64,000 nucleotides of DNA from Patescibacteria group bacterium (GTDB taxonomy: Bacteria > Patescibacteriota > Minisyncoccia > JACQLN01). The position numbers and the translations under genes were made by a program. The notes below the pieces were generated by a model, which was not told the origin of the DNA, ran no database searches, and worked only from the letters and a program-made list of their open reading frames with translations. Positions 1 through 64,000 of the stretch are shown here, in pieces; within the stretch, counting starts at the first letter, position 1; every line of letters begins with the position of its first letter. The stretch covers positions 29,652 to 93,651 of the forward strand of contig JBBTRR010000001.1 in the NCBI GenBank assembly GCA_038065095.1, read 5' to 3'.

Positions 1-1205
1 TTATTGGCGTAACAGGAACAAATGGTAAATCTACAGTCGTTCAATTACTTCACGAAATTTTTACAAATTTTGGTTTAAATGTAGCTTCAACTTCCACTAT
101 AAGATTCCGTATTAAAGATAAATACGAAGACAATAAGCTTAAAATGACTATGCCGGGGCGTTTTGCTTTGCAAGATTTTTTGCGAAAAGCGGCCAACGCC
201 GGTTGCCAATACGCAATTATAGAAGTTACTTCGGAGGGTTTAAAACAAAACCGCGCCGCGTTTATAAATTTTGATACTGCGGTTTTAACCAATGTTCGAC
301 CGGAACATATAGAAAGCCACGGCTCGTTCGAAAAATATAAAAAAGCTAAAGGCATACTTTTTGATTCTTTAAAGAAAAAAACTGTAGATAAATTTTTTGT
401 ACCTAAAAAGAATAAAAAGATAAGTGTAATAAATTTAGATGATCCCTCGGCTTATTATTACGCCAACTTTAGTGCAGATGAAAAAATAGGCTACGGTTTA
501 TTAAAAGAAAATATTCGCGCAGGTGTTAAAAATAATTTTATTCCAGAAAATATTAAGTTTTCGCCAAGTGGTGTGGAATTTAATTTAGAAGAAGAAAAAT
601 ACCAAAGCCCGCTTTTAGGTGACTTTAATTTATATAACACCCTGGCGGCTGTGGCGGTGGCTCGTGCTTACGAAATTCCACATAAACACATTAGAAAAGC
701 CATAGAAAGTTTTAAGGGTGCACTAGGCAGGTTAGAAATACTTCAGGAAAAGCCGTTTTTAGTGGTTATAGATTATGCTCATACACCCGATGCTTTAGAG
801 GCCGTGTACCGTGTGGCTAAATCTTTTTGGGTTAAAAACGGACATAAATTAATTGGTGTTTTAGGCGCGGCTGGCGGTGGGCGCGATAAATGGAAAAGAA
901 AAGAAATGGGTTCTATTGCCGAAAACTATTGCGACACTATATTTTTAACCGATGAAGACCCTTATACCGAAGACCCAGAAAAAATAGTAGCCGAAGTCGC
1001 AAAGGGAATTAAACATAAAGAATATAGAAAAATTATGGACAGGCGCTTAGCCATACGCGAAGCCTTAGAATCAGCTAAACATGACGATGTTGTTTTAATA
1101 ACAGGTAAAGGTGCCGAAAAAACCATGATGACCAAGTTTGGTGCTATGGATTGGGATGAAAAAGCTATAGTTTTAGAGGAGATAGAGAAGTTGGGTAAAA
1201 AATGA
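1..1205 (+). CDS. murE: Mur ligase (MurE-like UDP-N-acetylmuramoyl-tripeptide synthetase), 5' end cut by window edge
   Basis: Frame-3 ORF open from nt 3. P-loop IGVTGTNGKST at nt 3-35. DYAHTPDALEAV and Mur ligase C-terminal domain. TGA stop at 1203-1205. Confidence 0.8.
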   Translation, partial: IGVTGTNGKSTVVQLLHEIFTNFGLNVASTSTIRFRIKDKYEDNKLKMTMPGRFALQDFLRKAANAGCQYAIIEVTSEGLKQNRAAFINFDTAVLTNVRPEHIESHGSFEKYKKAKGILFDSLKKKTVDKFFVPKKNKKISVINLDDPSAYYYANFSADEKIGYGLLKENIRAGVKNNFIPENIKFSPSGVEFNLEEEKYQSPLLGDFNLYNTLAAVAVARAYEIPHKHIRKAIESFKGALGRLEILQEKPFLVVIDYAHTPDALEAVYRVAKSFWVKNGHKLIGVLGAAGGGRDKWKRKEMGSIAENYCDTIFLTDEDPYTEDPEKIVAEVAKGIKHKEYRKIMDRRLAIREALESAKHDDVVLITGKGAEKTMMTKFGAMDWDEKAIVLEEIEKLGKK

Positions 1206-1218
1206 TAAAGTTAAACCA

Positions 1219-1695
1219 ATGAACCAAAAAGGATTTATTAAAGATGTTGTTATCATCGTTCTTGCGATTCTACTGCTAGGCGGTGGGTATTTTTATTTTT
1301 CCAGAAAACCAGCTTACGCTCCGGCGGAGAATACAAATTCCGTTGTTGCTGGTGTAAAAATATACGAAGTTCCAGAGCTTGCGGTGGAATTTGTTTTGCC
1401 GGAAGCATTTATGGATTTAACGCATAAGGTTATTAAATTGTCTGGTGACCAAGCTGTAAACTCTGTAGCGTTTTCCAGTAAACGATTAGAATTTGGTGGT
1501 TGTGGCCTAGAGACGGCTCCTTTGGGATATTTGACCTATGACAATGACAAAGGCGGTACACTTGTCGGGCACGCAAAGTATGATAACGACAAACTCTATT
1601 ACATAAAACCCGATGGACAGTGTAAAGCTGATATCTCGTTGCAAGATTGGCAGATGCTTGAAGATGCTTTGAAATCTCTTACTGCTGATTTTTAG
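1219..1695 (+). CDS. hypothetical signal-anchored protein, paralog A
   Basis: N-terminal TM helix. First ~31 aa and ~110 nt including the upstream RBS region are nearly identical to the ORF at 2392. Confidence 0.5.
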   Translation: MNQKGFIKDVVIIVLAILLLGGGYFYFSRKPAYAPAENTNSVVAGVKIYEVPELAVEFVLPEAFMDLTHKVIKLSGDQAVNSVAFSSKRLEFGGCGLETAPLGYLTYDNDKGGTLVGHAKYDNDKLYYIKPDGQCKADISLQDWQMLEDALKSLTADF

Positions 1696-1725
1696 AAATA
1701 GGTTTAATAAGTTATACTCAATTGT

Positions 1726-2088
1726 ATGAACAAAGCTCAACAAATAACCTCATTTAGAGCTGTTTTACCTACCCGTGTAATTGTTAATGTTGAAAATACA
1801 GGTGATGGTCTTTGGGCTAAAGTATCTACACCAGATGGCAGGCTTTCCAATTGCTATACTCAAGCTACTAATGCAGTTGAGCTGGTTGTAATGATAAACG
1901 ATGCAATATTTACTCACTTCGAAATCCCAGTAAATTTAAGGAAGAGTATTGGTTTTTATGTTCCGCTTTCTAACGAACATCTTCGTATAGAGGAAATGTT
2001 TAATAAGCTTGTTTCAATGGATAAACAGTTGGATATAAAAGGAGATAGTAAAACGACATTAGTTTTTCGGGAGGAGATAACTTGTTAG
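1726..2088 (+). CDS. hicB: HicB-like antitoxin (RNase H-like fold, UPF0150 family)
   Basis: N-terminal pattern ENTGDGLWAKVSTPDG...C.TQATNAVELVVMINDAI matches the HicB N-terminal domain. It sits 9 nt upstream of the HicA-like ORF. Confidence 0.5.
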   Translation: MNKAQQITSFRAVLPTRVIVNVENTGDGLWAKVSTPDGRLSNCYTQATNAVELVVMINDAIFTHFEIPVNLRKSIGFYVPLSNEHLRIEEMFNKLVSMDKQLDIKGDSKTTLVFREEITC

Positions 2089-2097
2089 CAATATTTT

Positions 2098-2364
2098 ATG
2101 GCGAAACCGAAGGGTGATAAACCTAAGTTAGTCGCATGTACTCCCGAAGATGTTTTTGGAGCAATAAAAAAACTTGGAGGTTTCAAAATACTTTTTGAAA
2201 GTGCTAAACATACCAAGTTAGTGCATATAAAAACTGGTCAGGCTTTCACCATTCCACGCCATTCCCCAGTAAATAAACATATGTTTAGGGATTTTGTTGA
2301 GAAATTCTTGGTTGGAGTATGTAAATTGGACGAAAAGGAAATTTATAAACACTTGTGGTGCTAG
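2098..2364 (+). CDS. hicA: HicA-like mRNA interferase toxin (YcfA family)
   Basis: GFKILFESAKHTKLVHIKTGQAFTIPRHS...VNKHMFRDFVEKF aligns with HicA GW.LVRQKGSHHIFRHP....TVP.H.KDL..GTLRSILKQ. Confidence 0.6.
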   Translation: MAKPKGDKPKLVACTPEDVFGAIKKLGGFKILFESAKHTKLVHIKTGQAFTIPRHSPVNKHMFRDFVEKFLVGVCKLDEKEIYKHLWC

Positions 2365-2391
2365 ATATTTAGTAAAAATAAAATAAAAACT

Positions 2392-2979
2392 ATGAACCAA
2401 AAAGGATTTATTAAAGATGTTGTTATAATCGTATTAGCGATTTTGTTATTAGGCGGCGGGTATTTTTATTTATCTAAAAAACCAGCGTATGTTCCAGAGG
2501 AAATGACGAATAAAGATGTATCAGCTGAAATAAGTTATAAGAATGAAAAGTACGGTTTTGAGTTGGTTTTACCAAATGGATATAAGGGTTATGATGTTTC
2601 GGAAACAAATCAGGTTGAATATTATGGATTAGACAGTAAGAGTTTAGATTTTAATGTAGATTCAAGCGGTACAACTTGGCCGTATGGTCGTTTTTCTGTG
2701 TTTATTATTGCAATCTATCCTTTAGATTGGTGGAATAAAAATGCGTTCGTTGATACCGCAGATAATACAACATATAAGAAAGAAGCAGATCAAAATGCCA
2801 GTAATTACCTAGGGCTTTTCCTTGGTAAAAACGAAAAGTATGTGTTTACTTGGTTTAGAGGGCAGGATTGCCCGCGAAAGTTAGGCACAGATGAATATAC
2901 AGATCGTGTAGATACAATTCAATGCAAACTTTTTACGACAAGTGAAGATGTATTAAAAACCTTTAAAATTATAAAATAA
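2392..2979 (+). CDS. hypothetical signal-anchored protein, paralog B
   Basis: Same N-terminus as the ORF at 1219 (MNQKGFIKDVVIIVLAILLLGGGYFY). Divergent C-terminal domain. Confidence 0.5.
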   Translation: MNQKGFIKDVVIIVLAILLLGGGYFYLSKKPAYVPEEMTNKDVSAEISYKNEKYGFELVLPNGYKGYDVSETNQVEYYGLDSKSLDFNVDSSGTTWPYGRFSVFIIAIYPLDWWNKNAFVDTADNTTYKKEADQNASNYLGLFLGKNEKYVFTWFRGQDCPRKLGTDEYTDRVDTIQCKLFTTSEDVLKTFKIIK

Positions 2980-2980
2980 T

Positions 2981-3541
2981 ATGTCAAAAATAAAAGAAAT
3001 AATTTTAGCGTTAGCGATTGTGGTGGTGCTCAATTTGTTTTTTAATTATGGGGTTTTTACTTTTTATAAAGAACCCAAATTTGAAAACTTTTGTTCAGCC
3101 GAATTAACTCAAAAAGTTTATACCGAAAAAGCTTCGTGCGAAGCAGTGGGTGGGCAGTGGTATGAAAATAATAACGTAAGTGTTGATTATCAGGGCAGGC
3201 CAATGCCGGTAAAACCAGATCCACAATCTCAAATAAATCAAAAAGGCTGGTGTGATCCTACAGTAAAATGCCGAGAGAGTCATGATAAGGTTTTAGGCGT
3301 ATATAACAGAAATGTTTTTATAGTTTTAATTATTTTAGGCTTGATATCTTTAGGTTTGGGATTACTTGTTATAAGTGCTTCGGCTGTGTCTAATGGGTTT
3401 TTGGGTGGTGGTCTGCTGTCTTTAATTGTTGGAACGGTAAGGTACTGGTCCGATATGAACGAGTATTTAAGGTTTATAGTTTTGGGTATTGCACTTGCAA
3501 TGTTGATTTGGTTGGGATATAAAAAATTTAACTCCAAATAG
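2981..3541 (+). CDS. hypothetical membrane protein
   Basis: ORF with N-terminal and C-terminal TM segments. No recognisable family. Confidence 0.4.
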   Translation: MSKIKEIILALAIVVVLNLFFNYGVFTFYKEPKFENFCSAELTQKVYTEKASCEAVGGQWYENNNVSVDYQGRPMPVKPDPQSQINQKGWCDPTVKCRESHDKVLGVYNRNVFIVLIILGLISLGLGLLVISASAVSNGFLGGGLLSLIVGTVRYWSDMNEYLRFIVLGIALAMLIWLGYKKFNSK

Positions 3542-3554
3542 ATTAGAGTAAACA

Positions 3555-3637
3555 AAACATCATTCCTCGCAGACGACACGGAGGCCTCTCAATTGTAGAA
3601 TCGGTCATCTCCGTGATGCTGTTCGGAATGATGTTTT
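3555..3637 (+). repeat. hairpin repeat HR, subtype 1, copy 1
   Basis: AAAACATCATTCCTCGCAGACGACACGGAGGCCTCTCAATTGTAGAATCGGTCATCTCCGTGATGCTGTTCGGAATGATGTTTT. The flanks are inverted repeats around a conserved core, followed by a T-run. It lies 14 nt after a stop codon. Confidence 0.75.
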
Positions 3638-3655
3638 TTTCTTGAGTTAAAGGTT

Positions 3656-4474
3656 TTGATTTGTTATCCTCTTTACATGAATAAAATAGTTTTTGATGTA
3701 GAAACTCAAAAGGAACTGGCCGAAGTTGGTGGTTTTAGAAATGTTCATTTGTTGGGTATTTCTGTGGTTGGTGTTTACACTTATGCCGACGATACCTACA
3801 AAGCCTACGAAGAAAAAGAACTTCCCGAACTAGAAAAAGTAATGGCAGATGCCAGCTTAATAATTGGTTTTAATACCAAACATTTCGATAACCAAGTTAT
3901 ACAACCTTATTTTAAAAACTTTACCATAGCCGAAGCACCCACATTAGATTTAATGGAAAAACTGGAAGCGGTTTTGGGTTACAGGCCAGGCTTGGGAGCA
4001 CTTGCTAGTGCAACGTTGGGTGAACAGAAATCTGGGCATGGTTTAGAAGCTTTACAGTGGTACAAGGAAGGCAAGATAGATCAAATTAAAAAATATTGTT
4101 TGCAAGATGTTAAGTTAACTAAAGAAGTTTACGAATATGGTTTAAACCATGGTTCGGTGCTTTTTGAATCGCGTGTAAGTGGATTGCAAACTGTAGTGGC
4201 TAATTGGTTTAATGATAAAGAAAAAAAAGATATTCAAGCAGTTTTAGCTGACGCTTTTAAAAATAAAAAATTGGTAGAAATTGATTATGTTTCTATGAAA
4301 TCGGAAGATGGCGAAGAAGCTCGCAAGAAAAGAAACATAGAAATTTATTCTATAAACAAAGATACTGTAGAAGCTTATTGCCATACTCGCAAGGATAAGC
4401 GCTATTTTAAAGTTCATAGAATTTTAGATGCTAAGGTTATAGACGAAGAGCATAAAATTCCTAGTCTTTTTTAA
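3656..4474 (+). CDS. DEDD-type 3'-5' exonuclease (RNase H-like superfamily)
   Basis: Exo motifs FDVET, FN..FD and YCLQD (Y-x3-D). Confidence 0.5.
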   Translation: MICYPLYMNKIVFDVETQKELAEVGGFRNVHLLGISVVGVYTYADDTYKAYEEKELPELEKVMADASLIIGFNTKHFDNQVIQPYFKNFTIAEAPTLDLMEKLEAVLGYRPGLGALASATLGEQKSGHGLEALQWYKEGKIDQIKKYCLQDVKLTKEVYEYGLNHGSVLFESRVSGLQTVVANWFNDKEKKDIQAVLADAFKNKKLVEIDYVSMKSEDGEEARKKRNIEIYSINKDTVEAYCHTRKDKRYFKVHRILDAKVIDEEHKIPSLF

Positions 4475-4482
4475 GGACTTAC

Positions 4483-4511
4483 CCCGACGCAAGGTCGGGG
4501 TGCTCATTTTG
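4483..4511 (+). terminator. intrinsic terminator
   Basis: CCCCGAC-GCAAG-GTCGGGG hairpin followed by TGCTCATTTTG. Confidence 0.6.
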
Positions 4512-4557
4512 TAACTGCTTGTAAATTCGCAGACAAAATGGCATATTACTAAAACTG

Positions 4558-5052
4558 ATGATAGATAATAAATTCAATAGCCCATCTAAAGGCATTATGC
4601 TGGTAGATGAAGTAATTCGTGATGTTTACGATTACTTGCACGAAAGTGCTAAGCATAAATACCAAGTTATAGTTGGTACCGATTCTCAAGTTTATATAGA
4701 CCGCACAGATTTTGTGACGGCTGTTGTGGTACGCCGAGTTGGCGCGGGTGGCCGATATTTTTGGGCACGCCAAGAACATAAAAATTTTAAAACATTACGT
4801 GAAAGAATTTATACCGAAACTTTAAAATCTTTAAGCGTAGCCGAAGTTGTTTATAAAAATTTATTTGAATCTTTAAAGAAAGAAAATTTGTTAGATAATT
4901 TTAATTTCGAAATCCATGTGGATGTTGGCGAAAATGGTGCTACGCGCGAAATGATAAAAGAGGTAGTAGGTATGGTTAGGGGCAATGGTTACGAAGTAAA
5001 AACAAAGCCGATGTCTTTTGGGGCTTTTGTAGTTGCTGATCGTCACACATAA
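4558..5052 (+). CDS. RNase H-like YkuK/DUF458-family protein (tentative)
   Basis: VIVGTDSQ-type motif and the size fit DUF458. Weak recall only. Confidence 0.3.
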   Translation: MIDNKFNSPSKGIMLVDEVIRDVYDYLHESAKHKYQVIVGTDSQVYIDRTDFVTAVVVRRVGAGGRYFWARQEHKNFKTLRERIYTETLKSLSVAEVVYKNLFESLKKENLLDNFNFEIHVDVGENGATREMIKEVVGMVRGNGYEVKTKPMSFGAFVVADRHT

Positions 5053-5206
5053 ATTTTTTCGCTTTACTCTAAAATTTAGAGTAGTTAGTAATTTGTATTT
5101 AGTAGTTAGGGCAAGGAAGAGTTATTTAAAGAGGAAAAATTTTCCTAAATACTAATTACTCACACTAAGTACTTCTTAATTACTCGCCCTGATCTATTCT
5201 ATTTTT

Positions 5207-5557
5207 ATGTTTGATTTTGAAAAACTTTCTGTTTATTATAAGACAAAATTATTAAACAAAGATATACTTTTTTTACTTAGGAGTAATAAACAGATTGACT
5301 CTTACTTAAGAGATCAATTAAAAAGAGCATCAATAAGCTCGGTAATAAACATAGCTGAAGGCAGTGGTAAATTTTCCAAGGCAGATAAGCGTAATTTTTA
5401 TACTATAGCTCGGGGTTCTGTTTATGAATGCGTTTCACTTCTGGAGTTAATAAGAGATGATGGACATATAAGCAAAGAAGTATTTAGTGGTTTTTATGAG
5501 GATTATACAGAAATTTCTAAGATGCTTTTAGGTTTAATAAATAGCCAAAGAATATAG
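5207..5557 (+). CDS. four-helix-bundle protein (23S rRNA IVS protein / Avd-like family)
   Basis: LKRASISSVINIAEGSGKFSKADKRNFYTIARGSVYECVSLLELI matches the family core RAA.SI..NIAEG..R.S.KE...FL.IA.GS..E. Confidence 0.7.
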   Translation: MFDFEKLSVYYKTKLLNKDILFLLRSNKQIDSYLRDQLKRASISSVINIAEGSGKFSKADKRNFYTIARGSVYECVSLLELIRDDGHISKEVFSGFYEDYTEISKMLLGLINSQRI

Positions 5558-5593
5558 TCAAAAAGGCTGTTTTTTGGTAGGTTAATTTATCCC

Positions 5594-5621
5594 TTGACAA
5601 GAACTATAAATGGTGTATAAT
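5594..5621 (+). promoter_or_regulatory. sigma70-type promoter, TTGACA - 16 nt - TATAAT
   Basis: TTGACA at 5594-5599 and TATAAT at 5616-5621. It drives the downstream noncoding GC-rich region. Confidence 0.6.
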
Positions 5622-5627
5622 GAGTAT

Positions 5628-6046
5628 ATTCAGTAAAAGACAGCACCTTACTCCCTTGGGGGAGGTTAATGGAAATATATAGTTGTTCTGATAAAAAGTA
5701 CTTAAATAAGAGCATGATGCTCTTGTAAAATTTACGGAAGGGATTCCCAACGTAGTAATACGTCGGAGGGGACGTATGGCACAGTGTGAAGTAGTTGACA
5801 TGACCATGCCTGGGTTTTTCTCTAGTGAGGATTTCACGGCAGCCAAAATACTGCTTTCAAGCAGGACGGTGGTTGAGGGAACATGCTTCATGCCAGGACG
5901 CTCTGGCGATACACGCCACGAGACCATCGGCCTGAACCACGGCACCCAGAAGTTCATCACCCAGTTGCTTGGGTGGGGGAAGTGACGGAAATACGCAGTA
6001 CCTTGGCTGGAGTGGAAACACTCCGGCCTTTTTATTTTTGCTTCCT
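5628..6046 (+). ncRNA. unclassified GC-rich structured RNA candidate (~420 nt)
   Basis: A GC island in AT-rich DNA, bracketed by a consensus promoter and a GNRA-loop terminator. It holds multiple local hairpins (CTCCCTTGGGGGAG, AGAGCATGATGCTCT, ACGTCGGAGGGGACGT, CTGCTTTCAAGCAG) and only short shadow ORFs on both strands. Confidence 0.45.
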
Positions 6047-6048
6047 TT
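6014..6048 (+). terminator. intrinsic terminator
   Basis: GGC-GGAGTG-GAAA-CACTCC-GCC hairpin followed by TTTTTATTTTT. Confidence 0.65.
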
Positions 6049-6130
6049 TAAGGTGTAAATAATAAGCAAAAATATCCCAAGTGAGCAGAGCGACAAGGGA
6101 TTACCCTGATTTTTACGTTATAATCCACTC

Positions 6131-6760
6131 ATGTCCGAATTAGTTTTAGGTATAGATGAAGCCGGTAAGGGCTGTGTCATTGGTCCGCTGTTTTTAGGTG
6201 GGTTTTTAATTTCGGAAGAAGATTATTTAATAGATAAACTTAATAGTTTGGGTATTACCGACTCTAAATTGCTTGTGGCTAAAAAGCGTGAAAGTATCGC
6301 TAAAGAAATTAAAAAAATAGCCCACGGTTATAAAGTTATAAAAATTAGCCCTGCCGATATAGATAAATATTCTATAAATAATTTAGAAATTAAACATTCG
6401 GCTAATTTAATTAATCATTTTTCACCTCATCGAACATATTTGGACGCACCAGTTTCTGGTGCGGGTATTAAAAAATACTGTAATTCTATTAACCTGTTTT
6501 GCTTAAACAAGAACCATAAAATTATAGGTGCTAATAAAATGGATAGCCATAATCTTGCGGTGGCGGCCGCGTCTATTCTGGCTAAGTCGGAACGAGAAAA
6601 ATATGTTAAAATTCTAAAAAAGACTTATGGAGATTTTGGTTCGGGTTATCCATCGGATCCTAAAACTATAAGATGGTTGGCTAATTGGAAAAAAACCAAA
6701 GGTGAATGGCCACCAATTGTGCGCAGGAAATGGTCTACAATATCAAATATAAAAGATTAA
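6131..6760 (+). CDS. rnhB: ribonuclease HII
   Basis: LGIDEAGKGCVIGPLFLGG N-terminal catalytic motif. Size 209 aa. Confidence 0.85.
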   Translation: MSELVLGIDEAGKGCVIGPLFLGGFLISEEDYLIDKLNSLGITDSKLLVAKKRESIAKEIKKIAHGYKVIKISPADIDKYSINNLEIKHSANLINHFSPHRTYLDAPVSGAGIKKYCNSINLFCLNKNHKIIGANKMDSHNLAVAAASILAKSEREKYVKILKKTYGDFGSGYPSDPKTIRWLANWKKTKGEWPPIVRRKWSTISNIKD

Positions 6761-6829
6761 ATATCAAAATCATATATTAAAATTTTAATTTGTAATTTTT
6801 ATTTTTAAACTTTAATTTTTAATTATTTA

Positions 6830-8236
6830 ATGAAATTATATTTTTATGGTGGTGCTGGCGCGGTTACTGGTGCAAATTATTTATTAGAATGTGCCCATTC
6901 GACTGGTTCGACAGGCTCACAGCAAGCAGACTCAGGGCAAGCCGTCACCAGAATTTTAATTGATTGCGGTTTGCAACAAGGTGGGCGAATGGCCGAAAAA
7001 GAAAACTACGAAAAATTTGCCTACGACCCCTCAACCATAGATGCTGTTTTTATAACACACGCCCATTTGGATCATGTTGGTCGTATTCCTAAACTTTATA
7101 AAGAAGGCTTTAGAGGAAAGATTTTTAGCACACATGCTACACTAGATTTAGCTCGTGTTAATTTAGATGATTCTTTACACTTGTTAGAAAGAGAAGCCGA
7201 GGAAACTGGTTTAGAACCATTGTTTAACGAAAACGACTTAATTGAATCTTGGAAACTAACTCATGGCAAATCTTACAGCGAAGAAGTAAAAGTAAGTAAT
7301 AGTATTAGGGCTTTTTTTAAAGATGCTGGCCATATTTTAGGCTCGTCTATTATAGAATTTTATCTTTCGGAGGGTAGTCGCAAGATCAAAATAGTTTTTT
7401 CGGGTGATTTAGGAAATTCACCCACACCTCTTTTAAAAAATACAGAAGTTATAACCGAAGCCGATTATGTTTTGGTGGAGTCGGCTTATGGCGATAGAAT
7501 CCACGAAGATCGTTCTCAAAGAAAAGAAAAATTAAAAGCAGTAATTGAATCTGTTGTAAAAAATGGCGGAGTCTTAATGATTCCGGCTTTTGCTTTAGAA
7601 AGAACACAAGAATTACTTTTCGAACTGAATAATCTGGTGGAGTCTGGCCGAATAAAAAAAATACCGGTTTTTATAGATAGCCCTTTGGCTATAAAAGCCA
7701 CAGCAGTTTATCAAAAATATCCAGATTATTTTAACAAAGAAGTAAACTCTTTAATAAAATCTGGCGACGATCTTTTTAACTTTCCGGGTTTGCAGTTTTC
7801 TTTAACCACTGAATCTTCTAAAGCTATAAACAAAGTTTTGCCACCTAAAATTATAATTGCAGGTTCGGGTATGTCGGAGGGTGGGCGAATACTTCACCAC
7901 GAACGTCGTTATTTACCCGATCCAAAATCTGTTCTTTTAATGATTGGTTATCAAACATCTGGTACATTAGGACGCAGGCTCCTAGATGGTGTACAAGAAG
8001 TAAAAATGTTTAGAGAAATTGTTCCTGTAAGAGCTGTAGTGAAGGCTATTGGTGGTTATTCAGCTCATGCCGATCAAACCGGCCTTTTAAAGTGGGTGGG
8101 CGCAATTAAAGGCGTTAAAAAAGTTTTTGTAGTACAAGGCGAAGAAGGTCCGTCTTCTGTCTTAGCAGGAAAAATAAAAGAAAGTTTTGGTTTTGAATCG
8201 ATAGTTCCTGAAGCGGGGCAAGTAATTGAATTGTAG
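6830..8236 (+). CDS. MBL-fold beta-CASP ribonuclease (RNase J / CPSF-like)
   Basis: HAHLDHVG (HxHxDH), beta-CASP-like region, SAHAD motif. 468 aa. Confidence 0.7.
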   Translation: MKLYFYGGAGAVTGANYLLECAHSTGSTGSQQADSGQAVTRILIDCGLQQGGRMAEKENYEKFAYDPSTIDAVFITHAHLDHVGRIPKLYKEGFRGKIFSTHATLDLARVNLDDSLHLLEREAEETGLEPLFNENDLIESWKLTHGKSYSEEVKVSNSIRAFFKDAGHILGSSIIEFYLSEGSRKIKIVFSGDLGNSPTPLLKNTEVITEADYVLVESAYGDRIHEDRSQRKEKLKAVIESVVKNGGVLMIPAFALERTQELLFELNNLVESGRIKKIPVFIDSPLAIKATAVYQKYPDYFNKEVNSLIKSGDDLFNFPGLQFSLTTESSKAINKVLPPKIIIAGSGMSEGGRILHHERRYLPDPKSVLLMIGYQTSGTLGRRLLDGVQEVKMFREIVPVRAVVKAIGGYSAHADQTGLLKWVGAIKGVKKVFVVQGEEGPSSVLAGKIKESFGFESIVPEAGQVIEL

Positions 8237-8269
8237 TTTTTTAGTGTTTATTCATGATAAATTAAATAT

Positions 8270-8479
8270 ATGGAACAAACATTTTCAAAAAAGTGGCTTT
8301 ATATGGGTTTGGTTATTACTATCCTTAACCCAGTTTTCTCGGGTCTAATTTTAGGAGCGGTATATATAACCGAACCTGGGTTAAAAAAATATGGGCGTAT
8401 TATTTTACCAATCACTGTTATTTGGGGCGCAATAGCTTTTTGGCTTTCGGCAAAATATTTTCCTGTAAGACCTTTATAG
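8270..8479 (+). CDS. small hypothetical membrane protein
   Basis: 69-aa ORF with two hydrophobic segments. Confidence 0.3.
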   Translation: MEQTFSKKWLYMGLVITILNPVFSGLILGAVYITEPGLKKYGRIILPITVIWGAIAFWLSAKYFPVRPL

Positions 8480-8484
8480 AGAAC

Positions 8485-9630
8485 GTGTCTAAAACTTTAA
8501 CTAACTTTATTTTGGCAGTTTCCACGCTGGTCGGCACCATAATTGGTGTCGGTATGTTTGGCTTGCCTTATGCGGCAAAAATTTCCGGTTTCGGACCAGT
8601 TATTTTTTACTTGGTATTACTTGGTATTTTAGTAACCTTACTTCATTTAATGTATGGCGAGGTTGTTCTTAGAACCTCAACTAAACATAGGTTGGCGGGT
8701 TATGCCGAAATTTATTTTGGTTCTAAGGGTAAAATAGTTGGTAGTGTTATTTTTTTTATAAATTTATATTTAGCACTTTTAGCTTATTTGGTTGTGGGTG
8801 GGGAATTTTTAAAAAATATTTTTTCTGGATTTTTAAATTTTTCTCCCCAAACCGGAACATTGCTTTTGGCATTAATTGGTTTTGCTGTAGTTTTTAAAGG
8901 GATTAAATTGGCCGGTGTTACCGATTTTTTTATGACAGCGATTTTAATTTTAATGGTTTTTGGAATAGGTTTTTTTGGTTATTCGACAATAGATTCAAAA
9001 AATTTAATTAACTTTGCTTCAAAGGATTCTTTATTTTTCCCTTATGGCATAGTTCTTTTTTCTTTAGCGGGTGGTTCGGCCATACCAGAGATAAGATCTT
9101 TTTTTAAAACTAATGTTAAAAATTATGCTAAGGCAATTATTTTAGGTACGGCTATACCTATTCTAATATATGCAGTTTTTACATTTATTATTTTTAGTAT
9201 AAGCGGAACTTTTACATCTAAAGAAGCTATTTCTGGTCTTGCAAATTTTCTTGGTAATGGTTTCGTAAGATATGGGGCTATTGTTGGCTTTCTTGCTGTA
9301 ATAACATCTTTTTTTACGATAGGTTTAAATTTAAAAAATTCTTTCCGGTTTGATTTTAAACTCCCTGTTTTTGTAAGTTTTGTATTAACGGTTGGCATAC
9401 CACTTTATTTGTTTTTTTCTGGATTCGCAGATTTTATAACCATAATATCTTTGGCCGGTGGAGTAATTGGTGGGTTAGAAGCTCTACTCATAATTTCCCT
9501 TTGGATAAAATCTAGAAAAAAAAGCGAAAGGATTCCCGAATATTCACTTAAATTAAGACCTGTAATTGTTGGTCTTTTGGTTTTGGTGTTTTCTTTGGCA
9601 ATTTTTTACGAACTTATTTATACTCTTTAA
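8485..9630 (+). CDS. amino-acid permease-like membrane transporter (aromatic/hydroxy amino acid permease-like)
   Basis: FILAVSTLVGTIIGVGMFGLPYA N-terminal signature, ~11 TM segments. The GTG start at 8485 is inferred. The ORF track extends to 8422, overlapping the previous ORF. Confidence 0.5.
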   Translation: MSKTLTNFILAVSTLVGTIIGVGMFGLPYAAKISGFGPVIFYLVLLGILVTLLHLMYGEVVLRTSTKHRLAGYAEIYFGSKGKIVGSVIFFINLYLALLAYLVVGGEFLKNIFSGFLNFSPQTGTLLLALIGFAVVFKGIKLAGVTDFFMTAILILMVFGIGFFGYSTIDSKNLINFASKDSLFFPYGIVLFSLAGGSAIPEIRSFFKTNVKNYAKAIILGTAIPILIYAVFTFIIFSISGTFTSKEAISGLANFLGNGFVRYGAIVGFLAVITSFFTIGLNLKNSFRFDFKLPVFVSFVLTVGIPLYLFFSGFADFITIISLAGGVIGGLEALLIISLWIKSRKKSERIPEYSLKLRPVIVGLLVLVFSLAIFYELIYTL

Positions 9631-9631
9631 A

Positions 9632-10219
9632 ATGTCTAAAATAAATAAACTAGAAGAACTAAAAAAGGAGTTGGAAGAAAATAAAGATTTACCACTGCGC
9701 GAATCCAATTTAGTTTTTGGTGAAGGCAATATAGATTCTAAAGTTGTGTTTATCGGCGAGGCGCCCGGCTTTCATGAAGATCAGCAAAGGCGTCCGTTTG
9801 TAGGGCGATCGGGTCAACTCTTAAATCATCTTATAGAGAATATCGGTTGGAAAAGGGAGGAAGTTTATATAACTAATATCGTTAAACGCCGTCCGCCCGA
9901 AAACCGTGATCCATTACCTAACGAAATAGAATCTTATAAGCCTTATTTAACAAGGCAAATAGAAATAATAAATCCAATCCTTATAGTAACCTTGGGTCGG
10001 TTTTCAATGAATTATTTTTTACCTATGGCTAAAATAAGCCGCGATCAGGGCAAAGTATTCAAATGGGGGAAATGGGACGAAAAAGGAGGAAAGGGGAGGT
10101 TCGTTGCTCCTGTGTTTCATCCAGCCGCCGCTCTTAGGTCTAATGGTAATATGGAGGCTTTAAAAAATGCTTTTAAAAAGATACCAAAGATTCTAAAAAA
10201 GTGTGAAAGCTTGGTTTAG
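9632..10219 (+). CDS. uracil-DNA glycosylase, family 4
   Basis: GEAPGFHEDQQRRPFVGRSGQLL, HPAAALR. Start taken at MSKINK (ATG 9632); the upstream extension is hydrophobic and considered spurious. Confidence 0.8.
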   Translation: MSKINKLEELKKELEENKDLPLRESNLVFGEGNIDSKVVFIGEAPGFHEDQQRRPFVGRSGQLLNHLIENIGWKREEVYITNIVKRRPPENRDPLPNEIESYKPYLTRQIEIINPILIVTLGRFSMNYFLPMAKISRDQGKVFKWGKWDEKGGKGRFVAPVFHPAAALRSNGNMEALKNAFKKIPKILKKCESLV

Positions 10220-10327
10220 CAAAAAGCTCTGTGGAAAATGTCTTTTTTATGCACAAAATGACCCCATTTTGTGCCTACTTTTAAGAGGCTAACAAAGCTT
10301 GACTTCTGTGGTTCAAAAAGCGTATAA

Positions 10328-11632
10328 TTGACGAACAATCTGCTTTTAATGTATAAAAAACCACAACTTAGGTTTTTTCTTGTTTTAACAGCTTTTTTAG
10401 CTGTTTTTCTGGTTTCCTCAAATATAGCCCTAGCTGCTTCTAAGAATACTAATTCCGAAAGTGGTCGATATTTAATTGCAACAAAAAGTTACTTTATAAA
10501 ATCTCTTTTTGGTGTTCAGCATGAGTTTGATTCTGGTTTTACGGCCGACCTAACTACTGGCGAGGTTTGGACTTTGGAAAAAATATTTAAAGTTAACGTT
10601 ACATCTGTTCCTCTTTATAAAATAAATAGCACAGATGTTGTTGATACTGTTTCTGCTAATGTTGTAAGTGCTGTTTCTGAAACAGTAGCTTCTTTGCAAA
10701 AAGATGTTCAAAAACCAAAATTTAGGAATGTTTTACCTACCAATGGAATTACTTGGGGTGCTAGTAAAATTTATAGCGACAATTCTCTAATCTCTACTTT
10801 TGGAGGCAAAGAAATTAATGTTGCTATTCTAGATACTGGTGTTAGCGCTTCTCATCCTGATCTAGTTAGTAATATAAAAGATTGTAAAGATTTCACACGA
10901 GGTTCTGTACCGCGTTCTGCTTGTGAAGATAAAAATGGTCACGGCACACATGTGGCTGGAATAATTGCAGGCAATGGCGGTTTTGATACTAAGGGTGTTT
11001 GGGGTATAGCCAGCGAAGCTAATTTATTGGTTTATAAAGTTTGCCGTAACGATGGCACTTGTTGGGCGGATGATGTAGCTTCTGCTTTGGACTATGCTAT
11101 TACCACAAGTAAGACTAATATTGTTTTTATTGGTTTAGGTGGAAATAATGAAAGTTCTGTTTTAAAAAATTCTATAGATTCTGCTTTAAATAAAAATGTT
11201 TTAGTTATTACTGGAGTGGGTAATGATGGCCCAGACAAAGCTTCAATAGATTGGCCAGCAGCTTATAAAAATATAGTTTCTGTGGGTGCCTTAACCGAAG
11301 ATGGTATTGTGGCTACTTGGTCTAGTAGAGGTGTAAATGATGGTGATTACATAAAAGAAGAAAGAGAGATTTCTTTTGTGGCCCCAGGCGTAAATGTAGA
11401 ATCAACTTGGGTTGATGGCAGTTACCGCTTTCTTTCGGGAACTTCTATGGCTGCGGCTTATGTTGCCGGTATAGCTACTAAAATATGGAATGGTTCGGCT
11501 ACAAGTACATTGGTTAATTTAGAAAAACTAAGCCAAGATATTGGTTTGCTGGGCGATGATAACGCTACTGGTTTTGGTATGTTGGTTTTACCTAAAAGCA
11601 AAATAGAAACCCCAATTACTTCGTTGCCATAA
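10328..11632 (+). CDS. secreted subtilisin-like serine protease (S8)
   Basis: Catalytic-triad motifs DTGVSASHPDL, HGTHVAGIIAG, GTSMAAAYVAG. N-terminal signal peptide. Confidence 0.85.
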   Translation: MTNNLLLMYKKPQLRFFLVLTAFLAVFLVSSNIALAASKNTNSESGRYLIATKSYFIKSLFGVQHEFDSGFTADLTTGEVWTLEKIFKVNVTSVPLYKINSTDVVDTVSANVVSAVSETVASLQKDVQKPKFRNVLPTNGITWGASKIYSDNSLISTFGGKEINVAILDTGVSASHPDLVSNIKDCKDFTRGSVPRSACEDKNGHGTHVAGIIAGNGGFDTKGVWGIASEANLLVYKVCRNDGTCWADDVASALDYAITTSKTNIVFIGLGGNNESSVLKNSIDSALNKNVLVITGVGNDGPDKASIDWPAAYKNIVSVGALTEDGIVATWSSRGVNDGDYIKEEREISFVAPGVNVESTWVDGSYRFLSGTSMAAAYVAGIATKIWNGSATSTLVNLEKLSQDIGLLGDDNATGFGMLVLPKSKIETPITSLP

Positions 11633-11659
11633 TTAGATAATAAATAGATTATATTTTAT

Positions 11660-11697
11660 CCCGCCAGAAACATAAGCTGTTTCTGGCGGGATTTGTT
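11660..11697 (+). terminator. intrinsic terminator
   Basis: CCCGCCAGAAACA...TGTTTCTGGCGGG hairpin followed by ATTTGTTAT. Confidence 0.5.
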
Positions 11698-11708
11698 ATA
11701 ATCAAAAT

Positions 11709-12347
11709 ATGTTCACTGGCGTAAATCGTATTATAAAAATTATTGTGGCAGCGGATTTTTTTTATAATTCGGCTTTTGCTTCTTTTGGCCCGGTTTTTGC
11801 GATTTTTTTGACTAGTCAAATTCAAGGCGGTTCAGCCAAAGTGGCTGGTTTTGCGGCTTCAATTTATTGGATAGTTAAATCTATCTTCCAGTTACCAATT
11901 GCACGTTTTTTAGATAAAACTGATGGTGAACGCGATGATTTTTGGGCGCTATTTTTGGGTTATTTTTTAAGCTCACTTATTCCTATTGCTTATATTTTTG
12001 TTACAAAGCCGGTTCACTTATATATTGTTCAGGGTTTTTACGGTTTTATAATGGCATGGGCGGTGCCGGCTTGGTATTCAATTTTTACTAGGCATGTAGA
12101 TAAATGGAGGATTAGTTTTGAATGGAGTTTAGATAGCGTTTTTTCGGTTGGGCTTGCCGCTTCGGTAGCCACAGCTTTGGGTGGTTATGTAGCCGATAAA
12201 TATGGTTTTGTAGTTTTGTTTCTTTCGGCCAGCGCTATATCACTTTTATCTTCTTTCTTACTACTTGGGTTACTTAGCCATCTTAGCCCAAAAAAACATT
12301 ATCAAGATAGAATAATCCCCGAACGCCATAGAAAAATAGTTCAGTAG
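11709..12347 (+). CDS. hypothetical polytopic membrane protein
   Basis: 212-aa ORF with ~6 TM segments. Confidence 0.4.
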   Translation: MFTGVNRIIKIIVAADFFYNSAFASFGPVFAIFLTSQIQGGSAKVAGFAASIYWIVKSIFQLPIARFLDKTDGERDDFWALFLGYFLSSLIPIAYIFVTKPVHLYIVQGFYGFIMAWAVPAWYSIFTRHVDKWRISFEWSLDSVFSVGLAASVATALGGYVADKYGFVVLFLSASAISLLSSFLLLGLLSHLSPKKHYQDRIIPERHRKIVQ

Positions 12348-12417
12348 ACTTACGCGCCAATATTTGTTAGCTTTTTGGCAAGATAGGTTTGGGTGTTCTT
12401 TTAAAAAAGGAGATAAT

Positions 12418-12555
12418 ATGAAAGCTCTCAAAAGCATTGGCGAGATAATTGCCGTAGTACTTACTCTTGTTGTCTGTATTGGTTGGGGTTTGATTCGTGG
12501 TTATGCCTTTAACTGGATCCGTCCGATTATAGCTTTGGGAGGTTTTAGAAAATGA
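12418..12555 (+). CDS. tiny hypothetical membrane peptide (45 aa)
   Basis: AAAAAGGAGATAAT-ATG RBS. Single TM. Confidence 0.3.
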   Translation: MKALKSIGEIIAVVLTLVVCIGWGLIRGYAFNWIRPIIALGGFRK

Positions 12556-12815
12556 AAAGAAAATATGTTTTTGGCCGCAAGCCAGCATTGGTTGTTACTT
12601 CTAGAGATACGGAAAAATTACTTGTCCCGCTTCTTGAAGAAGTAGGCATATTTCCCGAAGTGCATTGTTACCGACCTGAATTTGTTGAGGACGGCGCGGA
12701 ATTACATCTAGCTGAAGCTTGTTTTATAGGCGTCCAAAATATTAAGGATCACATCGGTCTTTGCAAAACTCATATGGAGGGTTTAAGAAAAGATTCTTTG
12801 CCTGTGGAGGTGTGA
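12552..12815 (+). CDS. small hypothetical protein (87 aa)
   Basis: ATGA start/stop overlap with the upstream ORF. Confidence 0.3.
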   Translation: MKRKYVFGRKPALVVTSRDTEKLLVPLLEEVGIFPEVHCYRPEFVEDGAELHLAEACFIGVQNIKDHIGLCKTHMEGLRKDSLPVEV

Positions 12816-12816
12816 A

Positions 12817-13002
12817 ATGAAAAAGATAAAGTGTTGGTTCAAAGATAAAAAGATTATAATTTACACAATAATGTTTTTTGCTGGATGTGTTGTACTTTTT
12901 CTATCCTCGGCTGGTTTTGGTGCTGGGTTTTTAGGTTGGCATATTATTCTGGCAATGGTTTTGGTGAGTCCTTTTGTGTGTGACCTTGCCAAAGCAACAT
13001 AA
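12817..13002 (+). CDS. small hypothetical membrane protein (61 aa)
   Basis: Start 1 nt after the previous stop. Two TM segments. A terminator hairpin follows at ~13015-13045. Confidence 0.3.
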   Translation: MKKIKCWFKDKKIIIYTIMFFAGCVVLFLSSAGFGAGFLGWHIILAMVLVSPFVCDLAKAT

Positions 13003-13082
13003 AGCATAATTAGTTTAGCTCGGCGGAAAATCCGCTGGGCTTTTTTATTGACCAACAATATAATTGGGTGTATTTTTAATCT

Positions 13083-13265
13083 ATGGCAAAGAAGAAAACT
13101 ACAATTGATATATTTTCAGATAAAGATATAGAACTCCACGAGTTGGATTGTCGTTTAGACAAATTGAACAAGCTTGAAAATTTTGTTATCTTGGTCAAAC
13201 AAGAATATCAGATTAGGCGTTTGGAATTAGAAATAAAAGAGCTCAAAAACGCTCTTGCCATGTAG
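13083..13265 (+). CDS. small coiled-coil protein (60 aa)
   Basis: ORF with heptad-like LELEIKELK. Confidence 0.3.
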   Translation: MAKKKTTIDIFSDKDIELHELDCRLDKLNKLENFVILVKQEYQIRRLELEIKELKNALAM

Positions 13266-13286
13266 TTCTTTAAAAAGGAGGAGATC

Positions 13287-13505
13287 ATGTCCAATACGGT
13301 AGTATATTTTGTTATTGGCTTAGTGTTTAGCTTTTTTTATGTAAAAAAAAATATACTATCCAGAACTGGAGAAGTGCACGGTTTCGGAGTATTATTAATA
13401 TTGACTGTAATTTTTTTAGTGTGTGCCGCCATATGGCCAGTTCTTTTGCTTGTTGATATCGTGATTTTTATCCTAATGTTTCTAGGTAAATTATCTTCAA
13501 AATAG
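13287..13505 (+). CDS. small membrane protein (72 aa)
   Basis: AAAAAGGAGGAGATC-ATG RBS. Two TM segments. A terminator hairpin follows (ATGCACGAC...GTCGTGCAT). Confidence 0.35.
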   Translation: MSNTVVYFVIGLVFSFFYVKKNILSRTGEVHGFGVLLILTVIFLVCAAIWPVLLLVDIVIFILMFLGKLSSK

Positions 13506-13592
13506 AAAACTTGAACTTGTTTGATGATGCACGACACATAAAGTCGTGCATTTTTCTTTTGAGTCAAAGTTGCTAATATTAAAGCCAATACA

Positions 13593-15371
13593 ATGAATCA
13601 AGAAATTGCTAAAATTTTTAAAGAAATATCTATTCTACTTTCAATGCAAGGTGTGGCATTTAAACCGCAGGCGTTTGAGCGGGCGGCCACGAACATAGAA
13701 AACCTAGGCGAGGATTTAAAAGATATATATAAAAAAGGTGGTACTAAGGCTCTAGAACAAATTCAAGGTGTAGGTAAGAGCATGGCAGAAATGATAGAGG
13801 AGTATTTAAAAACAAAAAAAATTAAAGAACATTTAGCTTTAAAGAAAAAAATTCCGGTGGATATAGAGGGCTTAACTAGTGTGGAGGGCGTTGGCCCCAA
13901 GGGTGTATACAAACTTTATAAGAAGCTAGGCATTAGAACCTTAGGCGATTTAGAAAAATCGGCTAAGGCAGGCTTAATTAAAAATTTAGAAGGCTTTGGT
14001 GAAAAATCGGAGGAAAAAATTTTACGTGGTTTAGAGTTTGTTAAAAAGCACAGCGGTAGATATGTTTTAGGTTTTGTTTTACCCGAAATTAGGGAAATTG
14101 TTTTGCGTTTAGAAAAAAGTAAATATGCCGATAAAGTTTTGTTTTGTGGTTCGGCTCGAAGGATGCAGGAAACCATAGGTGACGCCGATATTTTAATAAC
14201 TTCTAAAAATGCAAAAGAAGTTATGGATCTTTTTATAAAAATGCCAGAAGTTGGAAGGGTGGTAGCAAAAGGCGAAACTAAAAGCGTTGTTAAGTTAAAT
14301 AATGGTTTAGAAGTAGACTTGCGTGTGGTAGCGCCCAAAAGTTTTGGGGCAGCGGCGCAATATTTTACTGGTGATAAAAATCATAATGTAGAATTGCGAA
14401 AGATTGCGATAGATAAAGGCTATAAGTTAAATGAGTATGGTTTGTATAAAATTAAAAAATCAAATCTCAAAAATCAAAATTACAATTCAAAAATAAAAAA
14501 TAAAGAAGAATATGTTGCTGGCGAATCAGAAGAGGGCATATATAAGGCGTTAGATATGGATTTTATTCCTCCAGAACTTAGAACCTTAAATGGCGAGATA
14601 GAAGCGGCTCAAAACCATAAACTTCCTAAGCTGGTTGATTACGGCGATTTAAAAGGCGATTTGCAGATTCAAACCAACTGGACGGATGGCGAAAACACAA
14701 TAGAAGAAATGGCTGAAGCCGCTATGAAAATAGGTTTGGAATATATTTTAATTACGGATCATACAAAATCCTTGGCTATGACAGGCGGGTCGGATGAGAA
14801 AAAGTTAGAAAAACAAATGGCAGAAATAGATAAAATAAACAAAAGATCCAAGTTCCAAGATACAGGTTTCAAGATTTTAAAAGGTGCTGAGGTAAATATT
14901 TTAAAAGATGGTTCGTTAGATATAGACGATAAAACTTTAGCTAAATTAGATGTGGTAGGTGTAGCGGTTCATTCTTTATTTAACCTGCCAAAAGCCGAAC
15001 AAACCAAAAGAATAATTAAGGCGATGGAAAACCCAAATGTAGATATTCTTTTTCATCCCACTGGCAGAATTATTAACAAACGACCAGCTTACGAAGTTGA
15101 TATGGAAGAAATTATAAAAGCCGCCAAAAGAACCGGCACGGTTTTAGAAATAGACGCTTTTGCCGATAGGTTAGATTTAAAAGATGAACACATAAGAATG
15201 GCGATAGAGGCAGGTATAAAATTATCCATAGATTCCGATGCGCATCATACGGATCATTTTAAATATTTAGAAATTGGTATTGCGCAGGCGAGAAGGGCTT
15301 GGGCGACAAGGGAAGATATAATAAACACACAACCCTTAGATAAAATGTTAGGATTTTTAAAAAATAATTAA
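13593..15371 (+). CDS. DNA polymerase X family (Pol beta-like domain + PHP domain)
   Basis: HhH motifs GVGKSMAEMIEEY and GVGPKG; the nucleotidyltransferase core; C-terminal PHP (ILITDHT, HS, DSDAHH). Confidence 0.85.
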   Translation: MNQEIAKIFKEISILLSMQGVAFKPQAFERAATNIENLGEDLKDIYKKGGTKALEQIQGVGKSMAEMIEEYLKTKKIKEHLALKKKIPVDIEGLTSVEGVGPKGVYKLYKKLGIRTLGDLEKSAKAGLIKNLEGFGEKSEEKILRGLEFVKKHSGRYVLGFVLPEIREIVLRLEKSKYADKVLFCGSARRMQETIGDADILITSKNAKEVMDLFIKMPEVGRVVAKGETKSVVKLNNGLEVDLRVVAPKSFGAAAQYFTGDKNHNVELRKIAIDKGYKLNEYGLYKIKKSNLKNQNYNSKIKNKEEYVAGESEEGIYKALDMDFIPPELRTLNGEIEAAQNHKLPKLVDYGDLKGDLQIQTNWTDGENTIEEMAEAAMKIGLEYILITDHTKSLAMTGGSDEKKLEKQMAEIDKINKRSKFQDTGFKILKGAEVNILKDGSLDIDDKTLAKLDVVGVAVHSLFNLPKAEQTKRIIKAMENPNVDILFHPTGRIINKRPAYEVDMEEIIKAAKRTGTVLEIDAFADRLDLKDEHIRMAIEAGIKLSIDSDAHHTDHFKYLEIGIAQARRAWATREDIINTQPLDKMLGFLKNN

Positions 15372-15376
15372 TTCAT

Positions 15377-15458
15377 AAATTTGTTCCCTCGTAGACGACA
15401 CGGAGGCCTCTCAATTGTAGAATCGGTCATCTCCGTGATGCTACTCGAGAACAAATTT
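15377..15458 (+). repeat. hairpin repeat HR, subtype 1, copy 2
   Basis: AAATTTGTTCCCTCGTAGACGACACGGAGGCCTCTCAATTGTAGAATCGGTCATCTCCGTGATGCTACTCGAGAACAAATTT. Same core as copy 1, with different but self-complementary flanks. Confidence 0.75.
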
Positions 15459-15467
15459 ATTTTGAGC

Positions 15468-15755
15468 ATGTTTAAAGATAAAGTTTATAAATTTACTAAA
15501 AAAATTCCCAAAGGCAAGGTGGCGACATATAAAAAAGTTGCTATGGCGATTGGTTCACCCAAAGCGGCGAGAGGAGTGGCGATGGTACTGTCTAAAAACT
15601 TTGACCCTAAAATCCCTTGCCATCGTGTTGTAAGAACCGATGGTTCTTTGGGTGGTTATAACCGTGGTGGTATTGTCGCAAAAGCAAAACTACTTAAAAG
15701 TGAAGGAGTCTTGATAGAAAATGGTAAAGTTGACTCAAAAACACATTTAATATAA
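15468..15755 (+). CDS. methylated-DNA-protein-cysteine methyltransferase (MGMT) DNA-binding domain protein
   Basis: PCHRVV active-site motif. The ORF-track start at 15381 merely translates the repeat; ATG 15468 is taken as the start. Confidence 0.75.
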   Translation: MFKDKVYKFTKKIPKGKVATYKKVAMAIGSPKAARGVAMVLSKNFDPKIPCHRVVRTDGSLGGYNRGGIVAKAKLLKSEGVLIENGKVDSKTHLI

Positions 15756-16068
15756 TATACAAATATATTATGAGTTTTATCAAAGCCACGCAATATAAAC
15801 ATATGTTAAAGACCAGAACAATTAACTGGTTTGTTTTGCGTTTCTGCAAAGCTAAAAATAAAGGGGGTTTTGATAAAATACAACAATTTACTACCTAGTT
15901 TAATAAGATAAATTCTATAGATAACTATCAAAACCTCCTTACGGAGGTTTTTAAGTTTTGGGGATTGGTTTGAGCATCTAAACTAGATGTTCAAACCAGA
16001 ATCCTAAAACGTTTAGGTTCTGGGAGTTCCTTAAAATCCAAATATCACACTATCCTAAGGAGGATAAT

Positions 16069-17841
16069 ATGATACGCATTAATAACACTTTCCAGACGCT
16101 TTTTAGTACGCCGAGGTTGTTTTTTACTTTAAAGGATAATCCGGTAAGTGAGCGAGTTATTAGCGAGCTTAAAGAGATGCTTGGTAGTGAACAAGAGTGT
16201 ATTGTTTTTGGAGATGTTAGCGAAGTAAGAGCTATGTTTGAAAGCGGAATTTCGCCAGATTCAGCAGTGGTTTTGATTGATGTTGGTATGTCTGGGGAAT
16301 TTAGCCCCACAACTCAATTACGCCCATGTGAATCTGCAACCATTCCTAGTTGGTCGTGTGGTGCCCAATGGTGTGTAAAGGTAAGTGGTAAATGCCGTCG
16401 CCCTGATCGTTGCGCTCGGCAGTTGCGGGCAGATTTTGTTCGAAATTTTCAAGATCATCTCGGTATCGGCTACTATCCATGGGGCAAACCCCGCCTCAAC
16501 GAAAAACCTCCAGTGAGTGTTAATTTGGGCGATATGACGAATGTTATCGGCAGATTAAACAGTGGCCCAGATTTTGCCGAAGCCATAGCCGATCAAGGGC
16601 ACGTTTTAGAATTGCCCAAGGGTTCCAAGATAAGTTGGATAAGAATTCCACCTGAACCTTTGGTTTGCGATGAAGCTAGTTTGAAGGGGATTATGACCGC
16701 TTTCGACGAGTTCGAAGCATCAAGCTGTAAATTAACTTTGTTGGATAGCAGTGTTTCCGAAATGCTTTTTTCCGGTGTGGATCTTAATGGTTCTCTTAAG
16801 GATATCTATCTTTTTCCTGACAAAAAAATGTTCTCAGTGCGACGTCCCGATTTGCACTTTACAGGTGAAGGGGTGTTTGCGTCGGAGAACGACGAGATGC
16901 CGGGTGGTTTTGCGGAGCTAGTTCATCTGGATCAAGCCTACAAGGTTAATCAAGACAGGTGGCATAGGTGTTTTGAGTGGTTGTCTGGCATGGGTCCAGT
17001 TCTATTTTTGGTTTCGCATGAATGGAGCAAGTGTTATATACCAGAAATAAAGTGGCTGGTAGAAAATTTGCAAAAGCTTGGTTACCCAGCTTTGTTTCTT
17101 TCTACCGAAAACTTGGATCGTCTCATCATCAATTCGCACGGAGTATATTTTGATGGCGAAAAGATGGGTACTGTCTGGCGGCAATTTCCAATTTTCGAAA
17201 CGAAAGAGGATTCCAAATTAGGGGATTTGGTTCACGCGGCTAAAAACGGCGTGATCCGTTTGGTGCCGGAGTTTGCTCATTTCGGAAACAAGGCTTGGTT
17301 TTCTATTTTTAGAAGTCGAGCAGATTTTTTCCGCTGTGAACTTTCTCCAAAATCTTTTTATATTCTAGATGCCATCTTGCCAGATTCTCGTTTGGTTAAT
17401 CCTCAAAGCACTAGCAATCCTTTTCCTTGTTCTGTAGCTGGGTTGAATATTGTTGATATCCATCACTTTATGGGGCTAGAGGAAGATGAAAGGAATCGCT
17501 TAGTGCTTAAGGTTTGTGGAGCCAATACGTTGTCGGCTAGGTCTTATGGCGTACTGATTGGTCATGGCCTTATTGGTAGTACTTGGTCTGGCTGGATCAA
17601 AGAGCGGCTACAGTTAAACCAACCTTTTATTGTTCAACGCCGTTTGGAAAGTGGTGTGGTGCGCATACCCGTTATGAACACTCGTCGAAATTGCGGTGAG
17701 ATGTTTAACTGCCGAGTTCTTTTGCGCCCGTGGATGATAGGTGGGGAATTGGTTTCTGTTTCGGCTTGCGCTGTGCCATCGAATACTTTCAGGGTTCACG
17801 GTATGGTAGACATGGCCGTGGCGCCAGTGATATTTGGATAG
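16069..17841 (+). CDS. ATP-grasp family ligase with long Cys-rich N-terminal extension (GshB/RimK-like C-terminal half)
   Basis: LVLKVCGANTLSARSYGVLIG resembles IVLKPLDGMGGASIFRV; FIVQRRLESG resembles MAQNYLPAIKDGDKR. Markedly higher GC than flanking genes. AAGGAGGATAAT-ATG RBS. Confidence 0.55.
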   Translation: MIRINNTFQTLFSTPRLFFTLKDNPVSERVISELKEMLGSEQECIVFGDVSEVRAMFESGISPDSAVVLIDVGMSGEFSPTTQLRPCESATIPSWSCGAQWCVKVSGKCRRPDRCARQLRADFVRNFQDHLGIGYYPWGKPRLNEKPPVSVNLGDMTNVIGRLNSGPDFAEAIADQGHVLELPKGSKISWIRIPPEPLVCDEASLKGIMTAFDEFEASSCKLTLLDSSVSEMLFSGVDLNGSLKDIYLFPDKKMFSVRRPDLHFTGEGVFASENDEMPGGFAELVHLDQAYKVNQDRWHRCFEWLSGMGPVLFLVSHEWSKCYIPEIKWLVENLQKLGYPALFLSTENLDRLIINSHGVYFDGEKMGTVWRQFPIFETKEDSKLGDLVHAAKNGVIRLVPEFAHFGNKAWFSIFRSRADFFRCELSPKSFYILDAILPDSRLVNPQSTSNPFPCSVAGLNIVDIHHFMGLEEDERNRLVLKVCGANTLSARSYGVLIGHGLIGSTWSGWIKERLQLNQPFIVQRRLESGVVRIPVMNTRRNCGEMFNCRVLLRPWMIGGELVSVSACAVPSNTFRVHGMVDMAVAPVIFG

Positions 17842-17853
17842 TTTTAGGTAAAA

Positions 17854-18981
17854 GTGCGCAAGCTCGAGGTAAAAATAAACTTCGAGCTTGCGCCAATTTT
17901 AATAATGAAAAATAAAAAAAATTTATCAATAAAAAGGTTTAGGGATTATGGCTTTAAAGTCGGTCTTTTGCCGTGTGGTAAAAAAAATTCCATAGCCGAT
18001 GTTCTTGGTGTAAAAGTAGGGCACTTAAATAAAATATTGGGTAAAGATATTAGAACTGGTATAACCATAATTGATCCGGGAATAAAAAATTTATTTAGAA
18101 AAAAAATTCCAGCCGCAGTTTATGTGGGTAATGGTTTTGGAAAATTAACAGGTACCACTCAAATTGAAGAATTAGGCACTTTGGAAACTCCTATCGCGCT
18201 TACCAATACTCTGGCGGTAGGGCCAGTCATGCGAGGCGTAGTAGATTGGGTTATTAAAAATTCGCCCGATATTAAATCAACAGAAACTGTAAATGCTGTA
18301 GTTGGTGAAACTAACGACGGCTGGTTAAATAATATTCATAAAAATTCAATCAGCTCAGTTGATGTTTTTAAAACCTTTAAAAATTTATCGGCCGATTTTG
18401 CCACAGGTTGTGTGGGTGCGGGCGTAGGCACACGTTTATTTTCTTGGAAGGGTGGTATTGGTTCGTCTTCGCGTTTAATTAAAATTGGAAACAAAAAATA
18501 TACACTAGGTGCTTTGGTTCAAACAAATTTTGGTGGCGCGTTAAATATATTAGGAATACCCGTTGGTAAAATTTTAGGCCAAACTGATTTTGATAGTTTT
18601 ATTAAAATAGGTGATGGATCTTGTATGATTGTTTTAGCAACAGACGCTCCGCTTTCGGCTCGCCAGTTAAAAAGAATTGCTAAAAGGGCAATGCTTGGTT
18701 TGGCTAAAACAGGTTCGGTTATGGCACATGGTAGTGGAGATTACGCTATAGCCTTTAGCACTAACAGAAGCGGTATAGAAGGCGAGGGAAGTTTGTCTAA
18801 ATGCTTGTCTGATTCATGTTTAACACAATTCTTTTTAGGAGCAGTTGAAGCCACAGAAGAAAGTATTTACGATGCTTTGTTTGCCGCAAAAACCACAATA
18901 GGTGTAAATGGCCATATTTTGAAATCTATTCCCAAAGAACAGGTGGTTGAAATAATAAAAAACAAAAATGGCGAAAAATAA
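17854..18981 (+). CDS. DmpA/peptidase S58 family aminopeptidase
   Basis: GKKNSIADVLGVKVGH, TGITIID, GSGDYAIAFS. The true start may be ATG ~17905 (MKNKKNL). Confidence 0.6.
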   Translation: MRKLEVKINFELAPILIMKNKKNLSIKRFRDYGFKVGLLPCGKKNSIADVLGVKVGHLNKILGKDIRTGITIIDPGIKNLFRKKIPAAVYVGNGFGKLTGTTQIEELGTLETPIALTNTLAVGPVMRGVVDWVIKNSPDIKSTETVNAVVGETNDGWLNNIHKNSISSVDVFKTFKNLSADFATGCVGAGVGTRLFSWKGGIGSSSRLIKIGNKKYTLGALVQTNFGGALNILGIPVGKILGQTDFDSFIKIGDGSCMIVLATDAPLSARQLKRIAKRAMLGLAKTGSVMAHGSGDYAIAFSTNRSGIEGEGSLSKCLSDSCLTQFFLGAVEATEESIYDALFAAKTTIGVNGHILKSIPKEQVVEIIKNKNGEK

Positions 18982-19669
18982 AAAACAATTTCGTTTGGGC
19001 ATTTTAGGTGGCATGGGGCCGATGGCTGGCGTTTGGTTTCAAAAAATAATAATAGATTCAACGTCAGCCACAAAAGATCAAGACCATATTCAAGTGGTTT
19101 GTTTTACCAATCCTAAAATTCCAGATAGAACGAATTCTTTGCTTAAAGATGGTGGTAAAGATTATGTAAAAGAGGTTTCTAAATCGCTTAAGGTTTTAGC
19201 TGAAGCCGGTGCAAATTTTCTTGCTATTCCTTGCAATACTGCACATGCTAGGCTTAAACAAATTCAAGCTAATATCTCGGTTCCTATACTAGATATGATT
19301 GATCTTACCGTAAATGAGGTGGTAGATAATTTCTGTAACGTAATTATTCTAGCTACGGACGCTACTATAAAAGAAAAGGTTTATCAGTTAAAAAATAAAT
19401 CTAATAATATTAATTGGATATATCCAGACAAAAAAACTCAAAAGAAAGTTTCGAAAATAATTTACAGTATAAAAGCTGGCCGAGAAAAAAATATTTTAGA
19501 AAATATTGTTAGTATGGTAAAAAAGCTTAATAAGAATTCTAACGCTGTTATTTTTGCTTGTACCGAACTTTCTATTTACGCCAAGGAGGCCAGAAAATTT
19601 ATTAAAATTCCAATAATTGACCCCTTAGAAGTGTTGGCGAAGGAAGTGGTTAGACTTGGAACCAAATAA
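18968..19669 (+). CDS. Asp/Glu racemase family protein (aspartate racemase-like)
   Basis: LGILGGMGPMAG and PCNTAH motifs. Confidence 0.7.
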   Translation: MAKNKKQFRLGILGGMGPMAGVWFQKIIIDSTSATKDQDHIQVVCFTNPKIPDRTNSLLKDGGKDYVKEVSKSLKVLAEAGANFLAIPCNTAHARLKQIQANISVPILDMIDLTVNEVVDNFCNVIILATDATIKEKVYQLKNKSNNINWIYPDKKTQKKVSKIIYSIKAGREKNILENIVSMVKKLNKNSNAVIFACTELSIYAKEARKFIKIPIIDPLEVLAKEVVRLGTK

Positions 19670-19670
19670 A

Positions 19671-19706
19671 ATATCCCTCCGACGAAAGGTCGGAGGGATA
19701 TTTTTT
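19671..19706. terminator. bidirectional intrinsic terminator
   Basis: ATATCCCTCCGAC-GAAAG-GTCGGAGGGATAT plus T6, between convergent genes. Confidence 0.65.
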
Positions 19707-19717
19707 AATACCTTATA

Positions 19718-20071
19718 TTACTTGCTAGTTTTGACTTGATTTACAATCTTGGCAAATACTTCTGGATTGTTTTCGGCGATGTCGGCTAATACCTTTCTAT
19801 CTAATTCTACATTGGCTTTCTTTAAAGCGTCTATAAAACGGCTATAAGAAATACCATTTTGTTTAGCAGCTGCGCCAACTTTAATTTGCCACAAGGTTCT
19901 AAAATTACCTTTCTTCTTTTTGCGATCGTGATAAGCCTTGGACCAAGCATGAAGCAAGGCTTCTTTAGCAGCTCGGTAATGTGTATTACGTGACCACTTA
20001 AAACCCTTGGCATATTTTAATAAATTTTTTCTGCGTTTAGACGCAATCGTTCCTCTTTTTACGCGTGCCAT
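19718..20071 (-). CDS. rplT: 50S ribosomal protein L20
   Basis: MARVKRGTIASKRRKNLLKYAKGF... Confidence 0.9.
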   Translation of the reverse strand: MARVKRGTIASKRRKNLLKYAKGFKWSRNTHYRAAKEALLHAWSKAYHDRKKKKGNFRTLWQIKVGAAAKQNGISYSRFIDALKKANVELDRKVLADIAENNPEVFAKIVNQVKTSK

Positions 20072-20091
20072 ATTTGTCTAAATTTTATTTT

Positions 20092-20295
20092 TTAACTTAA
20101 TCTTGCAAACGGCATTTTTTCCAAAATATTTCTAATTTCTGGTTTGGCCATTGCTGAATCTTTTTTAATGCTTCTCTTTCTGTTACTAGATTTCTTAGCT
20201 CTAAAATGATTTTGGTTTGGAGTTCTGTGCATAAGTTTTCCGTTTTTAGTTAAACGGAATCTTTTTGCCATTGATTTGTTTGTTTTTGAAGCCAT
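20092..20295 (-). CDS. rpmI: 50S ribosomal protein L35
   Basis: Basic 67-aa protein with L35-like motifs, in the infC-rpmI-rplT order. Confidence 0.85.
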   Translation of the reverse strand: MASKTNKSMAKRFRLTKNGKLMHRTPNQNHFRAKKSSNRKRSIKKDSAMAKPEIRNILEKMPFARLS

Positions 20296-20297
20296 GT

Positions 20298-20789
20298 CTA
20301 TTTATGTATAGTTATTGACCAGCCGGAAGGCGAGCTAGTCGGCGAACCATCGGTTTTATGCTGCTCGGTAACCATCTTTTCGAAAGCTATCAACTTGGTT
20401 CTAGCTAGATCTCTAAAGGCCTTTTCTCTACCTTTTAAAAATATTTCCAATCTAACTTGGTCACCTTTTTTAAGGAATTTATCGGCTAAACTGGCTTTTA
20501 CTTCGGTATCGTGAATAGAAGTTTTGAGCCCAATACGCACTGTTTTAAGCTCCTGCCTCTTATTTGAGGACTTCATCTTTTGTTCAGCCTTTCGCTGATG
20601 GTACTCAAATTTACCATAATCTATGATTTTGGCAACTGGCGGGGTGGCGGTAGGGTTAACCTCGGCTAAATCTAAACCTTTTTCCTTGGCTATTTTTAGG
20701 GCATCTTGCAAACTTAAAACACCCAAGCTTTTGCCGGTTTCATCTATAACTACTAATTTTTCCGAACGTATTTGGTTGTTTATTTTCAA
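20298..20789 (-). CDS. infC: translation initiation factor IF-3
   Basis: LVVIDETGKSLGVLSLQDALKIAKEKGLDLAEVNP. TTG initiation codon. Confidence 0.85.
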   Translation of the reverse strand: MKINNQIRSEKLVVIDETGKSLGVLSLQDALKIAKEKGLDLAEVNPTATPPVAKIIDYGKFEYHQRKAEQKMKSSNKRQELKTVRIGLKTSIHDTEVKASLADKFLKKGDQVRLEIFLKGREKAFRDLARTKLIAFEKMVTEQHKTDGSPTSSPSGWSITIHK

Positions 20790-20794
20790 ATTTT

Positions 20795-21058
20795 TTAGAT
20801 TTTGGTTGGTAAATTTTTTTTATATTTCTCAATTAAAAACTCCTTCTTTTTTCTAGACCATTTTTTAATTTGTATTTCTCTTTGCCTAGCTTCTTTAAGG
20901 TTTGAATATTCTTCTTTAAAAATAATTTTATAATGACCAGATTTTGTAAAAATAGCGCCAGATTTAGTGTTGTGAAATTTTAACCTTTTTTCCGGGTTTT
21001 CCGAAATACCAATATATAATTTATTGAAATTATTTTTAATTATATAAACAAAAATCAT
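20795..21058 (-). CDS. GIY-YIG nuclease-superfamily small protein (UPF0213-like)
   Basis: FVYIIKNNFNKLYIGISENPEKRLKFHN...EIQIKKWSRKKKE. The ORF-track extension to 21112 overlaps a tRNA-like remnant. Start taken at MIFVYII. Confidence 0.6.
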   Translation of the reverse strand: MIFVYIIKNNFNKLYIGISENPEKRLKFHNTKSGAIFTKSGHYKIIFKEEYSNLKEARQREIQIKKWSRKKKEFLIEKYKKNLPTKI

Positions 21059-21199
21059 AATTATGTCCCTCGACTTGTGGTGAAGAGGGTCGAACCACTT
21101 CGCTCGGGACACTCGACTCGTAGTGCATACCTACCAAGTTATTTGATTTGGTTGTGGCTTGCCACGAGTGAGTCCGAGCTTAAGTGAGGACGAGTCGAG

Positions 21200-21558
21200 T
21201 GGAGATGGCGGGAATTGAACCCGCGTGCAAAAAGTTTCTCGATTAAATTGCTACGAAGCCTAACCGTTCTTAATTTAAGTTTAACTCTTAAAGAACGGTG
21301 AAAAAAGTTAAACTTTTGGCGATTGTCTTAAGTCTAAAGTTCGCCTTCATTAGACAGCAGCCCGAAAGGTTGGCACCGCACACTGTCTTCTCGGGCGAAA
21401 ACAGGGCGATGGCTGATAGATTTTAAGCTACAGCGAACGCTGGTTTATTAGCGCTAAATAAGTTTGCACTTACTATTTGTAACCAGTTTTATGAGTTTGT
21501 GGTATACCTCAGCTTCGAATTCTTATCGATACGTTCCTTGACGATTCAAGTCATCCCC
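21200..21558 (-). ncRNA. ssrA: tmRNA (ssrA)
   Basis: 5' GGGGATGAC...TGAATCGTC. 3' tRNA-like GCGGGTTCAATTCCCGCCATCTCCA with acceptor pairing GGGGATG/CATCTCC. Internal tag frame GCA-AAC-... gives ANLFSANKPAFAVA-TAA (plus coordinates ~21424-21468). Immediately downstream of smpB. Confidence 0.75.
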
Positions 21559-21624
21559 ATGGGTAGGGTCTAGAAAAATCAGCCACTAGGTTAAAATAAA
21601 ACCCTATTGGCTAGTCCCTAAACC

Positions 21625-22071
21625 CTAGTGGCTATCTTTGAGTTCTCTAGCAATATCTCTTTCGGCGATACGTTTTTTTAAAACTTCTCGCTTATCACCT
21701 TTACTTTTACCTTTGGCTAAACCAATTTCTAGTTTGATTTGACCGTGCTTATTATAAACTTTTAATGGCACAATAGTCAACCCTTTTTCTTTGGTTTTCC
21801 CTTGTAAATATTGAAGTTCTTTTTTGTTAAGCAAAAGTTTTCGTTTACGTTCTGGGTTGTATCCGGCAACCATGTTTTTAGGTTGATAGGGGGCGACCAT
21901 AGCTTTCACTAGCCAAGCTTCTTCGTCTTCCACAACTATATATGCGCCCTGCAAACTATAATGGTTATTCCTTATAGACTTAACTTCACCGCCAAGCAAA
22001 ACCAAACCCGCCTCGAATTTCTCTAGGATATCATAATTAAAAAATGCTTTTTTGTTGGTTTTGCTTTCCAC
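21625..22071 (-). CDS. smpB: SsrA-binding protein SmpB
   Basis: KKAFFNYDILEKFEAGLVLLGGEVKSIR... typical SmpB. Confidence 0.9.
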   Translation of the reverse strand: MESKTNKKAFFNYDILEKFEAGLVLLGGEVKSIRNNHYSLQGAYIVVEDEEAWLVKAMVAPYQPKNMVAGYNPERKRKLLLNKKELQYLQGKTKEKGLTIVPLKVYNKHGQIKLEIGLAKGKSKGDKREVLKKRIAERDIARELKDSH

Positions 22072-22174
22072 CCAGTTATTTTAATACAAATATCTATTGT
22101 TGACAAGAATTATTGTAGTATTATATAATAATTAACACGTAGATTGTTCATTTTAAACTTATAGAGAAGGAGAT

Positions 22175-22657
22175 TTGGCTATGCTTATAAGAAAGAATGA
22201 ATACTTGGATTTACCTAGAAGTAAAGTAAGGTGTCTTAGTAATATCAGTCTGCCGAAAAGCACTAGTCTTTCGGTGTATCCTAAGTGGTTCATGAACAAG
22301 AATCATTTGGAGTTAAGTATTGTTCTTTTCAGAACAGATAAGAATGGTAATCTTAAGGAGCGGGAAGTTAGTCTTTTGGAGCTGTTTCCTTTGGAAAGTA
22401 TTCCCAGTGGCGGTCCTAATTTTTTGAGTTTTATTAAATCGGGAAGTCACCTCTGGGGTGCTATAGATATGAGTTTGCAGCAGCTTGTAACTAAAATCAC
22501 GCACGAGTTACAAATTTTCTTTGATTCCGAAGTTGCAACTCTTGGAGGTATAAATCCAAATGAAGTTGTGAAATTTTCCTTAGAAATTGGTCACGAAGTT
22601 TTAGAAGGTGAGAGTACTGTAAGGAGACTCAAGGGTTTTCTTCTCTTTAGGGAATAA
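22175..22657 (+). CDS. hypothetical protein
   Basis: 160-aa ORF. Upstream TTGACA ... TATAAT promoter-like elements around 22101-22130. A terminator follows. Confidence 0.35.
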   Translation: MAMLIRKNEYLDLPRSKVRCLSNISLPKSTSLSVYPKWFMNKNHLELSIVLFRTDKNGNLKEREVSLLELFPLESIPSGGPNFLSFIKSGSHLWGAIDMSLQQLVTKITHELQIFFDSEVATLGGINPNEVVKFSLEIGHEVLEGESTVRRLKGFLLFRE

Positions 22658-22667
22658 GATAGTCACA

Positions 22668-22697
22668 ACAAACAAAGCCCAGCGCTAAGCTGGGCTT
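22668..22697 (+). terminator. intrinsic terminator
   Basis: AAAGCCCAGC-GCTA-AGCTGGGCTTTTTCTTT. Confidence 0.6.
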
Positions 22698-22752
22698 TTT
22701 CTTTACTATAATTAGTTTTTTCGCTAAGGTTAAGTATATTAAGTCTATTAAA

Positions 22753-25700
22753 ATGAGACAAGTAAATCTACCTCAAGAAGAAGAAAAAGTTTTAAAACAT
22801 TGGCACGAAAACGAGATTTTCGAAAAAACTCTAGAAGCCACTAAAGATGGTAAGCCTTTTGTATTTTACGAGGGCCCGCCTACGGCCAATGGCAAACCAG
22901 GTATTCATCATATTGTGGCGAGGTCTTTTAAAGATATTATTTGCCGTTTTCAAACCATGAAAGGCCGGTACGTTTCGCGCCGCGCCGGTTGGGATACACA
23001 TGGCTTGCCGGTAGAAATTGAGGTAGAGAAAAAACTTGGTTTAAAAAATAAGCGCGATGTAGAAAAATACGGTATCGCCAAGTTTAATAAAGATTGCCAA
23101 ATATCGGTATGGCAATATAAAGATGAATGGGAAAAAATGACACGCCGAATGGGCTATTGGCTCGATTTAAAAAATCCATATATAACTTACGAACCTCAAT
23201 ACATAGAAAATGTTTGGAATATTTTAAAAAGAATTTACGATAAAAATCTTTTAGTTAAAGATTATAAAATCGTGCCGTTTTGTGTGCGTTGTGGTACGCC
23301 AATTTCTAGCCACGAAGTGGCGCAGGGTTACGAAACAGTTACAGATAGATCGGTAACCATAAAATTTAAAGTAAAAGGTTTAGAAAATACATATTTACTG
23401 GCGTGGACTACCACGCCGTGGACTTTACCAGGAAACGTTGCTTTGGCAGTTGGGCCAAAGGTTGTTTATGTAGAAGCCGAAGTTAACGGCGAAAAATATA
23501 TTTTGGCTCGCGATTTAGCCGAGAAAGTTTTTTCCTCGACTACGCTCGGAACAAGTGGCTCTGATTACAAAATAAATAAAGAATTAAAAGCGGGCGATCT
23601 TACCAAACTTTCTTACGAACCATTATTTGCAGTTAAAGAATTAGAAAGTGAAAATTCTTACAAAGTTTACGAAGCTGATTTTGTAACCACCGAAGATGGT
23701 ACGGGGATTGTGCATACCGCTGTAATGTATGGCGCCGACGATTTTGAACTTGGCACCAAATTAAATTTGCCAAAATTCCACACGGTTAACCGCGAAGGCG
23801 TTTTTGTAAAATCAGTCCCTGTTGTTGGTGGCCTTGCTATTGTTAGCGAAAATAAAAAAGACCCAATAACCGAAAAAACAATTTTGTTTTATTTAAAAAA
23901 ACAAAATTTTCTGTTTAGCGAAGCTAGCTACAAACACGAATATCCATTCTGTTGGCGTTGTAAATCGCCGTTACTATATTACGCCCAAGAAAGTTGGTTT
24001 ATAAAAATGTCGGCGTTACGGGGCGATTTAATTAAAAATAACGAAAAAGTTAATTGGGTGCCCGAACACATTAAAGAAGGTAGGTTTGGCGAATGGTTAC
24101 GCGAAGTTAAAGATTGGGCCATAAGCCGTGAAAGGTATTGGGGCACGCCACTGCCAATTTGGGAGTGCACCAAATGCGAACATAAAACCGTGATTGGTTC
24201 TTTGGAAGAATTAAATTCAAACAGATTTAGCGAAGGCACGGATTTTTTACTGGTTCGTCATGGTGAAGCTGAATCTAATGTGGGTCAATTTGTTAGCTGC
24301 TATCCAGAAAAAAAATTAAACCCACTTACCGAAAAAGGTAGAAAGCAAGTGGAAGAATCAGCTAAAAAAATAAAAAAAGAATTAGGTAAAAATAAAGTTG
24401 CAGCTATTTATGCTTCCGATGTTTTACGCGCTCGTGAGACCGCACAGATAATCGCGGATGAACTTAAAATAAAAGAAGTTGTCTTAGATGAAAGACTACG
24501 CGAAATAAACGTAGGCGATTTAAACGGCTTGCTTTCAAGTGAATACGTGGCCCATTTTAATTCGCTTAAAGATCGCTTTGTACGCCCAGCACCAGGCGGA
24601 GAATCGCTTGAGGATACAGTTAAAAGAATGAAGAATTTTGTGCATGATGTTTCTGAAAAATATGGAAACAAGAAGGTGATTGTGGTTAGTCACGGCGATC
24701 CCCTATTTTTCTTAAAAAATTCAGATAAAGTTTATGGCGAAGACGAACTTGAACTTCTATATCAAAAAGCTATAGATAAACCAGGAAAATATTTAGACCT
24801 GGCGGGGTTTACAGATTTTAAACTTAATAACTGGCCTTACGACGAAGAAGGGAATTTAAACCTTCATCGCCCTTATGCAGATAATGTGTTCCTCAAGTGT
24901 TCTATGTGTTCCTCAAAAATGGAACGTATAAAAGACTTAGCCGATGTTTGGTTTGATTCAGGTGCGATGCCATGGGCGTCATCGGAAAATCAAAAATCAA
25001 AAATCAAAAATCAAAATTTAGGGAAAGATAAGTTTCCAGCTGATTACATTTGTGAAGCGATAGATCAAACTCGTGGTTGGTTTTACACCTTAATGGCGGT
25101 TAGCACAGCTTTGGGCGAAGGCACGCCATATAAAAATGTAATTAGTTTAAACCACGTGTTAGATGAAAAAGGCGAGAAGATGTCGAAATCGAAAGGGAAT
25201 ATTGTAGACCCATGGATGGTGGGCGAGAAAGTTGGTTTCGACATGATGCGTTGGTATTTTTATACTGTAAACGCGCCGGGTGATAACAAACTTTTTAGTA
25301 TGCGCGATATAGAAAGCAAAAAGCGCAGGTTTGCCGATACTCTAATTAATTCATTCTTGTTTCTCGAAACATACTATGTTTCGAGTGGTGAGCGTAGTCG
25401 AACCATTACAGCTCGACCGGACATTCTAGATAAATGGATTTTAATGCGTTTAGAAAAATTAGAATTTGAAGTAAATAAATTTTTAGAAACTTACGATATA
25501 ACTTCCGCTTCGCGTGCTATAGAAGAATTTATAGATGAACTTTCTAATTGGTATATTCGCCGCAGTCGCCGCAAATTTCAAAAACAAAATATAGACGCCG
25601 AAAAATTATCGGCTCAAAATACTTTAACCGAAGTTTTAAAACGCACTGCTATTATTATGGCGCCATTTGCACCGTTTATATCGGAATGGCTATATATGAA

Positions 25701-26307
25701 TCTCAAAAACTTGAAACTTGGAACTTGTAACTTAGAATCAGTCCATCTCGAACACTGGCCGAAGTCATCCAAAATATCTAAATCGGAAATTACCAAAGCT
25801 ATGGAAAGAGCTCGTGAAATTGTGGCTCTAGGTTTAGCCGAGCGTGCTCAAGCGGGTTTACGCGTGCGCCAACCATTAAATGCTTTGTATGTTTCGCCAG
25901 CCGATTACAATTTAATTGGCGATGTTTTATACATTGTGGCGGAGGAACTAAATGTTAAAAAAGTTTTAAGCGACAGAAAAATAGAAAAAAATAGCGTTAG
26001 TTTGGATACTGTTCTTACAGCGGAACTCAAAGAAGAAGGTATGGTGCGTGAAATGATTCGCAACATTAACGAAATGAGAAAAGAAGCGAAGCTAACACCG
26101 GAAGATAAAATAATTTTGTATTACGAATTAAATCAAAACGCTAATTTTAAAGAATTATTAACGCGTTGGGAAAATATAATTAAACAAGAAACTCGTTCTA
26201 CCCAAATTCACTTCGGTATAACCGAAGCCGAAAGTTTTTTGGTCCACAAAGTTTGGAATTACGAAGGTTTTGAAATTGGAGTGGGGATTAAGACACACGA
26301 AGATTAA
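22753..26307 (+). CDS. ileS: isoleucyl-tRNA synthetase with inserted histidine-phosphatase (PGAM-family) domain
   Basis: PPTANGKPGIHHIVA (HIGH), CP1 editing region, WAISRERYWGTPLP, DQTRGWFYTL, KMSKSKGN. 1184 aa. Confidence 0.9.
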   Translation: MRQVNLPQEEEKVLKHWHENEIFEKTLEATKDGKPFVFYEGPPTANGKPGIHHIVARSFKDIICRFQTMKGRYVSRRAGWDTHGLPVEIEVEKKLGLKNKRDVEKYGIAKFNKDCQISVWQYKDEWEKMTRRMGYWLDLKNPYITYEPQYIENVWNILKRIYDKNLLVKDYKIVPFCVRCGTPISSHEVAQGYETVTDRSVTIKFKVKGLENTYLLAWTTTPWTLPGNVALAVGPKVVYVEAEVNGEKYILARDLAEKVFSSTTLGTSGSDYKINKELKAGDLTKLSYEPLFAVKELESENSYKVYEADFVTTEDGTGIVHTAVMYGADDFELGTKLNLPKFHTVNREGVFVKSVPVVGGLAIVSENKKDPITEKTILFYLKKQNFLFSEASYKHEYPFCWRCKSPLLYYAQESWFIKMSALRGDLIKNNEKVNWVPEHIKEGRFGEWLREVKDWAISRERYWGTPLPIWECTKCEHKTVIGSLEELNSNRFSEGTDFLLVRHGEAESNVGQFVSCYPEKKLNPLTEKGRKQVEESAKKIKKELGKNKVAAIYASDVLRARETAQIIADELKIKEVVLDERLREINVGDLNGLLSSEYVAHFNSLKDRFVRPAPGGESLEDTVKRMKNFVHDVSEKYGNKKVIVVSHGDPLFFLKNSDKVYGEDELELLYQKAIDKPGKYLDLAGFTDFKLNNWPYDEEGNLNLHRPYADNVFLKCSMCSSKMERIKDLADVWFDSGAMPWASSENQKSKIKNQNLGKDKFPADYICEAIDQTRGWFYTLMAVSTALGEGTPYKNVISLNHVLDEKGEKMSKSKGNIVDPWMVGEKVGFDMMRWYFYTVNAPGDNKLFSMRDIESKKRRFADTLINSFLFLETYYVSSGERSRTITARPDILDKWILMRLEKLEFEVNKFLETYDITSASRAIEEFIDELSNWYIRRSRRKFQKQNIDAEKLSAQNTLTEVLKRTAIIMAPFAPFISEWLYMNLKNLKLGTCNLESVHLEHWPKSSKISKSEITKAMERAREIVALGLAERAQAGLRVRQPLNALYVSPADYNLIGDVLYIVAEELNVKKVLSDRKIEKNSVSLDTVLTAELKEEGMVREMIRNINEMRKEAKLTPEDKIILYYELNQNANFKELLTRWENIIKQETRSTQIHFGITEAESFLVHKVWNYEGFEIGVGIKTHED
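24235..24730 (+). other. PGAM/histidine-phosphatase domain inserted within ileS
   Basis: LLVRHGEAESN (RHG), LTEKGRKQ, ASDVLRARETA, PGGESLEDTVKR, VVSHGDP. The domain sits between CTKCEH and KCSMCSS zinc-knuckle halves. Confidence 0.7.
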
Positions 26308-26765
26308 AAATAAAAAAACCTTAAAGTTCCTAAAATCCATTTGATAGCTCTTTTTAAGATATTTACATCCTCATCCATCATACCAATACTAGAATTACAT
26401 TGTCGGCAAATCCAGCCACGTATTTCCCCGTTTAGATGGTAGTGGTCTAAGACAACATCATTTTTAAACTGTCTGATTATTGTTCTATCACAGACAGGAC
26501 AGTGGAAAGATTCTCCGAGAGGTGGCATGGGATGGGTTTTTCCATACGCAATTCTCATCTTTATAGGAATTGGTTTTTTCCACTTGCGACAATTCCGACA
26601 TTCACCTCTCCTAGATATTTTTCCCGCAATACTTTTTTGGTTTTTTTCAAACTCAAAAATACTTTTTCTTTGCTGACATCGACGACAAATCTTGGTTTCA
26701 TTAAAACACAAATTACAGAACTCTTTGTGGGAGGCTTTATTACGATTACATTCAGTACAAATCAT
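26304..26765 (-). CDS. Endonuclease VII-family (HNH-like) nuclease with N-terminal Cys-rich Zn-finger repeats
   Basis: CPVCDRTIIRQFKNDVVLDHYHLNGEIRGWICRQCNSSIGMMDED matches the T4 EndoVII/Endonuclease_7 core. ATGA start/stop overlap with the upstream LexA-MTase gene. Confidence 0.6.
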   Translation of the reverse strand: MICTECNRNKASHKEFCNLCFNETKICRRCQQRKSIFEFEKNQKSIAGKISRRGECRNCRKWKKPIPIKMRIAYGKTHPMPPLGESFHCPVCDRTIIRQFKNDVVLDHYHLNGEIRGWICRQCNSSIGMMDEDVNILKRAIKWILGTLRFFYF

Positions 26766-28279
26766 ATATATTTAATTCTTTTACGAGCCACTTCACAGTA
26801 TTTATTAAATAACTCACTTCCTATATACTTTCTACCACTAAGAACAGCCATTTTGGCGGTGGTGCCACTACCCATAAATGGGTCGTATACAACATCACCT
26901 TCTTTACTCCAAGAGACTATATGGTCTTCTGCTAGTTTTTCAGGGAAGATAGCTGGGTGTTCGTATGCAAAATTATCGCTTGCCGAGTGTCCTTTTCCGA
27001 TATAATACTCCCAGACGTTTGTTCTCCTACCAAACTTTTCATAACCACTTCTAGCTCTCTTAGATAAAGTCCCATCATAAAGTCGTTTAGTACCACTATC
27101 ACCGGATCTTGCCTCTATATTTTCTCTATCTTTTATAAGGTTTATTGTTTTTGGTGTTCCTTTGCTAAATACAAACATGTATTCAAAGGTTTGCCAATAG
27201 GTTTTATTATTGCCAACCGCTCCGCGTGGTGGTTTTAAGTAAATCATTGTATCAAATAAATTAAAACCAATTTCTTTGAAATACAAGGCATGCTTAAGGG
27301 ATGTACCGCTTTCATTTCCTTTTTTTGTTTGGTCAGCAATAACCCACACAACGACCCCACCTTTTTTAGTAATGCGATATAACTCTTTAACTATCTGCTC
27401 AAATTCATTAAAGGTGTTACCATTATATTTTCGCATATCGTCATAAGGAGGAGAGGTTACTGTCATGTCAATAAAATTGTCTGGCATTCTAGACATTGTG
27501 TCTAAACAATTTTCATTGTAGATAGTATTCAGATTAACACCTTCTTTTTTTATTTCGAGCGAAGTGTTTTCCATTATTTCTGCCGTATCTCTATAAATTA
27601 CTTGGTTTTTAGGAAGTGCTTCGTATTTTACACCTCTTATTTTAAAAGGTGATGTATATGAAGAACTTTTAGTATAATTTTCGTTCTTTATAACATCAAT
27701 TAAAGTTCCTTGAATCGCAAAATCTTGATTTTTTTTAACTATTATTGGCTCCATATTTTTATTGGCGGGTTGTAATCGTATATGGTTTTTTTCTTTAAAA
27801 AAAGTTTTCAAAGTTGCTTCGCGGTTATCTATTAATGCGACTACCTTTTCTCCGTTTTTGGCTGTATTTTGTTCTTTAATTAAAACAATATCACCGCTAT
27901 TTATTTTTTCTTCAACCATACTGTTACCTCTTACCCTCAAGGCATAGATATTTCCAGAATTAGGCAATTTATTTTTCGGAACCATAATTGTTTCTTTTTC
28001 CTCTATGGCTTCAATTGGTTCACCAGCCGCGATTATGCCCAATAAGGGAATTTTTACAAAATTATCATATATAGGTATTTCTATATTTCTTTTTTGATGT
28101 TTTTCTTTGTTTATATATCCTTTGTTTGTAAGAGCTTCTAAGTGTTGGCTTATAGTGGCTGAAGAAGTGAGCTTAAAATGCTTCCCAATTTCCTTATGAG
28201 AAGGGGCGTAGCCTTTTTTATTACTATATTTAGTTACAAAATCAAGGATTTGTTTTTGTCTTGGAGTTAAGTTTCTCAT
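26762..28279 (-). CDS. LexA (wHTH + S24 peptidase) fused to beta-class DNA methyltransferase (SPPY ... FxGxG)
   Basis: N-terminus aligns with E. coli LexA along its length: LTPRQKQILDFV, GYAPSHKEIGKHF, cleavage site IAAGEP, Ser motif RGNSM, Lys motif ATLKTF, RLQPAN. C-terminus carries DMTVTSPPYDD and then VVYDPFMGSGTTAKM. Confidence 0.8.
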   Translation of the reverse strand: MRNLTPRQKQILDFVTKYSNKKGYAPSHKEIGKHFKLTSSATISQHLEALTNKGYINKEKHQKRNIEIPIYDNFVKIPLLGIIAAGEPIEAIEEKETIMVPKNKLPNSGNIYALRVRGNSMVEEKINSGDIVLIKEQNTAKNGEKVVALIDNREATLKTFFKEKNHIRLQPANKNMEPIIVKKNQDFAIQGTLIDVIKNENYTKSSSYTSPFKIRGVKYEALPKNQVIYRDTAEIMENTSLEIKKEGVNLNTIYNENCLDTMSRMPDNFIDMTVTSPPYDDMRKYNGNTFNEFEQIVKELYRITKKGGVVVWVIADQTKKGNESGTSLKHALYFKEIGFNLFDTMIYLKPPRGAVGNNKTYWQTFEYMFVFSKGTPKTINLIKDRENIEARSGDSGTKRLYDGTLSKRARSGYEKFGRRTNVWEYYIGKGHSASDNFAYEHPAIFPEKLAEDHIVSWSKEGDVVYDPFMGSGTTAKMAVLSGRKYIGSELFNKYCEVARKRIKYI

Positions 28280-28390
28280 TACTTAATTATACCGAAAATT
28301 AACCGAAAGTTATCCACAGATAAATCACAGCTCATTATAAAGTTTTTATTGCAGTAACATTGGCGAATTGATAGTATCATTATAAATATT

Positions 28391-28672
28391 ATGGATAAAA
28401 AAATGTTAAAATCAATCAGTGTGTTTGTTAAATTTGATCTGGTTCTTGAGCCAATTACTGGGCAAACAGAAATGAAAATTATAGTGAGCGAGGGTGCGCC
28501 GTTTATTTTTCTTTTACATAGTATTTTTACTTCTTACCCCGAGATTCAAAGAAGATATCCTCCGGGCAAACTAACCATGGCGCTAAATGGTTGCCGACCG
28601 ACAGAACACGAATTCCTTCAGGACGGAGATATAGTAAGTTTCTCCATACAAAGCTACCTATTTAATAATTAG
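28391..28672 (+). CDS. hypothetical small protein (possible beta-grasp fold)
   Basis: 93-aa ORF. The LNG...DGDIVSF pattern is reminiscent of MoaD/ThiS but lacks C-terminal GG. Confidence 0.25.
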   Translation: MDKKMLKSISVFVKFDLVLEPITGQTEMKIIVSEGAPFIFLLHSIFTSYPEIQRRYPPGKLTMALNGCRPTEHEFLQDGDIVSFSIQSYLFNN

Positions 28673-28704
28673 CAAGGACAGTCCTTGCTAGGGCTTGAAT
28701 TCAT

Positions 28705-28968
28705 ATGCCACGAATTACATCTGTAACTGTTGAATGCAAATGCGGGCAGGAGATTTTTAAATATCAAAAAGCTGGCACTGGCCGGTTAGTTAAATGTTTT
28801 CTTGGCAGAATTTTAGAAGACTATATTTCTTTGCCAAAACACTTGCCCACTGGAGTAAGTGTTTTGTGTTCTAAGTGCGGCGAAAGAGTGGGTACTATAC
28901 AATTAATTCATGGTGCACCAGCTGTAAAATTAAACCAAGGTCAAATCCAATCCATCCGCATCGGTTAA
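28705..28968 (+). CDS. hypothetical Zn-ribbon protein
   Basis: CKCG ... CSKCG cysteine pairs. 87 aa. Confidence 0.3.
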   Translation: MPRITSVTVECKCGQEIFKYQKAGTGRLVKCFLGRILEDYISLPKHLPTGVSVLCSKCGERVGTIQLIHGAPAVKLNQGQIQSIRIG

Positions 28969-29004
28969 CAACATTCTCACATTCTGCAGAATATGAGAAT
29001 GTTG
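28969..29004. repeat. 36-nt near-perfect palindrome with CATTCTGCAGAATG core
   Basis: CAACATTCTCACATTCTGCAGAATATGAGAATGTTG (1 mismatch), 32 nt upstream of the ArsR-family gene. Confidence 0.6.
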
Positions 29005-29036
29005 TGCGTAGGGGGATGGAGGATTAAAATATAACT

Positions 29037-29315
29037 ATGAGCAGAAAAGCCAAAACCGCAAAACAACTAGAAAGGCATTTTAAAGGGATTTCTAATCACC
29101 GTAGAATTGAGATTTTATGTTTGATCGCTAAGGTAGATAAAATTAGTTTAGACGACATTGCTGAAAATTTAGATTGCAATATAAAAACAATTTCGGAGCA
29201 CACCAGAAAACTGGTTCAGGCGGGTTTAGTAAATAAAAAATACCAAGGCAGATTAGTGGAACACTCTCTTTCACCTTACGGACATATTCTTCATAAGTTT
29301 ATTAAATCATTCTGA
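29037..29315 (+). CDS. ArsR/SmtB-family HTH transcriptional regulator
   Basis: RRIEILCLIA...ISLDDIAENLDCNIKTISEHTRKLVQAGLV. Confidence 0.7.
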   Translation: MSRKAKTAKQLERHFKGISNHRRIEILCLIAKVDKISLDDIAENLDCNIKTISEHTRKLVQAGLVNKKYQGRLVEHSLSPYGHILHKFIKSF

Positions 29316-29337
29316 CATTCTGCAGAATGTCAGAATG
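29308..29337. repeat. 30-nt perfect palindrome with the same CATTCTGCAGAATG core
   Basis: CATTCTGACATTCTGCAGAATGTCAGAATG. It overlaps the ArsR stop codon and precedes the DUF45 gene. Confidence 0.6.
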
Positions 29338-29343
29338 TGCTAA

Positions 29344-29889
29344 ATGAACAGCATTAAATACACTCTAAAATTAAGTAAGAAAGCGAGAAGGTTAAGGCTC
29401 GCTATTTATTGCGATGGTGCGGTGGTGTTAACCGCGCCGCATTCAGCGAGCGAAAATTTTATAAACCAATTTGTTGCTAAAAATACAGAATGGATTTTAA
29501 AAAAGCTTAAGGACTTTGCGCCCAGGGCGCACCAGCCTCGGGCTGGTAAACTTAGTAGTCGTAAATTATATATTAAACATAAAGACGAAGCTTTGGTGTT
29601 AGCTCAAAACCGAGTTAATTATTTTAATCAGTTTTATGGTTTTAAATTTAATAAAATAAATATTCGAAATCAGAAAACTCGCTGGGGTAGTTGTTCTAAA
29701 AAAGGCAATTTAAATTTTAATTATAAAATAGCGCTTTTACCTGCATACGCAGCCGATTATATTATTGTTCACGAACTTTGCCACTTGAGCGAATTTAACC
29801 ACTCGCGTAATTTTTGGAATTTGGTAGCTAAAACAATTCCTAATTATTTAGCCATAAGAAAAGAATTAAAACGCGGTGGTATATGTTAA
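29344..29889 (+). CDS. YgjP/DUF45-family metal-dependent hydrolase (HExxH)
   Basis: RWGSCSKKGNLNFN, ADYIIVHELCHLSEFNHSRNFWNLV. Confidence 0.7.
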   Translation: MNSIKYTLKLSKKARRLRLAIYCDGAVVLTAPHSASENFINQFVAKNTEWILKKLKDFAPRAHQPRAGKLSSRKLYIKHKDEALVLAQNRVNYFNQFYGFKFNKINIRNQKTRWGSCSKKGNLNFNYKIALLPAYAADYIIVHELCHLSEFNHSRNFWNLVAKTIPNYLAIRKELKRGGIC

Positions 29890-29900
29890 AATAAATTTGT

Positions 29901-30155
29901 ATGATAGATAGAATCAAAAAAACTCAATCAGAAATAAGGCAAGAAATTAGGGAAAAAACTTTAGGCTATATTGTAACTGCATTAGGTTTGGTGGTGGGTT
30001 TGGCTTGGAATGATGCCATAAAGGCTTTTATTGAATATTCTTTTCCTTTAACCAAAGACACAATACAAGCAAAATTTGTTTATGCTGGTGTAATAACGGT
30101 TATGATCGGGCTTATCACTTATATTTTGTCTAAGTTATTAGGAAGCAAAAAATAA
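29901..30155 (+). CDS. small hypothetical membrane protein
   Basis: 84-aa ORF with two TM segments. Confidence 0.3.
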   Translation: MIDRIKKTQSEIRQEIREKTLGYIVTALGLVVGLAWNDAIKAFIEYSFPLTKDTIQAKFVYAGVITVMIGLITYILSKLLGSKK

Positions 30156-30332
30156 AAGGTCGGTTAATAACAAATAAAAAATCTTTTATTATGGCAGTAG
30201 TTAAATTAAATAAAAACAAAACAGGTTTAACATTAGGTTTGTTTTTGGGTTTGATGCATACAGTGTGGTCGCTTATGTAATGGGTTTTGTGTTTGCTTTT
30301 GTTTGGAACAAAGGTCATGGCCGAGATTAGTT

Positions 30333-31943
30333 TTATTTAAGCGAGAATTTATAAACTTTAAAAGCCGGAATATTGTTTGCTCCATAACCGGTAATTTCTA
30401 TTGCCGGTTTTTGGTTGTTTTTTTGCAAAAGTAATTCTACATTTTTGGCGTATTCGGTTGGAGTAGTTTGTTTTAGTGGTGCGGCTTCTTCAGCTTTAAC
30501 AAAGTAGAGTGTAAAATCTTTAAAAGCCGAGATACCGTTTTTTTGTATAATATTTTCAAAGTTACTTGCCGTCATAACTGGTATGCCGTGGTAATACTGT
30601 CTACGACTAAAAAGCCAAAGGGATGATTGTAAAGCAATGTTATCGTCATAAATTATACCAGTTGGTGCGAGTGTGGTTGGATATTTTTCTGCATATTTTT
30701 GAATAACGGCATTCAAGTATGGGTTAGGGTGTACAGGTAAACTTGTTGGGCGGTTGTCGTTAAAAACAGAATCGAAATATTTATCTAGTTTTACTACCCC
30801 ATAATCTGGGCGCAAAAAAGCATAATTATATAGTTCGCCAATTATAATTGAAAACAAAATAATTCCAATACTTAAAAATTTATACGGTTTTTGCCATAAA
30901 AATAAAATAACTGCGGTTATAAAAAATATGGTAGGAATTATTAATAAAGAAACAAACCTAATAGCCGAGCCTGCTTCAACTAAAAGCAGAATTATAAAAA
31001 ACAGAGCAATTAGTATGAGTGCAAGTTCTTTTTTATATTTTAAAATTACTAAAATTAAACCAATTAAAACCATTGTTAGAAATGGTGTAGAAAATATTGC
31101 CGGAACATTTTCACCAATTTTAGAGAAAGGATCTTGGGTTTTACCTCCAAAAGCACTAACCGGCCAAGGTGTTTTTTGTTTTAGCACGTAGGCCAGTTGC
31201 AAATCAAAATGCCCAAAAGTTTTATACGAATAGATATTATAAACAATAACCGGCGAGAAGATTATTATAGCTAAAACTAAAGCCAAGTATATTTTTGAGT
31301 TTTTAAATAAATCGCGCCTAAAAATTAAAAGGTATACAAGATAGGTTGGTATTAAAAATATGGCAATATATTTAGTTAACATAGCTAGGCCGAAGGTTAA
31401 GCCAAAATGCCACCAATATTTTTTGTTATTTAGAAAACTTAAAAAGTAATAAATATTTAAGAGTATAAAAAAGAATAAAACCGATTCCATCATAGCCATA
31501 CGCGAAAGCGAAACATGGGCAAAACTGATGGCTGAAATAAAAGCCGAAATTAAACCAGCTTCTTCTTTTTTAAAAAGTTTTTTACCTATTAAATAAATTA
31601 AATAAACAAAACCAATACCAAAAATTGCCGAAGGCAAACGTGAGACAAAAAGTGAATTGCCAAATAAATTAAAAAATATTTTTTGAACTAAAAAAAATAG
31701 GGGCGGATGATCGTGAAAGGAAAGATTGAGCCATTTAGGCAAAATTGACCCCTCGACTGCGCTCGGGGCAAACCACTGAATAGGTGTGGTTTGGTAAGGG
31801 CTTTCCAAATAATCCAACCAACCGATAGAACGAAAAGAATAAAAAGACTCGTCAAAAACGAGTTCGGCCGAGCCTAAACCCCACAAGCGCAAAATGCCAG
31901 CTAGGGCCACAATTGCTATTATGATTGTTCTGTTTTTGGTCAT
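30333..31943 (-). CDS. GT-C family glycosyltransferase (ArnT/PMT-like, GT39/GT83)
   Basis: N-terminal ELVFDESFYSF DE-motif, >10 TM segments, C-terminal soluble domain. Confidence 0.7.
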   Translation of the reverse strand: MTKNRTIIIAIVALAGILRLWGLGSAELVFDESFYSFRSIGWLDYLESPYQTTPIQWFAPSAVEGSILPKWLNLSFHDHPPLFFLVQKIFFNLFGNSLFVSRLPSAIFGIGFVYLIYLIGKKLFKKEEAGLISAFISAISFAHVSLSRMAMMESVLFFFILLNIYYFLSFLNNKKYWWHFGLTFGLAMLTKYIAIFLIPTYLVYLLIFRRDLFKNSKIYLALVLAIIIFSPVIVYNIYSYKTFGHFDLQLAYVLKQKTPWPVSAFGGKTQDPFSKIGENVPAIFSTPFLTMVLIGLILVILKYKKELALILIALFFIILLLVEAGSAIRFVSLLIIPTIFFITAVILFLWQKPYKFLSIGIILFSIIIGELYNYAFLRPDYGVVKLDKYFDSVFNDNRPTSLPVHPNPYLNAVIQKYAEKYPTTLAPTGIIYDDNIALQSSLWLFSRRQYYHGIPVMTASNFENIIQKNGISAFKDFTLYFVKAEEAAPLKQTTPTEYAKNVELLLQKNNQKPAIEITGYGANNIPAFKVYKFSLK

Positions 31944-32127
31944 TTTGTAAATTATATCTAATTACGACATTTCATGATAATAAATTCTGGCTACCATTCG
32001 CTCGCCCAGCGAGCTTGCTCATTGGTACTGCTCACTCGCTCTTCCCGTAAAACGGGAAACCATGCCCGCTCGTTCGCAGAACCGCGCCAGAACTTATTAT
32101 CCCTTTATTCTTATTAAGGAAAAGACG

Positions 32128-32249
32128 GAACATTATTCCGAGCAGCATCCCGCCAGAGGCGGGCAAGTATGGAGTTTACCTGCCGATGAGGCAGGAAGAC
32201 TATTTATATAATAAAGAGGCTCCATATCGTCTGCGAGGGGTAATGTTCC
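32128..32249 (-). repeat. hairpin repeat HR, subtype 2 long form, copy C (inverted orientation)
   Basis: Reverse complement reads GGAACATTACCCCTCGCAGACGATATGGAGCCTCTTTATTATATAAATAGTCTTCCTGCCTCATCGGCAGGTAAACTCCATACTTGCCCGCCTCTGGCGGGATGCTGCTCGGAATAATGTTC. Matches copy A with compensatory stem changes. Confidence 0.7.
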
Positions 32250-32279
32250 GCTTGGTAATCTGTTATACTTTTAACGTTT

Positions 32280-32831
32280 ATGAAATCTATAGAAGGTATT
32301 ATTTTAAAAAATTCGCCACGGCACGAAGCCGACGCTGTTTTTACGCTTTATACCAAAGAACACGGCTTAATGGAACTGCAAGCAAAAAGCGTACGCAAAC
32401 ATTCGGGTAAACTTCGGCATGGCTTAGATATGTTTAATCATGCCGAAGTGTTTTTTGTACCTTCAAAATATATGCCAATAATTACAGATTTTAAAGTTAA
32501 AGATTCTAATTTAATTTTAAAAAACGATTTATACCGTTTAAAGTTAGCTCACTTTGTGGTTCAAATAATATTTAGAATTTTTGAACCAGGTATGGGCGAA
32601 GCCAAAGTTTGGGAAAAAACTTCCGACTTTTTTTCTATTTTAAATAATAAGCATGCCACTAGAGATGGATTAAAGGAATCGGCTTACCTTTGGTGCTACT
32701 ATATTTTAGATTCAAACGGCTTAAATCCTAGAGCACCCGATTTTAAATTAGAAGACTCTGGCTTACTTAGAACAAGGATCAAATATCTGTTCCTCCATAA
32801 TTTTGGGGTTAATTTAGACAAGCTGATATAA
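32280..32831 (+). CDS. recO: RecO N-terminal domain-like DNA repair protein (short form)
   Basis: EGIILKNSPRHEADAVFTLYTKEHGLMELQAKSVRKHSGKL...FNHAEV pattern resembles the RecO OB-fold N-terminus. No Zn-finger found. Confidence 0.45.
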   Translation: MKSIEGIILKNSPRHEADAVFTLYTKEHGLMELQAKSVRKHSGKLRHGLDMFNHAEVFFVPSKYMPIITDFKVKDSNLILKNDLYRLKLAHFVVQIIFRIFEPGMGEAKVWEKTSDFFSILNNKHATRDGLKESAYLWCYYILDSNGLNPRAPDFKLEDSGLLRTRIKYLFLHNFGVNLDKLI

Positions 32832-34223
32832 TTGTTACATATGCCAGACAATTTAGAAGAGCTACAAAAAAAGCTTTATACAGAACAAAAACCGATTTTA
32901 CCGCCAGTCGAAGTTGAAGTTGTAAAAAAAGAAGTTGTTGCTCCACTGCCATTAACAGAAGATGTGGCACCTTCGCCAGCTATTTGGAAAAGAATATTTT
33001 TAGGTGCGGGTTTTTTCTTTTTAATTGCAGTAACCGTGGCGGTCTATGTTTTTTTTCGTGGCTTTTATGCTTTTAGAAAAGATAGAGTAGAAATTAAATT
33101 AAGCGCGCCTGCCGAAGTTAGTGCGGGCGAGACTGTAGTTTGGAAATTAAGACTGGTTAATAAAAATGAAACCGAATTAAAAGATGGAGTTTTAACTTTT
33201 CAATTTCCAGATTTTTCCCAACCCGTAATTGAAACTGCCGAAGCTGATCAATTTAAACAAAGTGTTTTAAAGCAAACAATTTCTATTCCAGAATTAAAAC
33301 CTAGCGGTTTATATGAAAGAGAATTTAAAGCCGTTGTTTTTGGTGGTGATAATTTTGAAAGAAAAGCTCAAGCAGTTTTTAATTTTAAACCTTCAGCCGG
33401 CACCATTGTTTTTCAATCTATTGCTACTGCAGTCACAAAAATTTCTTCTTTTCCAATAAATTTAAACATAGAATCTTCGGCCGAAACAATTTCGGGCGAA
33501 AATGTGGAAGTTAAATTTAAATTAAAAAACGAAGGTGAAGTCGCTTTTACTAATTTAAGATTACGTTTGGAATCGCCGGCTGGTTTTAGATTAACAGAGT
33601 CTTCCGAAAAACTTGCCGAATTTAACAATGTTTGGCGCCTAGATTCTATTTTACCTCAAGAAGAAAAAGTTTTAGTTATTAAAGGACTGGTTACCGGTAT
33701 AGAAGGCGAAGGCAAAGTGTTTAGAGTTTTTGTTGAAGGTTCGGAAGGTACAAGTTGGAAAACATATAAGGAATCTAGTGGTACAGTAAAACTTGTTATG
33801 GTGCCTCTGGCTTTATTTGTGGGTACTAATCTAGATGGCATAACTTCGGCACGGGCGGGCGAGACGATTACATATAAAATTAGTTATCAAAATAATTTAG
33901 ATATCCCGCTGGCTAATTTAACTTTAAAAATTAAATTTGAGGGTGATGGTTTTAATTTAACTTCGGTACAGCCAAGTATTGGTTTAGATTCTGCTTCTAA
34001 AACAATAATCTTAAATCGTGATAATTCCGCCGATCTTTTTGGCATAGAACCGCAAGAAAAAAAAGAAATAACTTTAAAAATTAAAGTAAAAGATAATGCT
34101 ACTGGCGGTGCTAAATTACCTGTTACAGCCATAATAGAATCCACCACTAAACCAGAAGGATTATCTGTTTCTAAAATTTTTTCTAGTCAAAATTTGACCT
34201 TAGAAGTAAAAAGTGGAGAATAA
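32832..34223 (+). CDS. membrane-anchored protein with repeated beta-sandwich (DUF11/CARDB-like) domains
   Basis: N-terminal TM after a ~55-aa cytoplasmic tail. Repeated ~100-aa T/S/E-rich beta-strand modules. Confidence 0.35.
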   Translation: MLHMPDNLEELQKKLYTEQKPILPPVEVEVVKKEVVAPLPLTEDVAPSPAIWKRIFLGAGFFFLIAVTVAVYVFFRGFYAFRKDRVEIKLSAPAEVSAGETVVWKLRLVNKNETELKDGVLTFQFPDFSQPVIETAEADQFKQSVLKQTISIPELKPSGLYEREFKAVVFGGDNFERKAQAVFNFKPSAGTIVFQSIATAVTKISSFPINLNIESSAETISGENVEVKFKLKNEGEVAFTNLRLRLESPAGFRLTESSEKLAEFNNVWRLDSILPQEEKVLVIKGLVTGIEGEGKVFRVFVEGSEGTSWKTYKESSGTVKLVMVPLALFVGTNLDGITSARAGETITYKISYQNNLDIPLANLTLKIKFEGDGFNLTSVQPSIGLDSASKTIILNRDNSADLFGIEPQEKKEITLKIKVKDNATGGAKLPVTAIIESTTKPEGLSVSKIFSSQNLTLEVKSGE

Positions 34224-34259
34224 GAAGTAAGTTCTTTTACAAATTCAAAGGAGACTAAG

Positions 34260-34568
34260 ATGATAAAAATATCTGAACGTCCAAATGTTTGTATTTTATG
34301 TGAAGTGAAGTGTCCAGTTTGTGGAAATTTTAAAAAACCAATTGATACTAGGTTAATTGAGGTTTGTTATACTGGGGCAGATGGTAGCTTGACTGGTTGG
34401 GCCGTTATTACTAATTGTTGTCAAGCTATTCTCTTTAAGTCTTATTCATTTAGTGGTGTACTTAATTTGTTAGCTATTAGCAATAGTCATTCTTCACATA
34501 TAAAGATAGTTAGGCCACCCTCGGTTCTGATTGAAGTTCTTGAAATTAAGGAACCTGCACCCAATTAA
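34260..34568 (+). CDS. hypothetical Cys-rich small protein
   Basis: AAAGGAGACTAAG-ATG RBS. CILCEVKCPVCG and NCCQ motifs. Confidence 0.3.
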   Translation: MIKISERPNVCILCEVKCPVCGNFKKPIDTRLIEVCYTGADGSLTGWAVITNCCQAILFKSYSFSGVLNLLAISNSHSSHIKIVRPPSVLIEVLEIKEPAPN

Positions 34569-34569
34569 T

Positions 34570-34605
34570 ATCCGTTCCGATTGCGCATCGGGCGGATTTT
34601 ATTTT
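34570..34605 (+). terminator. intrinsic terminator
   Basis: ATCCGTTCCGAT-TGCGC-ATCGGGCGGAT followed by TTTTATTTT. Confidence 0.55.
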
Positions 34606-34638
34606 GCTCGTAAGCTTTCAAATTGGTATAGTATTCTA

Positions 34639-35943
34639 ATGACAGATTCAATAGATAAAATAGTTTCTTTATGTAAGCGCCGAGGGTTTGTTTACCCGGG
34701 TAGCGAAATTTATGGTGGCTTAGCCAACAGTTGGGATTATGGCCCATTGGGCGCGGAATTAAAAAACAATATAAAACAGTTGTGGTGGAAGAAGTTTGTG
34801 CATGGTCGTGATGATGTAGTTGGTATAGATGCGGCTTTAATAATGAATCCAAAAGTTTGGGAAGCTTCGGGGCACGTGGCAACTTTTAGCGACCCTTTGG
34901 TTGAATGTATTAAATGCCATTCTCGTTTTAGAGCAGATCAGTTTAATGGAACATGTGAACAATGTGGTGGTAAAAAATTTAGCGAAGCCAAACAGTTTAA
35001 TTTAATGTTAAAAACTTTTCTGGGGCCAGTAGAAAATTCTGATAGTGTTGTTTATTTTCGCCCTGAAACTGCCCAAGCTATGTTTGTAGATTTTAAAAAT
35101 GTTTTAGATACTTCGCGTAAAACTATTCCATTTGGTATTGCTCAAATTGGTAAAGCTTTTAGAAACGAGATTACCCCAGGGAACTTTATTTTTAGAACGC
35201 GCGAATTTGAACAAATGGAAATAGAGTATTTTATTAAAAAAGATACTTGGCAAGAAAACTTTGAACATTGGCGAAAAGAAATGCTAGGTTGGATGGAAGA
35301 TGTTGGTATAGATTTAAAACATGTGCACGAAATAGAAATTCCTGCCGAAGACAGGGCTCATTATTCTAAGCGCACCATAGATTTTGAATTTGATTTTCCT
35401 TTTGGCCGAAAAGAACTTTATGGTTTGGCTTACCGAACAGATTTTGATTTAAAAAATCACGAAAACGCATCTGGCCAAAACTTAAAATATCGCGAACAGG
35501 GAGACGGTACATCCAGCGGAGAAGAATACTGGCCACATGTTATAGAACCAACGTGGGGTGTAGATAGGTCGTTGCTTGCAGTGCTATGTAGTGCTTACGA
35601 TGATACCGATGCTAGTCGCACTGTCTTAAAACTAAATCCAAAAATAGCGCCATATAAAGTTGCAGTATTTCCTTTAATGAAAAATAAACCAGAGCTTGTG
35701 GAAGCGGCTAGAAAGGTTTATACCGGTTTAAAAAAAGAATTTGTGGTGGCGTGGGATGACAGAGGTAATGTGGGTAAGCGTTATTATAGCCAAGATGAAA
35801 TTGGCACACCTTATTGTATAACTGTAGATTTTCAAACTTTGGAAGATGAAACCGTAACAATCCGCGATAGAGATACTACTACACAGGAAAGAATAAAAAT
35901 TTCGGAATTAACAAATTATCTGTCAAACAAAATTTATAGATAA
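34639..35943 (+). CDS. glyS: glycyl-tRNA synthetase (class II, dimeric archaeal/eukaryote-like type)
   Basis: YGGLANSWDYGPLG, FRNEITPGNFIFRTREFEQME. Start at MTDSIDK; the ORF-track N-terminal extension is spurious. Confidence 0.85.
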   Translation: MTDSIDKIVSLCKRRGFVYPGSEIYGGLANSWDYGPLGAELKNNIKQLWWKKFVHGRDDVVGIDAALIMNPKVWEASGHVATFSDPLVECIKCHSRFRADQFNGTCEQCGGKKFSEAKQFNLMLKTFLGPVENSDSVVYFRPETAQAMFVDFKNVLDTSRKTIPFGIAQIGKAFRNEITPGNFIFRTREFEQMEIEYFIKKDTWQENFEHWRKEMLGWMEDVGIDLKHVHEIEIPAEDRAHYSKRTIDFEFDFPFGRKELYGLAYRTDFDLKNHENASGQNLKYREQGDGTSSGEEYWPHVIEPTWGVDRSLLAVLCSAYDDTDASRTVLKLNPKIAPYKVAVFPLMKNKPELVEAARKVYTGLKKEFVVAWDDRGNVGKRYYSQDEIGTPYCITVDFQTLEDETVTIRDRDTTTQERIKISELTNYLSNKIYR

Positions 35944-36194
35944 AACATTATGCCAAAGGATTTTGATAAGTGGAATTATAAGAAAAAAGAATTACAAAAA
36001 CGAGGAACTACTCCTTTTTGTTATCCGCGGGAAGTATGGTATATACAGGATATTAAGGGAGTTTCGTAATTCAAAGTACCCTTTGTATTTAAAGGTGGGG
36101 AGATGTTCTTTGAAAATGAAATAAGTTTAATTTTTTTCTTCTAAACTCGCGCCTACGGGCGCACATTCGTATCTGCGGACACAAGGAGGACACA

Positions 36195-36380
36195 ATGGTG
36201 GCTTACGAAGTAGGAATCGGGATTCTAATATCCGCGTTGTTGGCACTGATTTGTTTACTGGCGTCCAACAAGTGGGGAAAAGAATCGACGAAGTGGTTTC
36301 ATGTCGGGACCATCATCGCTATCGTTGTAGTTTTGATAGTGAAAGCAATTAAAGATCGTAAATGGAGGTTCTTCTCATGA
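36195..36380 (+). CDS. small hypothetical membrane protein
   Basis: 61-aa ORF with two TM segments and AAGGAGGACACA-ATG RBS. GC-richer than the genome average. Confidence 0.3.
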   Translation: MVAYEVGIGILISALLALICLLASNKWGKESTKWFHVGTIIAIVVVLIVKAIKDRKWRFFS

Positions 36381-37327
36381 ATCCTGTCGTTCGTCGCGTT
36401 CTCACCATAGTTACAATCGTCCTTGCGGGGTTTTTAATCCTGCAATTGGCAAGCGTACTGATGGCCATGTCGATTTATTCATGGTTTTTCCAAACCATTA
36501 GGAATGCATCAGGCATGCCTGATGCATTAAATGGGGCAATTAGTATTTGGCTCGTCGCCATCGTTCTGATGCTGCTCCCCACTTTCTTTTCTGCAATCTT
36601 CTTCAGGAAGACTCTAAAGAAGGTGCTCATCGTTGCAGGAGCACTGTCTGGTTGGGTTTTGATTGTATACTTCATGTCTTTGCCAAAGGAGGGACAGTTT
36701 TTCAACCCTATGACTGGGCAGACGATGTATCGTTATGCACGGTCTCCTGACGGCAAGATTGATCTCTTTCCTCTAGGTTACAAATTTCATCCGAGGTATG
36801 GAACAGAGTTGGAACTAGTAACACCAGAGATTATAAAAGAGATTGATCGAAAGGCTACAGAGGCTGTCATGAACCAAGAGAAGGAACAAGAACGACAAAG
36901 ATTGATGAACCTCAATTTGCAAAATGCGCAGAGAGAGAAAGAGCTGGCTCAGCAGAGAGCTGAAGCCAGTGAGCGAAGAGAGAAAGAGGCTCGGGCTAAA
37001 CTTCAGTTCTCTCAGAGAGAGAAAGAGCTGGCTCAGCAGAGAGCTGAAGCCAAAGAAAGCGAACAACAAAATCAGGAACTGGATCGACTCAGGGCTCAAA
37101 TCAAAGAAGGCCAAGAAAAAGTACTTCGACAGATGCGAGAGGATTCTGTTCGAGTAGCAAAGTACCTGGCTGAAAAAGAAGCTCAAGCATTAAAATCAAA
37201 AGAGAAGCCCAAGAAAGATATATGTAATGGTGGTCAGTCTCTTGGTCCAGGCATGTATGCTGGTAAAACATGTTGGGATTCCGACGGAGGAATGTATATT
37301 ACAGGAGGAAGTGTGACTCCTAGATGA
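36362..37327 (+). CDS. membrane-anchored coiled-coil protein with exact 40-nt in-frame direct repeat
   Basis: 3 TM segments, then a Q/E/K/R-rich coiled coil. QREKELAQQRAEA is encoded twice (36929-36968 and 37013-37052). GC-richer than the flanks. Confidence 0.4.
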   Translation: MEVLLMNPVVRRVLTIVTIVLAGFLILQLASVLMAMSIYSWFFQTIRNASGMPDALNGAISIWLVAIVLMLLPTFFSAIFFRKTLKKVLIVAGALSGWVLIVYFMSLPKEGQFFNPMTGQTMYRYARSPDGKIDLFPLGYKFHPRYGTELELVTPEIIKEIDRKATEAVMNQEKEQERQRLMNLNLQNAQREKELAQQRAEASERREKEARAKLQFSQREKELAQQRAEAKESEQQNQELDRLRAQIKEGQEKVLRQMREDSVRVAKYLAEKEAQALKSKEKPKKDICNGGQSLGPGMYAGKTCWDSDGGMYITGGSVTPR

Positions 37328-37532
37328 ACCAAAGAATATAATTAACTTGTGGGTGTCTTTGTATAACCCTTAAAAAGCTCTACGATTTTACAAATGTGAT
37401 ACGTAGGGCTTTTTCTTTTATATTTAAATATAAAGGTTCAACCTTTTCTTTTCTTGTCGGGGTTTTAATATAAAACAAAAACTGCTATTCTATTTTTAAG
37501 ATACATTTAAGTTTAATTTTAAAAAACAAATC

Positions 37533-38804
37533 ATGCATAATTTTATAAAAGATGTTTGGCCAAATGGTTTAAGAGCAATTTATGTGCCGATGCAAGGAAC
37601 TCAAACTTTAACCTTGTTGGTTTTGGCAGGCACTGGTTCGCGTTACGAAACAAAAGATATAAACGGTATTTCGCACTTTTTGGAACACATGTTTTTTAAA
37701 GGTACTACCAAACGTCCTGGCAAATCGGATATTGCTCATGAACTAGATGCAGTGGGTGCGGCCTACAATGCTTTTACAGATAAAGAATTAACGGGCTATT
37801 GGGTTAAGGTGGATAGCAAACATTCCGATTTAGCTTTTGATGTTGTAAGCGATATATTTTTAAATTCTACAATTCCACAAGAAGAAATAGAAAAAGAACG
37901 CGGTGTAATTATTGGCGAAATAGATATGTATGAAGATACGCCAATGCGAAAAATTGGCGACACCTTTGAAGAATTATTATATGGCGATCAGCCTGCAGGT
38001 TGGGATATTGCCGGCAGAAAAGAAGTTATTCGTTCTATAAATCGACAACATTTTATAGATTACATAGATAAGCACTACCGTTCAAAGGGTATTGTGGTTG
38101 TTGTAGCAGGAAATATTACAGCAGAAGATGCAAAAGAAAAAGTTCATAAATATTTTAGTACAGTAAAAGAAGGCGATGTACCAAAACCACTTCCATGTGT
38201 GGAATCTCAAAGTGAACCACAAATAAAAGTTTTTTATAAGGAAACGGATCAGTGTCATATAATTTTAGGTGCTCGGGCTTATAATATGTTTGATCCTCGC
38301 CGTTGGGCTTTAGGCTTGCTCGCCACAATTTTGGGCGGAGGAATGTCTTCTAGATTATTTATAAGAATTCGTGATGAACTTGGTTTGGGTTATTACATTA
38401 GAGCTTCGTCTACACTTTCGCTAGACCATGGTTACTTCGAAGTAAGTTCTGGAGTTGATACTGCTAGAGTATATGAAGCTGTGGAAGCCATAATGACCGA
38501 ATTAAAAAAGATAAAAGTGAATGGAGTAGAGGAAAGAGAGCTTCAAAAATCTAAGGACTTTATAAGGGGAGGAACATTGCTTGGTTTGGAAGCTTCCGAT
38601 GATTTAGCCTCGTTTTTTGGCCTTCAGGAGGTCTTAACCAATAATGTATTGACAGTTGAACAAAAGTTCAGTATGATGGATAAAGTTACTTTGGCCGACA
38701 TTAAAAGTGTGGCCGAAGATATCTTCCAAAATAAAAATCTCAACTTGGCCGTAATTGGCCCGCTTAAGGACAAGGCAGGCTTTGAAGGGATATTAAAATT
38801 TTGA
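37533..38804 (+). CDS. M16-family zinc peptidase (insulinase-like)
   Basis: HFLEHMFFKGT inverted HxxEH zinc motif. Confidence 0.8.
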   Translation: MHNFIKDVWPNGLRAIYVPMQGTQTLTLLVLAGTGSRYETKDINGISHFLEHMFFKGTTKRPGKSDIAHELDAVGAAYNAFTDKELTGYWVKVDSKHSDLAFDVVSDIFLNSTIPQEEIEKERGVIIGEIDMYEDTPMRKIGDTFEELLYGDQPAGWDIAGRKEVIRSINRQHFIDYIDKHYRSKGIVVVVAGNITAEDAKEKVHKYFSTVKEGDVPKPLPCVESQSEPQIKVFYKETDQCHIILGARAYNMFDPRRWALGLLATILGGGMSSRLFIRIRDELGLGYYIRASSTLSLDHGYFEVSSGVDTARVYEAVEAIMTELKKIKVNGVEERELQKSKDFIRGGTLLGLEASDDLASFFGLQEVLTNNVLTVEQKFSMMDKVTLADIKSVAEDIFQNKNLNLAVIGPLKDKAGFEGILKF

Positions 38805-39841
38805 AATCTCAGTCATCTCATACCGATATCAGCATAACCACGGAAACTTTACTCCGTGCTTTTGCTATTGTACTCGGGCTAGCGCTTATCTATTTAATTC
38901 GTGATGTAATAGCCGTACTTTTGTTTTCTATTATAATTGCAGCTGCTATTACACCGCTGGCTAATTATTTTCAAGGTAAAGGCATACCTAGAACCTTAGG
39001 AGTTTTTGCTATATATTTTTTGGCATTCTTGGTTTTAGGTACAATACTTTATTTTATAATTTCGCCATTATCGGATGAACTGGATAATCTTTCTTTGGTG
39101 GTTCCGCTTTATTTTGATAAAGTAGATGGTTTTTTTAAAGTTATTCGAGATTCGGCTCCGCAGTACGAACAGTTGTTAAATAAGGTTCAAGATAATCTTG
39201 TCGCCATAAGCAATGATCTTGCCAACGTCTCAGGAAATATTTTTGGAGCTACTAGCGGAATATTTGGTGGTTTTATTTCTGCGGTTTTTGTTATTGTTAT
39301 TTCTTTTTACCTAGCAGCACAGGAACATGGTATTAATATGTTTTTGCGTGCAGTTACACCAAAAGAAAAACAGCCTTACGTTTTAAATTTATGGTCTCGC
39401 GCCCAATACAAACTTGGACGTTGGCTTCAAGCTCAATTAATTCTTAGCATAATAGTCGGTGTTTTAATTTATATCGGGCTTTTGATTTTTGGAATTAACC
39501 ATAGGGTGCTTTTAGCTTTAATTGCCGGCATAATGGAAATAATTCCAATATTTGGTCCCGTACTGGCTGCGGTCCCCGCTATAATTTTAGGTTTACTAAA
39601 GTCCCCGATAGTAGCACTTTGGGTAATTCTTATATACACTATTATTCATCAATTGGAGAATCATGTTTTTGTGCCTAATATAATGAATCGCGCCGTTGGG
39701 CTTAATCCTGTTATAGTTATAATATCTTTGCTTATTGGTGGTGAACTTTTTGGTATACCAGGTATAATTCTTTCTGTGCCGGTGGCTGTAGTTTTAGTAG
39801 AAATTATAAAAGATTTTGGGCATCATCACGAAGAAGTTTAA
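38801..39841 (+). CDS. AI-2E family transporter (PerM/UPF0118)
   Basis: 8-TM architecture with C-terminal GIPGIILSVPV motif. Confidence 0.55.
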   Translation: MKSQSSHTDISITTETLLRAFAIVLGLALIYLIRDVIAVLLFSIIIAAAITPLANYFQGKGIPRTLGVFAIYFLAFLVLGTILYFIISPLSDELDNLSLVVPLYFDKVDGFFKVIRDSAPQYEQLLNKVQDNLVAISNDLANVSGNIFGATSGIFGGFISAVFVIVISFYLAAQEHGINMFLRAVTPKEKQPYVLNLWSRAQYKLGRWLQAQLILSIIVGVLIYIGLLIFGINHRVLLALIAGIMEIIPIFGPVLAAVPAIILGLLKSPIVALWVILIYTIIHQLENHVFVPNIMNRAVGLNPVIVIISLLIGGELFGIPGIILSVPVAVVLVEIIKDFGHHHEEV

Positions 39842-39864
39842 AATGAATTAATCTTTATCAAAAT

Positions 39865-39977
39865 ATCAGCCTTCACAGACGACATGGAGCCTCTTTATTT
39901 ATATAAGATAGTCTTCCTGCCTATGGCAGGTAAACTCCATACCTGCCCGCCTTTGGCGGGATGCTGTTCAGGCTGAT
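39865..39977 (+). repeat. hairpin repeat HR, subtype 2 long form, copy A
   Basis: ATCAGCCTTCACAGACGACATGGAGCCTCTTTATTTATATAAGATAGTCTTCCTGCCTATGGCAGGTAAACTCCATACCTGCCCGCCTTTGGCGGGATGCTGTTCAGGCTGAT. 24 nt after a stop codon. Confidence 0.75.
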
Positions 39978-39990
39978 GTTTTGAAAACTC

Positions 39991-41472
39991 ATGAATAAGT
40001 TTTATATTACAACCGCTATTGATTATGTTAATGGCAAGCCTCACATTGGACACGCTTTAGAAAAGATTCAAGCGGATGTTTTGGCGCGTTACCACAGAAT
40101 AAAAGGTGATGACGTGTTCTTTTTAACGGGCACCGACGAACACGGTGTTAAGATTTTTCGTGAAGCCGAAAGAGCTGGTAAAGATACGCAGGATTTTGTA
40201 AACGAAAATGCAGAATATTTTAAACAATTAAAAACCGTTTTAAATCTTTCTTGGGATGAATTTATTAGAACTACCGATAAAGAAAAACATTGGTTGGGAG
40301 TTCAAAAGTTATGGCAGAAGCTTTACGAGGCTGGTGATATTTATAAGAAAAAATATAATGGTCTTTATTGTGTTGGCTGTGAATCTTTTAAAACAGATAG
40401 AGATTTAATAGATGGTAAGTGTCAGGATCACCAAAAAGAACCAGAACTGGTTGAGCAAGAAAATTGGTTTTTTAGGCTTTCAAAATATCAAAAAGAAATA
40501 GAATCAAGAATTAAGAATAACGAATTAAGAATAATTCCGGAGTCCAGAAAAAATGAAATTTTGTCTTTTATAGAATCGGGTTTAGAAGACATTAGTTTTT
40601 CTAGGCCAAAAAAAGATTTACCGTGGGGTGTTCCTGTGCCAAACGATGCAGATCAAGTAATGTATGTTTGGTGCGATGCTTTGTCTAACTATATAACCGC
40701 AATTGGTTATGGTGATGAAACCGAGCAATTTAAAAAACTTTGGCCGGCTGATCTTCAGATTATAGGTAAAGATATTTTGCGTTTTCATGCTGCTATTTGG
40801 CCAGGCATACTTTTGTCGGCTGGTTTAGCTTTGCCTAAAAAGCTTTTTGTTCACGGTTTTGTTTCAGTAGAGGGGCAAAAAATGTCTAAAAGTTTGGGTA
40901 ATATTGTAGACCCTGTGTCGCTTGCTAAAAAATATGGAACAGATGCTTTGCGTTATTATCTTTTACGAGAAATTCCTTCATACGAAGATGGAGATTTTAG
41001 TTTAAGAAAATTTGAAGATAGATATTCTGCGGATTTAGCTAATGGTTTAGGAAACTTAGTGGCGCGAATAGTGACTTTAGGAGAAAAAAACCACCCTTCT
41101 GGTAGTATCTCTTTTGATTTTGGAGATGACATCATTGATATGGTCAAAAAAGAGAGTAATCGTATTTTCCGTGAATACGAAAATAAAATTTCAGAATTCA
41201 AACTGCATGAAGCCTTGGGGGTTGTCTGGGAACTTATAGGTATAGCTGATAAATATATTAACGAGACAAAGCCATGGGAAAAATACGATATAATTTTAAG
41301 TGGTGAATTTAGAAAAATAATGGCGAATTCTGGTTATTTGCTGGGTGTTATACTAAATTTAGTTGAGCCATTTTTGCCAGAAACAGGTGAAAGAATTAGA
41401 AAACAGATTTGGTTTACGGAATCTGCGATAAACTTTAAGAAAGGAGAAAATTTGTTTCCTAGGTTAAATTAA
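39991..41472 (+). CDS. metG: methionyl-tRNA synthetase (minimal form)
   Basis: IDYVNGKPHIGHA (HIGH), KMSKSLGN. Confidence 0.9.
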   Translation: MNKFYITTAIDYVNGKPHIGHALEKIQADVLARYHRIKGDDVFFLTGTDEHGVKIFREAERAGKDTQDFVNENAEYFKQLKTVLNLSWDEFIRTTDKEKHWLGVQKLWQKLYEAGDIYKKKYNGLYCVGCESFKTDRDLIDGKCQDHQKEPELVEQENWFFRLSKYQKEIESRIKNNELRIIPESRKNEILSFIESGLEDISFSRPKKDLPWGVPVPNDADQVMYVWCDALSNYITAIGYGDETEQFKKLWPADLQIIGKDILRFHAAIWPGILLSAGLALPKKLFVHGFVSVEGQKMSKSLGNIVDPVSLAKKYGTDALRYYLLREIPSYEDGDFSLRKFEDRYSADLANGLGNLVARIVTLGEKNHPSGSISFDFGDDIIDMVKKESNRIFREYENKISEFKLHEALGVVWELIGIADKYINETKPWEKYDIILSGEFRKIMANSGYLLGVILNLVEPFLPETGERIRKQIWFTESAINFKKGENLFPRLN

Positions 41473-41484
41473 ATACACAAAAAC

Positions 41485-41559
41485 ATCGTTCCTCACAGAC
41501 GATATGGAGCCTCTTTATTTATATAAATAAGTCTTCTCCATAATGCTGTTCGGAACGAT
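41485..41559 (+). repeat. hairpin repeat HR, subtype 2 short form, copy B
   Basis: ATCGTTCCTCACAGACGATATGGAGCCTCTTTATTTATATAAATAAGTCTTCTCCATAATGCTGTTCGGAACGAT followed by ATTTTTTC. 13 nt after the metG stop. Confidence 0.75.
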
Positions 41560-41576
41560 ATTTTTTCTTAAACATA

Positions 41577-42404
41577 ATGAATCCAAAATTAATAGACGCT
41601 CATACGCACGTTCAATTTGCTACATACAAAGACGATAGAGACGAAGTTATAAAAAGATCTTTAGACACTGGAATTTGGATGGTTAATGTTGGTACGCAAA
41701 TAGATACTTCGCTTGAGGCAATTAAACTTGCCGAAAAATATTCACAAGGTGTTTATGCAACTGTTGGCTTGCATCCGGTTCATACGGATAAATCGTTTCA
41801 TGACAAAGCTGAGCTTGGTGAAGGAGGAATGGAATTTACTAGTAAGGGTGAGGTTTTTGATTACGAGGAATATAAAAAATTGGCGCTTAATCCAAAAGTT
41901 GTGGCTATAGGTGAGTGCGGTTTAGATTATTATCATTCGGCAGAATATAGAAAAAAACAGGAGAAAGTTTTCATAGAACAAATAGAATTAGCATATGAGG
42001 TTAAAAAACCTTTAATGATTCACTGTCGCAAAGCTTTTGACGATTTATTAAATGTTTTAAGGGATAATCGGCATAAATTACAAACTGTTCCGGGTATAAT
42101 ACATTTTTTTAGTGGTGACTTGAAACAAGCGACCATGCTTTTAGATATGGGTTTTTATTTTACATTTGGCGGTGTAGTAACTTTTACTCGCGATTACGAC
42201 GAAATTATAAAAACTGTTCCTATTAACCGTTTGCTTTTAGAAACTGATGCTCCTTATGTAACTCCAGCGCCATTTCGCGGTCAGCGTAACGAGCCTGTGT
42301 ATGTGGTGGAGGTGGCTAAAAAAATTGGTGAAATAAAAAATATTGATTTCGAAGAAGTTTCTCATCACACCATAGAAAACGCAAGGAACATTTTTAAAAT
42401 ATAA
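41577..42404 (+). CDS. tatD: TatD-family metal-dependent DNase/hydrolase
   Basis: LIDAHTHVQF and TatD motifs throughout. Confidence 0.85.
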   Translation: MNPKLIDAHTHVQFATYKDDRDEVIKRSLDTGIWMVNVGTQIDTSLEAIKLAEKYSQGVYATVGLHPVHTDKSFHDKAELGEGGMEFTSKGEVFDYEEYKKLALNPKVVAIGECGLDYYHSAEYRKKQEKVFIEQIELAYEVKKPLMIHCRKAFDDLLNVLRDNRHKLQTVPGIIHFFSGDLKQATMLLDMGFYFTFGGVVTFTRDYDEIIKTVPINRLLLETDAPYVTPAPFRGQRNEPVYVVEVAKKIGEIKNIDFEEVSHHTIENARNIFKI

Positions 42405-42463
42405 TTTGTAAATTATTCTCTATTGTTATATTCTGTCATAAACCATAATTAAGGAGGTCAAAA

Positions 42464-42751
42464 ATGGCAAAGCCTAAGACCAAACGAGTAATTATAGGAA
42501 CCAGTATTACCGCAACCAGAGCTGTGAAGGGAAAGGTTCCCGAGACATCTTTATTATGTAAGATCCCCAATGTTCTTTTAAGTCTAGATCAGCGTACGCA
42601 TATCGCCGTATACAAGCCTGATGGCTCTCTGGATACTGGGAATATTTTCAAATTCGAGATAGCAGCAGATACTCTTGCTATAACCATGGATGAAAATAGC
42701 AAGGTAGAAAGTATTACACGTTCTTATCGCCTTGAAGAAAAAACAGAGTAG
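42464..42751 (+). CDS. hypothetical protein
   Basis: GGAGGTCAAAA-ATG RBS. 95 aa. A terminator (AAATCCGCCTATCGGCGGATTTTTC) follows. Confidence 0.35.
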   Translation: MAKPKTKRVIIGTSITATRAVKGKVPETSLLCKIPNVLLSLDQRTHIAVYKPDGSLDTGNIFKFEIAADTLAITMDENSKVESITRSYRLEEKTE

Positions 42752-42875
42752 TTCTGTGTAACAAATAAATCCGCCTATCGGCGGATTTTTCTTGCTTTAA
42801 ACCTCCTTTTTCGCTATTTTAGATAGATACAAATGGCTCCTCCTTCGCGCAAGGCTACGGAAGGACAAGTAAAAA

Positions 42876-45266
42876 ATGAAGTACAACCATAAAAAAGTAG
42901 AATCTAAATGGCATAAGAAGTGGGTTTTAGAGAAGGTTTATGAACCCGATCTTAAAAATGCCAAGAATTCATACTATAACTTGATGATGTTTCCATATCC
43001 TTCAGCCGAAGGGTTACACGTGGGTAATATGTATGCTTTTGTTGGTAGCGACATTCATGGGCGTTTTAAAAGAATGCAGGGCTTTAATGTTTTTGAACCG
43101 ATTGGCCTTGATGGTTTTGGCATTCATTCCGAAAATTACGCTTTAAAAATTGGCGAGCATCCTATGGATCAAGCTAGAGTTTCCGAGAAGAATTTTTACC
43201 GCCAATTACAAATGATAGGTAATGGTTTTGCTTGGAATGAAAAATTAGAAACTTACGATCCCGAATATTATAAATGGACTCAATGGATTTTTATTCAGCT
43301 TTATAAAAAAGGTTTGGCTTATCGTAAAAAATCGGCAGTTAATTGGTGCCCTTCTTGCTTAACAGTTTTAGCCGATGAGCAGGTTATTAGCGGTGAATGC
43401 GAAAGGTGTAATACAAAAGTTATTAAAAAAGAACTAGAACAATGGTTTTTTAGAATTACCAAATATGCCGATAAGCTTTTAAAGGGTTTGGATAAAATTG
43501 ATTGGAGTGAAAAAGTAAAAATCGCACAACGGAATTGGATAGGTAAATCGGAAGGCGCTTCTATTAAATTTAGTTTAGTAGATGTTACAGGTCAAAAAAA
43601 TGGCAAACATTTTGTAGAAGTTTTTACTACACGCCCAGATACAATTTTTGGCGTAACTTTTGTTGCAATTTCACCAGAAAAGGCAAAGTTTTGGTTAGAT
43701 ATTGGTTGGCAAGCAGGTGAAGAAGTAAAAAGTTATATTACTAAAGCTCTTTCCGAAAGAGTTGCTAAAGATCAAAACCAAGATAAGGATAAATCCGGCA
43801 TATTTTCTGGTATCTTAGCAGTTAACCCAGCTAATAACGAAAAAATTCCAGTTTGGATTTCGGATTATATTTTGGCCGGCTATGGCACAGGTGCTGTTAT
43901 GGGAGTTCCAGCGCACGATGAGCGTGATTTTGAATTTGCTAAAAAATTCGAGTTGGCAATAAGTGACGCGTCTCTTGTTTCCATCGAAGAAGGAATAAAA
44001 AAAAGTGGCGGCAAAAAAACAGTTCAATTTCGACTTCGCGATTGGTTGATTTCTCGCCAGCGTTATTGGGGTGCGCCAATACCAATGATTCATTGTGAAA
44101 AATGCGGCTGGCAAACAGTGCCAGAAAAAGATTTACCAGTTAGATTGCCTTACATAAAAAACTTTAGGCCAACTGGTACAAGCGAGTCGCCTTTAGCAGC
44201 CAATGAAAATTTTTATAAAGTTAAATGTCCTAAATGCGAAGGTGTAGCCAGAAGGGAAACCGATGTTTCCGATACATTTTTAGATTCGGCTTGGTATTAC
44301 CTCGGATATCTTATGCTCGGAAATAAAAAATCTCTACTTCGCCGAGGCTACGCAGGGCAAGCAAAAAATAAAAAATTCTATTTTGATGGCGGATTAGTTA
44401 AAAAATGGTGCCCGGTGAACATGTATATTGGTGGCGCGGAACATTCTGTTTTGCATTTATTGTATGTTCGTTTCTTGGCAATGGTTTTTAAAGATTTACG
44501 TTTAACCAATTTTGGCGAACCTTTTAAAAAGTTTAGGGCACATGGCTTGTTAATAAAAGATGGGGCTAAGATGTCGAAATCGAAAGGGAACGTTATTAAT
44601 CCCGATGAATATATTAAAAATTATGGTGCCGATGTTTTAAGAATGTACTTAATGTTTTTGGGACCGTTTGATCAAGGTGGTGATTTTAGAGACGGTGGAA
44701 TAAAAGGAATAACCAGATTTTTAGATAGAGTGTGGAAAATTGCTAATAGCGACAAGCGATCCCACTACGCTAAAGCTTCGAGGGACGGGCAAGGGACAAG
44801 CGAAGAATTAAATAAGAAAATACACAAAACTATTAAGAAAGTTACGGAAGATATAGAAAATTTAAATTACAATACTTCGATTTCGGCTTTGATGGTTTTG
44901 TTAAATGAATTTGAGGCAAATATGGAATCTGTTGGTAAAAACGAATTAGAAATTTTTACTAAGCTTTTAGCGCCATTTGCACCACACATGAGCGAAGAGG
45001 TTTGGCGAGAAATTTTAAAGAATAAAAAATCTATTCATATAGCGCCTTGGCCAAAATTTGATTCTAAGCTAATTAAAGACGCAGAAGTAGATGTGGTGGT
45101 TCAGGTTAATGCTAAAATGCGCGCGGTTATAAAACTGCCTGCGGGTGCCTCGCAAAAAGATGTTGAAATCGCCGCTAAAAACAACGAAAACATTTCTAAA
45201 TATCTTATTTCCCCAATTAAAAAAGTTATCTTTATTAAAGATAAATTTATAAATTTTGTGGTTTAA
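42876..45266 (+). CDS. leuS: leucyl-tRNA synthetase
   Basis: HVGNMYAFVGSDIHGR (HIGH-region), KMSKSKGN, CP1 editing domain. Confidence 0.9.
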   Translation: MKYNHKKVESKWHKKWVLEKVYEPDLKNAKNSYYNLMMFPYPSAEGLHVGNMYAFVGSDIHGRFKRMQGFNVFEPIGLDGFGIHSENYALKIGEHPMDQARVSEKNFYRQLQMIGNGFAWNEKLETYDPEYYKWTQWIFIQLYKKGLAYRKKSAVNWCPSCLTVLADEQVISGECERCNTKVIKKELEQWFFRITKYADKLLKGLDKIDWSEKVKIAQRNWIGKSEGASIKFSLVDVTGQKNGKHFVEVFTTRPDTIFGVTFVAISPEKAKFWLDIGWQAGEEVKSYITKALSERVAKDQNQDKDKSGIFSGILAVNPANNEKIPVWISDYILAGYGTGAVMGVPAHDERDFEFAKKFELAISDASLVSIEEGIKKSGGKKTVQFRLRDWLISRQRYWGAPIPMIHCEKCGWQTVPEKDLPVRLPYIKNFRPTGTSESPLAANENFYKVKCPKCEGVARRETDVSDTFLDSAWYYLGYLMLGNKKSLLRRGYAGQAKNKKFYFDGGLVKKWCPVNMYIGGAEHSVLHLLYVRFLAMVFKDLRLTNFGEPFKKFRAHGLLIKDGAKMSKSKGNVINPDEYIKNYGADVLRMYLMFLGPFDQGGDFRDGGIKGITRFLDRVWKIANSDKRSHYAKASRDGQGTSEELNKKIHKTIKKVTEDIENLNYNTSISALMVLLNEFEANMESVGKNELEIFTKLLAPFAPHMSEEVWREILKNKKSIHIAPWPKFDSKLIKDAEVDVVVQVNAKMRAVIKLPAGASQKDVEIAAKNNENISKYLISPIKKVIFIKDKFINFVV

Positions 45267-45273
45267 TTTTTCT

Positions 45274-45356
45274 AAAATATCATTCTTCGCAGACGACACG
45301 GAGGCCTCTCAATTGTAGAATCGGTCATCTCCATGATGCTGCTCAGAATGATATTT
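45274..45356 (+). repeat. hairpin repeat HR, subtype 1, copy 3
   Basis: AAAATATCATTCTTCGCAGACGACACGGAGGCCTCTCAATTGTAGAATCGGTCATCTCCATGATGCTGCTCAGAATGATATTTT. 8 nt after the leuS stop. Confidence 0.75.
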
Positions 45357-45366
45357 TATATTGTAA

Positions 45367-46017
45367 GTGAAAATTTTAGATATTCGCAATAATTTTTCTC
45401 CAGAACTCGCCTCTAAAGAAGCGGCGCTAGCTTTGTTAAAAGGACGAGTGATAGTTTACCCTACCGATACGCTTTATGGCATGGGTGCTAATGCTTTCGA
45501 CAATGATGCTATAAGAAAAATTTTTGCTATTAAAAAACGTTCAGAAAAAAAACCATTACCAGTAATGGTAGGTTCCATAAGTATGGCCAAAGCCATGGCA
45601 GTTATAGATAAGCCGAGAGAAAAAATATTAAAAAGTTTTTGGCCGGGGCCTTTTACTTTTATATTAAAAAAGAAGCCAAGTATTTCTTTCTTGCTTACCG
45701 CTGGCAGAAATTCTATAGCTTTAAGAGTTCCCGATAATTATTTTTGTCAAAACCTAATTAAAGATTTTGAAGGGCCAGTTACGGCAACTTCGGCTAATAT
45801 TTCGGGCGAGGCTGATTATTTTGATTCTAGAGAAATAATAGAAAGGTTTAGCCTAGAAGAAATTCAGCCAGACTTGTTTATAGACAACGGAGTTTTGCCG
45901 GAATCCGATCCATCAACCATAATTGATCTAACCACAGATAATGTTAGAATAGTTAGAATTAATCCAACCAACAAAGAAAATTTTTTAAATATTTTAAAAA
46001 ATATACAGATAAAATAA
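45367..46017 (+). CDS. tsaC: L-threonylcarbamoyladenylate synthase (YrdC/Sua5 family)
   Basis: VYPTDTLYGMGANAF..., KKRSEKKPL. Confidence 0.75.
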   Translation: MKILDIRNNFSPELASKEAALALLKGRVIVYPTDTLYGMGANAFDNDAIRKIFAIKKRSEKKPLPVMVGSISMAKAMAVIDKPREKILKSFWPGPFTFILKKKPSISFLLTAGRNSIALRVPDNYFCQNLIKDFEGPVTATSANISGEADYFDSREIIERFSLEEIQPDLFIDNGVLPESDPSTIIDLTTDNVRIVRINPTNKENFLNILKNIQIK

Positions 46018-46067
46018 TATAAAACTTAATATATCTTCGCTCCTACAAGGAGGATCTTTTATATCAA

Positions 46068-47285
46068 ATGGATTCAAATATAATAAAACTTTTACAGCTC
46101 GAAAAGGATCGCCAGAAAGAAACTATAAATTTAATTCCTTCGGAAAATTTAGTTTCAAAAAATGTCTTAACTGTTTTAGGTTCGGTCTTAACCAATAAGT
46201 ATGCCGAAGGGAAGTCGCATCAGCGTTATTATTTTGGTAACGAAATTGTAGACAAAATAGAAGACGAAACTAAAGCTATGGTTTATAAAGTTTTTGGAAT
46301 CTCGGAAAGTGAATGGGGTGTAAATGTTCAATCGTACTCTGGCAGTATTGCTAATTTAGCAGCTTATCTTGGGGTTTTGGAATTAGGGGACAAAGTTTTG
46401 GCTATGTCGCTAGAGCATGGTGGGCATTTAACACACGGGCATAAAGTAAGTTTTACTGGGAAAATATTTAAGTTTGAGCACTATGGTGTGGGTAAAGATG
46501 GTTTATTAAATTACGAATCTATTTTAGAACAAGCTAAAAAATTTAATCCTAAACTAATTGTGGCTGGGGCAACGGCATATCCAAGAACAATAGATTTTAA
46601 AAAATTTAAAGAAATTGCAGATGCTGTTGGCGCAAAATTAATGATAGATCTATCTCATATTGCGGGTTTGGTTGCGGGTGATGTTCACCTGTCGCCATTT
46701 CCTTATGCAGATGTTGTTACAACTACAACGCATAAAACTTTGCGTGGTCCGCGAGGCGCTATAGTTATTTCTAAAAAAGAATTATCGGATAATATAGATA
46801 AAGCTGTTTTCCCTGGTTTACAAGGCGGGCCACAATTGCATACTATTGCCGCCATCGGAATTTCGCTTGAAGAAGCTACAAAACCCAATTTTAAAGAATA
46901 TGCAAACCAAATAGTTAAAAATGCTAAAGCTTTAGCCGAGGAATTAATCAAACTTGGTTTTTCTGTTGTATCCGGGGGCACGGATAATCACTTAATGCTG
47001 GTAGACGCTGCACCCCTTGGTTTAACAGGTTCGGAAGCTGGAAAGAAATTAGAAGAGGTTGGCATAATTGTTAACAAAAATATGATTCCATTTGATCCGC
47101 GTAAGCCATGGGATCCTTCTGGTATAAGAATTGGCACGCCATCGGTAACTACCAGAGGTATGAAAGAAGAAGAAATGAAAAAAATAGCAGAGCTAATCCA
47201 TATGACCTTACAAAATAAAGAAGATTTAGGTAAAATAAAGGCAGAGGTTAAAAGTTTAGCTAATAGATTTATTTTTACAGGGTGA
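46068..47285 (+). CDS. glyA: serine hydroxymethyltransferase
   Basis: TTTTHKTLRGPRGA PLP-lysine motif region. 405 aa. Confidence 0.9.
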   Translation: MDSNIIKLLQLEKDRQKETINLIPSENLVSKNVLTVLGSVLTNKYAEGKSHQRYYFGNEIVDKIEDETKAMVYKVFGISESEWGVNVQSYSGSIANLAAYLGVLELGDKVLAMSLEHGGHLTHGHKVSFTGKIFKFEHYGVGKDGLLNYESILEQAKKFNPKLIVAGATAYPRTIDFKKFKEIADAVGAKLMIDLSHIAGLVAGDVHLSPFPYADVVTTTTHKTLRGPRGAIVISKKELSDNIDKAVFPGLQGGPQLHTIAAIGISLEEATKPNFKEYANQIVKNAKALAEELIKLGFSVVSGGTDNHLMLVDAAPLGLTGSEAGKKLEEVGIIVNKNMIPFDPRKPWDPSGIRIGTPSVTTRGMKEEEMKKIAELIHMTLQNKEDLGKIKAEVKSLANRFIFTG

Positions 47286-47929
47286 TCAGAATATTGCAGT
47301 TTCGCTCGCCAAGGGGGAAAGTTTTTCAACCCCCTCATTATAAATATTTTGGTATCCCCCTTGAATTCGCTCAACAGCAATATTCTTTTCTAATGGATAA
47401 TATTTTTTTCGCATCAATCTACAATTTAGCTTTTAAGAATGTTTGGACAGATACACTGATAATACTTTTTGCGGCGTATTGGGAATTTGTAGTGGTAGCA
47501 GTTTTGCTTTTTTATTTATGGACGCCAAAGCTTAGAAAATCGGATTTAAGGACTCGAGCGCTTCATACTGGACTCGCTCTTTTTTCGGCTTTGTTTGCTA
47601 GATTTGGTGTAACATCTCTTATTCGTTTTTTATATCCACGTGAACGCCCGTTTGTTTTTGGTGGATTGGACGCGCTTATAAACCAAAACCCATTAGAAGC
47701 ATCTTTTCCTTCGGGGCATGCTACATTTTTTATGGCATTGGCAGTTTATTTTCTTTTGATTGGCCAACGTAAGCTGGGTATTTTTCTTTTTGTTTCTGCT
47801 ATTTTAATTGGTGTCGCCAGAGTGGCCGCAGGCGTTCATTGGCCGAGCGATGTTTTGGCGGGTTGGGCGATTGGCGCTGTAGTTAGTTATGTTATTTTTT
47901 GGTTTACCAAAAACAAATTTAATAAATAG
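47282..47929 (+). CDS. PAP2-family phosphatase (undecaprenyl-diphosphatase-like)
   Basis: RPF...PSGHA...GVHWPSDVLAG motifs. The actual start is possibly ATG ~47396 (MDNIFF). Confidence 0.6.
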   Translation: MIRILQFRSPRGKVFQPPHYKYFGIPLEFAQQQYSFLMDNIFFASIYNLAFKNVWTDTLIILFAAYWEFVVVAVLLFYLWTPKLRKSDLRTRALHTGLALFSALFARFGVTSLIRFLYPRERPFVFGGLDALINQNPLEASFPSGHATFFMALAVYFLLIGQRKLGIFLFVSAILIGVARVAAGVHWPSDVLAGWAIGAVVSYVIFWFTKNKFNK

Positions 47930-48083
47930 CATTTACATAACAGACGGTCACAAAAAAATGTTATAGCATAGATTTGTGACTGTTGATCTATGCTTGTTAG
48001 TTTGAAGCCAGTGTATTATTATACATTGGCTTTTTGGTTCTTTTAAAAAATAGTTCGATTAACTCACCATAAAGGAGGGAAAA

Positions 48084-48662
48084 ATGAATAATATAAATAA
48101 AAACTTGGCCAATATGATAACAGGTATTGGGCTTATCGCTGTAATACTTTTTATAACTTTTTTGTTTAAAGGATACTCTGGGCCAGTTATGATTGTGGCT
48201 ATTTCGATCGTTGCTCTTACGGATTTGATGGATGGAGCTATTGCAAGGGGTTTAAAAATAGTTTCTCAGTTGGGCAAGTCTCTTGATAGAGCTCGTGATA
48301 AACTTTTTGCCTGTGTTCTTTTTGGATTTGAACTAGGTAGATTACTAGAAAAGTCCGACATAGTTTCTAATGCCGCTTCGGCCTTTTTGGTAGCGATACT
48401 TTTATTTGAACTAGGCTTAATAGGTACTTGGATATTCGGCTTGAAAAAGAAGCTAGATGTAAGTGCACATGTTTGGGGTAAAAGAAAGATGTGGTTTTAC
48501 TTTTTTTCGGCTTATCTGTTCTTTGTAGATGTATACTTTGTTCCTTTTTTGGGTAACCAAATATTCGGTGTAGTATTTCTTTCGTGTTTAGCTATCTCGG
48601 CTTTATTGGCTTTCTTAAGTTTGTGGGGCTATATACAGAGATTTTTTCCTTCTAAAACATAA
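48084..48662 (+). CDS. hypothetical membrane protein
   Basis: AAAGGAGGGAAAA-ATG RBS. 5 TM segments. A terminator (AAAAATCCTCCTTTGGGAGGGTTTTTGTTTT) follows. Confidence 0.35.
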   Translation: MNNINKNLANMITGIGLIAVILFITFLFKGYSGPVMIVAISIVALTDLMDGAIARGLKIVSQLGKSLDRARDKLFACVLFGFELGRLLEKSDIVSNAASAFLVAILLFELGLIGTWIFGLKKKLDVSAHVWGKRKMWFYFFSAYLFFVDVYFVPFLGNQIFGVVFLSCLAISALLAFLSLWGYIQRFFPSKT

Positions 48663-48750
48663 AAAATCCTCCTTTGGGAGGGTTTTTGTTTTGTGGTCAA
48701 GAGCTTCTTGCTTGCATAATACCCCTAGGGGGTGTATACTTATAAACATT

Positions 48751-49014
48751 ATGAATCCAACAAAGAATAAAATAATTCATCGCTTAAAAATAATAGAGGG
48801 GCAAGTTAGGGGTTTACAAGAGATGGTTAAAAAGGATGTTTATTGTATAGATGTTATTACTCAAACATCTGCCGTTAAACAAGGTCTTTCCAATGCCGAA
48901 GATCTGCTTTTGGAAAACCATTTAGATAGCTGTGTATTAAAACAGGTTACTTCCGGCGAAACGAATAAAGCTAAAAAAGAAATTTTAAAAGTTTATAAGC
49001 TTAAAAGAAAATAA
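48751..49014 (+). CDS. csoR: CsoR/RcnR-family metal-sensing repressor
   Basis: RLKIIEGQVRGLQEMVKKDVYCIDVITQTSAVKQGL...HLDSCV. Confidence 0.7.
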   Translation: MNPTKNKIIHRLKIIEGQVRGLQEMVKKDVYCIDVITQTSAVKQGLSNAEDLLLENHLDSCVLKQVTSGETNKAKKEILKVYKLKRK

Positions 49015-49019
49015 AAATA

Positions 49020-51581
49020 ATGACAACCAAAACATTCAAAATTAAAGGAATGCATTGTGCTAGTTGTGTTGCAACAATTGAGCGTGTGCTTTTAAAGACA
49101 ATTGGTGTGCGTTCGGCTTCAGTTAATTTTGCTTCGGAATCGGCATTTGTTGAGTTTGATGAAAAAATCATTTCAGAGTCAAATCTCGCAAAAATTGTTG
49201 AATCAGTGGGTTATCACCTTGAAGTGAACACGAAAGAAAAAATCATATCTGTTGCAACCGACAAAAAAGGAAAGGTAATTATTGGCAAAAATATTGAAAC
49301 AATTTCAATGAAAGTCTTAGGTATGGATTCTCCTCATTGCGCAATGACGGTTGAGAGCGCACTTAAAAAGTTATCGGGCATTAAAAACACTGATATTGAT
49401 TTTTCAAATCAGCGCGCAAAAATTATTTTTGACTCGTCTCTGTTAAATATTGGCGATATTTTTAAAGTTATTACTGATGCTGGCTATAAGCCGATTGAAG
49501 AAGAGGGTGAGGCGGAAGAGATCTTGGATAAAGAAAAGTTTGAACGGGAGAAGCAAATAAAAACCATGAAACTCAAGCTTGTGATTGGCGGTATTCTTTC
49601 ATTTTTTATATTTTTAGGCAGTTTTCCGCAGTGGTTCTCTTTTGTACCACAAGTTTTAAATAGTAATTGGGTTCTTTTAATTTTAACTACCCCAGTGCAA
49701 TTTTGGGTTGGTTATCAGTTTTACAGCGGACTCAAGCTTCTCATTAAATATCGCACTGCCGATATGAACACTTTGATTGCTATTGGGACATTAGCTGCAT
49801 ATTTCTATAGTGTGGCAGTTACAATTTTTCCGGTTTTTTTCGCAAGAGAAGGGCTAATGCCGGCAACCTACTTTGATACTTCGGCAATAATTATCGTTTT
49901 AATTCTTTTAGGAAAGTATTTTGAGATATTGATGAAAGGAAGGGCTTCGGAGGCTATTAAAAAACTTATCGGTCTACAACCTAAAACCGCAAAAGTTATA
50001 AAAGGAGGAAAAGAAATCGAAATATTGATTTCCGATGTTATGCTGGGCGATTTAATAGTTGTTCGACCAGGAGAAAGAATTCCGGTTGATGGAAAGATAA
50101 CTGAAGGAGACTCGGAAATTGATGAGTCAATGATTACCGGAGAATCAATGCCTGTTCATAAAAAAGTTGATAGTGCGGTTATAGGTAGCACCATAAATAA
50201 ATTCGGAACATTCACTTTTCGGGCGACTAAAATTGGCAAAGATACTGTGCTTTCGCAAATAATTAAAATGGTAGAGGAAGCCCAAGGTTCTAAGGCTCCG
50301 ATTCAGCGGCTGGCCGATCTTGTTTCCTCTTATTTCGTTCCGGCGGTGTTCATTATTTCTTTTTTAACTTTTATTGTTTGGTTTTTCTTTGGACCTACCC
50401 CTGCTTTTACTTTTGCTCTTATAAATTTCGTGGCAGTTTTGATAATTGCTTGTCCTTGCGCTCTTGGTCTTGCTACCCCTATGGCTATTATGGTTTCTTC
50501 TGGTAGCGCGGCAAGTAAAGGTATTTTAATAAAAGATGCTGCTTCGCTTGAAATTGCTAATAAAATAAACACTGTGATTTTAGATAAAACAGGCACGCTT
50601 ACACAAGGAAAACCGCAACTAACTGATATTGTTGCGTTCAATAATAACCACCAAGTAGATATTCTTAATCTCGCAGCTTCGTTGGAACAAAGGTCGGAAC
50701 ATCCTTTGGCACAGGCTATATTGCAGTATGCTGCAAGTCTTGATCAAAAATCCTCGCACCCTCTTGATAGGGCGATTATTGATGAGGTGGCAAAAGAAAA
50801 TATTGGACTCTATCAATTGGAAAATTTTAAAGCAATCTCCGGAAAGGGTTTACAAGGATTTTTACAAATTCAATCTCAAAGGGTTGAGGCATATTTAGGA
50901 AACCGAGCCTTAATGACAGACATTGGTCTTGATGTTTCTTTATACGAAGATGTTATTAGCAAGCTTGAAAATGAAGGTAAAACAGTAATGATTGTTGCAG
51001 TTGATAAAAAAATTAAAGGCGCGCTTGCTGTGGCCGATGTATTAAAAAAAGAAGCAATTGAAGCAGTACAAACTCTCAAAAAGAACAATATAGATGTTTG
51101 GATGCTTACTGGGGATAATGACCGCACTGCCCGCGCCATTGCGGCGCAAGTAGGCATAGACAATATAATGAGTGAGATATTACCAGACAAGAAATCGGAA
51201 AAGGTGCGCGAACTTCAGAATCAAGGAAAAATTGTGGCAATGATTGGTGACGGCATAAACGACGCTCCGGCGCTTACGCAAGCTAATATTGGTATTGCTA
51301 TGGGCGAAGGCACGGATATTGCCATGGAGTCGGCTAATATCACGCTGATGCGGGGAGATTTGATGCTTATCCCAGAAGTAATAAATATTTCTAAACGCAC
51401 AATGAGAATAATAAAACAAAATCTTTTCTGGGCGTTTTTCTACAATATAGCTTTTATTCCTGTTGCTGCGGGTGTTCTTTATCCGTTTTTTGGAATTCTG
51501 CTTAATCCAATTTTTGCCGCGACAGCAATGGCCTTTAGCAGTATTAGCGTTGTTTTAAATTCATTAAGATTAAGAGTGTAG
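49020..51581 (+). CDS. copA: copper-translocating P1B-type ATPase with two N-terminal HMA domains
   Basis: GMHCASCV, CPC (ACPCALGLATP), DKTGTLT, GDGINDAPAL. Confidence 0.9.
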   Translation: MTTKTFKIKGMHCASCVATIERVLLKTIGVRSASVNFASESAFVEFDEKIISESNLAKIVESVGYHLEVNTKEKIISVATDKKGKVIIGKNIETISMKVLGMDSPHCAMTVESALKKLSGIKNTDIDFSNQRAKIIFDSSLLNIGDIFKVITDAGYKPIEEEGEAEEILDKEKFEREKQIKTMKLKLVIGGILSFFIFLGSFPQWFSFVPQVLNSNWVLLILTTPVQFWVGYQFYSGLKLLIKYRTADMNTLIAIGTLAAYFYSVAVTIFPVFFAREGLMPATYFDTSAIIIVLILLGKYFEILMKGRASEAIKKLIGLQPKTAKVIKGGKEIEILISDVMLGDLIVVRPGERIPVDGKITEGDSEIDESMITGESMPVHKKVDSAVIGSTINKFGTFTFRATKIGKDTVLSQIIKMVEEAQGSKAPIQRLADLVSSYFVPAVFIISFLTFIVWFFFGPTPAFTFALINFVAVLIIACPCALGLATPMAIMVSSGSAASKGILIKDAASLEIANKINTVILDKTGTLTQGKPQLTDIVAFNNNHQVDILNLAASLEQRSEHPLAQAILQYAASLDQKSSHPLDRAIIDEVAKENIGLYQLENFKAISGKGLQGFLQIQSQRVEAYLGNRALMTDIGLDVSLYEDVISKLENEGKTVMIVAVDKKIKGALAVADVLKKEAIEAVQTLKKNNIDVWMLTGDNDRTARAIAAQVGIDNIMSEILPDKKSEKVRELQNQGKIVAMIGDGINDAPALTQANIGIAMGEGTDIAMESANITLMRGDLMLIPEVINISKRTMRIIKQNLFWAFFYNIAFIPVAAGVLYPFFGILLNPIFAATAMAFSSISVVLNSLRLRV

Positions 51582-51611
51582 ACAAAATTATAAAAATAAT
51601 TTAAAAATTTT

Positions 51612-51815
51612 ATGACAAATTCAAACTTAGGTAAATTAGATAGGATATTGCGATTTGCTTTAGCTTTCTGGTGGCTTGGGCCGTTGGCGCCACATTTTGA
51701 CGCAAATTGGGCAAATATAATTATTACTTCTATTGGATGGATTGCTCTTATTGAAAGTTTCTTAGGCTGGTGTTGGCTTCATACTGCTTTCGGCATTAAT
51801 AACAAGGACAAATAG
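51612..51815 (+). CDS. DUF2892 (YgaP-like) small membrane protein
   Basis: RFALAFWWLGPLAPH...WIALIESFLGWCWLHTAFGI. Confidence 0.5.
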   Translation: MTNSNLGKLDRILRFALAFWWLGPLAPHFDANWANIIITSIGWIALIESFLGWCWLHTAFGINNKDK

Positions 51816-51828
51816 CAGTATCATTAAA

Positions 51829-52248
51829 TTGACTAAAATAGTTATGATTATACGAAGTATAAAATCGCTAATAGGAGTTTTTGTTTTACTTGCTTACATA
51901 AGTATTGGCGTTTTTGGTTTATTTGAATTTAATCACACGCCCGAAACACCAATGGTAAATTGCCCGTACGCAGAAAATAGTTTTTCTGTATGCGCCAACA
52001 ACCTTGGCCATTTAAATAATTGGCGTCAGTTTTCAAATATAACCTTACCGTTACTGTTTGTTTTTTCTATTCTGATTTTGGGGATGGTTTTGTATTTTCT
52101 TGGCAAACAAAAATTTTTAAATCAAAAACAGTATTTTTATAAATGGAAATTCTATCTAGACAATAGAAAACGATACACCTATCCCGATAGAATTATTAAA
52201 TGGCTTTCACTTTTTGAAAATAGCCCGTCTTTTTCATATAAGATATAG
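51829..52248 (+). CDS. hypothetical membrane protein
   Basis: 139-aa ORF with two TM segments. Confidence 0.3.
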   Translation: MTKIVMIIRSIKSLIGVFVLLAYISIGVFGLFEFNHTPETPMVNCPYAENSFSVCANNLGHLNNWRQFSNITLPLLFVFSILILGMVLYFLGKQKFLNQKQYFYKWKFYLDNRKRYTYPDRIIKWLSLFENSPSFSYKI

Positions 52249-52360
52249 CTTTAATTTGTCGTAAAATTTTTAGCTATGTCTTTTTTAAATCCCTATTACG
52301 GGATTTTTTAATTCACATAAAACTCCACAGCTTCTACGGAGAGAAACTTTAGAAAAAAAT

Positions 52361-52879
52361 ATGAAAAACAAAATTATTGTGTATATTATTGCTATTGTAA
52401 TTCTTTTTATCGGAATATTCTTGTATGCAAAACCTAATGAAAGCAAAAAAGTAGATGATGGAAAAATAACAAACTCACATCCAGCTAAAACAGAGGGCAC
52501 TTTAGTGGCCAAAGAAATATTTTATGACTTCGGAACAATTTCTATGAAAAACGGCAAAGTGAGTAAATTGTTCAAAATTAACAATTCTACAAGTGAAGAT
52601 ATAAAATTGCCGAGCTTAACTACTTCTTGTATGTGCACAGCGGCATATTTTATAGATTCAGATAGAAACAAAAAAGGACCTTTTGGTATGCCTGGTATGG
52701 GGTTTGTTCCCAAATTAAACGCAATTATAAAAGCTGGAACATCGGGTGAGATTGAAGCTGTATACGATCCAAATGCTCATGGTCCAGCTGGGGTTGGTAT
52801 GATTGATCGATTTATTTATCTTGAAGATGCAAATAACAATAAATTGCAATTTGAGATAAAAGCAAACGTAACACCTTAA
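52361..52879 (+). CDS. DUF1573-like beta-sandwich protein
   Basis: FYDFGTISMKNGKVSKLFKINNSTSEDIKLPSLTTSCMCTAA pattern. Confidence 0.45.
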   Translation: MKNKIIVYIIAIVILFIGIFLYAKPNESKKVDDGKITNSHPAKTEGTLVAKEIFYDFGTISMKNGKVSKLFKINNSTSEDIKLPSLTTSCMCTAAYFIDSDRNKKGPFGMPGMGFVPKLNAIIKAGTSGEIEAVYDPNAHGPAGVGMIDRFIYLEDANNNKLQFEIKANVTP

Positions 52880-52884
52880 ACTGT

Positions 52885-53664
52885 ATGAAAAAAATTATTA
52901 TTGCAACTAGTATCGTGCTGACCGCTATTATTGGATTGATTATTATCAAAAATAGTTCGGTAACCTCGTCTGTTATTTGGAATTTGAGCAATCAAGGCGT
53001 ATGGCTTTTGCCGCTTGTGCTTATTGCCGCAGTTTTAGACAGTGTACACCCGTGTTCGTTCTCAATTCTTCTTATTACGATTGCTTTTCTGTTTGGCATA
53101 CAAATGGGCCGTAAGAAAATTCTGGCGCTTGGCGGAACATATATTGCCGGTATATTTACCGCGTATTTCTTGATTGGAGTTGGGATATTGAAGGTTTTGC
53201 ATATCTTCAATACTCCGCACTTTATGGGAAAATTAGGGGCAACACTCCTTATTACGTTTGGCGTGCTCAATCTTTTGAATCGCTTCCTTCCATCATTTCC
53301 CATCAAGCTTCGCCTGCCAGCTGTGGCTCACGGCACGATGAGCAAATTAATGGATAAAGCTTCGTTTTCTGCGGTGTTTGTGCTTGGCCTTTTGGTTGGC
53401 ATTTGCCAGTTTCCTTGTATGGGCGGGCCGTACCTTATGGTTATCGGACTTCTGAAAGATCAAGTTACCTATATGAAAGGATTTGGTTATTTAATGCTTT
53501 ATAATTTTATTCTTATCATTCCACTTGTTGTTGTACTCTTTATTTCTGCAAACAAAGTGTTAGTTGAAAAAATGGAAGTATGGAAACGCGATAATATGAA
53601 TGATTTAAAACTCTGGGCAGGTATTGCTATGATTATTATTGGTGTTTTAATATTCTTTATCTAA
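52885..53664 (+). CDS. CcdA/DsbD-like thiol-disulfide transporter
   Basis: HPCSFSIL and FPCMGGP Cys-in-TM motifs. 6-7 TM segments. Confidence 0.45.
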   Translation: MKKIIIATSIVLTAIIGLIIIKNSSVTSSVIWNLSNQGVWLLPLVLIAAVLDSVHPCSFSILLITIAFLFGIQMGRKKILALGGTYIAGIFTAYFLIGVGILKVLHIFNTPHFMGKLGATLLITFGVLNLLNRFLPSFPIKLRLPAVAHGTMSKLMDKASFSAVFVLGLLVGICQFPCMGGPYLMVIGLLKDQVTYMKGFGYLMLYNFILIIPLVVVLFISANKVLVEKMEVWKRDNMNDLKLWAGIAMIIIGVLIFFI

Positions 53665-53671
53665 AACTAAT

Positions 53672-54127
53672 ATGATTATTACAATAATATCAATTTTACT
53701 TATCACGCCTGTAATTTGGTTGGTAAGTAAAAAATTAAAGTTTAAAATTTGCCCAATTTGTGCTGGAGTTTCTTTGACATGGTTTTGGTTGTTGGTTGGA
53801 ATAAAATTAAATTTACTAAGTTCTGCCGACTATCAGTTACCTACGGCTATTTTAATGGGTGGAACTGTTGTTGGTTTAATGTTTAAATTGGAACAATTTA
53901 TCAAAATAAAATTTGTTTTGATTTGGAAAACACTATTTGTTGCATTAGGTTTTATGGTGGTGCACAGCTTGATGTTTGCTAACTGGATGATTTTTCTAGT
54001 CAGCGCTATTTTAGTTGTTTTGCTTACTTTTATTTTAAAGGTAAGTAAAACAACTTTAGAAAACCAGAAATTGCACGAGGTTTCTTCGTCAAAGGAACTT
54101 GAAGAAAAAATGAAAAATTGTTGTTAA
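53672..54127 (+). CDS. hypothetical membrane protein with CPICAG motif
   Basis: 151-aa ORF with 4 TM segments. Confidence 0.3.
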   Translation: MIITIISILLITPVIWLVSKKLKFKICPICAGVSLTWFWLLVGIKLNLLSSADYQLPTAILMGGTVVGLMFKLEQFIKIKFVLIWKTLFVALGFMVVHSLMFANWMIFLVSAILVVLLTFILKVSKTTLENQKLHEVSSSKELEEKMKNCC

Positions 54128-54155
54128 GAAAAATTATAATAATTAAAATAAAAAT

Positions 54156-55106
54156 ATGGAAGACGAAATACCAAAAAAAAATAACTCATATGCTTTGCCA
54201 ATAACCATTATTATCGCGGGAGCTATGATTGCGGTGGCTTTGGTCTATGGTCCTAGAAACTGGGCGACGTCAACACAAAACATTGCTGGGCAAGTCTCGG
54301 TGGTTGAAGAAGCTGTCTTGCCTTCAAAAGGCGTTGTGCTTCCAGTTACTTGGAGTGATCTCGGATTAAAGCTTGTTAGTGTAGGAGCTATTGATGCTGA
54401 AAAATTTAAAGCTGTCTATGATCAAAAAAGGGTTTTTACCGATGAATATAAAAACCTTCTTCTTGGTAAGAGCGATGGCAAACTCAAAATAACAAATGAA
54501 AATTCCGGTTATTTGCTTAATCTGTTTTGGGCGCTTGGTCTAGCCAGCAAAAATCCAATATTGGAATCAGGCGAGATGACAAATCCGGCCTATGGGGGCG
54601 CGGGAAATTTTGCTTCAACAGGCGGTTGGACAATTGCGCAAGGCAACGCTATGGATCATTACAGTCGCCATAAATTTTTTGATTTAACTTCCGAACAGCA
54701 AGCTCTTGTAGATAAAATATCAAAAGGCATATACAGACCGTGTTGTGGCAATTCCACGCATTTTCCGGACTGTAATCATGGAATGGCTATGCTCGGTCTT
54801 CTTGAGCTTATGGCTTCGCAGGGTACAAGTGAACAGGATATGTGGCGAGCAGCTTTAGCTGTTAATTCCTATTGGTTTCCAGACACATATATAACAATTG
54901 CGGCCTATATGAAAGGCAAAGGCGTTGAATGGAAAGATGTAAATCCGCAAGAAATACTGGGCGCTAACTATTCAAGCGCGCAGGGATATGCAGAGATTGC
55001 CGCTCAAGTTTCTCAACCTCATCAGCAAGGAGGTGGAAGTGGTTGCGGAGTTGGCGCTGGAGAACCAGCTGCACCACAACGTCAGCAGGGCGGATGTGGA
55101 ATATAA
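54156..55106 (+). CDS. hypothetical secreted/anchored Cys-rich protein
   Basis: N-terminal TM, CCGNSTHFPDCNHG motif, Gly/Gln-rich C-terminal tail ending CG. Confidence 0.3.
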   Translation: MEDEIPKKNNSYALPITIIIAGAMIAVALVYGPRNWATSTQNIAGQVSVVEEAVLPSKGVVLPVTWSDLGLKLVSVGAIDAEKFKAVYDQKRVFTDEYKNLLLGKSDGKLKITNENSGYLLNLFWALGLASKNPILESGEMTNPAYGGAGNFASTGGWTIAQGNAMDHYSRHKFFDLTSEQQALVDKISKGIYRPCCGNSTHFPDCNHGMAMLGLLELMASQGTSEQDMWRAALAVNSYWFPDTYITIAAYMKGKGVEWKDVNPQEILGANYSSAQGYAEIAAQVSQPHQQGGGSGCGVGAGEPAAPQRQQGGCGI

Positions 55107-55184
55107 ATTAAGCAATATAATTATTTTTTGGAGATAATTCACTAATTTGTAAATAGTGGCTTTTTGTGATAAATTACGTGTTCA

Positions 55185-56207
55185 ATGTCAAAAAAATACA
55201 CATTTCATGTAAAAGGAATGCATTGTAAAGCTTGCGTGGTTCTTGTTGAATCCGAGCTTAAAGAATTGCCAGAGGTATCTTCTGCGGAGGCTTCGCTTAA
55301 AGATTTAAGCGTAGAAGTTTCTGGAAATTTTGGTGATAAAACTGCGGAGCATATTGCTAAAGATTTAAGTGAAACAATAAAAAAACACGGCTATGAACTT
55401 TTACTAGAAAAAGAAAAACATTCTGTTAAATGGAATGATTTTTTAATTGCCGGCCCGATAGCTTTGGGTTTTATTTTACTTTTTATCTTTTTACAAAAGA
55501 TAGGTTTAGTAAATTTAGTTAATAGTTCTAAAGTTGGTTTTGGCACAGCTTTTGTTATCGGTCTCATTGCTTCAGTTTCTACTTGTATGGCGGTGGTGGG
55601 TGGTTTGGTGTTGTCTATGTCGGCAAATTTTGCCAAAGAAGGCGATAAGATAAAACCTCAATCCTTGTTTCATGTTGGGCGTTTAATTTCTTTCTTTTTG
55701 TTGGGTGGTATTATCGGGGCGGTAGGCTCTTCTTTTCAGTTGGGTGGAACCGGAGTGTTTATATTAAGTTTTTTGGTGGCAATTATTCTTTTAGTTTTAG
55801 GCATAAACTTAATAGATGTTTTTCCTTGGGCTAAAAAATTTCAACCCACCTTACCTGCTTTTTTAGGTAAGCGTGTACATAGTTTAAAAAATATTAATCA
55901 TACATTAACTCCATTCTTAATTGGTGTAGCTACGTTTTTTTTACCATGTGGTTTTACTCAATCAATGCAGATTTATACACTAACTACTGGAAGTTTTTTA
56001 ACGGGCGCTTTAACAATGTTTTTCTTTGCGTTAGGCACGTTACCAGTGCTTTCGCTTTTAAGTTTCAGTTCGCTGGGGATTCACAAAAAAGCACAGTCAG
56101 GAATATTTTTTAAGACGGCTGGTTTGGTGGTAATATTTTTTGGAATTTTTAATTTAATTAATAGTTTGGTCGCGATAGGTTTGATACAACCATTGTTTAA
56201 TTTTTAG
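55185..56207 (+). CDS. HMA-domain (GMHCKAC) fused to CcdA/TauE-like membrane permease
   Basis: N-terminal MSKKYTFHVKGMHCKACV heavy-metal-associated domain. TCMAVVGG and LPCGFT Cys-in-TM motifs. Confidence 0.5.
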   Translation: MSKKYTFHVKGMHCKACVVLVESELKELPEVSSAEASLKDLSVEVSGNFGDKTAEHIAKDLSETIKKHGYELLLEKEKHSVKWNDFLIAGPIALGFILLFIFLQKIGLVNLVNSSKVGFGTAFVIGLIASVSTCMAVVGGLVLSMSANFAKEGDKIKPQSLFHVGRLISFFLLGGIIGAVGSSFQLGGTGVFILSFLVAIILLVLGINLIDVFPWAKKFQPTLPAFLGKRVHSLKNINHTLTPFLIGVATFFLPCGFTQSMQIYTLTTGSFLTGALTMFFFALGTLPVLSLLSFSSLGIHKKAQSGIFFKTAGLVVIFFGIFNLINSLVAIGLIQPLFNF

Positions 56208-56212
56208 AAAAA

Positions 56213-56608
56213 ATGAAACTAACAATTATTTCTATAATAATTTCGGCTGGCGTTGTTTTTGCTGCTATATTTTTTGCTAATAACAGAAATTCTTTGGGTT
56301 TGCCCGATAGCGAACCTGTGGCGGTTTCGCAAGTTGTAGATGGTAAACAAGTTATAGAAATTAAAGCTAAGGGCGGCTATACGCCTCGCGAAATTTTAGC
56401 TAAAGCCGATATGCCCACGGTTATTAAAGTAAAAACACAAGGCACATTTGATTGTTCTTCGGCTTTGGTTATTCCAAGTTTAAATTACAGATCTAATTTA
56501 TCGCCATCGGGTGTTACCGAAATTGAAGTGCCTCCGCAAAAAATAGGTGCCGTTATAAACGGCACCTGCGCTATGGGTATGTATGGGTTTTCTATAAAGT
56601 TTAATTAG
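56213..56608 (+). CDS. cupredoxin-like domain protein
   Basis: N-terminal TM, C-terminal GTCAMGMYGF Cys/Met cluster typical of cupredoxin_1-like proteins. Confidence 0.4.
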   Translation: MKLTIISIIISAGVVFAAIFFANNRNSLGLPDSEPVAVSQVVDGKQVIEIKAKGGYTPREILAKADMPTVIKVKTQGTFDCSSALVIPSLNYRSNLSPSGVTEIEVPPQKIGAVINGTCAMGMYGFSIKFN

Positions 56609-56743
56609 GTGTTTTATTTAAACAAAAAAAAGGGAGAATTACTCATTCTTCCTATTTTCATATTGGGGATAACTATTGTTTGTATACCTTCTATTTATTT
56701 TCTATAATTATATTATAGTCTCTACAAAAATATCGTCAATACT

Positions 56744-58606
56744 ATGATTACTAAAAATCAAAAAGAGGTGTTGAATTTTGTTAAAAGTTATCAAACCAAA
56801 CATGATTTCGCTCCTTCTCTGGAGGAGATTAAGAAAAAATTTAAACTTGCTTCTGTTTCTACCTCTCATTACTACATTAGAAAGCTTCAAGAGGCGGGGC
56901 AACTCCAAAAAGAATTTAATCAACCGCGCGCTGTTTCAACTACTAATAAAAAACAAACAATAGAAATACCAATCGTTGGCGCAATTGCCGCTGGGCAACC
57001 CATTAGGGCAATTGAAGTACAGAATGAAACAATTACTATCACTAAAGACGAAATAAGCAAACAAGGTAAACATTATGCCTTACGTGTTCAGGGTAATAGT
57101 ATGATAGAAGAAGGAATTTTTGACGGTGACATTGTGGTTATCCGTAAACAAGAAGTTGCCGAGAACGGGCAAACAGTGGTTGCAATTATTGATGAGGACG
57201 AAGCAACTCTAAAAAAGTTTTATCGTGAAAATAATAGGATTCGGCTTCAGCCAGCTAATCCAAGATTATTTCCAATTTATCGCGATGAGGTAGAAATTCG
57301 GGGCGTTGTTGTAAAAATTATTCGCAACCTTGAATTGCAGTTAGACAAAGAAAAATCAAAAGATAAATATGTGCGCCGAATAGATTCTTCTTGGGATTAT
57401 CGCGGAGAAAATACTAAAACCTATACACATGGTATTCACATCTATCCCGCAATGTTTATTCCGCAAGTGGCGCGAAGATTATTGGAGACATACAGTCAAG
57501 AGTACGATACAATTTGCGATATTTTTTGCGGTTCTGGCACAGCTTTGGTTGAAAGTAAATTGTTAAATAGGAGTGCCTATGGTATTGATCTAAACCCCTT
57601 GGCCATTTTCCTTGCCAAGGCGAAAACTACACCCATCAATCCTCAAAAATTAACAAGAACATATCTTTCTTTATTTGATAGAATTGGAAAAGTTACAGAT
57701 AGTGAGATTAAAAAACTCGATTTCAAAAATATTGGTTTTTGGTTTAAAGAAAAAGTTATTACTAAACTTTCAAAACTTAAAAAAGCTATCCAAGAAATTA
57801 AGGACGAAATAATTCGCGATTTTTTTATGGTCGCTTTTAGTGAAACAGTGCGCTATGCCTCAAACACAAAGACAGGCGAGTTTAAATTGGTAAGAATTAA
57901 GAGTGAAAAATTAGATAAACATGATCCCGATGTATTTGGAATTTTTCGAAAAAGGGCCGAGTCAAATATTGCAAAAATGGGTGAATTTTATAAAGATGCA
58001 AAAAAAGATGCTTGGACAAAAATAATTTACGGTGACTCGTCTAAAGATAATGGTATAAAACTAGCCTCTGTAGATTGCATAATTACCTCTCCGCCTTATG
58101 GAGATAGTCGAACAACGGTAGCTTACGGCCAGTTTTCGCGTCTTTCAGCCCAATGGGCCGATATTTTTGACAATCCGAATGATGCTTCTAGCATAGATAA
58201 CGAACTACTGGGCGGTAGAGCCTCAAAAACACTATCACATTCTTTGTCTTCGGATTATCTTAACGATTCATTAGACAATATTGCTAAAAAAGACGAAACG
58301 CGTGCCAAAGATGTTTTAAGTTTTTTTATTGGATTGAATGAGTGTTTAAAGCAAGCTCATAAAATATTAAAACCAAAAAAATATTTCTGTATTGTTATTG
58401 GTAATAGGTTAGTTAAACAAGTTCGTATCCCAACCGATTTTATAATCGCTGAGCTAGGAGAAAAAATCGGTTTTACTTGTGAGGATATTTTTGTTCGTAA
58501 TATTCCAGGCAAAAGAATGCCCATCAAAAACTCGCCTACAAACATTGTTGGAATACTTGAAGAAACGATGAACAAAGAAAGTATTGTTGTTTTAAGAAAA
58601 AACTAA
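56744..58606 (+). CDS. LexA (wHTH + S24 peptidase) fused to alpha-class DNA methyltransferase (FxGxG ... SPPY; N4C/N6A type)
   Basis: QKEVLNFV, DFAPSLEEIKKKF, cleavage site IAAGQP, RVQGNSM, ATLKKF, RLQPAN. Then DIFCGSGTALVE (motif I) and IITSPPYGDSRT (motif IV). Confidence 0.8.
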   Translation: MITKNQKEVLNFVKSYQTKHDFAPSLEEIKKKFKLASVSTSHYYIRKLQEAGQLQKEFNQPRAVSTTNKKQTIEIPIVGAIAAGQPIRAIEVQNETITITKDEISKQGKHYALRVQGNSMIEEGIFDGDIVVIRKQEVAENGQTVVAIIDEDEATLKKFYRENNRIRLQPANPRLFPIYRDEVEIRGVVVKIIRNLELQLDKEKSKDKYVRRIDSSWDYRGENTKTYTHGIHIYPAMFIPQVARRLLETYSQEYDTICDIFCGSGTALVESKLLNRSAYGIDLNPLAIFLAKAKTTPINPQKLTRTYLSLFDRIGKVTDSEIKKLDFKNIGFWFKEKVITKLSKLKKAIQEIKDEIIRDFFMVAFSETVRYASNTKTGEFKLVRIKSEKLDKHDPDVFGIFRKRAESNIAKMGEFYKDAKKDAWTKIIYGDSSKDNGIKLASVDCIITSPPYGDSRTTVAYGQFSRLSAQWADIFDNPNDASSIDNELLGGRASKTLSHSLSSDYLNDSLDNIAKKDETRAKDVLSFFIGLNECLKQAHKILKPKKYFCIVIGNRLVKQVRIPTDFIIAELGEKIGFTCEDIFVRNIPGKRMPIKNSPTNIVGILEETMNKESIVVLRKN

Positions 58607-59304
58607 AGGATTTTCTTATGAATCTTAAACAAAAGCGGTAAAAATTTTTCAGTCAGACGAAACGCAGAACCATGGTCGTGTGGTTGTCCTGCTTTTATTC
58701 CACTATGATAGACACCAAGACGAATATCGTATTTTGAATGGGCAAGAAATTTAGTCGGATCAATTTCTTTAAGGATATATGCGTCTTTGTAGTGAAAATA
58801 CTCGTGTCCGCTTTTATTTTTTGTTTCGGCTCGAACTAATATCAAGCCATTTCCTATTTTTTCTATCGCTTTCTGTTTCAAAAATGCCAGACTGTAATAT
58901 CCTAGAAGTTTTCCTTTTTTAAGAATAAGTAATTTTCCTTGCCCCTCATCAATAGTAGCTTGAAAACCCATACCATTTATTTTACCATCACTAATTGTTT
59001 GATGAAGAATTTTAATTTTAGGAAATTCTGAATCGGGATAACCAAAACGCTTTCTAATTTCAGAATTTGTGATACCTTCGGGGCTTTTAGTGAATAATGT
59101 CATCATGGAAATAGTATTGATTCTTTGAGACTTTAACTCCATTACACCGAAATCAGGTAGTGCAATATTATTTTCTGTAATTCCGAGATAATCCTCAAGA
59201 GTTTTTCCGATTCCAGTATTATGTTTTCGGTTTGATTTAATCCACCCCTTTTCTGAGAGTTCTTTTAAACCTTTCTTGATTTGAGTAAGTGTTCGTTTTT
59301 GCAT
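58603..59304 (-). CDS. putative Type II restriction endonuclease (MvaI/BcnI-like family, tentative)
   Basis: NTGIGKTLEDYLGI..N....PDFGVMELKS N-terminal pattern. 234 aa. Convergent 4-nt overlap with the MTase gene. The ORF-track N-terminal extension (to 59424) translates the tRNA and is rejected. Confidence 0.5.
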   Translation of the reverse strand: MQKRTLTQIKKGLKELSEKGWIKSNRKHNTGIGKTLEDYLGITENNIALPDFGVMELKSQRINTISMMTLFTKSPEGITNSEIRKRFGYPDSEFPKIKILHQTISDGKINGMGFQATIDEGQGKLLILKKGKLLGYYSLAFLKQKAIEKIGNGLILVRAETKNKSGHEYFHYKDAYILKEIDPTKFLAHSKYDIRLGVYHSGIKAGQPHDHGSAFRLTEKFLPLLFKIHKKIL

Positions 59305-59309
59305 CTTAT

Positions 59310-59394
59310 TGGTGGGCGAGGAGGGACTTGAACCCTCAAGCCTTTCGGCACACGATTTTGAGTCGTGCATGTTTGCCAATTTCATCACTCGCCC
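59310..59394 (-). tRNA. tRNA-Leu (anticodon CAA), long variable arm, encoded CCA
   Basis: Reverse complement reads GGGCGAGTGATGAAATTGGCAAACATGCACGACTCAAAATCGTGTGCCGAAAGGCTTGAGGGTTCAAGTCCCTCCTCGCCCACCA, with acceptor GGGCGAG/CTCGCCC and T-arm GAGGG-TTCAAGT-CCCTC. Confidence 0.75.
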
Positions 59395-59489
59395 AATATT
59401 TAGGTATTTTCTAGTAAAAAGCATTCATTGTCAATGCGGATTCCTTAAGGTAAAATGAATAGTATCTAATTAAGTAACTAAGTAATTTT

Positions 59490-60452
59490 GTGTCTAGAAC
59501 AATTTCTTTCGTTAACCAAAAAGGTGGTGTAGGAAAATCAACCAGCGTTATAAACGTTGGTGCGTTTTTAGCAGTACACGGTAAATCGGTTTTAGTGGTG
59601 GATCTTGACCCGCAAGCTAATACAACTTCGGGTATGGGTGTAGATCCATATCAAATAGAATGGAATTTGTATCATGTTTTAACAAATGGTTTGTTGCCCG
59701 AAGAGGCTATAAGAAAAACCGGTGTAGCTGGTTTGGATTTATTACCTTCTAGTACAAATTTGGCGGGTGCGGGGATAGAATTAGTAACTCAACCTAACAG
59801 AGAATTTCGTTTGCGCGAAGCCTTAAGCCGAGTTTCTACAAACTACGATTATGTTTTAATTGATTCACCTCCTTCGCTCGGTTTACTAACTATAAATGGT
59901 TTAGTTGCTTCCGATTATGTTGTTATTCCTGTACAATGCGAATATTACGCTTTGGAAGGTATTGGTCATCTTTTAAAAACTATAGAATTGATTCGCGATA
60001 ATCTTGGTCACAATGTTAGTGTGTTAGGCGCAGTCTTAACTATGTACGATAAGCGCAATCGCCTTAATCGTGATGTGGTAAAAGAAATGAGTAGAAATTT
60101 TCCAGGGCGTGTTTTTAATTCTATTATTCCTCGTTGTGTTTCTTTGGCCGAAGCGCCCTCGTTTGGTAAAACTATTTTGCAATATGATCTTTATTCCAAA
60201 GGTGGAAAAGCTTATAGACAGTTAGCCGAAGAAATACTAGGCTTAGAAAATGTTGGTGCGGTAGAAACTCCTGTTGTTAGCGAGGTTGCCGTTCAAGAAG
60301 AAAGTCAGGAAGAAAATATAAATAATGAGAATATAGATAATTTAGAACCAGAAAACGAAGTTGTAGTAACCGAGGCCAGTAATGATTTTGTTCAAACAGA
60401 AATTGTTACCACTTTGGTAGCGGAAGATAGTAATTCTCAATTATCAATTTAA
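59490..60452 (+). CDS. parA: ParA/Soj chromosome partitioning ATPase with acidic C-terminal tail
   Basis: ISFVNQKGGVGKST deviant Walker A, VDLDPQANTTSG. Confidence 0.85.
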   Translation: MSRTISFVNQKGGVGKSTSVINVGAFLAVHGKSVLVVDLDPQANTTSGMGVDPYQIEWNLYHVLTNGLLPEEAIRKTGVAGLDLLPSSTNLAGAGIELVTQPNREFRLREALSRVSTNYDYVLIDSPPSLGLLTINGLVASDYVVIPVQCEYYALEGIGHLLKTIELIRDNLGHNVSVLGAVLTMYDKRNRLNRDVVKEMSRNFPGRVFNSIIPRCVSLAEAPSFGKTILQYDLYSKGGKAYRQLAEEILGLENVGAVETPVVSEVAVQEESQEENINNENIDNLEPENEVVVTEASNDFVQTEIVTTLVAEDSNSQLSI

Positions 60453-60536
60453 CAATTTCCAATATATTTTCAATGATATAATTTTCAAACATTTAGTTTT
60501 GTAAATTGTAAATTGAAAATTGTAAATTAGACACAT

Positions 60537-61451
60537 ATGGCTTTAGGCAGAGGTTTGGAATCATTGATTCCACAAAAAAGGAACGAAGAAGTTTCTTCTC
60601 CAAAAGAACAAACTAGCTTTTCTGTTCCAGCAAAGAATGTTGCCACAACCGCAAGGCAAGAGAGTGTTTTTTATATTGAAATAGAAAAAATAAAACCAAA
60701 CCCTTATCAGCCTAGAAAAGAGTTTAACGAAGCCGAGCTTAATAGTTTGGCCGATTCCATGAAGCAGTACGGCATGCTTCAACCTCTTTTGGCTTCTAAG
60801 ATTGAGTTTGCTGTTTCCAGTGGAACCAAAGTTGAATACCAGTTAATAGCTGGTGAACGCCGTTTAAAAGCCGCGGGTATTGCGGGGCTTCGCCAAGTTC
60901 CGGTAATAATAAAAAATCCAGACAATGCTACAAAATTGGAAATAGCTTTAATAGAAAACGTCCAGCGCCAAAATCTAAATGCCATAGAAGAAGCTTTGGC
61001 TTATGAACGTTTAATGACTGAATTTAAATTAACCCAAATGGAGGTGGCTCAAAAAGTTGGCAAGAGCCGCGAGGTAGTTGCCAACAGGGTTCGTCTTTTA
61101 GATTTACCATACGAAGTTCAACGAAGTATTTCCGACGGAAAAATAAGCGAAGGTCATGCGAAGGTTTTGTTGGCTATTAAAAATTCCGAACGCCAAATAT
61201 TTTTAACTGACGAAATAATTAAAAAAACTTTATCGGTCCGCGAACTAGAAGATATTGTTCGTACCGACGAATCTTACAGGGCAAAAACAACAAAGGTAAG
61301 TGATCCGGAACTAGAAAACTATAAAAAAACAATTCAAGATACTTTGGGTACACCTGTTTCTTTTTCGGGTAACCGCGAAAAAGGTAAACTGGCTATCAGT
61401 TTTTATTCTCAAGAGGATTTAGATAGAGTAATTAAGCGTTTGACAATGTAG
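60537..61451 (+). CDS. parB: ParB/Spo0J partitioning protein
   Basis: LGRGLESLI, GERRLKAAGIAGL, HTH region. Confidence 0.85.
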   Translation: MALGRGLESLIPQKRNEEVSSPKEQTSFSVPAKNVATTARQESVFYIEIEKIKPNPYQPRKEFNEAELNSLADSMKQYGMLQPLLASKIEFAVSSGTKVEYQLIAGERRLKAAGIAGLRQVPVIIKNPDNATKLEIALIENVQRQNLNAIEEALAYERLMTEFKLTQMEVAQKVGKSREVVANRVRLLDLPYEVQRSISDGKISEGHAKVLLAIKNSERQIFLTDEIIKKTLSVRELEDIVRTDESYRAKTTKVSDPELENYKKTIQDTLGTPVSFSGNREKGKLAISFYSQEDLDRVIKRLTM

Positions 61452-61532
61452 GTATATTCTGATACAATATATCTAAGCTCAAATAGAGCCTAAATAGTAC
61501 CTCAAAAACCTTAATCGCAGGAGAAACTGGCT

Positions 61533-62366
61533 ATGGCTAAAAGCCCGGTCGGTAGTATGTCGGACTGGTCCGGCGTGCTCAAAGATTTTTTCCGTCAGGT
61601 TGACGATGGCAGTATCACGCTGGAGATGGTGAAGGCCTTCGTCGAACATCGGGTTGTGTCTGCTCTCGAAACTCTGCTGGAGACCACAAAAAAGAAACTC
61701 CAGAAGTTTTTCCGTGTAGACCTTGAACCCATGCCTGCTGAATTCACCGAAGAGAACTTGGCCAAGTGGGCCGAGTTCAACTTGAAGCCTGTCTATCTGC
61801 CGATGGAAGAAATCGGTGAAGACCGCAAACTGAAAAATTGGACCAAGCCCGAAAAATGGTTTTATCAGAAAATCGGAGAAGGCAAAGTTAACGCGGACAG
61901 TGCCAAGCTTCACCAAGGCTGGTATCTGGCCGATTTCACAGTCGGCACAGATTACACCGACGGCACGCAGGTGTTTCCGAACGACCCTCTCAATCCAATC
62001 ATCAAAAGATTGCGCGAAGAAGGGAAAATCGGAAAGTACGATAATACTCCGCTCGGTTCTCGCTTTGCCATTACCCACGACGAATGGCAGACAGTAGTTT
62101 GTCCTGCTGTGGCCGAATCACTTGGTTTCAAACCTACACAGGTTCGCTTGGAGCGATCCATTGAATTTAACGCGATCGGGAATATCTACGATCCCAATCG
62201 TGGCAGGTTCAATATGTGGGAGTGGTTCAGTGATAAATTTGAGGACTCCTACCAGCTTTGCAGTGGTCGCCGCGGGAGCGGTGGTCTGGCCCACGTCTTC
62301 TACAGTTGGTCTAGTCATCGCCTCGTCGACATAGCTGGTCGTCCTCTGGTGAGTTTCGTGAGTTAG
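61533..62366 (+). CDS. DGR target (variable) protein, C-terminal VR
   Basis: GC-rich ORF with GCAGGAGAAACTGGCT-ATG RBS. Its C-terminal ~40 codons align to the downstream TR, with differences concentrated at TR adenines. Confidence 0.65.
   Translation: MAKSPVGSMSDWSGVLKDFFRQVDDGSITLEMVKAFVEHRVVSALETLLETTKKKLQKFFRVDLEPMPAEFTEENLAKWAEFNLKPVYLPMEEIGEDRKLKNWTKPEKWFYQKIGEGKVNADSAKLHQGWYLADFTVGTDYTDGTQVFPNDPLNPIIKRLREEGKIGKYDNTPLGSRFAITHDEWQTVVCPAVAESLGFKPTQVRLERSIEFNAIGNIYDPNRGRFNMWEWFSDKFEDSYQLCSGRRGSGGLAHVFYSWSSHRLVDIAGRPLVSFVS
62235..62352 (+). other. DGR variable region (VR)
   Basis: Aligns to TR 62661-62778 with a constant offset of 426 nt. The 3' homology block CGTCCTCTGGT(G)AGTTTC is identical (IMH-like). 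Confidence 0.6.
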
Positions 62367-62384
62367 GTTCTTTTCCCCTTGGGC

Positions 62385-62412
62385 TTTGGCTCTTGGGATT
62401 TTCCCCCAACGC
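62385..62412 (+). other. GC-rich hairpin downstream of VR
   Basis: TTCCCCCAAC-GCAA-GTTGGGGGAT (8-bp GC stem, 4-nt loop) ~35 nt past the VR end, followed by a T-run. Confidence 0.6.
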
Positions 62413-62660
62413 AAGTTGGGGGATTTTTTTATTTTCACAAACTTGATAGAATTTTTCTTGAGTAAGCTAATGAAGAATAGATCAAGGTTTATTCTCGCAT
62501 TTACTCTCCTGTTTAAAACAGGAAATAACGAAACTCCTTGCTTTGGGCTAGATCGGGTGTCCTAAATTTGTGGGATTGCCGAGTAAAAAACTATCCGTGG
62601 GATGCGGATTTCAGAAAATATAGATTTATATTTTCGGTGATTATAGACGGCTTAAAGCAA

Positions 62661-62778
62661 AAATTCGAGGATTCCAACCAGCTTTACGGCGGTAACCGCG
62701 ATAACGATGGCTTGGCCAACGTCAACTACAACTGGTCTAGCAATCGCAACGACAATATAGCTGGCCGTCCTCTGGTAG
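62661..62778 (+). repeat. DGR template repeat (TR)
   Basis: Adenine-rich (many AAC codons in the VR frame). Homologous to the VR. Intergenic. Followed by hairpin AAGAGCACCT-TATTTTTT-AGGTGCTCTT at 62790-62818. Confidence 0.6.
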
Positions 62779-62825
62779 TTTCCAAACAAAAGAGCACCTT
62801 ATTTTTTAGGTGCTCTTTGTAAAAT

Positions 62826-63143
62826 TTAGTTTGATCTTATCCAGCCACCTAACATTCTGCCTATTTCCAAAACTTTTTCTTCAGCTATTAAATATTTTTT
62901 TATATTGATTGATTTGGTATCGTGAGCAAGGCGGACAAGATATTTTAACAAGTCAGTTTTATCGCTAGCCTTTCTTAAAGTTTCATCTTTTTGATGTTTG
63001 GGTTGGTAACTTGCTGAAAGTATTAATTCTAAAACCTCTAAAATAGTATTTTCAATTTTATTTCCCAGAGTAAAACGTTCCAGCTTTGGAAATGTTTTTA
63101 AACACTCGTGAAATAATTTATATAACTCACAAATCTTATGCAC
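62826..63143 (-). CDS. avd: Avd-like four-helix-bundle accessory protein (GTG start)
   Basis: FPKLERFTLGNKIENTILEVLELILSAS ... LKYLVRLAHD ... EIGRMLGGWI matches the four-helix-bundle/Avd family. Divergent from the RT. Confidence 0.65.
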   Translation of the reverse strand: MHKICELYKLFHECLKTFPKLERFTLGNKIENTILEVLELILSASYQPKHQKDETLRKASDKTDLLKYLVRLAHDTKSINIKKYLIAEEKVLEIGRMLGGWIRSN

Positions 63144-63162
63144 AATTGGTATTTCAACTCCG

Positions 63163-64000
63163 TTGGGGGGGGGCTTTAATGGTAAAGTTTTCCATAATAT
63201 TTTTGAAAAGATTATTGGCTTAGAAAACTTATTTTTAGCTTGGCGCGAATTTAAGCGTGGTAAGAAAAAGCGTTTAGATGTTCAAGAATTTGAGTTTAAC
63301 CTAGAAGATAATTTGTTTCAATTGCGTAACGAACTAAAGAATAAAATCTACCAACACAATAAATACATTCCTTTTTATGTAACCGACCCAAAGTTAAGAC
63401 ATATACATAAGGCTACAGTTCGGGATAGAGTTTTACATCAAGCCGTGTTTAGAGTTCTTTACCCAATCTTTGATAAAAATTTTATATTTGATTCTTATTC
63501 TTGCCGAATAAACAAAGGCACGCATAGAGCAATTACCAGATTAGAAAGTTTTTGCCATAAATTAAGCCAAAACAACAGTAAAACTATTTTCGCCTTAAAG
63601 TGTGATATTAAAAAGTTCTTTGATTCTATAGATCAAAATATTCTAGCTAGTTTGATACAAGCAAAAGTTAAAGACGATAATGCTACGTGGCTTGTAGACG
63701 TGATTATCAAAAGCTTCCCCAAAGGTTTACCCTTGGGCAATGTAACCAGTCAATTGTTTGCCAATATTTATCTTAACGAACTAGACCAATTTATTAAACA
63801 TAAATTAAAAGAAAAGTACTACATTCGTTATTGTGATGATTTTATTATTTTGGGTGAGAACCTGAACGTCTTGCAGAGATTATCAAAAAAGATAGATGAG
63901 TTTTTGGGAAAGAGTTTAAAGCTATCCTTGCATCCCAATAAAATTATCATGCGTAAATATATACAGGGCATAGATTTTCTGGGTTATGTGATTTTGCCGA
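63163..64000 (+). CDS. DGR-type reverse transcriptase, 3'-truncated by window edge (start codon uncertain)
   Basis: LPLGNVTSQLFANIYLNELD (DGR hallmark IGxxxSQ in place of the group II QGxxSP). YIRYCDDFIILG (YxDD). RT motifs 1-5 in order. Confidence 0.8.
   Translation, partial: MGGGFNGKVFHNIFEKIIGLENLFLAWREFKRGKKKRLDVQEFEFNLEDNLFQLRNELKNKIYQHNKYIPFYVTDPKLRHIHKATVRDRVLHQAVFRVLYPIFDKNFIFDSYSCRINKGTHRAITRLESFCHKLSQNNSKTIFALKCDIKKFFDSIDQNILASLIQAKVKDDNATWLVDVIIKSFPKGLPLGNVTSQLFANIYLNELDQFIKHKLKEKYYIRYCDDFIILGENLNVLQRLSKKIDEFLGKSLKLSLHPNKIIMRKYIQGIDFLGYVILP
63165..63173 (+). repeat. G9 homopolymeric tract at the RT 5' end
   Basis: CCGTTGGGGGGGGGCTTT. Separates an out-of-frame ATG (63138) from the RT reading frame. 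Confidence 0.8.

Follow-up and report, generated by a model that had tools for sequence, protein, structure and literature searches.

The window analysed here, a 64,000-nt stretch of a 384-kb Hainich groundwater contig from a Parcubacteria-group (CPR) bacterium, contains six copies of a previously undescribed family of repeats that form hairpins of 85–125 bases in ultra-small groundwater bacteria. Individual copies are retained under selection and yet exchanged between related genomes. The copies of this family, family A, are as follows:

3551..3644, plus strand: copy c1, short form, subtype 1 (palindrome 3554–3637; 96.7 bits with covariance model R1), in the spacer that separates a hypothetical gene of 186 aa (stop 3541) from an RNase H-like/WYL gene
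15373..15466, plus strand: copy c2, short form, subtype 1 (compensated TAG/CTA stem; 91.9 bits), after PolX (stop 15371)
32120..32252, minus strand: copy c6, long form, subtype 2 (50.9 bits), in the divergent PMT/RecO spacer, with extra hairpins at 32179–32195 and 32149–32167
39857..39989, plus strand: copy c4, long form, subtype 2 (53.4 bits), between an AI-2E transporter gene (stop 39841) and MetRS (ATG 39991), with extra hairpins at 39916–39930 and 39942–39960
41477..41571, plus strand: copy c5, short form, subtype 2 (98.1 bits), between MetRS (stop 41472) and TatD (ATG 41577)
45271..45364, plus strand: copy c3, short form, subtype 1 (97.2 bits), between LeuRS (stop 45266) and Sua5/YrdC (GTG 45367)

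All six had been located in a preliminary description of this DNA (c6 as its copy C), whose coordinates are confirmed here, and their number is far beyond chance. The core AGACGAYAYGGAG has exactly six perfect matches in the window; with up to two mismatches there are 8 matches against 1.4 expected, and the two additional ones both lie within ORFs. The called start of the gene after c2 (TTG, 15381) falls within the element, and the ATG at 15468 is the likelier start.

The six copies each fold into one hairpin, long and imperfect, with energies of −29.5 to −51.8 kcal/mol and z-scores of −3.8 to −7.0. From the outside inward, a module consists of an A-run, an outer stem of 13–17 bp that is variable provided that pairing is kept, an asymmetric internal loop that is conserved (TCxTC for family A, TCGCTCxTCGCTC for the sister family B described below), a short stem carrying a bulged A and an A.A mismatch, a YRYGGAG/CTCCRYR stem, and the conserved apical motif CCTCTYWATT...GTCWT; a T-run closes the module. 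The whole element has a stem of 35–45 bp with interruptions and an AT-rich base. The division into two subtypes is as previously described, and so are the pair of extra GC hairpins in the long form and the different loops of the two long copies. The motif said to be common to all copies holds in general, except that copy 2 reads ATGCTACTC in place of ATGCTG(T/C)TC and that, in the long form, the second hairpin separates CTCCAT from ATGCTG.

The compensatory changes claimed for the stems are real. The inner stem occurs as CAC/GTG, TAT/ATA and CAT/ATG, copy 2 has TAG/CTA where the other copies have CAG/CTG, and the outer stems of copies 1 and 3 differ by two double changes; the inner stem of copy 3 carries a single uncompensated C.A. 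For 39 short copies, taken from both the window and other genomes, pairing holds in 94.5% of cells and 18 of the 27 stem pairs have changed on both sides, values reached in none of 500 shuffles, while pairing falls to 36–57% when the register is slid. Because the search patterns demanded the core motifs, the apparent invariance of these motifs is partly built in; three stem positions that the pattern left unconstrained show five complementary triplet types. The idea of one superfamily, made up of imperfect hairpins in intergenic DNA whose variation keeps the structure, is supported. The earlier statement that the fold is under selection was right in its outcome, although comparisons of orthologous copies provide a better basis for it than covariation among paralogous palindromic copies alone.

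In two such comparisons, neither of which involved a pair picked by the search patterns, orthologous copies are ~95% identical against 62–74% at third codon positions. Between the window genome and a congener, the copy at dprA>topA differs at 4 of 84 nt against 26–29% third-position divergence (P = 1.4e-7); in the dprA>topA family B element the stems covary and the loop has diverged. At MetRS>TatD, the window and related genome L064 differ by ~4 substitutions, including one compensatory pair, and one indel in 87 nt, against 36–38% third-position divergence. These figures point clearly to purifying selection on individual orthologous copies.

The sister family, overlooked in the preliminary description, has one copy in the window:

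47286..47392, plus strand: family B copy (21 bits), filling the SHMT/PAP2 spacer

In family B the outer stem is AT-rich and the loop is a direct TCGCTC...TCGCTC; it also has a GGGGG/CCCCC stem and, at the apex, a CCTC..TTAT motif. Chimeras of the two families were found at L066:11488, L069:2975 and L085:3251, and a GC mini-hairpin insertion in L105; families A and B and the chimeras define a modular superfamily. Among five syntenic genomes, the same spacers are empty or carry family A, family B or another subtype. The SHMT/PAP2 site is empty in two related genomes, since the two genes overlap there, and the c4 spacer (AI-2E transporter/MetRS) is an empty 25 nt in two related genomes. At the c5 site, L064 carries the ~95% identical ortholog and L065 a different subtype. 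Occupancy thus turns over from one related genome to another, with modules being lost, gained, and replaced or recombined.

Family A was found six times in the window, 18 times in species-representative MAGs and ~33 times in metagenomes. The ~50 distinct copies outside the window all lie in AT-rich CPR contexts, and contig ends frequently fall inside copies. Copies within a genome are no more similar to each other than copies from different genomes, so there is no sign of recent copying that would account for the turnover. Family A is absent from phage records, viral contigs and the searchable literature. The comparison with Rfam that had been suggested yielded no family matching the elements: at gathering thresholds the whole window matched only tmRNA and tRNA-Leu, and permissive scans of the element regions gave at best 17.8 bits (threshold 42), in a neighbouring block.

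All 29 copies for which flanking ORFs were mapped are intergenic, and copies are confined to spacers of a few nucleotides between housekeeping genes that are syntenic in related genomes. As first described, five window copies come just after a stop codon and have their AGACGA strand in the sense of the genes; the measured gap is 5–23 nt. The proximity to stop codons, previously put at 8–25 nt, is real, but it reflects short spacers generally, as empty orthologous spacers measure 25 nt. The sixth copy, c6, indeed sits in the 336-nt divergent PMT/RecO region and overlaps a 74-aa ORF (32186–32410). In 24 co-directional contexts, the AGACGA strand has the sense of the genes 19 times and is antisense five times, and copies are also seen in convergent and divergent spacers. 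Beyond the right end of the window, the orientation reverses together with the genes, and back-to-back pairs are oppositely oriented in 4/5 cases. The essential genes MetRS, TatD, Sua5 and topA start 8–17 nt past an element, which leaves no room for a promoter and suggests that the elements are transcribed inside polycistronic mRNAs together with the flanking genes.

The fold differs between the two strands. AGACGA-strand stems contain 52 A.C mismatches against 7 G.U pairs; the 52 cells are not independent events, because 15 come from one widespread subfamily, and counted by position the ratio is 13 to 4. The genome's own transition bias predicts the opposite pattern. The complement strand is the more stable in 44 of 46 family A copies, at −37.0 against −31.3 kcal/mol (p = 1e-8), and for family B the same is true of 11/11 copies, by ~10 kcal/mol; with DNA energy parameters the asymmetry is small (complement better in 6/9 pairs). 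On the complement strand, the loop variants TCGCTC and TCATTC both keep their centre self-complementary (GA-GC-GA, GA-AT-GA). Two signals conflict with this pattern, namely an invariant G.U on the AGACGA strand, which is C.A on the complement, and T-rich sequence that runs on past the palindrome on the AGACGA strand alone. The orientation earlier taken as the sense one is the weaker-folding one, and the strand with the systematically stronger hairpin is antisense to the flanking genes in ~80% of cases.

This asymmetry bears on the proposal, made in the preliminary description, that the elements are plain intrinsic (bidirectional) terminators or 3′-end mRNA stabilisers acting on the gene-sense transcript. 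Such a role would fit the A-run and T-run flanks of most copies, the T-rich sequence that extends past the palindrome on the AGACGA strand only, the predominance of that strand in gene sense, two copies in convergent spacers that are sense to the upstream gene, and, in L066, a family B hairpin with a promoter-like repeat between it and MetRS. Some REPIN classes with A/T flanks are also thought to have been co-opted as terminators (PMC3337134). The weaker sense fold of nearly all copies nevertheless makes it an unlikely explanation, and the starts of MetRS, TatD, Sua5 and topA so close downstream are difficult to square with efficient termination on the sense strand. T-runs do follow most copies, as had been stated, but the conserved copy at dprA>topA has an A-run after it. 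At junctions that carry elements in the window, a spacer of 25 nt or an overlap of the two genes suffices in related genomes, divergent-spacer copies have nothing to terminate, and the genome's ordinary terminators are small and GC-rich (e.g. 42767–42788). The conserved loop and apical sequence would be left unexplained.

The missing promoter room would be accounted for if the elements were portable terminator-plus-promoter cassettes, in which hairpins stop upstream transcripts and promoter sequences of the 5′ arm and apical loop (ACGAYA, 16–17 nt, TAnAAT) restart transcription downstream. Subtype 1 has a promoter-like match (ACGACA-17-TAGAAT, 9/12), subtype 2 carries TATAAA at equal spacing, and both copies in the divergent PMT/RecO spacer face a gene start. 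However, promoter-like matches in the region number 54 against 53.3 in shuffles, one entire subfamily has TAGATG at this position, and family B is without a matching −35/−10 pair. Five antisense and two convergent copies would fire the wrong way into genes and the strand asymmetry would go unexplained, so that we regard this arrangement as very improbable. There is also a superficial likeness to integron attC sites, which are imperfect palindromes of 60–140 bp just past the genes of cassettes, with structure more conserved than sequence and with extrahelical bases. The RYYYAAC/GTTRRRY core sites are missing from the ends of the six copies read, the flanks are syntenic housekeeping genes and not cassettes, and the window has no integrase; gene content and the missing core sites rule out this identity, leaving it a negligible chance.

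Mobility has to be considered in two forms. A MITE-like hairpin, which had also been suggested, does not agree with palindrome ends that vary freely, the lack of a consistent target-site duplication and the lack of a long parent element. The outermost pairs differ between copies (GT/AC, GG/CC, AG/CT, TC/GA, GC/GC) and are always complementary, and neither terminal inverted repeats with fixed ends nor a transposase close by were found for the copies compared. Flanking direct repeats of at least 2 nt occur at 15 of 46 copies (~5 expected) with no constant length or sequence, the element boundaries being fuzzy, and orthologous sites with and without an element have diverged too far to be aligned. 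A metagenome scan with the 5′ arm alone revealed no longer autonomous parent: all ~33 genuine matches had a 3′ arm within 30–71 nt or reached a contig end.

In the second form, the element would be purely selfish and non-autonomous, and an HUH/Y1-type or other enzyme would move it as a single-stranded hairpin in the logic of REPIN/IS200, with the better-folding complement as the active strand and the orientation bias as survivorship. Presence, absence and replacement at orthologous spacers, the chimeras, assemblies breaking within copies, conserved unpaired bases and bulges that resemble protein recognition features, and wobble tolerated on one strand would all suit such an element. L066 encodes a RAYT-like Y1 gene (35 bits, cutoff 80), but it is flanked by a different palindrome (GTGCAATATCAGATATTGCAC). 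No Y1 transposase gene was found in the window and its ~8-kb extensions, nor a Y1 homolog near family A copies by tblastn over ~600 kb of loci. The free ends and inconsistent duplications, the lack of excess similarity within genomes, orthologs that are ~95% identical across species-level divergence, unlike inert insertions, and the weak asymmetry under DNA energies also speak against a purely selfish nature, which we consider doubtful.

Several known repeat systems offer closer parallels. The elements share with REP/BIME and REPIN-RAYT systems of Enterobacteria and Pseudomonas that they are short, non-coding imperfect palindromes, exclusively intergenic, with many copies per genome in both orientations; the REP/BIME-like analogy drawn earlier is supported to this extent. 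REP sequences can sit in operons and affect mRNA. They differ in that REPINs have conserved REP units, each a small palindrome, at their ends and a variable spacer, whereas here the centre is conserved and the outer 13–17 bp vary. The arms of family A elements are not themselves palindromes, so a two-unit architecture is lacking, as are a GTAG-type terminal motif and a dominant master sequence within a genome. No RAYT lies beside any copy examined, the sole RAYT-like gene having its different palindrome. As here, REPINs show A/T runs beside some classes and long persistence in a lineage (PMC3337134).

ERIC/IRU elements of enterobacteria and BOX elements of Streptococcus pneumoniae provide a second parallel. 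ERIC elements are imperfect palindromes of ~100 nt in transcribed intergenic regions, with variable occupancy and without a transposase of their own. The present elements likewise are palindromes of about this size in intergenic regions that are probably transcribed, occur in both orientations, are present or absent at orthologous sites, and have neither coding capacity nor a transposase of their own; this places them in the same functional class, not in a homology family, as there is no sequence relationship and the phylum differs. A further difference is that their fold is systematically asymmetric between the strands. The pneumococcal repeats were considered parasitic, whereas here purifying selection on single orthologous copies is clear. 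BOX is modular, and BOX, RUP and SPRITE were judged likely to affect co-transcribed genes through secondary structure (PMC3049150). IS-derived MITEs such as Correia elements and RUP are likewise small intergenic elements, palindromic as a whole, that encode nothing and vary in occupancy, but the present elements are without fixed terminal inverted repeats, a consistent target-site duplication or a parent IS. Rho-independent terminators share the hairpin and T-run of most copies, and bidirectional ones the upstream A-run; they lack the interrupted 35–45-bp stem with its AT-rich base and the conserved loop and apical sequence. The weaker gene-sense fold, the crowding before essential genes and the different ordinary terminators of this genome set the elements further apart from them.

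The evidence thus gives poor support to simple termination on the sense strand and to a classical MITE alike. We favour, with moderate confidence, the reading that family A, family B and the chimeras are lineage-specific small interspersed palindromic repeats of Parcubacteria-group (CPR) bacteria, analogous to REP/BIME, ERIC and BOX; they resemble these more than plain terminators because they are selected yet swapped, and fold best on the strand opposite to that of the neighbouring genes. REP sequences protect or process upstream message. By the proposed mechanism, the element would sit in a polycistronic mRNA, where the gene-sense transcript would form a deliberately weakened hairpin (A.C mismatches, pyrimidine loop) that RNA polymerase and ribosomes could pass and that may protect or process the upstream message. 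On the opposite strand the hairpin would be nearly perfect, with G.U pairs, tandem G.A and a short U-run at its end; this form may either stop antisense transcription or be recognised by whatever copies or exchanges the elements. A bolder and rather improbable extension is that selection has built direction-dependent transcription ‘valves’, near-perfect hairpins one way and weakened ones the other. If this were true, one copy would block antisense transcription while letting the operon through, two back-to-back copies would block both directions, and the elements would provide portable gene insulation in genomes that are almost without intergenic DNA.

The six copies of the interspersed hairpin repeat (family A) proposed in the preliminary description were all confirmed at their positions in the window:

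3555-3637, subtype 1 (c1)
15377-15458, subtype 1 (c2)
32128-32249, inverted, subtype 2, long form (c6, or copy C)
39865-39977, plus strand, subtype 2, long form (c4)
41485-41559, plus strand, subtype 2 (c5)
45274-45356, subtype 1 (c3)

The core AGACGAYAYGGAG occurs exactly six times in the window. When up to two mismatches are allowed there are eight matches, compared with 1.4 expected, and both additional matches lie within ORFs. Every window copy folds as a single long interrupted hairpin of -29.5 to -51.8 kcal/mol (z = -3.8 to -7.0 relative to dinucleotide shuffles). The division into two subtypes, the pair of extra GC hairpins in long-form copies, and the loop differences between these were all borne out. 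The shared 3′ motif needs correction in copy 2, which carries ATGCTA and thereby compensates its TAG, and the compensatory pairing claimed for the stem holds with the exception of one uncompensated C.A in copy 3. The 74-aa ORF that overlaps copy C is present at 32186-32410.

The window derives from a 384-kb contig assembled from Hainich groundwater metagenomes, and its genes are housekeeping genes located almost entirely on the plus strand. They include UvrB, RuvA, a Mur ligase, RNase HII, PolX, several aminoacyl-tRNA synthetases, IF3/L35/L20, SmpB adjoining tmRNA, ParAB, and P-type ATPases, with no transposase or integrase gene among them. The nearest relatives of its MetRS are found in a Yanofskybacteria MAG (84%) and in unclassified ‘bacterium’ MAGs (81-82%), and the organism is therefore placed in the Parcubacteria group. 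The public call for an MGMT-like DNA-binding protein (15381-15755) opens inside copy c2, at a TTG at 15381, and a more plausible start is provided by the in-frame ATG at 15468. A small bidirectional terminator-like hairpin at 42767-42788, AAATCCGCC-GATA-GGCGGATTT, shows what an ordinary terminator looks like in this genome.

Across 39 short family A copies, standard pairs occupy 94.5% of cells (82.8% in shuffles), and changes on both sides were observed in 18 of 27 stem pairs (133 cells). None of 500 shuffles matched the observed pairing and covariation values, and slid registers paired in only 36-57% of cells. From the outside inwards, the element consists of an A-run, a 13-17-bp outer stem with the loose consensus AAAAcATCAyTCC and freely variable outermost pairs, and then a conserved TC x TC loop, an RYAG/CTRY stem, a bulged A, C-G and G.U pairs, and an A.A mismatch. 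Innermost is a YRYGGAG/CTCCRYR stem, which encloses an apical region with conserved CCTCT, ATT, and GTCWT; the 3′ side ends in a T-run. The search patterns demanded AGACGA, GGAG, CTCC, and ATGCT, so the conservation of those letters is partly ascertained, whereas the apical motif, the triplet, and the outer stem were free to vary, as was the 3′ arm in the metagenome set.

The family A covariance model also detected a different hairpin at 47286-47392, which occupies the SHMT/PAP2 spacer and belongs to a sister family (family B) for which eleven distinct copies were found. Its outer stem is AT-rich and similar to that of family A, the direct repeat TCGCTC...TCGCTC forms a 6x6 loop, and the inner part comprises an AAGGAGG/CCTCCTT stem and an apical CCTCTTTAT motif common to family A. 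Chimeras connect the two families: the loci L066:11488 and L069:2975 each have the outer stem of family A around the core of family B, while in L085:3251 family B loops surround a family A apical region. The small GC hairpins starting with CCTGCC are insertable modules; every long-form copy carries two of them, and L105 has a single one at a new position. They were not regarded as independent elements, since CCTGCC...GGCAGG is confined within the window to long-form copies. A host terminator stem carrying a mobile core in its loop was likewise rejected: the outer stem has a consensus of its own, and empty sites lack a palindrome. Families A and B together form a superfamily of palindromic intergenic elements that is new, modular, and strongly covarying, and belongs to the Parcubacteria group.

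The fold of these elements is strand-asymmetric. On the AGACGA strand, that on which the elements were originally read, the stems of 46 distinct family A copies contain 716 Watson-Crick pairs, 7 G.U, 7 other mismatches, and 52 A.C, the last being non-independent, with 15 from one widespread subfamily. A.C is found at 13 stem positions and G.U at four, and each A.C cell becomes G.U on the complement. With RNA energies, 44 of the 46 copies fold more stably as the complement (p = 1e-8; mean -37.0 vs -31.3 kcal/mol), as do all 11 family B copies, by ~10 kcal/mol. The conserved loops appear on the complement as tandem G.A motifs, of the form GA x GA for family A and GA-GC-GA for family B; a chimera loop variant, TCATTC, becomes GA-AT-GA, with the self-complementary centre kept. 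Mutation bias was weighed as a source of the A.C excess. On the gene-sense strand of the window genome, C<->T substitutions outnumber A<->G (115 vs 84), and third codon positions show T>A and G>C. Such a spectrum would yield G.U rather than A.C on that strand, and mutation bias therefore fails to explain the asymmetry. Besides the non-independence of the A.C cells, other signals run counter to it: an invariant G.U on the AGACGA strand, T-rich sequence past the palindrome on that strand only, and a strand difference that is small under DNA energies.

This asymmetry is accompanied by an orientation bias. All 29 mapped family A copies are intergenic, and in co-directional contexts the AGACGA strand is the gene-sense strand in 19 of 24 cases and antisense in five; the remaining copies comprise two one-sided sense cases, two in convergent spacers, and one divergent. 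The corresponding counts for family B are eight sense, two antisense, and one convergent. Element orientation flips along with the genes where these switch to the minus strand beyond the window. The better-folding strand is therefore antisense to genes in ~80% of cases. The preliminary reading of the elements as plain sense-strand terminators is weakly supported. The short distances from stop codons on which that reading drew arise because the spacers are tiny. Adjacent elements are oppositely oriented in four of five pairs (L020, L062 = L118, L063, and L069) and in tandem in L091. Only ~8-17 nt separate the element from the next start codon (MetRS, TatD, Sua5, the MGMT-like gene, and topA), which leaves no room for a promoter downstream of it. 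An internal promoter was also rejected, as the -10-like hexamer is unconserved in one subfamily and in family B, and promoter-like matches are at chance level.

The gene order from PMT to PAP2 is perfectly common to the window and four related genomes, which allowed the contents of individual spacers to be compared; PMT and RecO fall outside the L064 locus.

Spacer contents in the window genome and in syntenic loci of related genomes (L063-L066)
AI-2E>MetRS: window, family A long form; L063, empty (25 nt); L064, another repeat; L065, empty (25 nt); L066, family B
MetRS>TatD: window, family A subtype 2; L063, family B and an inverted family A variant; L064, family A subtype 2; L065, family A subtype 1; L066, A/B chimera
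LeuRS>Sua5: window, family A; L063, family B; L064, another repeat; L066, family B
SHMT>PAP2: window, family B; L063, genes overlap; L064, genes overlap
PMT/RecO: window, family A, minus strand; L063, family A variant, plus strand; L065, empty (25 nt); L066, other elements

Occupancy therefore turns over, with the same junctions reused repeatedly, and this turnover proceeds by loss, gain, and replacement. The MetRS>TatD element of L065 is of a different subtype, at 61% identity, which is a case of replacement and not drift. A third repeat, ATTCGTATcATTCGCATnnATTCGTAnATTAGTAT, is found directly upstream of the start codons of MetRS and Sua5 (L064:9901-10000 and 15028-15135; L066:9951-10000), in spacers whose window counterparts carry hairpin elements; one candidate role is that of a promoter module, possibly serving leaderless transcripts. 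Between copy c6 and the start of PMT is a GC-rich block of ~125 nt (31976-32102) with TTCTGGC...GCCAGAA at its ends. An inverted counterpart in the same spacer of L066 (2155-2286) shares 86% identity with it, while the MetRS proteins of the two genomes are just 73% identical. The block folds better on the minus strand (-57 vs -45 kcal/mol), and its sole Rfam match is weak (wcaG-like, E = 0.55); possible identities are a small RNA under conservation or a further palindromic element.

Conservation between sister strains was rejected as evidence of constraint, because divergence from the 96%-identical strain is a mosaic in which every spacer is quiet. The Hainich strains from wells H52 and H41 (window 37520-51259 vs L003) differ by 8.4-8.6% in M16 and AI-2E, 0% in MetRS, 4% in TatD, and <2% further right, which suggests recent recombination between co-existing strains. 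Constraint was instead examined in two orthologous copy pairs, neither selected by the search patterns. The first is a dprA>topA composite just past the right end of the window, the family A part of which lies at window-equivalent 68159-68251. The flanking genes share 86-87% identity between the window genome and its congener C4_maxbin.104, and their third positions 71-74%, while the family A copy has four differences in 84 nt (P = 1.4e-7). In the adjoining family B copy, stems are kept or covary (GGGAGG/CCTCCC to AGGAGG/CCTCCT) and the loop has diverged. The second is the MetRS>TatD element, compared between the window and L064, where third positions are 62-64% identical. Over 87 nt it shows ~4 substitutions plus a single indel in a loop, and the changes include one compensatory pair and one C.A mismatch repaired to T-A. 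Both comparisons show that individual copies are under purifying selection.

A classical MITE, the other option raised in the preliminary description, is weakly supported: there is no consistent target-site duplication around the copies, no fixed termini were found across them, and the metagenome scan with the 5′ arm revealed no long autonomous parent element. A recent intragenomic burst was rejected on the grounds that similarity within one genome (0.647) equals that between genomes (0.646). L066 encodes a 225-aa Y1 transposase (6696-7373) with weak RAYT likeness (35 bits vs a cutoff of 80); a palindrome, GTGCAAWATCWGATWTTGCAC, flanks this gene (6640-6670 and 7375-7410) and also lies within it. 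A RAYT/REPIN link through this gene was rejected, as its palindrome is unrelated to families A and B, no Y1 gene lies near family A copies in the window or in ~600 kb of other loci, and no other transposase was seen near copies.

In 185,579 species-representative genomes, a search pattern constrained at the loop and core letters alone, with any base allowed at three stem positions, returned 55 matches, close to the ~53 expected by chance. The free triplets are complementary in 18 of the 55, all within five CPR MAGs and of five types (CAC/GTG, CAT/ATG, TAT/ATA, CGC/GCG, and TAC/GTA); one more complementary match is chance-like and the remainder is GC-rich coding noise. The metagenome scan, which used the 5′ arm of family A alone, yielded 49 loci, of which ~33 are genuine copies, each in AT-rich context, from several Hainich wells and unrelated sites. 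A phage origin was rejected, with no match in viral contigs or phage records. Two copy-bearing MAGs, CAYJTN01 (L011, L017, L024, L025, and L059) and CAYHXG01 (L014, L041, and L054), carry the label ‘Candidatus Saccharibacteria’. Among named homologs, those nearest to their neighbouring P-type ATPase are all Parcubacteria-group or generic Patescibacteria, one at 58%, and the labels are doubtful. Spread across CPR phyla was accordingly rejected, and the family is claimed for the Parcubacteria group only.

No Rfam match was obtained on either strand, in gathering or permissive mode, and a verbatim literature search for the element sequence found nothing. K-turn, C/D-box, hammerhead-like, and attC motifs were rejected by eye, the GA-bulge geometry or core sites being missing, in line with the Rfam result. 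The element family is real and robust, and uncatalogued in the resources searched. Its kind, small interspersed palindromic repeats, is already familiar; its novelty lies in the lineage, the modular build, the constraint on individual loci, and the asymmetry between strands. The closest analogues are REP/BIME, REPIN, ERIC, and BOX, in likeness of working and not membership; membership among REPINs, MITEs, or attC sites fails on defining features.

Several further features of the window were observed. A diversity-generating retroelement (DGR) occupies 61533-64000, and its reverse transcriptase gene runs past the window end:

61533-62366, target gene, with variable repeat at 62235-62350
62661-62776, template repeat
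62826-63143, minus strand, bAvd
63163 (start), reverse transcriptase gene

Template and variable repeat differ at 27 positions, 16 of them template adenines; L064 has a DGR at a different place, between a ProRS-like gene and the M16 peptidase gene. Two proteins (26762-28279, minus strand; 56744-58606, plus strand) combine LexA DNA-binding, S24 peptidase, and N6/N4 DNA methyltransferase domains. Each gene adjoins an endonuclease gene (Endonuclease_7 at 26304-26765 and MvaI/BcnI at 58603-59424), and the pairs resemble restriction-modification systems in which the methylase is a LexA-like fusion. A 321-aa ORF without a Pfam match contains an exact 40-nt direct repeat (36929-36968 and 37013-37052, 84 nt apart), and a 156-nt repeat of 77% identity (1205-1360 and 2378-2533) links two neighbouring small hypothetical genes, which are probably paralogs.

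The elements would be co-transcribed with their neighbouring genes. Since a strong hairpin on the sense transcript would be polar, the weakly folding orientation may be the one that is tolerated, or selected, in that direction. In its strong orientation an element could stop antisense transcription, or could be what the machinery responsible for exchanging the elements recognises. Such a strand-asymmetric fold is unusual and provides a directly testable hypothesis.

CPR/Patescibacteria genomes are among the most compact known, and to our knowledge their non-coding content is almost unexplored. The superfamily takes up a large share of the window's spacers, and its single copies are kept by purifying selection, yet occupancy is exchanged among related genomes. 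Practical consequences of the elements are broken assemblies and miscalled gene starts, and annotation would benefit from a covariance model of them. If mobile, they imply a mobilising activity not yet known; if they act on transcripts, they would be a main determinant of operon structure and mRNA fate in their host organisms.

Follow-up and report, generated by a model that had tools for sequence, protein, structure and literature searches.

A putative transcription attenuator precedes a conserved ligase–peptidase–racemase cassette of Patescibacteria

The locus described here lies in a 64,000-nt stretch of DNA (the window) and comprises three genes preceded by a structured leader. The coordinates and common orientation given in a preliminary description were correct, with all three ORFs on the + strand. 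The non-coding gap 5' of the first gene measures 313 nt and contains, as had been reported, a 42-codon ATG ORF at 15770-15898 (sORF). The features of the locus are as follows.

15730-15758, + strand: σ70-type promoter from a promoter scan (TTGACT 15730-15735, 17-nt spacer, TAATAT 15753-15758)
15770-15898, + strand: sORF, 42 codons, MSFIKATQYKHMLKTRTINWFVLRFCKAKNKGGFDKIQQFTT; no Shine-Dalgarno sequence, nearly leaderless
15774-15787, + strand: strand A, the 5' strand of a closing helix (RNAfold), within the start of the sORF
15862-15879, + strand: strand B, AGGGGGUUUUGAUAAAAU, the closing-helix 3' strand and candidate antiterminator strand
15930-15957, + strand: predicted intrinsic terminator, AAAACCUCC-UUAC-GGAGGUUUU with a U-rich tail (terminator scan)
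15955-16010, + strand: hairpin 2, following the terminator (inner stem 15965-15980/15984-15999, outer stem 15955-15963/16002-16010)
15998-16026, + strand: hairpin 3, an alternative structure read directly from the sequences, AGAAUCCUAAA-ACG-UUUAGGUUCU with a CUGG box
16057-16063, + strand: Shine-Dalgarno sequence of the ligase gene, AAGGAGG, read from the sequence
16069-17841, + strand: ligase ORF, 590 aa
17856-17893, + strand: 15-bp intercistronic hairpin with an A/U-rich tail, immediately 5' of the S58 start (scan)
17905-18981, + strand: S58 aminopeptidase ORF, 358 aa from 17905 (alternative start 17854)
18968-19669, + strand: racemase ORF, 233 aa, with a 14-nt overlap with the S58 stop codon
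19668-19704, no strand assigned: operon-end hairpin of 16 bp with A- and U-runs on both flanks (terminator scan and sequence view)

The 590-aa product of the first gene matched no Pfam or NCBIfam model, and none of 38 family members matched ATP-grasp models even at E ≤ 10. Foldseek searches with its AlphaFold2 model (pLDDT 92.9) retrieved glutathione synthetase of the eukaryotic type (1e-12), as well as Cp1B, YjfC/YgiC and GspS, all of them permuted ATP-grasp amide ligases. Assignment of the protein as an ATP-grasp-type amide ligase is supported by this predicted fold, with sequence profiles silent. A C-terminal half with glutathione-synthetase/RimK-like motifs had been proposed; the ATP-grasp fold was recovered from structure, the motifs were not matched by any profile, and the fold reaches well beyond that half. 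With the domain boundary placed using 450-aa and N-domain-only homologues, the circularly permuted ATP-grasp of glutathione synthetase/GspS type occupies residues ~160-590, and a separate, extra α/β domain covers just residues ~1-155. Invariant motifs in the family alignment (A1) are S272-ENDEMPGG, W370-RQFPIFE, P400-EF..GNK.W and K481..GAN..R491-SYGV, along with Q523, E544, R553-PW and H577-G. The cysteine-rich character ascribed to the N-terminal 300 aa does not extend to the family, in which no cysteine is invariant across 38 sequences (best kept, C115, in 32).

Database comparison bore out the two downstream assignments, to an S58/DmpA-type aminopeptidase and an aspartate-racemase-like protein. 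The second gene matched Peptidase_S58 (PF03576, E 1.9e-106), its nearest solved structures being 2DRH (P. horikoshii 'D-aminopeptidase', 6.5e-81), BapA 3N2W and DmpA 1B65; by homology its product is an N-terminal-nucleophile aminopeptidase of the S58 (DmpA/BapA) type. ATG 17905 is most likely its true start; the alternative GTG 17854 falls within the conserved intercistronic hairpin, and no Shine-Dalgarno sequence was seen upstream of the S58 start. A comparable long hairpin separates ligase and S58 genes at every locus (z < -2 in 40/42; mean z -5.8). The third gene matched Asp_Glu_race (PF01177, E 1.6e-36) and TIGR00035 (166 bits). Its best score came from the cysteate-racemase model NF052483 (CuyB; 208 bits, cut-off 190), and all 17 family members tested had identical best matches. 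With invariant cysteines C89 (in PCNTAH) and C198 (in CTE) and aspartate racemase 1JFL as nearest solved structure (1.9e-38), the product is, on homology, a two-cysteine amino-acid racemase of the aspartate/cysteate type. The hairpin at 19668-19704 separates the racemase gene from the convergent rplT and is probably a bidirectional terminator closing the operon.

The ligase family gave 158 matches. All come from Patescibacteria, which are tiny, host-dependent bacteria, and every one carries a hypothetical-protein annotation; only 26 ligase loci were found among 185,579 species representatives. The three-gene synteny anticipated earlier recurs in other genomes, and ~45 patescibacterial loci keep the genes in the order ligase, S58 peptidase, two-cysteine Asp/cysteate-type racemase. 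Among 37 loci with sufficient downstream sequence, S58 directly follows the ligase in 36 and the racemase comes next in ~32; locus L017 has neither gene downstream, and the adjacent racemase is missing from four more. The genes surrounding the cassette differ and are unrelated between loci: 124 neighbouring ORFs fell into 145 different Pfam families with no recurrent family, and no conserved transporter, immunity gene or leader peptidase was found among them. By these comparisons the cassette is self-contained and restricted to Patescibacteria.

The leader is also conserved. Transcription is predicted to begin at ~15765, so that the sORF AUG follows after 4-5 nt. Of 35 loci, 25 have a -35/-10 pair in which 8 or more of the 12 positions match. 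The distance from the end of the -10 box to the ATG is about 7-13 nt (median 11 nt, IQR 9-12), and TTGACA is visible in most loci once they are anchored on the sORF ATG. Co-occurrence of the small ORF with the ligase elsewhere, an open point in the preliminary description, was confirmed: 36-38/46 loci have an ATG ORF of 30-62 codons (median 40) in the -340 to -80 interval, against 11.2 ± 3.1 in shuffles and 11 on the reverse strand. Overall, the lengths of these ORFs are put at 31-51 codons. A clear sORF or terminator is missing in ~8/46 loci, some of which have short contigs or longer ORFs. Alternative frames carry 5.4 stops per 100 codons, and the sORF frame itself stays open for ~40 codons in ~26 independent lineages.

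The encoded peptides share a motif, [FY]-x-W-[MLF]-[HQY], whose codons vary synonymously (Ala GCC/GCG/GCU, Phe UUU/UUC, His CAC/CAU, Leu CUG/CUC). Substitutions between related sORFs were weakly biased to the third codon position (143/163/201 for positions one to three), so selection on the peptide is weak outside the Trp motif, and RNA constraints overlap with it. The peptides contain no amino-acid runs and so no evident classical starvation codon, and Trp is absent from 6 of 35 non-redundant sequences. Neither terminus is conserved, no conserved core is present, and Asp and Glu are depleted (3.3% together).

The leader had already been described as structured, which its folding energy bears out (MFE -92.4 kcal/mol vs -55.4 ± 4.8 for shuffled sequences, z = -7.7), and the three hairpins listed then all exist (15930-15951, 15965-15999 and 15998-16021); what had been missed is a candidate conserved transcription attenuator. 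RNAfold predicts a 14-bp closing helix between 15774-15787 and 15866-15879. When A:B duplexes were compared between loci, the cognate partner ranked first in 13/27 and in the top three in 20/27 (1 and 3 expected by chance). Strand B is also complementary to the 5' arm of the terminator (arm C, AAAACCUCC), whose 9-bp stem at 15930-15951 precedes a U-tract. An equivalent terminator lies 12-50 nt (median 27) past the sORF stop at 31/38 loci, L003, L007 and L008 among them although their upstream gene is divergent. The site pairing best with its 5' arm was sORF nt 88-105 in 29/31 loci (mean z = -2.9), and this site co-varies with deviating terminators in lineages L031, L044, L028, L051, L053 and L034. 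In the cognate-versus-non-cognate test B:C reached the top three in 14/27 loci, a significant but modest result (mean z -1.6). CCUCC/GGAGG is common to many terminators, which inflates apparent B:C complementarity.

The ligase start lies only 36-146 nt beyond the terminator, and this interval is filled by hairpin 2, leaving no room for a separate ligase promoter. Hairpin 2 has a 16-bp inner stem and the family consensus UUCGGGRAUUGAUG…CAUCAGCACCUGAA; RNAalifold on a 17-locus alignment (A3) gave 16 pairs, 12 with compensatory changes. A covariance model of this hairpin (R1) found ligase leaders only in the 477 kb searched, with 19 loci below E 1e-4 and the window locus at 6.7e-12. Hairpin 3 (stem 15998-16021), an alternative pairing, shares nucleotides with the hairpin 2 3' strand, and by reading, the GCUGGA box of other loci is the reverse complement of CCAGC in that strand. 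The same kind of leader precedes a truncated, N-domain-only gene at L063.

Since the 3' part of the sORF can pair with either its 5' part or the terminator 5' arm, we propose that the ligase leader works as a conserved transcription attenuator in which an antiterminator can form instead; this previously undescribed leader is the main result of this work. Transcription from the conserved σ70-type promoter would begin a few nt before AUG 15770. The first ~130 nt would both encode the ~40-codon ORF and fold; the comparative data show that A pairs with B, and that B can instead pair with arm C of terminator C:D, ~27 nt past the stop. On a leader free of ribosomes, A:B and C:D would form and transcription would terminate. 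A ribosome at the sORF stop would cover B, again giving termination, whereas one lingering inside the sORF would separate A from B, allowing B to take C and transcription to read through into the ligase gene. Given the conserved Trp-centred motif, the sensor may be either the codon for Trp or the peptide as it is being made. Hairpin 2 and the ligase–S58 hairpin probably adjust translation or protein ratios. Translation of the sORF, the transcription start and regulated termination are here deduced from sequence comparison. We hold, at slightly better than even confidence, the combined reading of this attenuator, a single vertically inherited operon specific to Patescibacteria (Paceibacteria-type lineages) and the enzyme pathway set out below.

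Possible but rather unlikely is a riboswitch-like or protein-binding leader in which the ORF is secondary or merely modulatory. A ligand or protein would stabilise A:B, and possibly hairpin 2, so that the terminator forms; in the unliganded state B:C would let transcription continue. A long closing helix around two or three small hairpins is typical aptamer architecture, and hairpin 2, with its conserved internal loop, covarying stems and variable tip, resembles ligand- or protein-binding motifs. The cognate specificity of A:B across lineages of unrelated sequence and the weak codon-position signal also fit, and riboswitches do occur in Patescibacteria, as the SAM riboswitch of L009 shows. However, aptamers keep an invariant core across phyla and the leader interior is barely alignable, and no leader element matched Rfam. 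An element acting as RNA only would not be expected to keep so long a frame open in so many lineages, nor to place the AUG so regularly after the -10 box, and synonymous variation in the Trp motif likewise argues against it.

Three enzymes would be under the control of the putative attenuator: a carboxylate–amine ligase (glutathione-synthetase/GspS type, with the additional N-terminal domain), an S58 aminopeptidase that processes itself and belongs to the DmpA/BapA group specific for D-/β-aminoacyl residues, and a two-cysteine racemase acting on acidic amino acids like aspartate, with the substrates of all three proposed from class. Most economically, the racemase would provide an acidic D-amino acid, either D-Asp or something closely related to it; in the cytoplasm the ligase would couple this residue through an amide bond to an acceptor, an amine or a peptide; and the S58 enzyme would take off or recycle the D-acidic residue. 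A cassette for D-amino-acid amide ligation and trimming remains a reasonable hypothesis. A salvage or detoxification role in place of a biosynthetic one appears unlikely. Here S58 would strip N-terminal D- or β-residues from host-imported or cell-wall-derived peptides, the racemase would turn D-Asp/D-Glu-like products into usable L-forms, the ligase would re-use or sequester a product, and the operon would be induced when translation slows through amino-acid scarcity or D-aminoacyl-tRNA build-up. Patescibacteria depend on amino-acid import, and regulation by amino-acid supply would suit an attenuator turned on by stalled ribosomes. Of the three proteins S58 is the best conserved (55-65% identity), and some loci lack the racemase. 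Nevertheless, a purely catabolic route offers no obvious role for a ligase that consumes ATP, and the cassette has no linked peptide transporter.

Very unlikely, in our view, is an sORF product that acts as a functional small protein or peptide substrate, such as a RiPP-like precursor or scaffold extended by the ligase and trimmed by S58. The hairpin after the sORF would then merely set the peptide:enzyme mRNA ratio, as in lantibiotic operons. A partly conserved peptide encoded directly before a ligase and a peptidase, with a leaky terminator in between, would suit such a role, and peptide carboxylates are the substrates of GspS-type and YgiC/YjfC-type ligases. Against it, the peptides lack conserved ends or a core, B/C covariation points to regulated rather than merely leaky termination, and neither a transporter nor an immunity gene nor a leader peptidase recurs nearby. 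Its special case, the graspetide-type cassette raised previously, is not supported: the graspetide ligase PsnB is a marginal structural match (E ~1e-3, TM 0.20/0.35), and the peptides, poor in Asp and Glu, with no Ser/Thr-rich core and no conserved combination of Ser/Thr and Asp/Glu, cannot serve as graspetide substrates.

The ligase gene had further been called markedly GC-rich and recently acquired. It is richer than its immediate neighbours (0.444 vs 0.35-0.37), modestly so against the window gene mean (0.366, sd 0.036; z ~2.2), and ranks third of 46 window ORFs behind 61533-62366 (0.505) and 36362-37327 (0.449). Its codon usage also differs from that of its neighbours (Lys AAG 0.52 vs 0.16; Ile ATC 0.27 vs 0.04). 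The same GC and GC3 excess over flanks and operon partners recurs in 28/34 lineages, independently of host GC (flanks 0.35 to 0.65). Identity to the nearest relative is 81% for the ligase, in line with the flanking and partner genes (PolX 84%, MGMT 81%, S58 86%, racemase 76%, IleRS 86%), and pairwise ligase identities track those of its operon partners (r = 0.66 and 0.75). With gene order also kept across the family, a foreign gene recently inserted beside resident genes is highly implausible; the GC excess, real but modest, is on this comparative evidence a trait of the gene family.

Among known systems, the ligase leader is best likened to the ribosome-dependent attenuators of the trp/his type, here with an ORF that is nearly leaderless; leaderless sORF attenuators have a mycobacterial precedent (bioRxiv 10.1101/834739).

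An undescribed family of glutathione-synthetase-type ligases is encoded in a fixed three-enzyme cassette, under an undescribed attenuator that bears a small open reading frame (sORF). We hold this architecture of cassette and leader, as set out here, to be very probably correct. The three ORFs, the leader gap, its 42-codon ORF and its three hairpins, all noted in a preliminary description, are present in the window. The enzyme classes given there also stand, for the ligase by predicted fold and for the S58 peptidase and the racemase by profiles. The GC content of the window is ~35-37%, and its genes are those of a Patescibacteria (CPR) genome; smpB, infC-rpmI-rplT, PolX and ileS are recognisable besides the tmRNA.

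Features of the locus (window coordinates)
15730-15735 and 15753-15758: promoter boxes
313-nt leader gap 5' of the ligase gene: contains the 42-codon sORF (15770-15898) and three hairpins
15774-15787: strand A, in the 5' part of the sORF, pairing with strand B in its 3' part (15862-15879) as a closing helix
15930-15957: strong intrinsic terminator (5' arm C, 3' arm D)
15955-16010: hairpin 2, after the terminator
16069-17841, + strand: ligase ORF, 590 aa
17856-17893: hairpin between the ligase and S58 genes
17854 (listed GTG start), + strand: S58 peptidase gene, whose family domain and solved-structure alignments begin near the ATG at 17905
18968-19669, + strand: Asp/Glu-racemase gene
21197-21558: tmRNA

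In the isoleucyl-tRNA synthetase of the window (IleRS, 22753-26307, 1184 aa), residues 499-651 are an inserted histidine-phosphatase domain (PF00300), and the closest related locus, L001, has the same architecture. L001 also contains a diversity-generating retroelement (bAvd and reverse transcriptase, 15276-16696) 5' of ileS; the same place in the window (22175-22657) holds a 160-aa ORF with no Pfam match. No anti-phage defence model (PADLOC) matched any of the locus proteins.

Seven related loci were found by exact protein look-up and 53 in genome and metagenome collections, giving 46 distinct loci after deduplication. The three-gene order recurs in these other genomes. Where enough downstream sequence was available, the S58 gene directly follows the ligase gene in 36 of 37 loci (the exception is L017) and the racemase gene follows S58 in ~32 of 37, being absent from L010, L021, L035 and L043 and lying upstream in L052. 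The 124 ORFs taken as the two closest neighbours on either side match 145 different Pfam families, none of which recurs beyond close lineages, and no mur gene or transporter recurs among them. Since its neighbours do not recur, the cassette is self-contained.

Recent horizontal acquisition had been proposed from the high GC content of the ligase gene, said to exceed anything around it. Its GC is indeed elevated (0.444, z ~2.2), but only third among the 46 window ORFs. Other GC-rich ORFs lie at 61533-62366 (0.505), 36362-37327 (0.449), 54156-55106 (0.439) and 1219-1695 (0.405), all four without a Pfam match. Across the family, ligase GC lies above that of its own flanks in 28 of 34 lineages, by a mean of 5.5 points, and in 28 of 34 its GC3 is likewise above that of the S58 gene in the same operon. 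The excess is seen at host GC contents between 0.35 and 0.65 and is spread evenly over the gene; ligase GC3 is 0.91 vs 0.58 for its operon partners in L028, and 0.41 vs 0.25 in the window. Identity to L001 is 81% for the ligase and 76-86% for flanking and partner genes, and the pairwise identities of ligase, S58 and racemase correlate with one another. Because the GC excess is family-wide, the divergence flank-like and the identities correlated, recent acquisition is not supported; the GC excess is instead a trait of the ligase family. For genome scans this is a caution: a GC-rich gene can reflect a lineage-wide property of its family and not horizontal transfer.

A word-indexed search returned 158 ligase homologues of ~590-650 aa, every one annotated as hypothetical. 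All those from named lineages are Patescibacteria (Uhr-, Sung-, Lipton-, Pace- and Staskawicz-bacteria). Scanning one genome per species gave 26 ligase loci among 185,579 species, and when 1.84 billion cluster representatives were searched exhaustively by profile, 340 proteins matched at E <= 1e-3, 47 of them at E <= 1e-30. Alignment of 38 members yielded a mean column identity of 41%; ~70 positions are invariant and cluster in motifs (SENDEMPGG, WRQFPIFE, PEF..GNK.W, K..GAN..RSYGV, RPW and HG). On this alignment the invariant residues E273, D275, E276, K408, K481, R491 and E544 are candidate Mg/ATP ligands. The Cys-rich N-terminal part singled out earlier is not characteristic, as ligase cysteines vary across the family and none is invariant.

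Current domain databases do not see the family. The ligase had no match in Pfam, NCBIfam or PADLOC, none of the 38 members matched the curated ATP-grasp profiles (Pfam ATP-grasp, GSH_synth_ATP, GSP_synth, CP_ATPgrasp) at E <= 10, and PDB sequences searched with phmmer, and with hmmsearch using the family profile, returned nothing. By sequence it belongs to no described family. Foldseek comparison of the AlphaFold2 model (pLDDT 92.9, pTM 0.85) with the PDB gave 39 matches at E <= 1e-3, all of the glutathione-synthetase/GspS ATP-grasp type except the last, PsnB, a classical ATP-grasp. The best matches reached E 1e-12 to 1e-6 at probability 1.00, with target TM up to 0.60. For the eukaryotic-type glutathione synthetases among them, E was as low as 1e-12 and target TM ~0.55; the others include Cp1B, a ligase of the E-64 pathway, as well as GspS and the E. 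coli proteins YjfC/YgiC. ATP-grasp enzymes clasp ATP between two α+β domains, and the proposed ATP-grasp identity holds for the fold, on model and Foldseek, but no sequence profile detects the domain. Because Foldseek favours glutathione-synthetase types and matches classical ATP-grasp proteins (Ddl, PsnB, synapsin) only near E = 1e-3, the enzyme is predicted to work like a circularly permuted ATP-grasp carboxylate–amine ligase. Membership of the glutathione synthetase/GspS family itself was rejected: at 9-14% identity, TM 0.44-0.60 and no profile match, the resemblance is one of fold.

Profile searches also found both parts of the ligase as stand-alone proteins, residues ~160-590 as proteins of ~450 aa and residues ~10-155 as proteins of ~170 aa, with ~25 cluster representatives consisting of the N-domain only. 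Locus L062 encodes a remote homologue of the ligase body (446 aa, 2388-3728) that carries the same motif set; it has no Pfam match, adjoins ruvA and has neither S58 nor racemase beside it. A wider unannotated ligase family therefore exists outside the cassette, and the differing context of these distant ~450-aa relatives offers no transferable clue to function. In L063 (2730-3507), and likewise in L064, a 168-aa protein corresponding to the N-domain alone is encoded after rplJ-rplL. It keeps the same type of promoter, followed by an sORF of 23 codons, the antiterminator-like GGCGGAGGTT and a terminator, although neither a ligase body nor S58 or a racemase lies near the L063 gene. Modelled separately, the N-domain adopts an α/β fold (pLDDT 87.5) whose top Foldseek match, peptidyl-tRNA hydrolase (Pth), is weak (E 6e-3, TM 0.38-0.46). 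Homology to Pth was discarded, hhalign against E. coli Pth giving a probability of 0.2% and a PDB profile search finding no Pth.

The second gene encodes a full-length S58 peptidase of the DmpA/BapA group (PF03576, E 1.9e-106, profile positions 1-305 of 307). Its closest solved structure is P. horikoshii PH0078 (2DRH, 6.5e-81), followed by 3N2W (2.3e-49) and 1B65 (1.7e-45). Members of this family self-process between Gly/Asn and Ser, exposing the nucleophile, and have D-/β-aminoacyl specificity; the protein contains GDG-S-CMIVLATDAPL, which presumably corresponds in position to the Gly-Ser self-cleavage site of DmpA. The third gene product scores above cut-off on TIGR00035 (166 bits; cut-off 93) and NF052483 (208 bits; cut-off 190). 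All 17 racemases tested gave the same profile matches, with C89 and C198 invariant. It is thus a two-cysteine enzyme of the aspartate/cysteate racemase subgroup, and its nearest matches are aspartate racemase structures and the model of CuyB, a cysteate racemase (PMC11193023). The long, near-perfect hairpin between the ligase and S58 genes has a counterpart in every locus (z < -2 in 40 of 42). The S58 start codon lies a few nucleotides 3' of it (17894-17905 in the window; other loci inspected) and lacks a Shine-Dalgarno sequence, unlike the ligase gene, which has AAGGAGG.

A gap of 275-590 nt precedes the ligase gene in every locus. MAFFT alignment of eight leaders gave almost no conserved columns; what is conserved is architecture and base pairing, the layout staying constant while the sequence is barely alignable. 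When 37 loci were anchored on the sORF ATG, a TTGACA box, a 16-18 nt spacer and a TAnnnT box emerged, the -10 box ending a median of 11 nt before the ATG, with no Shine-Dalgarno sequence. Given this proximity, the transcript start is expected 0-6 nt before the AUG. In 36-38 of 46 loci the leader interval contains an ATG-initiated ORF with 30-62 codons (median 40), against 11.2 ± 3.1 in shuffles and 11 on the opposite strand, so that the 42-codon ORF does have counterparts beside the ligase elsewhere. In the two remaining frames, stops number 5.4 per 100 codons. In L026 a second sORF copy, MQTFGKSYTQWMTCKTNLRLAVVFIKHLIQTSRS, lies at about -490 from the ligase start, upstream of the regular MKNFSLTTCYWMTRKTTVRLAVLFIKHVMRTNPGVNLST, and in L025 both the terminator and the ORF that bears the Trp motif described below are displaced ~300 nt upstream of their usual place.

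RNAfold predicts the A:B closing helix in most lineages despite unrelated sequences, and among 27 loci the cognate A:B duplex ranked first in 13 and in the top three in 20. An intrinsic terminator follows the sORF stop codon by 12-50 nt, also where the upstream gene is divergent. In 29 of 31 loci the best partner of its 5' arm, C, is strand B, at ORF nt 88-105. Strand B changes along with the terminator: CAAACCAGCUCCUG pairs with GGGAGCUGGUCUG in L031 and AGACCGCCGCGGA with GCCGCGGCG in L044, as covarying antiterminator and terminator arms, and L028, L051, L053 and L034 behave likewise. With its position kept, this covariation and cognate pairs outscoring non-cognate ones, B qualifies as a mutually exclusive antiterminator strand that overlaps the short ORF ahead of the intrinsic terminator. 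Between the terminator and the ligase start codon there are no more than 36-146 nt, and hairpin 2 starts at the U-tract; no independent promoter therefore fits, and the operon must be expressed by read-through. Promoter, sORF, closing helix, terminator and antiterminator, in the absence of a second promoter, thus make up an attenuator of the 1:2 / 2:3 / 3:4 type.

Hairpin 2 occurs in ~18-20 lineages, beginning right at the terminator U-tract, and shows compensatory changes in 12 of 16 pairs. A regular-expression search for it was too strict; the covariance model used instead matched only ligase leaders in 477 kb of sequence. Downstream, a GCUGGA box is complementary to its 3' strand, and in the window this pairing is the third hairpin of the preliminary description. 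Rfam matched neither the leader elements nor the hairpin between the ligase and S58 genes: it gave no match at the gathering threshold for the window leader, only spurious hairpin matches at E <= 10, and none for the leaders of 11 other loci. In L009 a SAM riboswitch (RF00162, 47.9 bits, 8731-8828) lies just 3' of the racemase gene, and these organisms therefore use classical riboswitches.

For the switch itself we lean slightly towards a ribosome-dependent mechanism. A ribosome delayed inside the sORF would free B to capture C. Indirect evidence predicts that the sORF is translated: the open frame is kept, the AUG sits beside the predicted transcript start, and the peptides share a Trp-centred motif (e.g. 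K-V-A-[LY]-F-A-W-[ML]-H) whose codons vary synonymously. Codon-position bias between sORFs is weak overall (143/163/201), and an RNA-ligand mechanism is a serious rival. A classical starvation attenuator with single-codon runs was rejected, no amino acid being repeated in the peptides.

The fixed partnership of ligase, D-/β-aminopeptidase and Asp-type racemase speaks for D-amino-acid chemistry in these metabolically minimal organisms, which could concern the cell envelope, salvage or detoxification. In a cytoplasmic pathway of this kind, a D-acidic amino acid would be made, joined through an amide to an acceptor, and later removed or recycled. We put this D-acidic chemistry forward tentatively, as a possibility that falls well short of an even chance, and a role in salvage or detoxification is about as plausible. 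A graspetide cassette, also suggested earlier, should pair a PsnB/MdnC-type ligase with a precursor core rich in Thr/Ser and Asp/Glu; here PsnB matches only at E 8e-4 (TM 0.20/0.35), and the sORF peptides are basic, poor in Asp (1.8%), Glu (1.5%) and Pro, and have no conserved core, so this reading fails.

Joining leader and cassette into one account is more speculative still, and we consider it improbable as a whole. The nascent ~40-residue peptide would be the sensor, a new class of regulatory element, and an unrecognised family of glutathione-synthetase-like ligases would build conjugates of D-acidic amino acids. The basic/aromatic Trp motif would stall the ribosome on a small molecule, with a D-amino acid, a D-aminoacyl-tRNA or the ligase product as candidates; the stall would flip the antiterminator and switch on a Patescibacteria-specific build-and-trim pathway. 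In this reading the GC3-rich codon usage peculiar to the ligase gene also extends across the whole phylum. Much of bacterial diversity belongs to the Patescibacteria, and almost nothing is known of their gene regulation or of which hypothetical proteins matter; a phylum-restricted leader in this little-studied group is directly testable.

The best structural matches of the ligase are glutathione synthetase (2HGS, 1M0W, 3KAL), GspS (2IO7/3O98), YjfC/YgiC (7UK6/7UK8) and Cp1B (9CJN), all of which join a carboxylate to an amine with ATP. The substrates that Cp1B, from the fungal E-64 pathway, condenses are a dicarboxylic acid and an amino acid (PMC12568646). Motif order suggests that the ligase shares the circular permutation of this group, with the acidic SENDEMPGG loop before the Lys-/Arg-bearing strands. 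It differs from the group in its low identity (9-14%) and its escape from sequence models, in an extra N-domain of ~155 aa that also occurs as a separate protein, and in its restriction to Patescibacteria. To our knowledge, none of these enzymes has S58 and racemase gene partners.

The D-aspartate ligase Aslfm and aspartate racemase Racfm reportedly serve the peptidoglycan cross-bridge of Enterococcus faecium (Bellais et al. 2006). As in the cassette, an ATP-grasp ligase is encoded beside an aspartate-type racemase and both enzymes are cytoplasmic, which makes the pair a plausible functional analogy for coupling an amine and a D-acidic residue. No S58 partner is known for the enterococcal enzymes, and the cassette, unlike this peptidoglycan system, shows no link to mur genes. 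We take Aslfm to be a classical, non-permuted ATP-grasp, so the cassette ligase would be an analogue and not a homologue. With DmpA, BapA and PH0078 the S58 protein shares a full-length Pfam match and strong solved-structure matches; we know of no S58 member reported to have a ligase and a racemase as operon partners, or to be under attenuator control.

The leader resembles those of trp, his and pheA in placing a short ORF before an intrinsic terminator, with the exclusive pairings A:B, B:C and C:D. Mycobacterial poly-Cys sORF attenuators are leaderless, being translated from the transcript 5' end without a Shine-Dalgarno sequence (bioRxiv 10.1101/834739). Unlike all of these, the ORF here is long (~40 codons), spans the A-to-B structure with its stop at or after B, and has no run of regulatory codons. 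The leader is further set apart by an extra covarying hairpin after the terminator and by regulated genes that are not amino-acid biosynthesis genes. The conserved Trp-centred motif of its peptide recalls the arrest peptides TnaC and SecM.

Follow-up and report, generated by a model that had tools for sequence, protein, structure and literature searches.

A predicted histidine phosphatase nested in the CP3 zinc knuckle of a type-2 isoleucyl-tRNA synthetase from Patescibacteria

The ileS gene found in the 64,000-nt stretch of patescibacterial DNA analyzed here (the window) encodes a type-2 isoleucyl-tRNA synthetase (IleRS) that carries an insert of about 205 aa at the Cys4 zinc-knuckle tip of CP3, between both CxxC halves, and this insert is, as judged from its sequence and structural model, a whole histidine phosphatase of branch 1. 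The same architecture recurs widely among the ultra-small bacteria of the CPR (Patescibacteria), and the phosphatase belongs to a Patescibacteria-specific subfamily. No description of this architecture was found in the literature on IleRS structure, aaRS databases, and domain insertion and, as far as we found, a catalytically intact second enzyme nested in the core of a bacterial synthetase through much of the CPR has not been described.

The IleRS host and the inserted domain

The ileS frame in the ORF list runs from 22753 to 26307 with no stop or frameshift, in agreement with the single in-frame ORF proposed in the initial annotation, and it is the only ileS within the window. The main features are the following.

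22753..26307, + strand: ileS, an uninterrupted ORF of 1184 aa, type-2 IleRS with a phosphatase nested inside
22900..22911, + strand: GXHH (G50-I51-H52-H53), a non-canonical variant of the class I HIGH motif, from the sequence
24166..24177, + strand: CP3 zinc knuckle, first CxxC (C472, C475), aligned with WECEGCQH of PmIleRS2
24220..24849, + strand: insert proper, aa 490-699, His phosphatase and short linkers, from the gap against 8c8w
24247..24705, + strand: PF00300 His_Phos_1 core, aa 499-651, from Pfam
24256..24264, + strand: RHG motif, R502-H503-G504, with H503 as the predicted phospho-acceptor (R and H in 121/121 orthologues, G in 118/121)
24427..24429, + strand: R559, second Arg of the phosphate pocket, 121/121 invariant
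24601..24603, + strand: E617, predicted general acid, in the GGES motif, 121/121 invariant
24691..24693, + strand: H647, second catalytic His, in SHG, 121/121 invariant
24898..24909, + strand: CP3 zinc knuckle, second CxxC (C716, C719), aligned with TCPVCSG of PmIleRS2
24943..24963, + strand: DVWFDSG, resumption of the Rossmann fold (D731, W733, D735, S736, and G737 invariant)
25177..25191, + strand: KMSKS loop (K809, M810, S811, and K812 invariant)

Every motif previously named for this protein is present, namely WAISRERYWGTPLP, CTKCEH ... KCSMCSS, LLVRHGEAESN, LTEKGRKQ, SDVLRARETA, GGESLEDTVKR, VVSHGDP, and DVWFDSG/KMSKS. The 1184-aa protein scores 869 bits against the NCBIfam ileS model TIGR00392 (cut-off 621), with MupA/MupB as the nearest exception models, and in the PDB it is closest to the IleRS2 of P. 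megaterium (8c8w, E 9e-237) and the IleRS of T. thermophilus (1ile). In the Pfam order, tRNA-synt_1 is matched in two stretches flanking PF00300 and is followed by Anticodon_1 and DUF5915; PF08264 is also matched, and WTTTPWT occurs in the sequence. The equivalog score, a HIGH-type motif, KMSKS, CP1 editing, and the anticodon-binding domain place the protein within IleRS2. In the GXHH motif, H53 is invariant in the family and G50 and H52 are nearly so; this motif of IleRS2 has been tied to mupirocin hyper-resistance (PMC10485003). Since the motifs are intact and this is the sole ileS of the window, we infer that aminoacylation and editing are kept despite the insert.

The limits of the insert were set at nt 24220-24849 because of the gap in the alignment to 8c8w, where query residue 489 pairs with residue 476 and query residue 700 with residue 484, and because of the motif spacing, which between WxxSRxRYW and DxWFDS amounts to 267 aa in the query vs 60-72 aa in insert-less relatives. 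Among the 121 orthologues the length of the insert is 198-231 aa (median 204). The proposal of a zinc knuckle split between WxISRxRYWG and DVWFDSG is borne out by the same alignment, whereas the extent first given, about 165 aa at 24235-24730, is too short: the insert measures about 205 aa, and the final helix and the final strand of the domain lie beyond that range. In the family alignment, C472, C716, and C719 are invariant and C475 is conserved in at least 90%. A Zn-binding motif is also borne by CP3 of T. thermophilus IleRS (PMC7191050). CP3 begins immediately past the WxxSRxRYWG linker, which lines the pocket for A76 of the tRNA; the CP2-CP3 linker makes up part of the tRNA CCA pocket (PMC7955072). 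The LeuRS and MetRS encoded in the window are without a comparable insert.

The insert is entirely explained by His_Phos_1 (PF00300; 112.8 bits, cut-off 21.7, with E values of 2.2e-32 for the full-length protein and 1.3e-33 for the excised segment), which upholds the assignment to the PGAM-type histidine phosphatases with their catalytic hallmarks. The branch-1 motif set (RHG, second Arg, second His, and acid donor) is complete, S555, G529, and R625 are likewise invariant in 121/121 orthologues, and the average identity of the insert across these orthologues is only about 40%, yet the catalytic set is fixed; it is kept even in members of 32-38% identity that are without the zinc cysteines. The catalytic His is thus not lost and, with the catalytic residues invariant over 121 orthologues, a degenerate linker is ruled out, so that the insert is apparently an active phosphatase. 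The structural check suggested earlier gave a full-length AlphaFold2 model of pLDDT 90.7 and pTM 0.85 in which the insert is confidently folded, mostly above 90, and the phosphatase fold reaches pLDDT 91.4 and pTM 0.89. With Foldseek, the model of the insert is closest to PspA (4ij6_A, TM 0.76, rmsd 2.5), followed by Rv2419c and PhoE (TM 0.73-0.74; PhoE 1h2e, TM 0.73, 30% identity). A free-standing homologue of 188 aa (P0001) matches nt 24244-24780 across 179 residues, which indicates that a whole protein, and no fragment, was inserted.

None of the named NCBIfam equivalogs comes near its cut-off on the insert: dPGM_arch scores 99.9-102.8 bits (cut-off 225), pgm_1 44.9 (81.7), GpmB 57-61 (261), and PspA 75-79 (350), though PspA is the nearest solved structure. 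In the dPGM of E. coli and yeast, the catalytic Glu is separated from the second His by a long segment that binds the substrate (ERHYG...K...RR). That segment is absent from the insert, where the spacing from GGES617 to SH647 is 30 aa, equal to that of PspA and PhoE, and a glycolytic dPGM is rejected on this ground and on the profile thresholds. An equivalog of PspA or CobC is also rejected on unreached thresholds, while a generic metabolite phosphatase is still a live rival.

Distribution of the architecture

The alignment of orthologues proposed in the initial annotation found PF00300 in 120/120 of the best IleRS homologues, which have 47-100% identity and derive from independent metagenomes. 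The identical protein (P0121) is encoded on eight contigs in NCBI and ENA, the longest of 391 kb, and 17 more genome loci have the same architecture, in addition to the more than 120 independent orthologues. A search with the insert alone returned short proteins only and missed the identical full-length one, so it gives no ranking of the closest relatives. The GC of the insert equals that of its flanks, Pfam on the full protein and on the excised segment gave no intein, Hint, or homing-endonuclease match, and no splice-junction residues are present. Hence an artefact, whether an assembly chimera, a hidden frameshift that splits two genes, or a spliced intein-like insertion or mobile element, has a negligible probability in view of the open frame, the uniform GC, the homologues, and the contigs in two archives, with nothing found in its favor save a frameshift within the insert of a related MAG locus (L017), which is probably a sequencing error.

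A single insert is the state of Paceibacteria/Parcubacteria, and two tandem intact domains are found at the same CP3 site in Peregrinibacteria, where both copies keep the catalytic residues wherever the fragments cover them. The same site is occupied in one Bacteroidota IleRS by PBECR1, an unrelated RNA-nuclease-like domain. A tandem His_Phos protein of Woesearchaeota (P0039) was considered as a parallel and rejected, there being no aaRS in its neighborhood. Some patescibacterial ileS (L021) have neither the insert nor a nearby copy.

Free-standing homologues beside ileS

Of the ten free-standing homologues examined, all of about 190 aa, eight are followed by an ileS in the same orientation, with a gap of 18 nt in L081 and of 1 nt in L095 and L096; within 5 kb of the free-standing gene of L090 and L091 there is no ileS. 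A frequent order is ArgRS, small ORF, His_Phos, and ileS, and the linkage to ArgRS and the small ORF (6/10) is as tight as that to ileS. In all four free-standing loci with CP3 on the contig (L081, L082, L085, and L088), ileS is insert-less, and exactly one copy of the phosphatase, inserted or free-standing, occurs per locus. These four loci also have, ahead of the free-standing His_Phos and insert-less ileS, the IF3-SmpB block that lies upstream in the window.

20298..22071, - strand: upstream block of IF3 (20298-20789), a GIY-YIG ORF (20795-21112), tmRNA (21197-21558; Rfam, 103.8 bits), and SmpB (21625-22071), from Pfam and Rfam

The free-standing form precedes both GXHH-type ileS (L082, L085) and HYGH-type ileS (L081, L088), and the inserted form is carried by the query, which is of the GXHH type, and by P0285, a fragment without the HIGH region whose KMSKRLQNYPDP region is similar to that of the HYGH-type L081. 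In one lineage (L082-L084), one of the ten contexts, the tail of the free-standing His_Phos gene overlaps with a gene for a HIT-family nucleotide hydrolase that lies directly upstream of ileS. Taken together, the insert reads as a putative recruitment from the neighboring gene. In the trees, clades of free-standing domains are nested within the inserted forms, and IleRS that lack the insert are likewise nested among those that have it; these are three neighbor-joining trees with no bootstrap, and they do not separate fusion from fission or single from multiple events.

Both forms differ in charge, with a median net charge of +6 and a pI of about 9.2 in the inserted domains vs -6 and about 5.5 in the free-standing homologues. 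The charge changes most at aa 538-548 and at aa 610-616, the second stretch being just ahead of E617, and over aa 610-619, which include E617, the mean charge is -3.0 in the free-standing vs -0.4 in the inserted domains. In the trees, three free-standing copies fall together with the inserts, and these have a neutral to basic charge; the two whose loci were inspected (P0002 and P0008) are both 1 nt upstream of ileS. The comparison of P0122 with the query gives 93% identity in the core and only 60% in the insert.

Functional interpretation

The occurrence across the CPR of three states, as neighboring genes, as a single insert, and as a tandem double insert, represents a Rosetta-stone signal, from which the phosphatase subfamily and IleRS probably work together, and the association recurs in two IleRS subtypes. 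Moreover, an internal insertion of fixed length took place over an easy stop-loss N-terminal fusion, which suggests that the position matters. Functional coupling to IleRS of any kind, including the nucleotide/PPi and sensor readings discussed below, is considered rather probable, and the more specific proposal of an active, IleRS-coupled phosphomonoesterase, whatever its substrate, is preferred tentatively, at somewhat less than an even chance. We know of no part that a phosphatase plays in the charging of tRNA. A point against coupling is that the closest relatives of solved structure all use small metabolites, not RNA. Adjacency is weaker evidence here because the synteny of housekeeping genes is generally well conserved in reduced genomes, and the free-standing gene is linked as tightly to ArgRS and the small ORF; the ileS with neither insert nor nearby copy (L021) and the contexts without an ileS (L090 and L091) also count against it.

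As an IleRS-coupled phosphomonoesterase, the insert would turn over via a phospho-histidine on H503, with the phosphate held by R502, R559, and H647 and with E617 as the general acid. The insert is probably near the acceptor end of the tRNA, in view of its basic surface, of the CCA pocket formed in part by the CP2-CP3 linker, and of the RNA-nuclease-like PBECR1 at the same site in a Bacteroidota IleRS. In the mechanism preferred here, this flexible end, besides visiting the synthetic and the editing site, could dock at the insert as a third one, where a terminal phosphate that blocks charging, e.g., a 3'-phosphate or 3'-pyrophosphate originated by damage, a toxin, or incomplete processing, would be stripped; the separate upstream gene of sister lineages would be a trans-acting form of the same activity. 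Taken alone, an extra docking site for the tRNA end that removes a terminal phosphate is rather unlikely. It is unlikely, too, that CPR-wide a third catalytic site of IleRS on CP3 takes the acceptor end of tRNA-Ile and repairs it before charging, with the upstream gene as the trans form. There is no clear reason for IleRS alone to carry a general tRNA-end repair. Regarding the substrates suggested earlier, histidine phosphatases move a terminal phosphoryl group onto the RHG His; Ap4A and the aminoacyl-adenylate have only internal phosphates and are therefore poor candidates, chemically unlikely, while a phosphorylated regulator is possible.

A doubtful, though serious, alternative is that a local rearrangement placed a copy of the gene next door, for a housekeeping small-molecule phosphatase or mutase of the PhoE/GpmB/PspA type, in a tolerant surface loop of ileS, where the enzyme would be active with no mechanistic link to aminoacylation. 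The nearest structures and profiles, which are those of metabolite enzymes (PspA, Rv2419c, PhoE, CobC, and archaeal dPGM), would be expected from such a passenger, and an insert evolving much faster than its host, as the identities in P0122 suggest, fits a loosely constrained one. The CP3 tip, short in most IleRS, accepts unrelated inserts elsewhere (L019), adjacency offers a simple duplication-deletion path into ileS, and expression comes along with an essential gene. There is also the precedent of the cyanobacterial CAAD domain, acquired by class I aaRS from their neighbors with little effect on catalysis (PMC4893482). Nevertheless, a metabolic enzyme would have little reason to switch from acidic to basic by about 12 units, and neither the preference for a fixed-length internal insertion over a trivial N-terminal read-through fusion, nor the recurrence in both IleRS subtypes and in the tandem double form, nor the fact that, of the class I enzymes seen here, only IleRS has the insert, is what an unlinked passenger would lead one to expect.

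Hydrolysis of a nucleotide or by-product at the synthetic site, by which the terminal phosphate of PPi, ADP/ATP, AMP, or a phosphorylated adenylate-mimic inhibitor would be taken off, is improbable. It would pull activation forward or detoxify an antibiotic directed at IleRS, and the latter is consistent with a host IleRS of the GXHH type, linked to antibiotic hyper-resistance. The entry and exit of CP3, at WG(T)PLP and DVWFDSG, are next to the adenylate pocket (PMC7955072), but removal of PPi would help all 20 synthetases and not IleRS alone, and a small-molecule substrate does not account for the whole basic surface. Some His_Phos domains hydrolyze nucleoside diphosphates, such as the C-terminal domain of mycobacterial MutT1, and the insert has a weak NCBIfam match to the MutT1 family. 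The HIT gene upstream of ileS points in the same direction, although in one of ten contexts only, and Ap4A and the aminoacyl-adenylate have no terminal phosphate.

Eukaryotic synthetases often acquire basic appended domains that raise the affinity for tRNA, and phosphatases of this subgroup are usually dimeric. The basic surface of the inserted domains, and the tandem double insert of Peregrinibacteria, which could mimic a dimer, may therefore be read as a non-catalytic module, either for extra tRNA binding or dimerization or as a phospho-sensor that tunes IleRS, with a pocket that only binds phosphate or becomes phosphorylated and does not turn over a substrate. This is highly improbable, since the strict invariance of E617 and both histidines in 121/121 orthologues is a signature of catalysis and not of binding alone, and it extends to both Peregrinibacteria copies as far as the fragments cover these residues.

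Aminoacyl-tRNA synthetases often gain accessory domains. The present one provides a handle on an unannotated, widespread CPR family and points to a step linked to tRNA-Ile charging; if true, a tRNA-repair or inhibitor-detoxifying reading would bring a novel principle to the quality control of translation, and with the former IleRS would be the first synthetase to carry its own repair activity for tRNA ends. The NCBI pipeline labels these essential enzymes as no more than 'class I tRNA ligase family protein', and KEGG-style labels for relatives of the His_Phos domain are gpmB, cobC, or PhoE; metabolic reconstructions of CPR genomes may therefore miscount both IleRS and 'phosphoglycerate mutase'.

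Comparison with known systems

PhoE of Geobacillus (1H2E/1EBB), PspA of Hydrogenobacter (4IJ5/4IJ6), and Rv2419c of M. tuberculosis share with the insert the fold, a size of about 190-210 aa, the RHG/R/GGES-E/SHG set, and the short gap from Glu to the second His. These enzymes are stand-alone, usually dimeric, and act on small metabolites, whereas the insert is nested in an aaRS, has a basic surface, and stays below the curated equivalog cut-offs (78.7 bits vs 350 for PspA, about 100 vs 225 for archaeal dPGM). Type-2 IleRS of known structure (1ILE, 8C8W) have the same domain order, two Cys4 sites, 49-51% core identity to the query, and GXHH/HXGH active-site variants in common with it, but the loop between the CxxC pairs is of about 35 aa in them, and the query adds there an enzyme of about 205 aa.

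Other combinations of a His_Phos or enzyme domain with such partners are PRK07238 (RNase H/acid phosphatase of the Rv2228c type), which couples His_Phos with a nucleic-acid enzyme and ranks second among the NCBIfam matches of the insert (88.9 bits), and NF040702 ('ileS_w_GNAT'), an IleRS with another enzyme domain; both are below cut-off here and are likened by model name or profile only, the partner or the inserted domain being different.

The cyanobacterial CAAD domain is likewise a homologue of a stand-alone protein inserted internally in monomeric class I aaRS (ValRS, IleRS, LeuRS, GluRS, and others), lineage-restricted and recurrent, with evidence of acquisition from a neighboring gene (PMC4893482). 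CAAD is, however, a non-catalytic membrane anchor, while the insert of the query is a predicted catalytic domain inside the core at CP3. The conceptual precedent is the CP1 editing domain of IleRS, ValRS, and LeuRS, which is hydrolytic, nested in the Rossmann fold, and takes the 3' end of the tRNA; CP1 occurs in all such enzymes, where it cleaves aminoacyl esters, whereas the insert would be a phosphoryl-transfer enzyme of unrelated fold and CPR-restricted occurrence.

Insert Boundaries and the IleRS Host

The ileS product of the window is recognized by TIGR00392 (869 bits vs. a cut-off of 621) and, since the next-ranking NCBIfam models are MupA and MupB (mupirocin resistance), it is a type-2 IleRS (IleRS2). 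In Pfam, PF00133, the catalytic domain of class I synthetases, is matched in two stretches with PF00300 between them, and the anticodon-binding domain and DUF5915 lie C-terminal to this split domain. Among solved structures the closest are IleRS2 of Priestia megaterium (8c8w, E 9e-237) and the T. thermophilus enzyme; in the 8c8w alignment, query residues 489 and 700 are paired with 476 and 484, so that about 210 residues stand for about 7, and the distance from WxxSRxRYW to DxWFDS is 267 aa vs. 60–72 aa in insert-less relatives. The insert is longer than in the initial annotation, whose limits (24235–24730) left out the final helix and strand.

Features of ileS and its product
22753–26307, +: ileS, one unbroken ORF, 1184 aa
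22900–22911, +: non-canonical HIGH-type motif G50-I-H-H (GXHH variant)
C472/C475 and C716/C719, +: halves of the CP3 Cys4 knuckle, flanking the insert on either side
24220–24849 (aa 490–699), +: insert proper, from the gap vs. 8c8w
aa 499–651, +: histidine phosphatase superfamily branch 1 (PF00300; Pfam, E 2.2e-32)

GXHH is the swapped HIGH variant conferring mupirocin hyper-resistance in IleRS2 (PMC10485003); H53 is present in all 114 aligned family members, and G50 and H52 each in at least 90%. The CP3 knuckle of T. thermophilus IleRS binds zinc (PMC7191050), and the WxxSRxRYWG segment immediately N-terminal to CP3 lines the tRNA A76 pocket (PMC7955072).

Reality and Spread of the Insertion

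The insertion is real, ancient and lineage-wide: at its CP3 zinc knuckle, IleRS2 contains a histidine phosphatase that is complete and has its catalytic residues conserved. Eight contigs in NCBI and ENA, of up to 391 kb, encode a protein 100% identical to the query (P0121), and GC content is even across the junctions. PF00300 is present in all of the best 120 IleRS homologues (47–100% identity), all from Patescibacteria/Parcubacteria (Minisyncoccia, Azam-, Sung-, Wildermuth-, Nealson-, Specht- and Pacebacteria), and scanning a single genome for each species added 18 insert-bearing loci from Paceibacteria and Yanofsky-, Wolfe- and Spechtbacteria (32–45% identity in the junction region), the remaining type-2 IleRS of that scan, about 60 from other phyla and archaea, having a short CP3 loop. 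Insert length is near-constant across orthologues (198–231 aa, median 204); L017, a related locus, carries a frameshift that is probably an assembly error. Databases give these proteins no more specific name than 'class I tRNA ligase family protein' or 'isoleucyl-tRNA synthetase', and full-text literature searches with targeted reading returned no description of an IleRS–histidine-phosphatase architecture.

Conservation and Fold of the Phosphatase Domain

R502, H503, R559, E617 and H647, together with S555, G529 and R625, are invariant in 121 aligned orthologues, and G504, T526, T563 and G616 are conserved in at least 95% of them; the catalytic set is kept in the most divergent members, including four loci without the zinc cysteines (L006, L013, L015 and L018). 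The insert diverges much faster than its host, with a family mean identity of 40% vs. 57% in the IleRS core, and of 60% vs. 93% between the query and its homologue P0122. We infer that the phosphatase domain is active.

The full-length AlphaFold2 model has a pLDDT of 90.7 (most of the insert above 90) and a pTM of 0.85, and the insert modelled alone has a pLDDT of 91.4. Foldseek groups the insert with metabolite phosphatases of about 200 aa, among them PspA (TM 0.76, rmsd 2.5), Rv2419c and PhoE (for PhoE, TM 0.73–0.74 and 28–30% identity), with further matches to a riboflavin-pathway histidine phosphatase (9mmh), Entamoeba phosphoserine phosphatase (6m1x) and the CobC-type alpha-ribazole phosphatase of E. 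coli (6e4b). The insert falls below every curated equivalog cut-off (archaeal dPGM about 100 bits vs. 225, PspA 79 vs. 350, CobC 81 vs. 163), and its E617–H647 spacing of 30 residues is like that of PhoE and PspA and unlike that of classical mutases; it is therefore classed at the level of the histidine phosphatase superfamily.

Free-Standing Relatives and Genomic Context

The subfamily of the insert also exists as an adjacent upstream gene in sister lineages. The insert aligns over nearly the full length of free-standing Patescibacterial proteins of about 188–195 aa (38–46% identity), and among ten free-standing loci sampled from three subclades, eight have ileS downstream on the same strand. 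Searching proteins by word index with the 237-aa insert as query gave short free-standing proteins only and missed P0121 (1184 aa, 100% identical), which shows that its ranking disfavours long proteins of several domains.

From the free-standing phosphatase gene to ileS
L081: gap of 18 nt
L095: gap of 1 nt
L096: gap of 1 nt
L088: gap of 461 nt
L082–L084: separated by a single HIT-family gene that overlaps the stop codon of the phosphatase
L085: separated by a few small genes
L089: separated by a few small genes
L092: separated by a few small genes

The ileS gene lacks the insert in all four free-standing loci with the CP3 region on the contig (L081, L082, L085 and L088), and none of the loci compared carries an inserted and a free-standing copy together. 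The HIT gene, encoding a nucleotide hydrolase (HxHxHxx; L082:6558–7043, also in L083 and L084), occurs between the two genes in one lineage only.

ArgRS and then an ORF of 51–66 aa precede the phosphatase gene in six contexts out of ten, and two of these six (L090 and L091) have no ileS within 5 kb. This conserved small ORF lies directly 5′ of the phosphatase gene and 3′ of ArgRS (L082:5833–5988, L089:85–240, L090:4839–4997, L091:4841–4996, L092:4821–4994, L085:5792–5992), and may encode a membrane peptide, because that of L082 contains a hydrophobic helix.

The free-standing loci share their surroundings with the window: L20-L35-IF3 together with SmpB, encoded on the minus strand.

Genes around ileS in the window
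20298–20789, −: IF3
20795–21112: small GIY-YIG ORF
21197–21558, −: tmRNA (Rfam RF00023, 103.8 bits), between the GIY-YIG ORF and smpB; no tmRNA was returned here by ARAGORN
21625–22071, −: SmpB (smpB)
22175–22657, +: 160-aa ORF between smpB and ileS, no Pfam family
26304–26765, −: CxxC-rich Endonuclease VII-family ORF, adjoining the next gene
26762–28279, −: LexA-methylase fusion, 505 aa, directly downstream of and convergent with ileS

The 160-aa ORF sits where relatives hold ArgRS, the small ORF and the free-standing phosphatase, and may be either no true gene or one specific to the lineage. The fusion downstream is unusual, joining a complete LexA (DNA-binding domain and S24 peptidase) to an N6/N4 DNA methyltransferase.

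Transitions, Double Inserts and Charge

The free-standing gene precedes ileS of both the GXHH type (L082, L085) and the HYGH type (L081, L088), and inserts are found in the GXHH-type query and in P0285, a fragment without the HIGH region whose KMSKRLQNYPDP region is like that of the HYGH-type L081. Two tandem phosphatase domains occupy the CP3 site in IleRS fragments from Peregrinibacteria/Peribacteria (P0023, P0241 and P0270), the second standing in place of the distal CxxC of the knuckle, with catalytic residues present wherever the fragments cover them. Inserted and free-standing states interleave in neighbour-joining trees, computed without support values, of both the domain and the IleRS core, and several transitions between the states have probably occurred.

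The median net charge and pI are +6 and 9.2 for inserted vs. −6 and 5.5 for free-standing copies, the greatest shifts being at aa 538–548 (end of the first long helix) and aa 610–616 (just before the catalytic Glu), where the mean charge of the 10-residue window aa 610–619 is −0.4 vs. −3.0. Three free-standing proteins that cluster with the inserts in trees (P0002, P0005 and P0008) are neutral to basic (pI 7.0–10.0), and the two looked up, P0002 and P0008, sit 1 nt upstream of ileS.

Probable Functional Coupling and Alternatives

Some functional coupling of the phosphatase domain to IleRS, of whatever kind, appears reasonably probable: the neighbouring and inserted forms make a Rosetta-stone pattern, the association recurs in more than one IleRS subtype and as a double insert, the charge is switched, and an internal insertion of fixed length became fixed despite an easier route: with a gene 1–18 nt upstream of ileS, loss of the stop codon alone would give an N-terminal fusion. 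The preferred mechanism would have the mobile acceptor end of the tRNA dock at the insert, as a third site, and lose there a terminal phosphate that prevents charging; taken alone, this proposal is speculative and rather unlikely.

The main rival, a metabolic phosphatase hitch-hiking in a permissive loop of IleRS, is a serious though not a likely alternative. The CP3 site does accept other inserts: the IleRS of a Segetibacter sp. MAG (Bacteroidota; JANMMU010000071.1, L019:3061–3780) carries there a different insert of about 200 aa, without CxxC pairs, that matches PF18809 PBECR1, the RNase family 'phage-Barnase-EndoU-ColicinE5/D-RelE like nuclease 1' (Pfam, E 1.4e-7, 32.4 bits vs. a cut-off of 27.6). 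Because PBECR1 is again an RNA-directed fold, this insert supports either reading, coupled or hitch-hiking, and an RNase-like domain within IleRS may be of interest in itself. The gain of about 12 positive charges is expected for a surface lying against tRNA, and not for a cytosolic metabolite phosphatase.

Hydrolysis of a nucleotide or PPi by the insert, or detoxification of an inhibitor, is distinctly improbable; Ap4A and the aminoacyl-adenylate, which had been suggested as substrates from the sequence, both lack the terminal phosphate that histidine-phosphatase chemistry needs. Because its general acid is invariant, the insert is unlikely to have a purely structural or sensor role.

Comparison with Known Systems

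Functionally, the closest analogue of the insert is CP1, the editing domain: this hydrolase lies within the same Rossmann fold and takes the tRNA 3′ end. In evolution, the closest analogue is CAAD of cyanobacteria, a domain which class I synthetases acquired from neighbouring genes; CAAD has no catalytic function and is located on the side facing away from tRNA (PMC4893482), whereas the insert is a catalytically conserved phosphatase. The query is a synthetase with an inserted accessory domain, a kind already known; if the insert does form a third active site, it could be categorically new.
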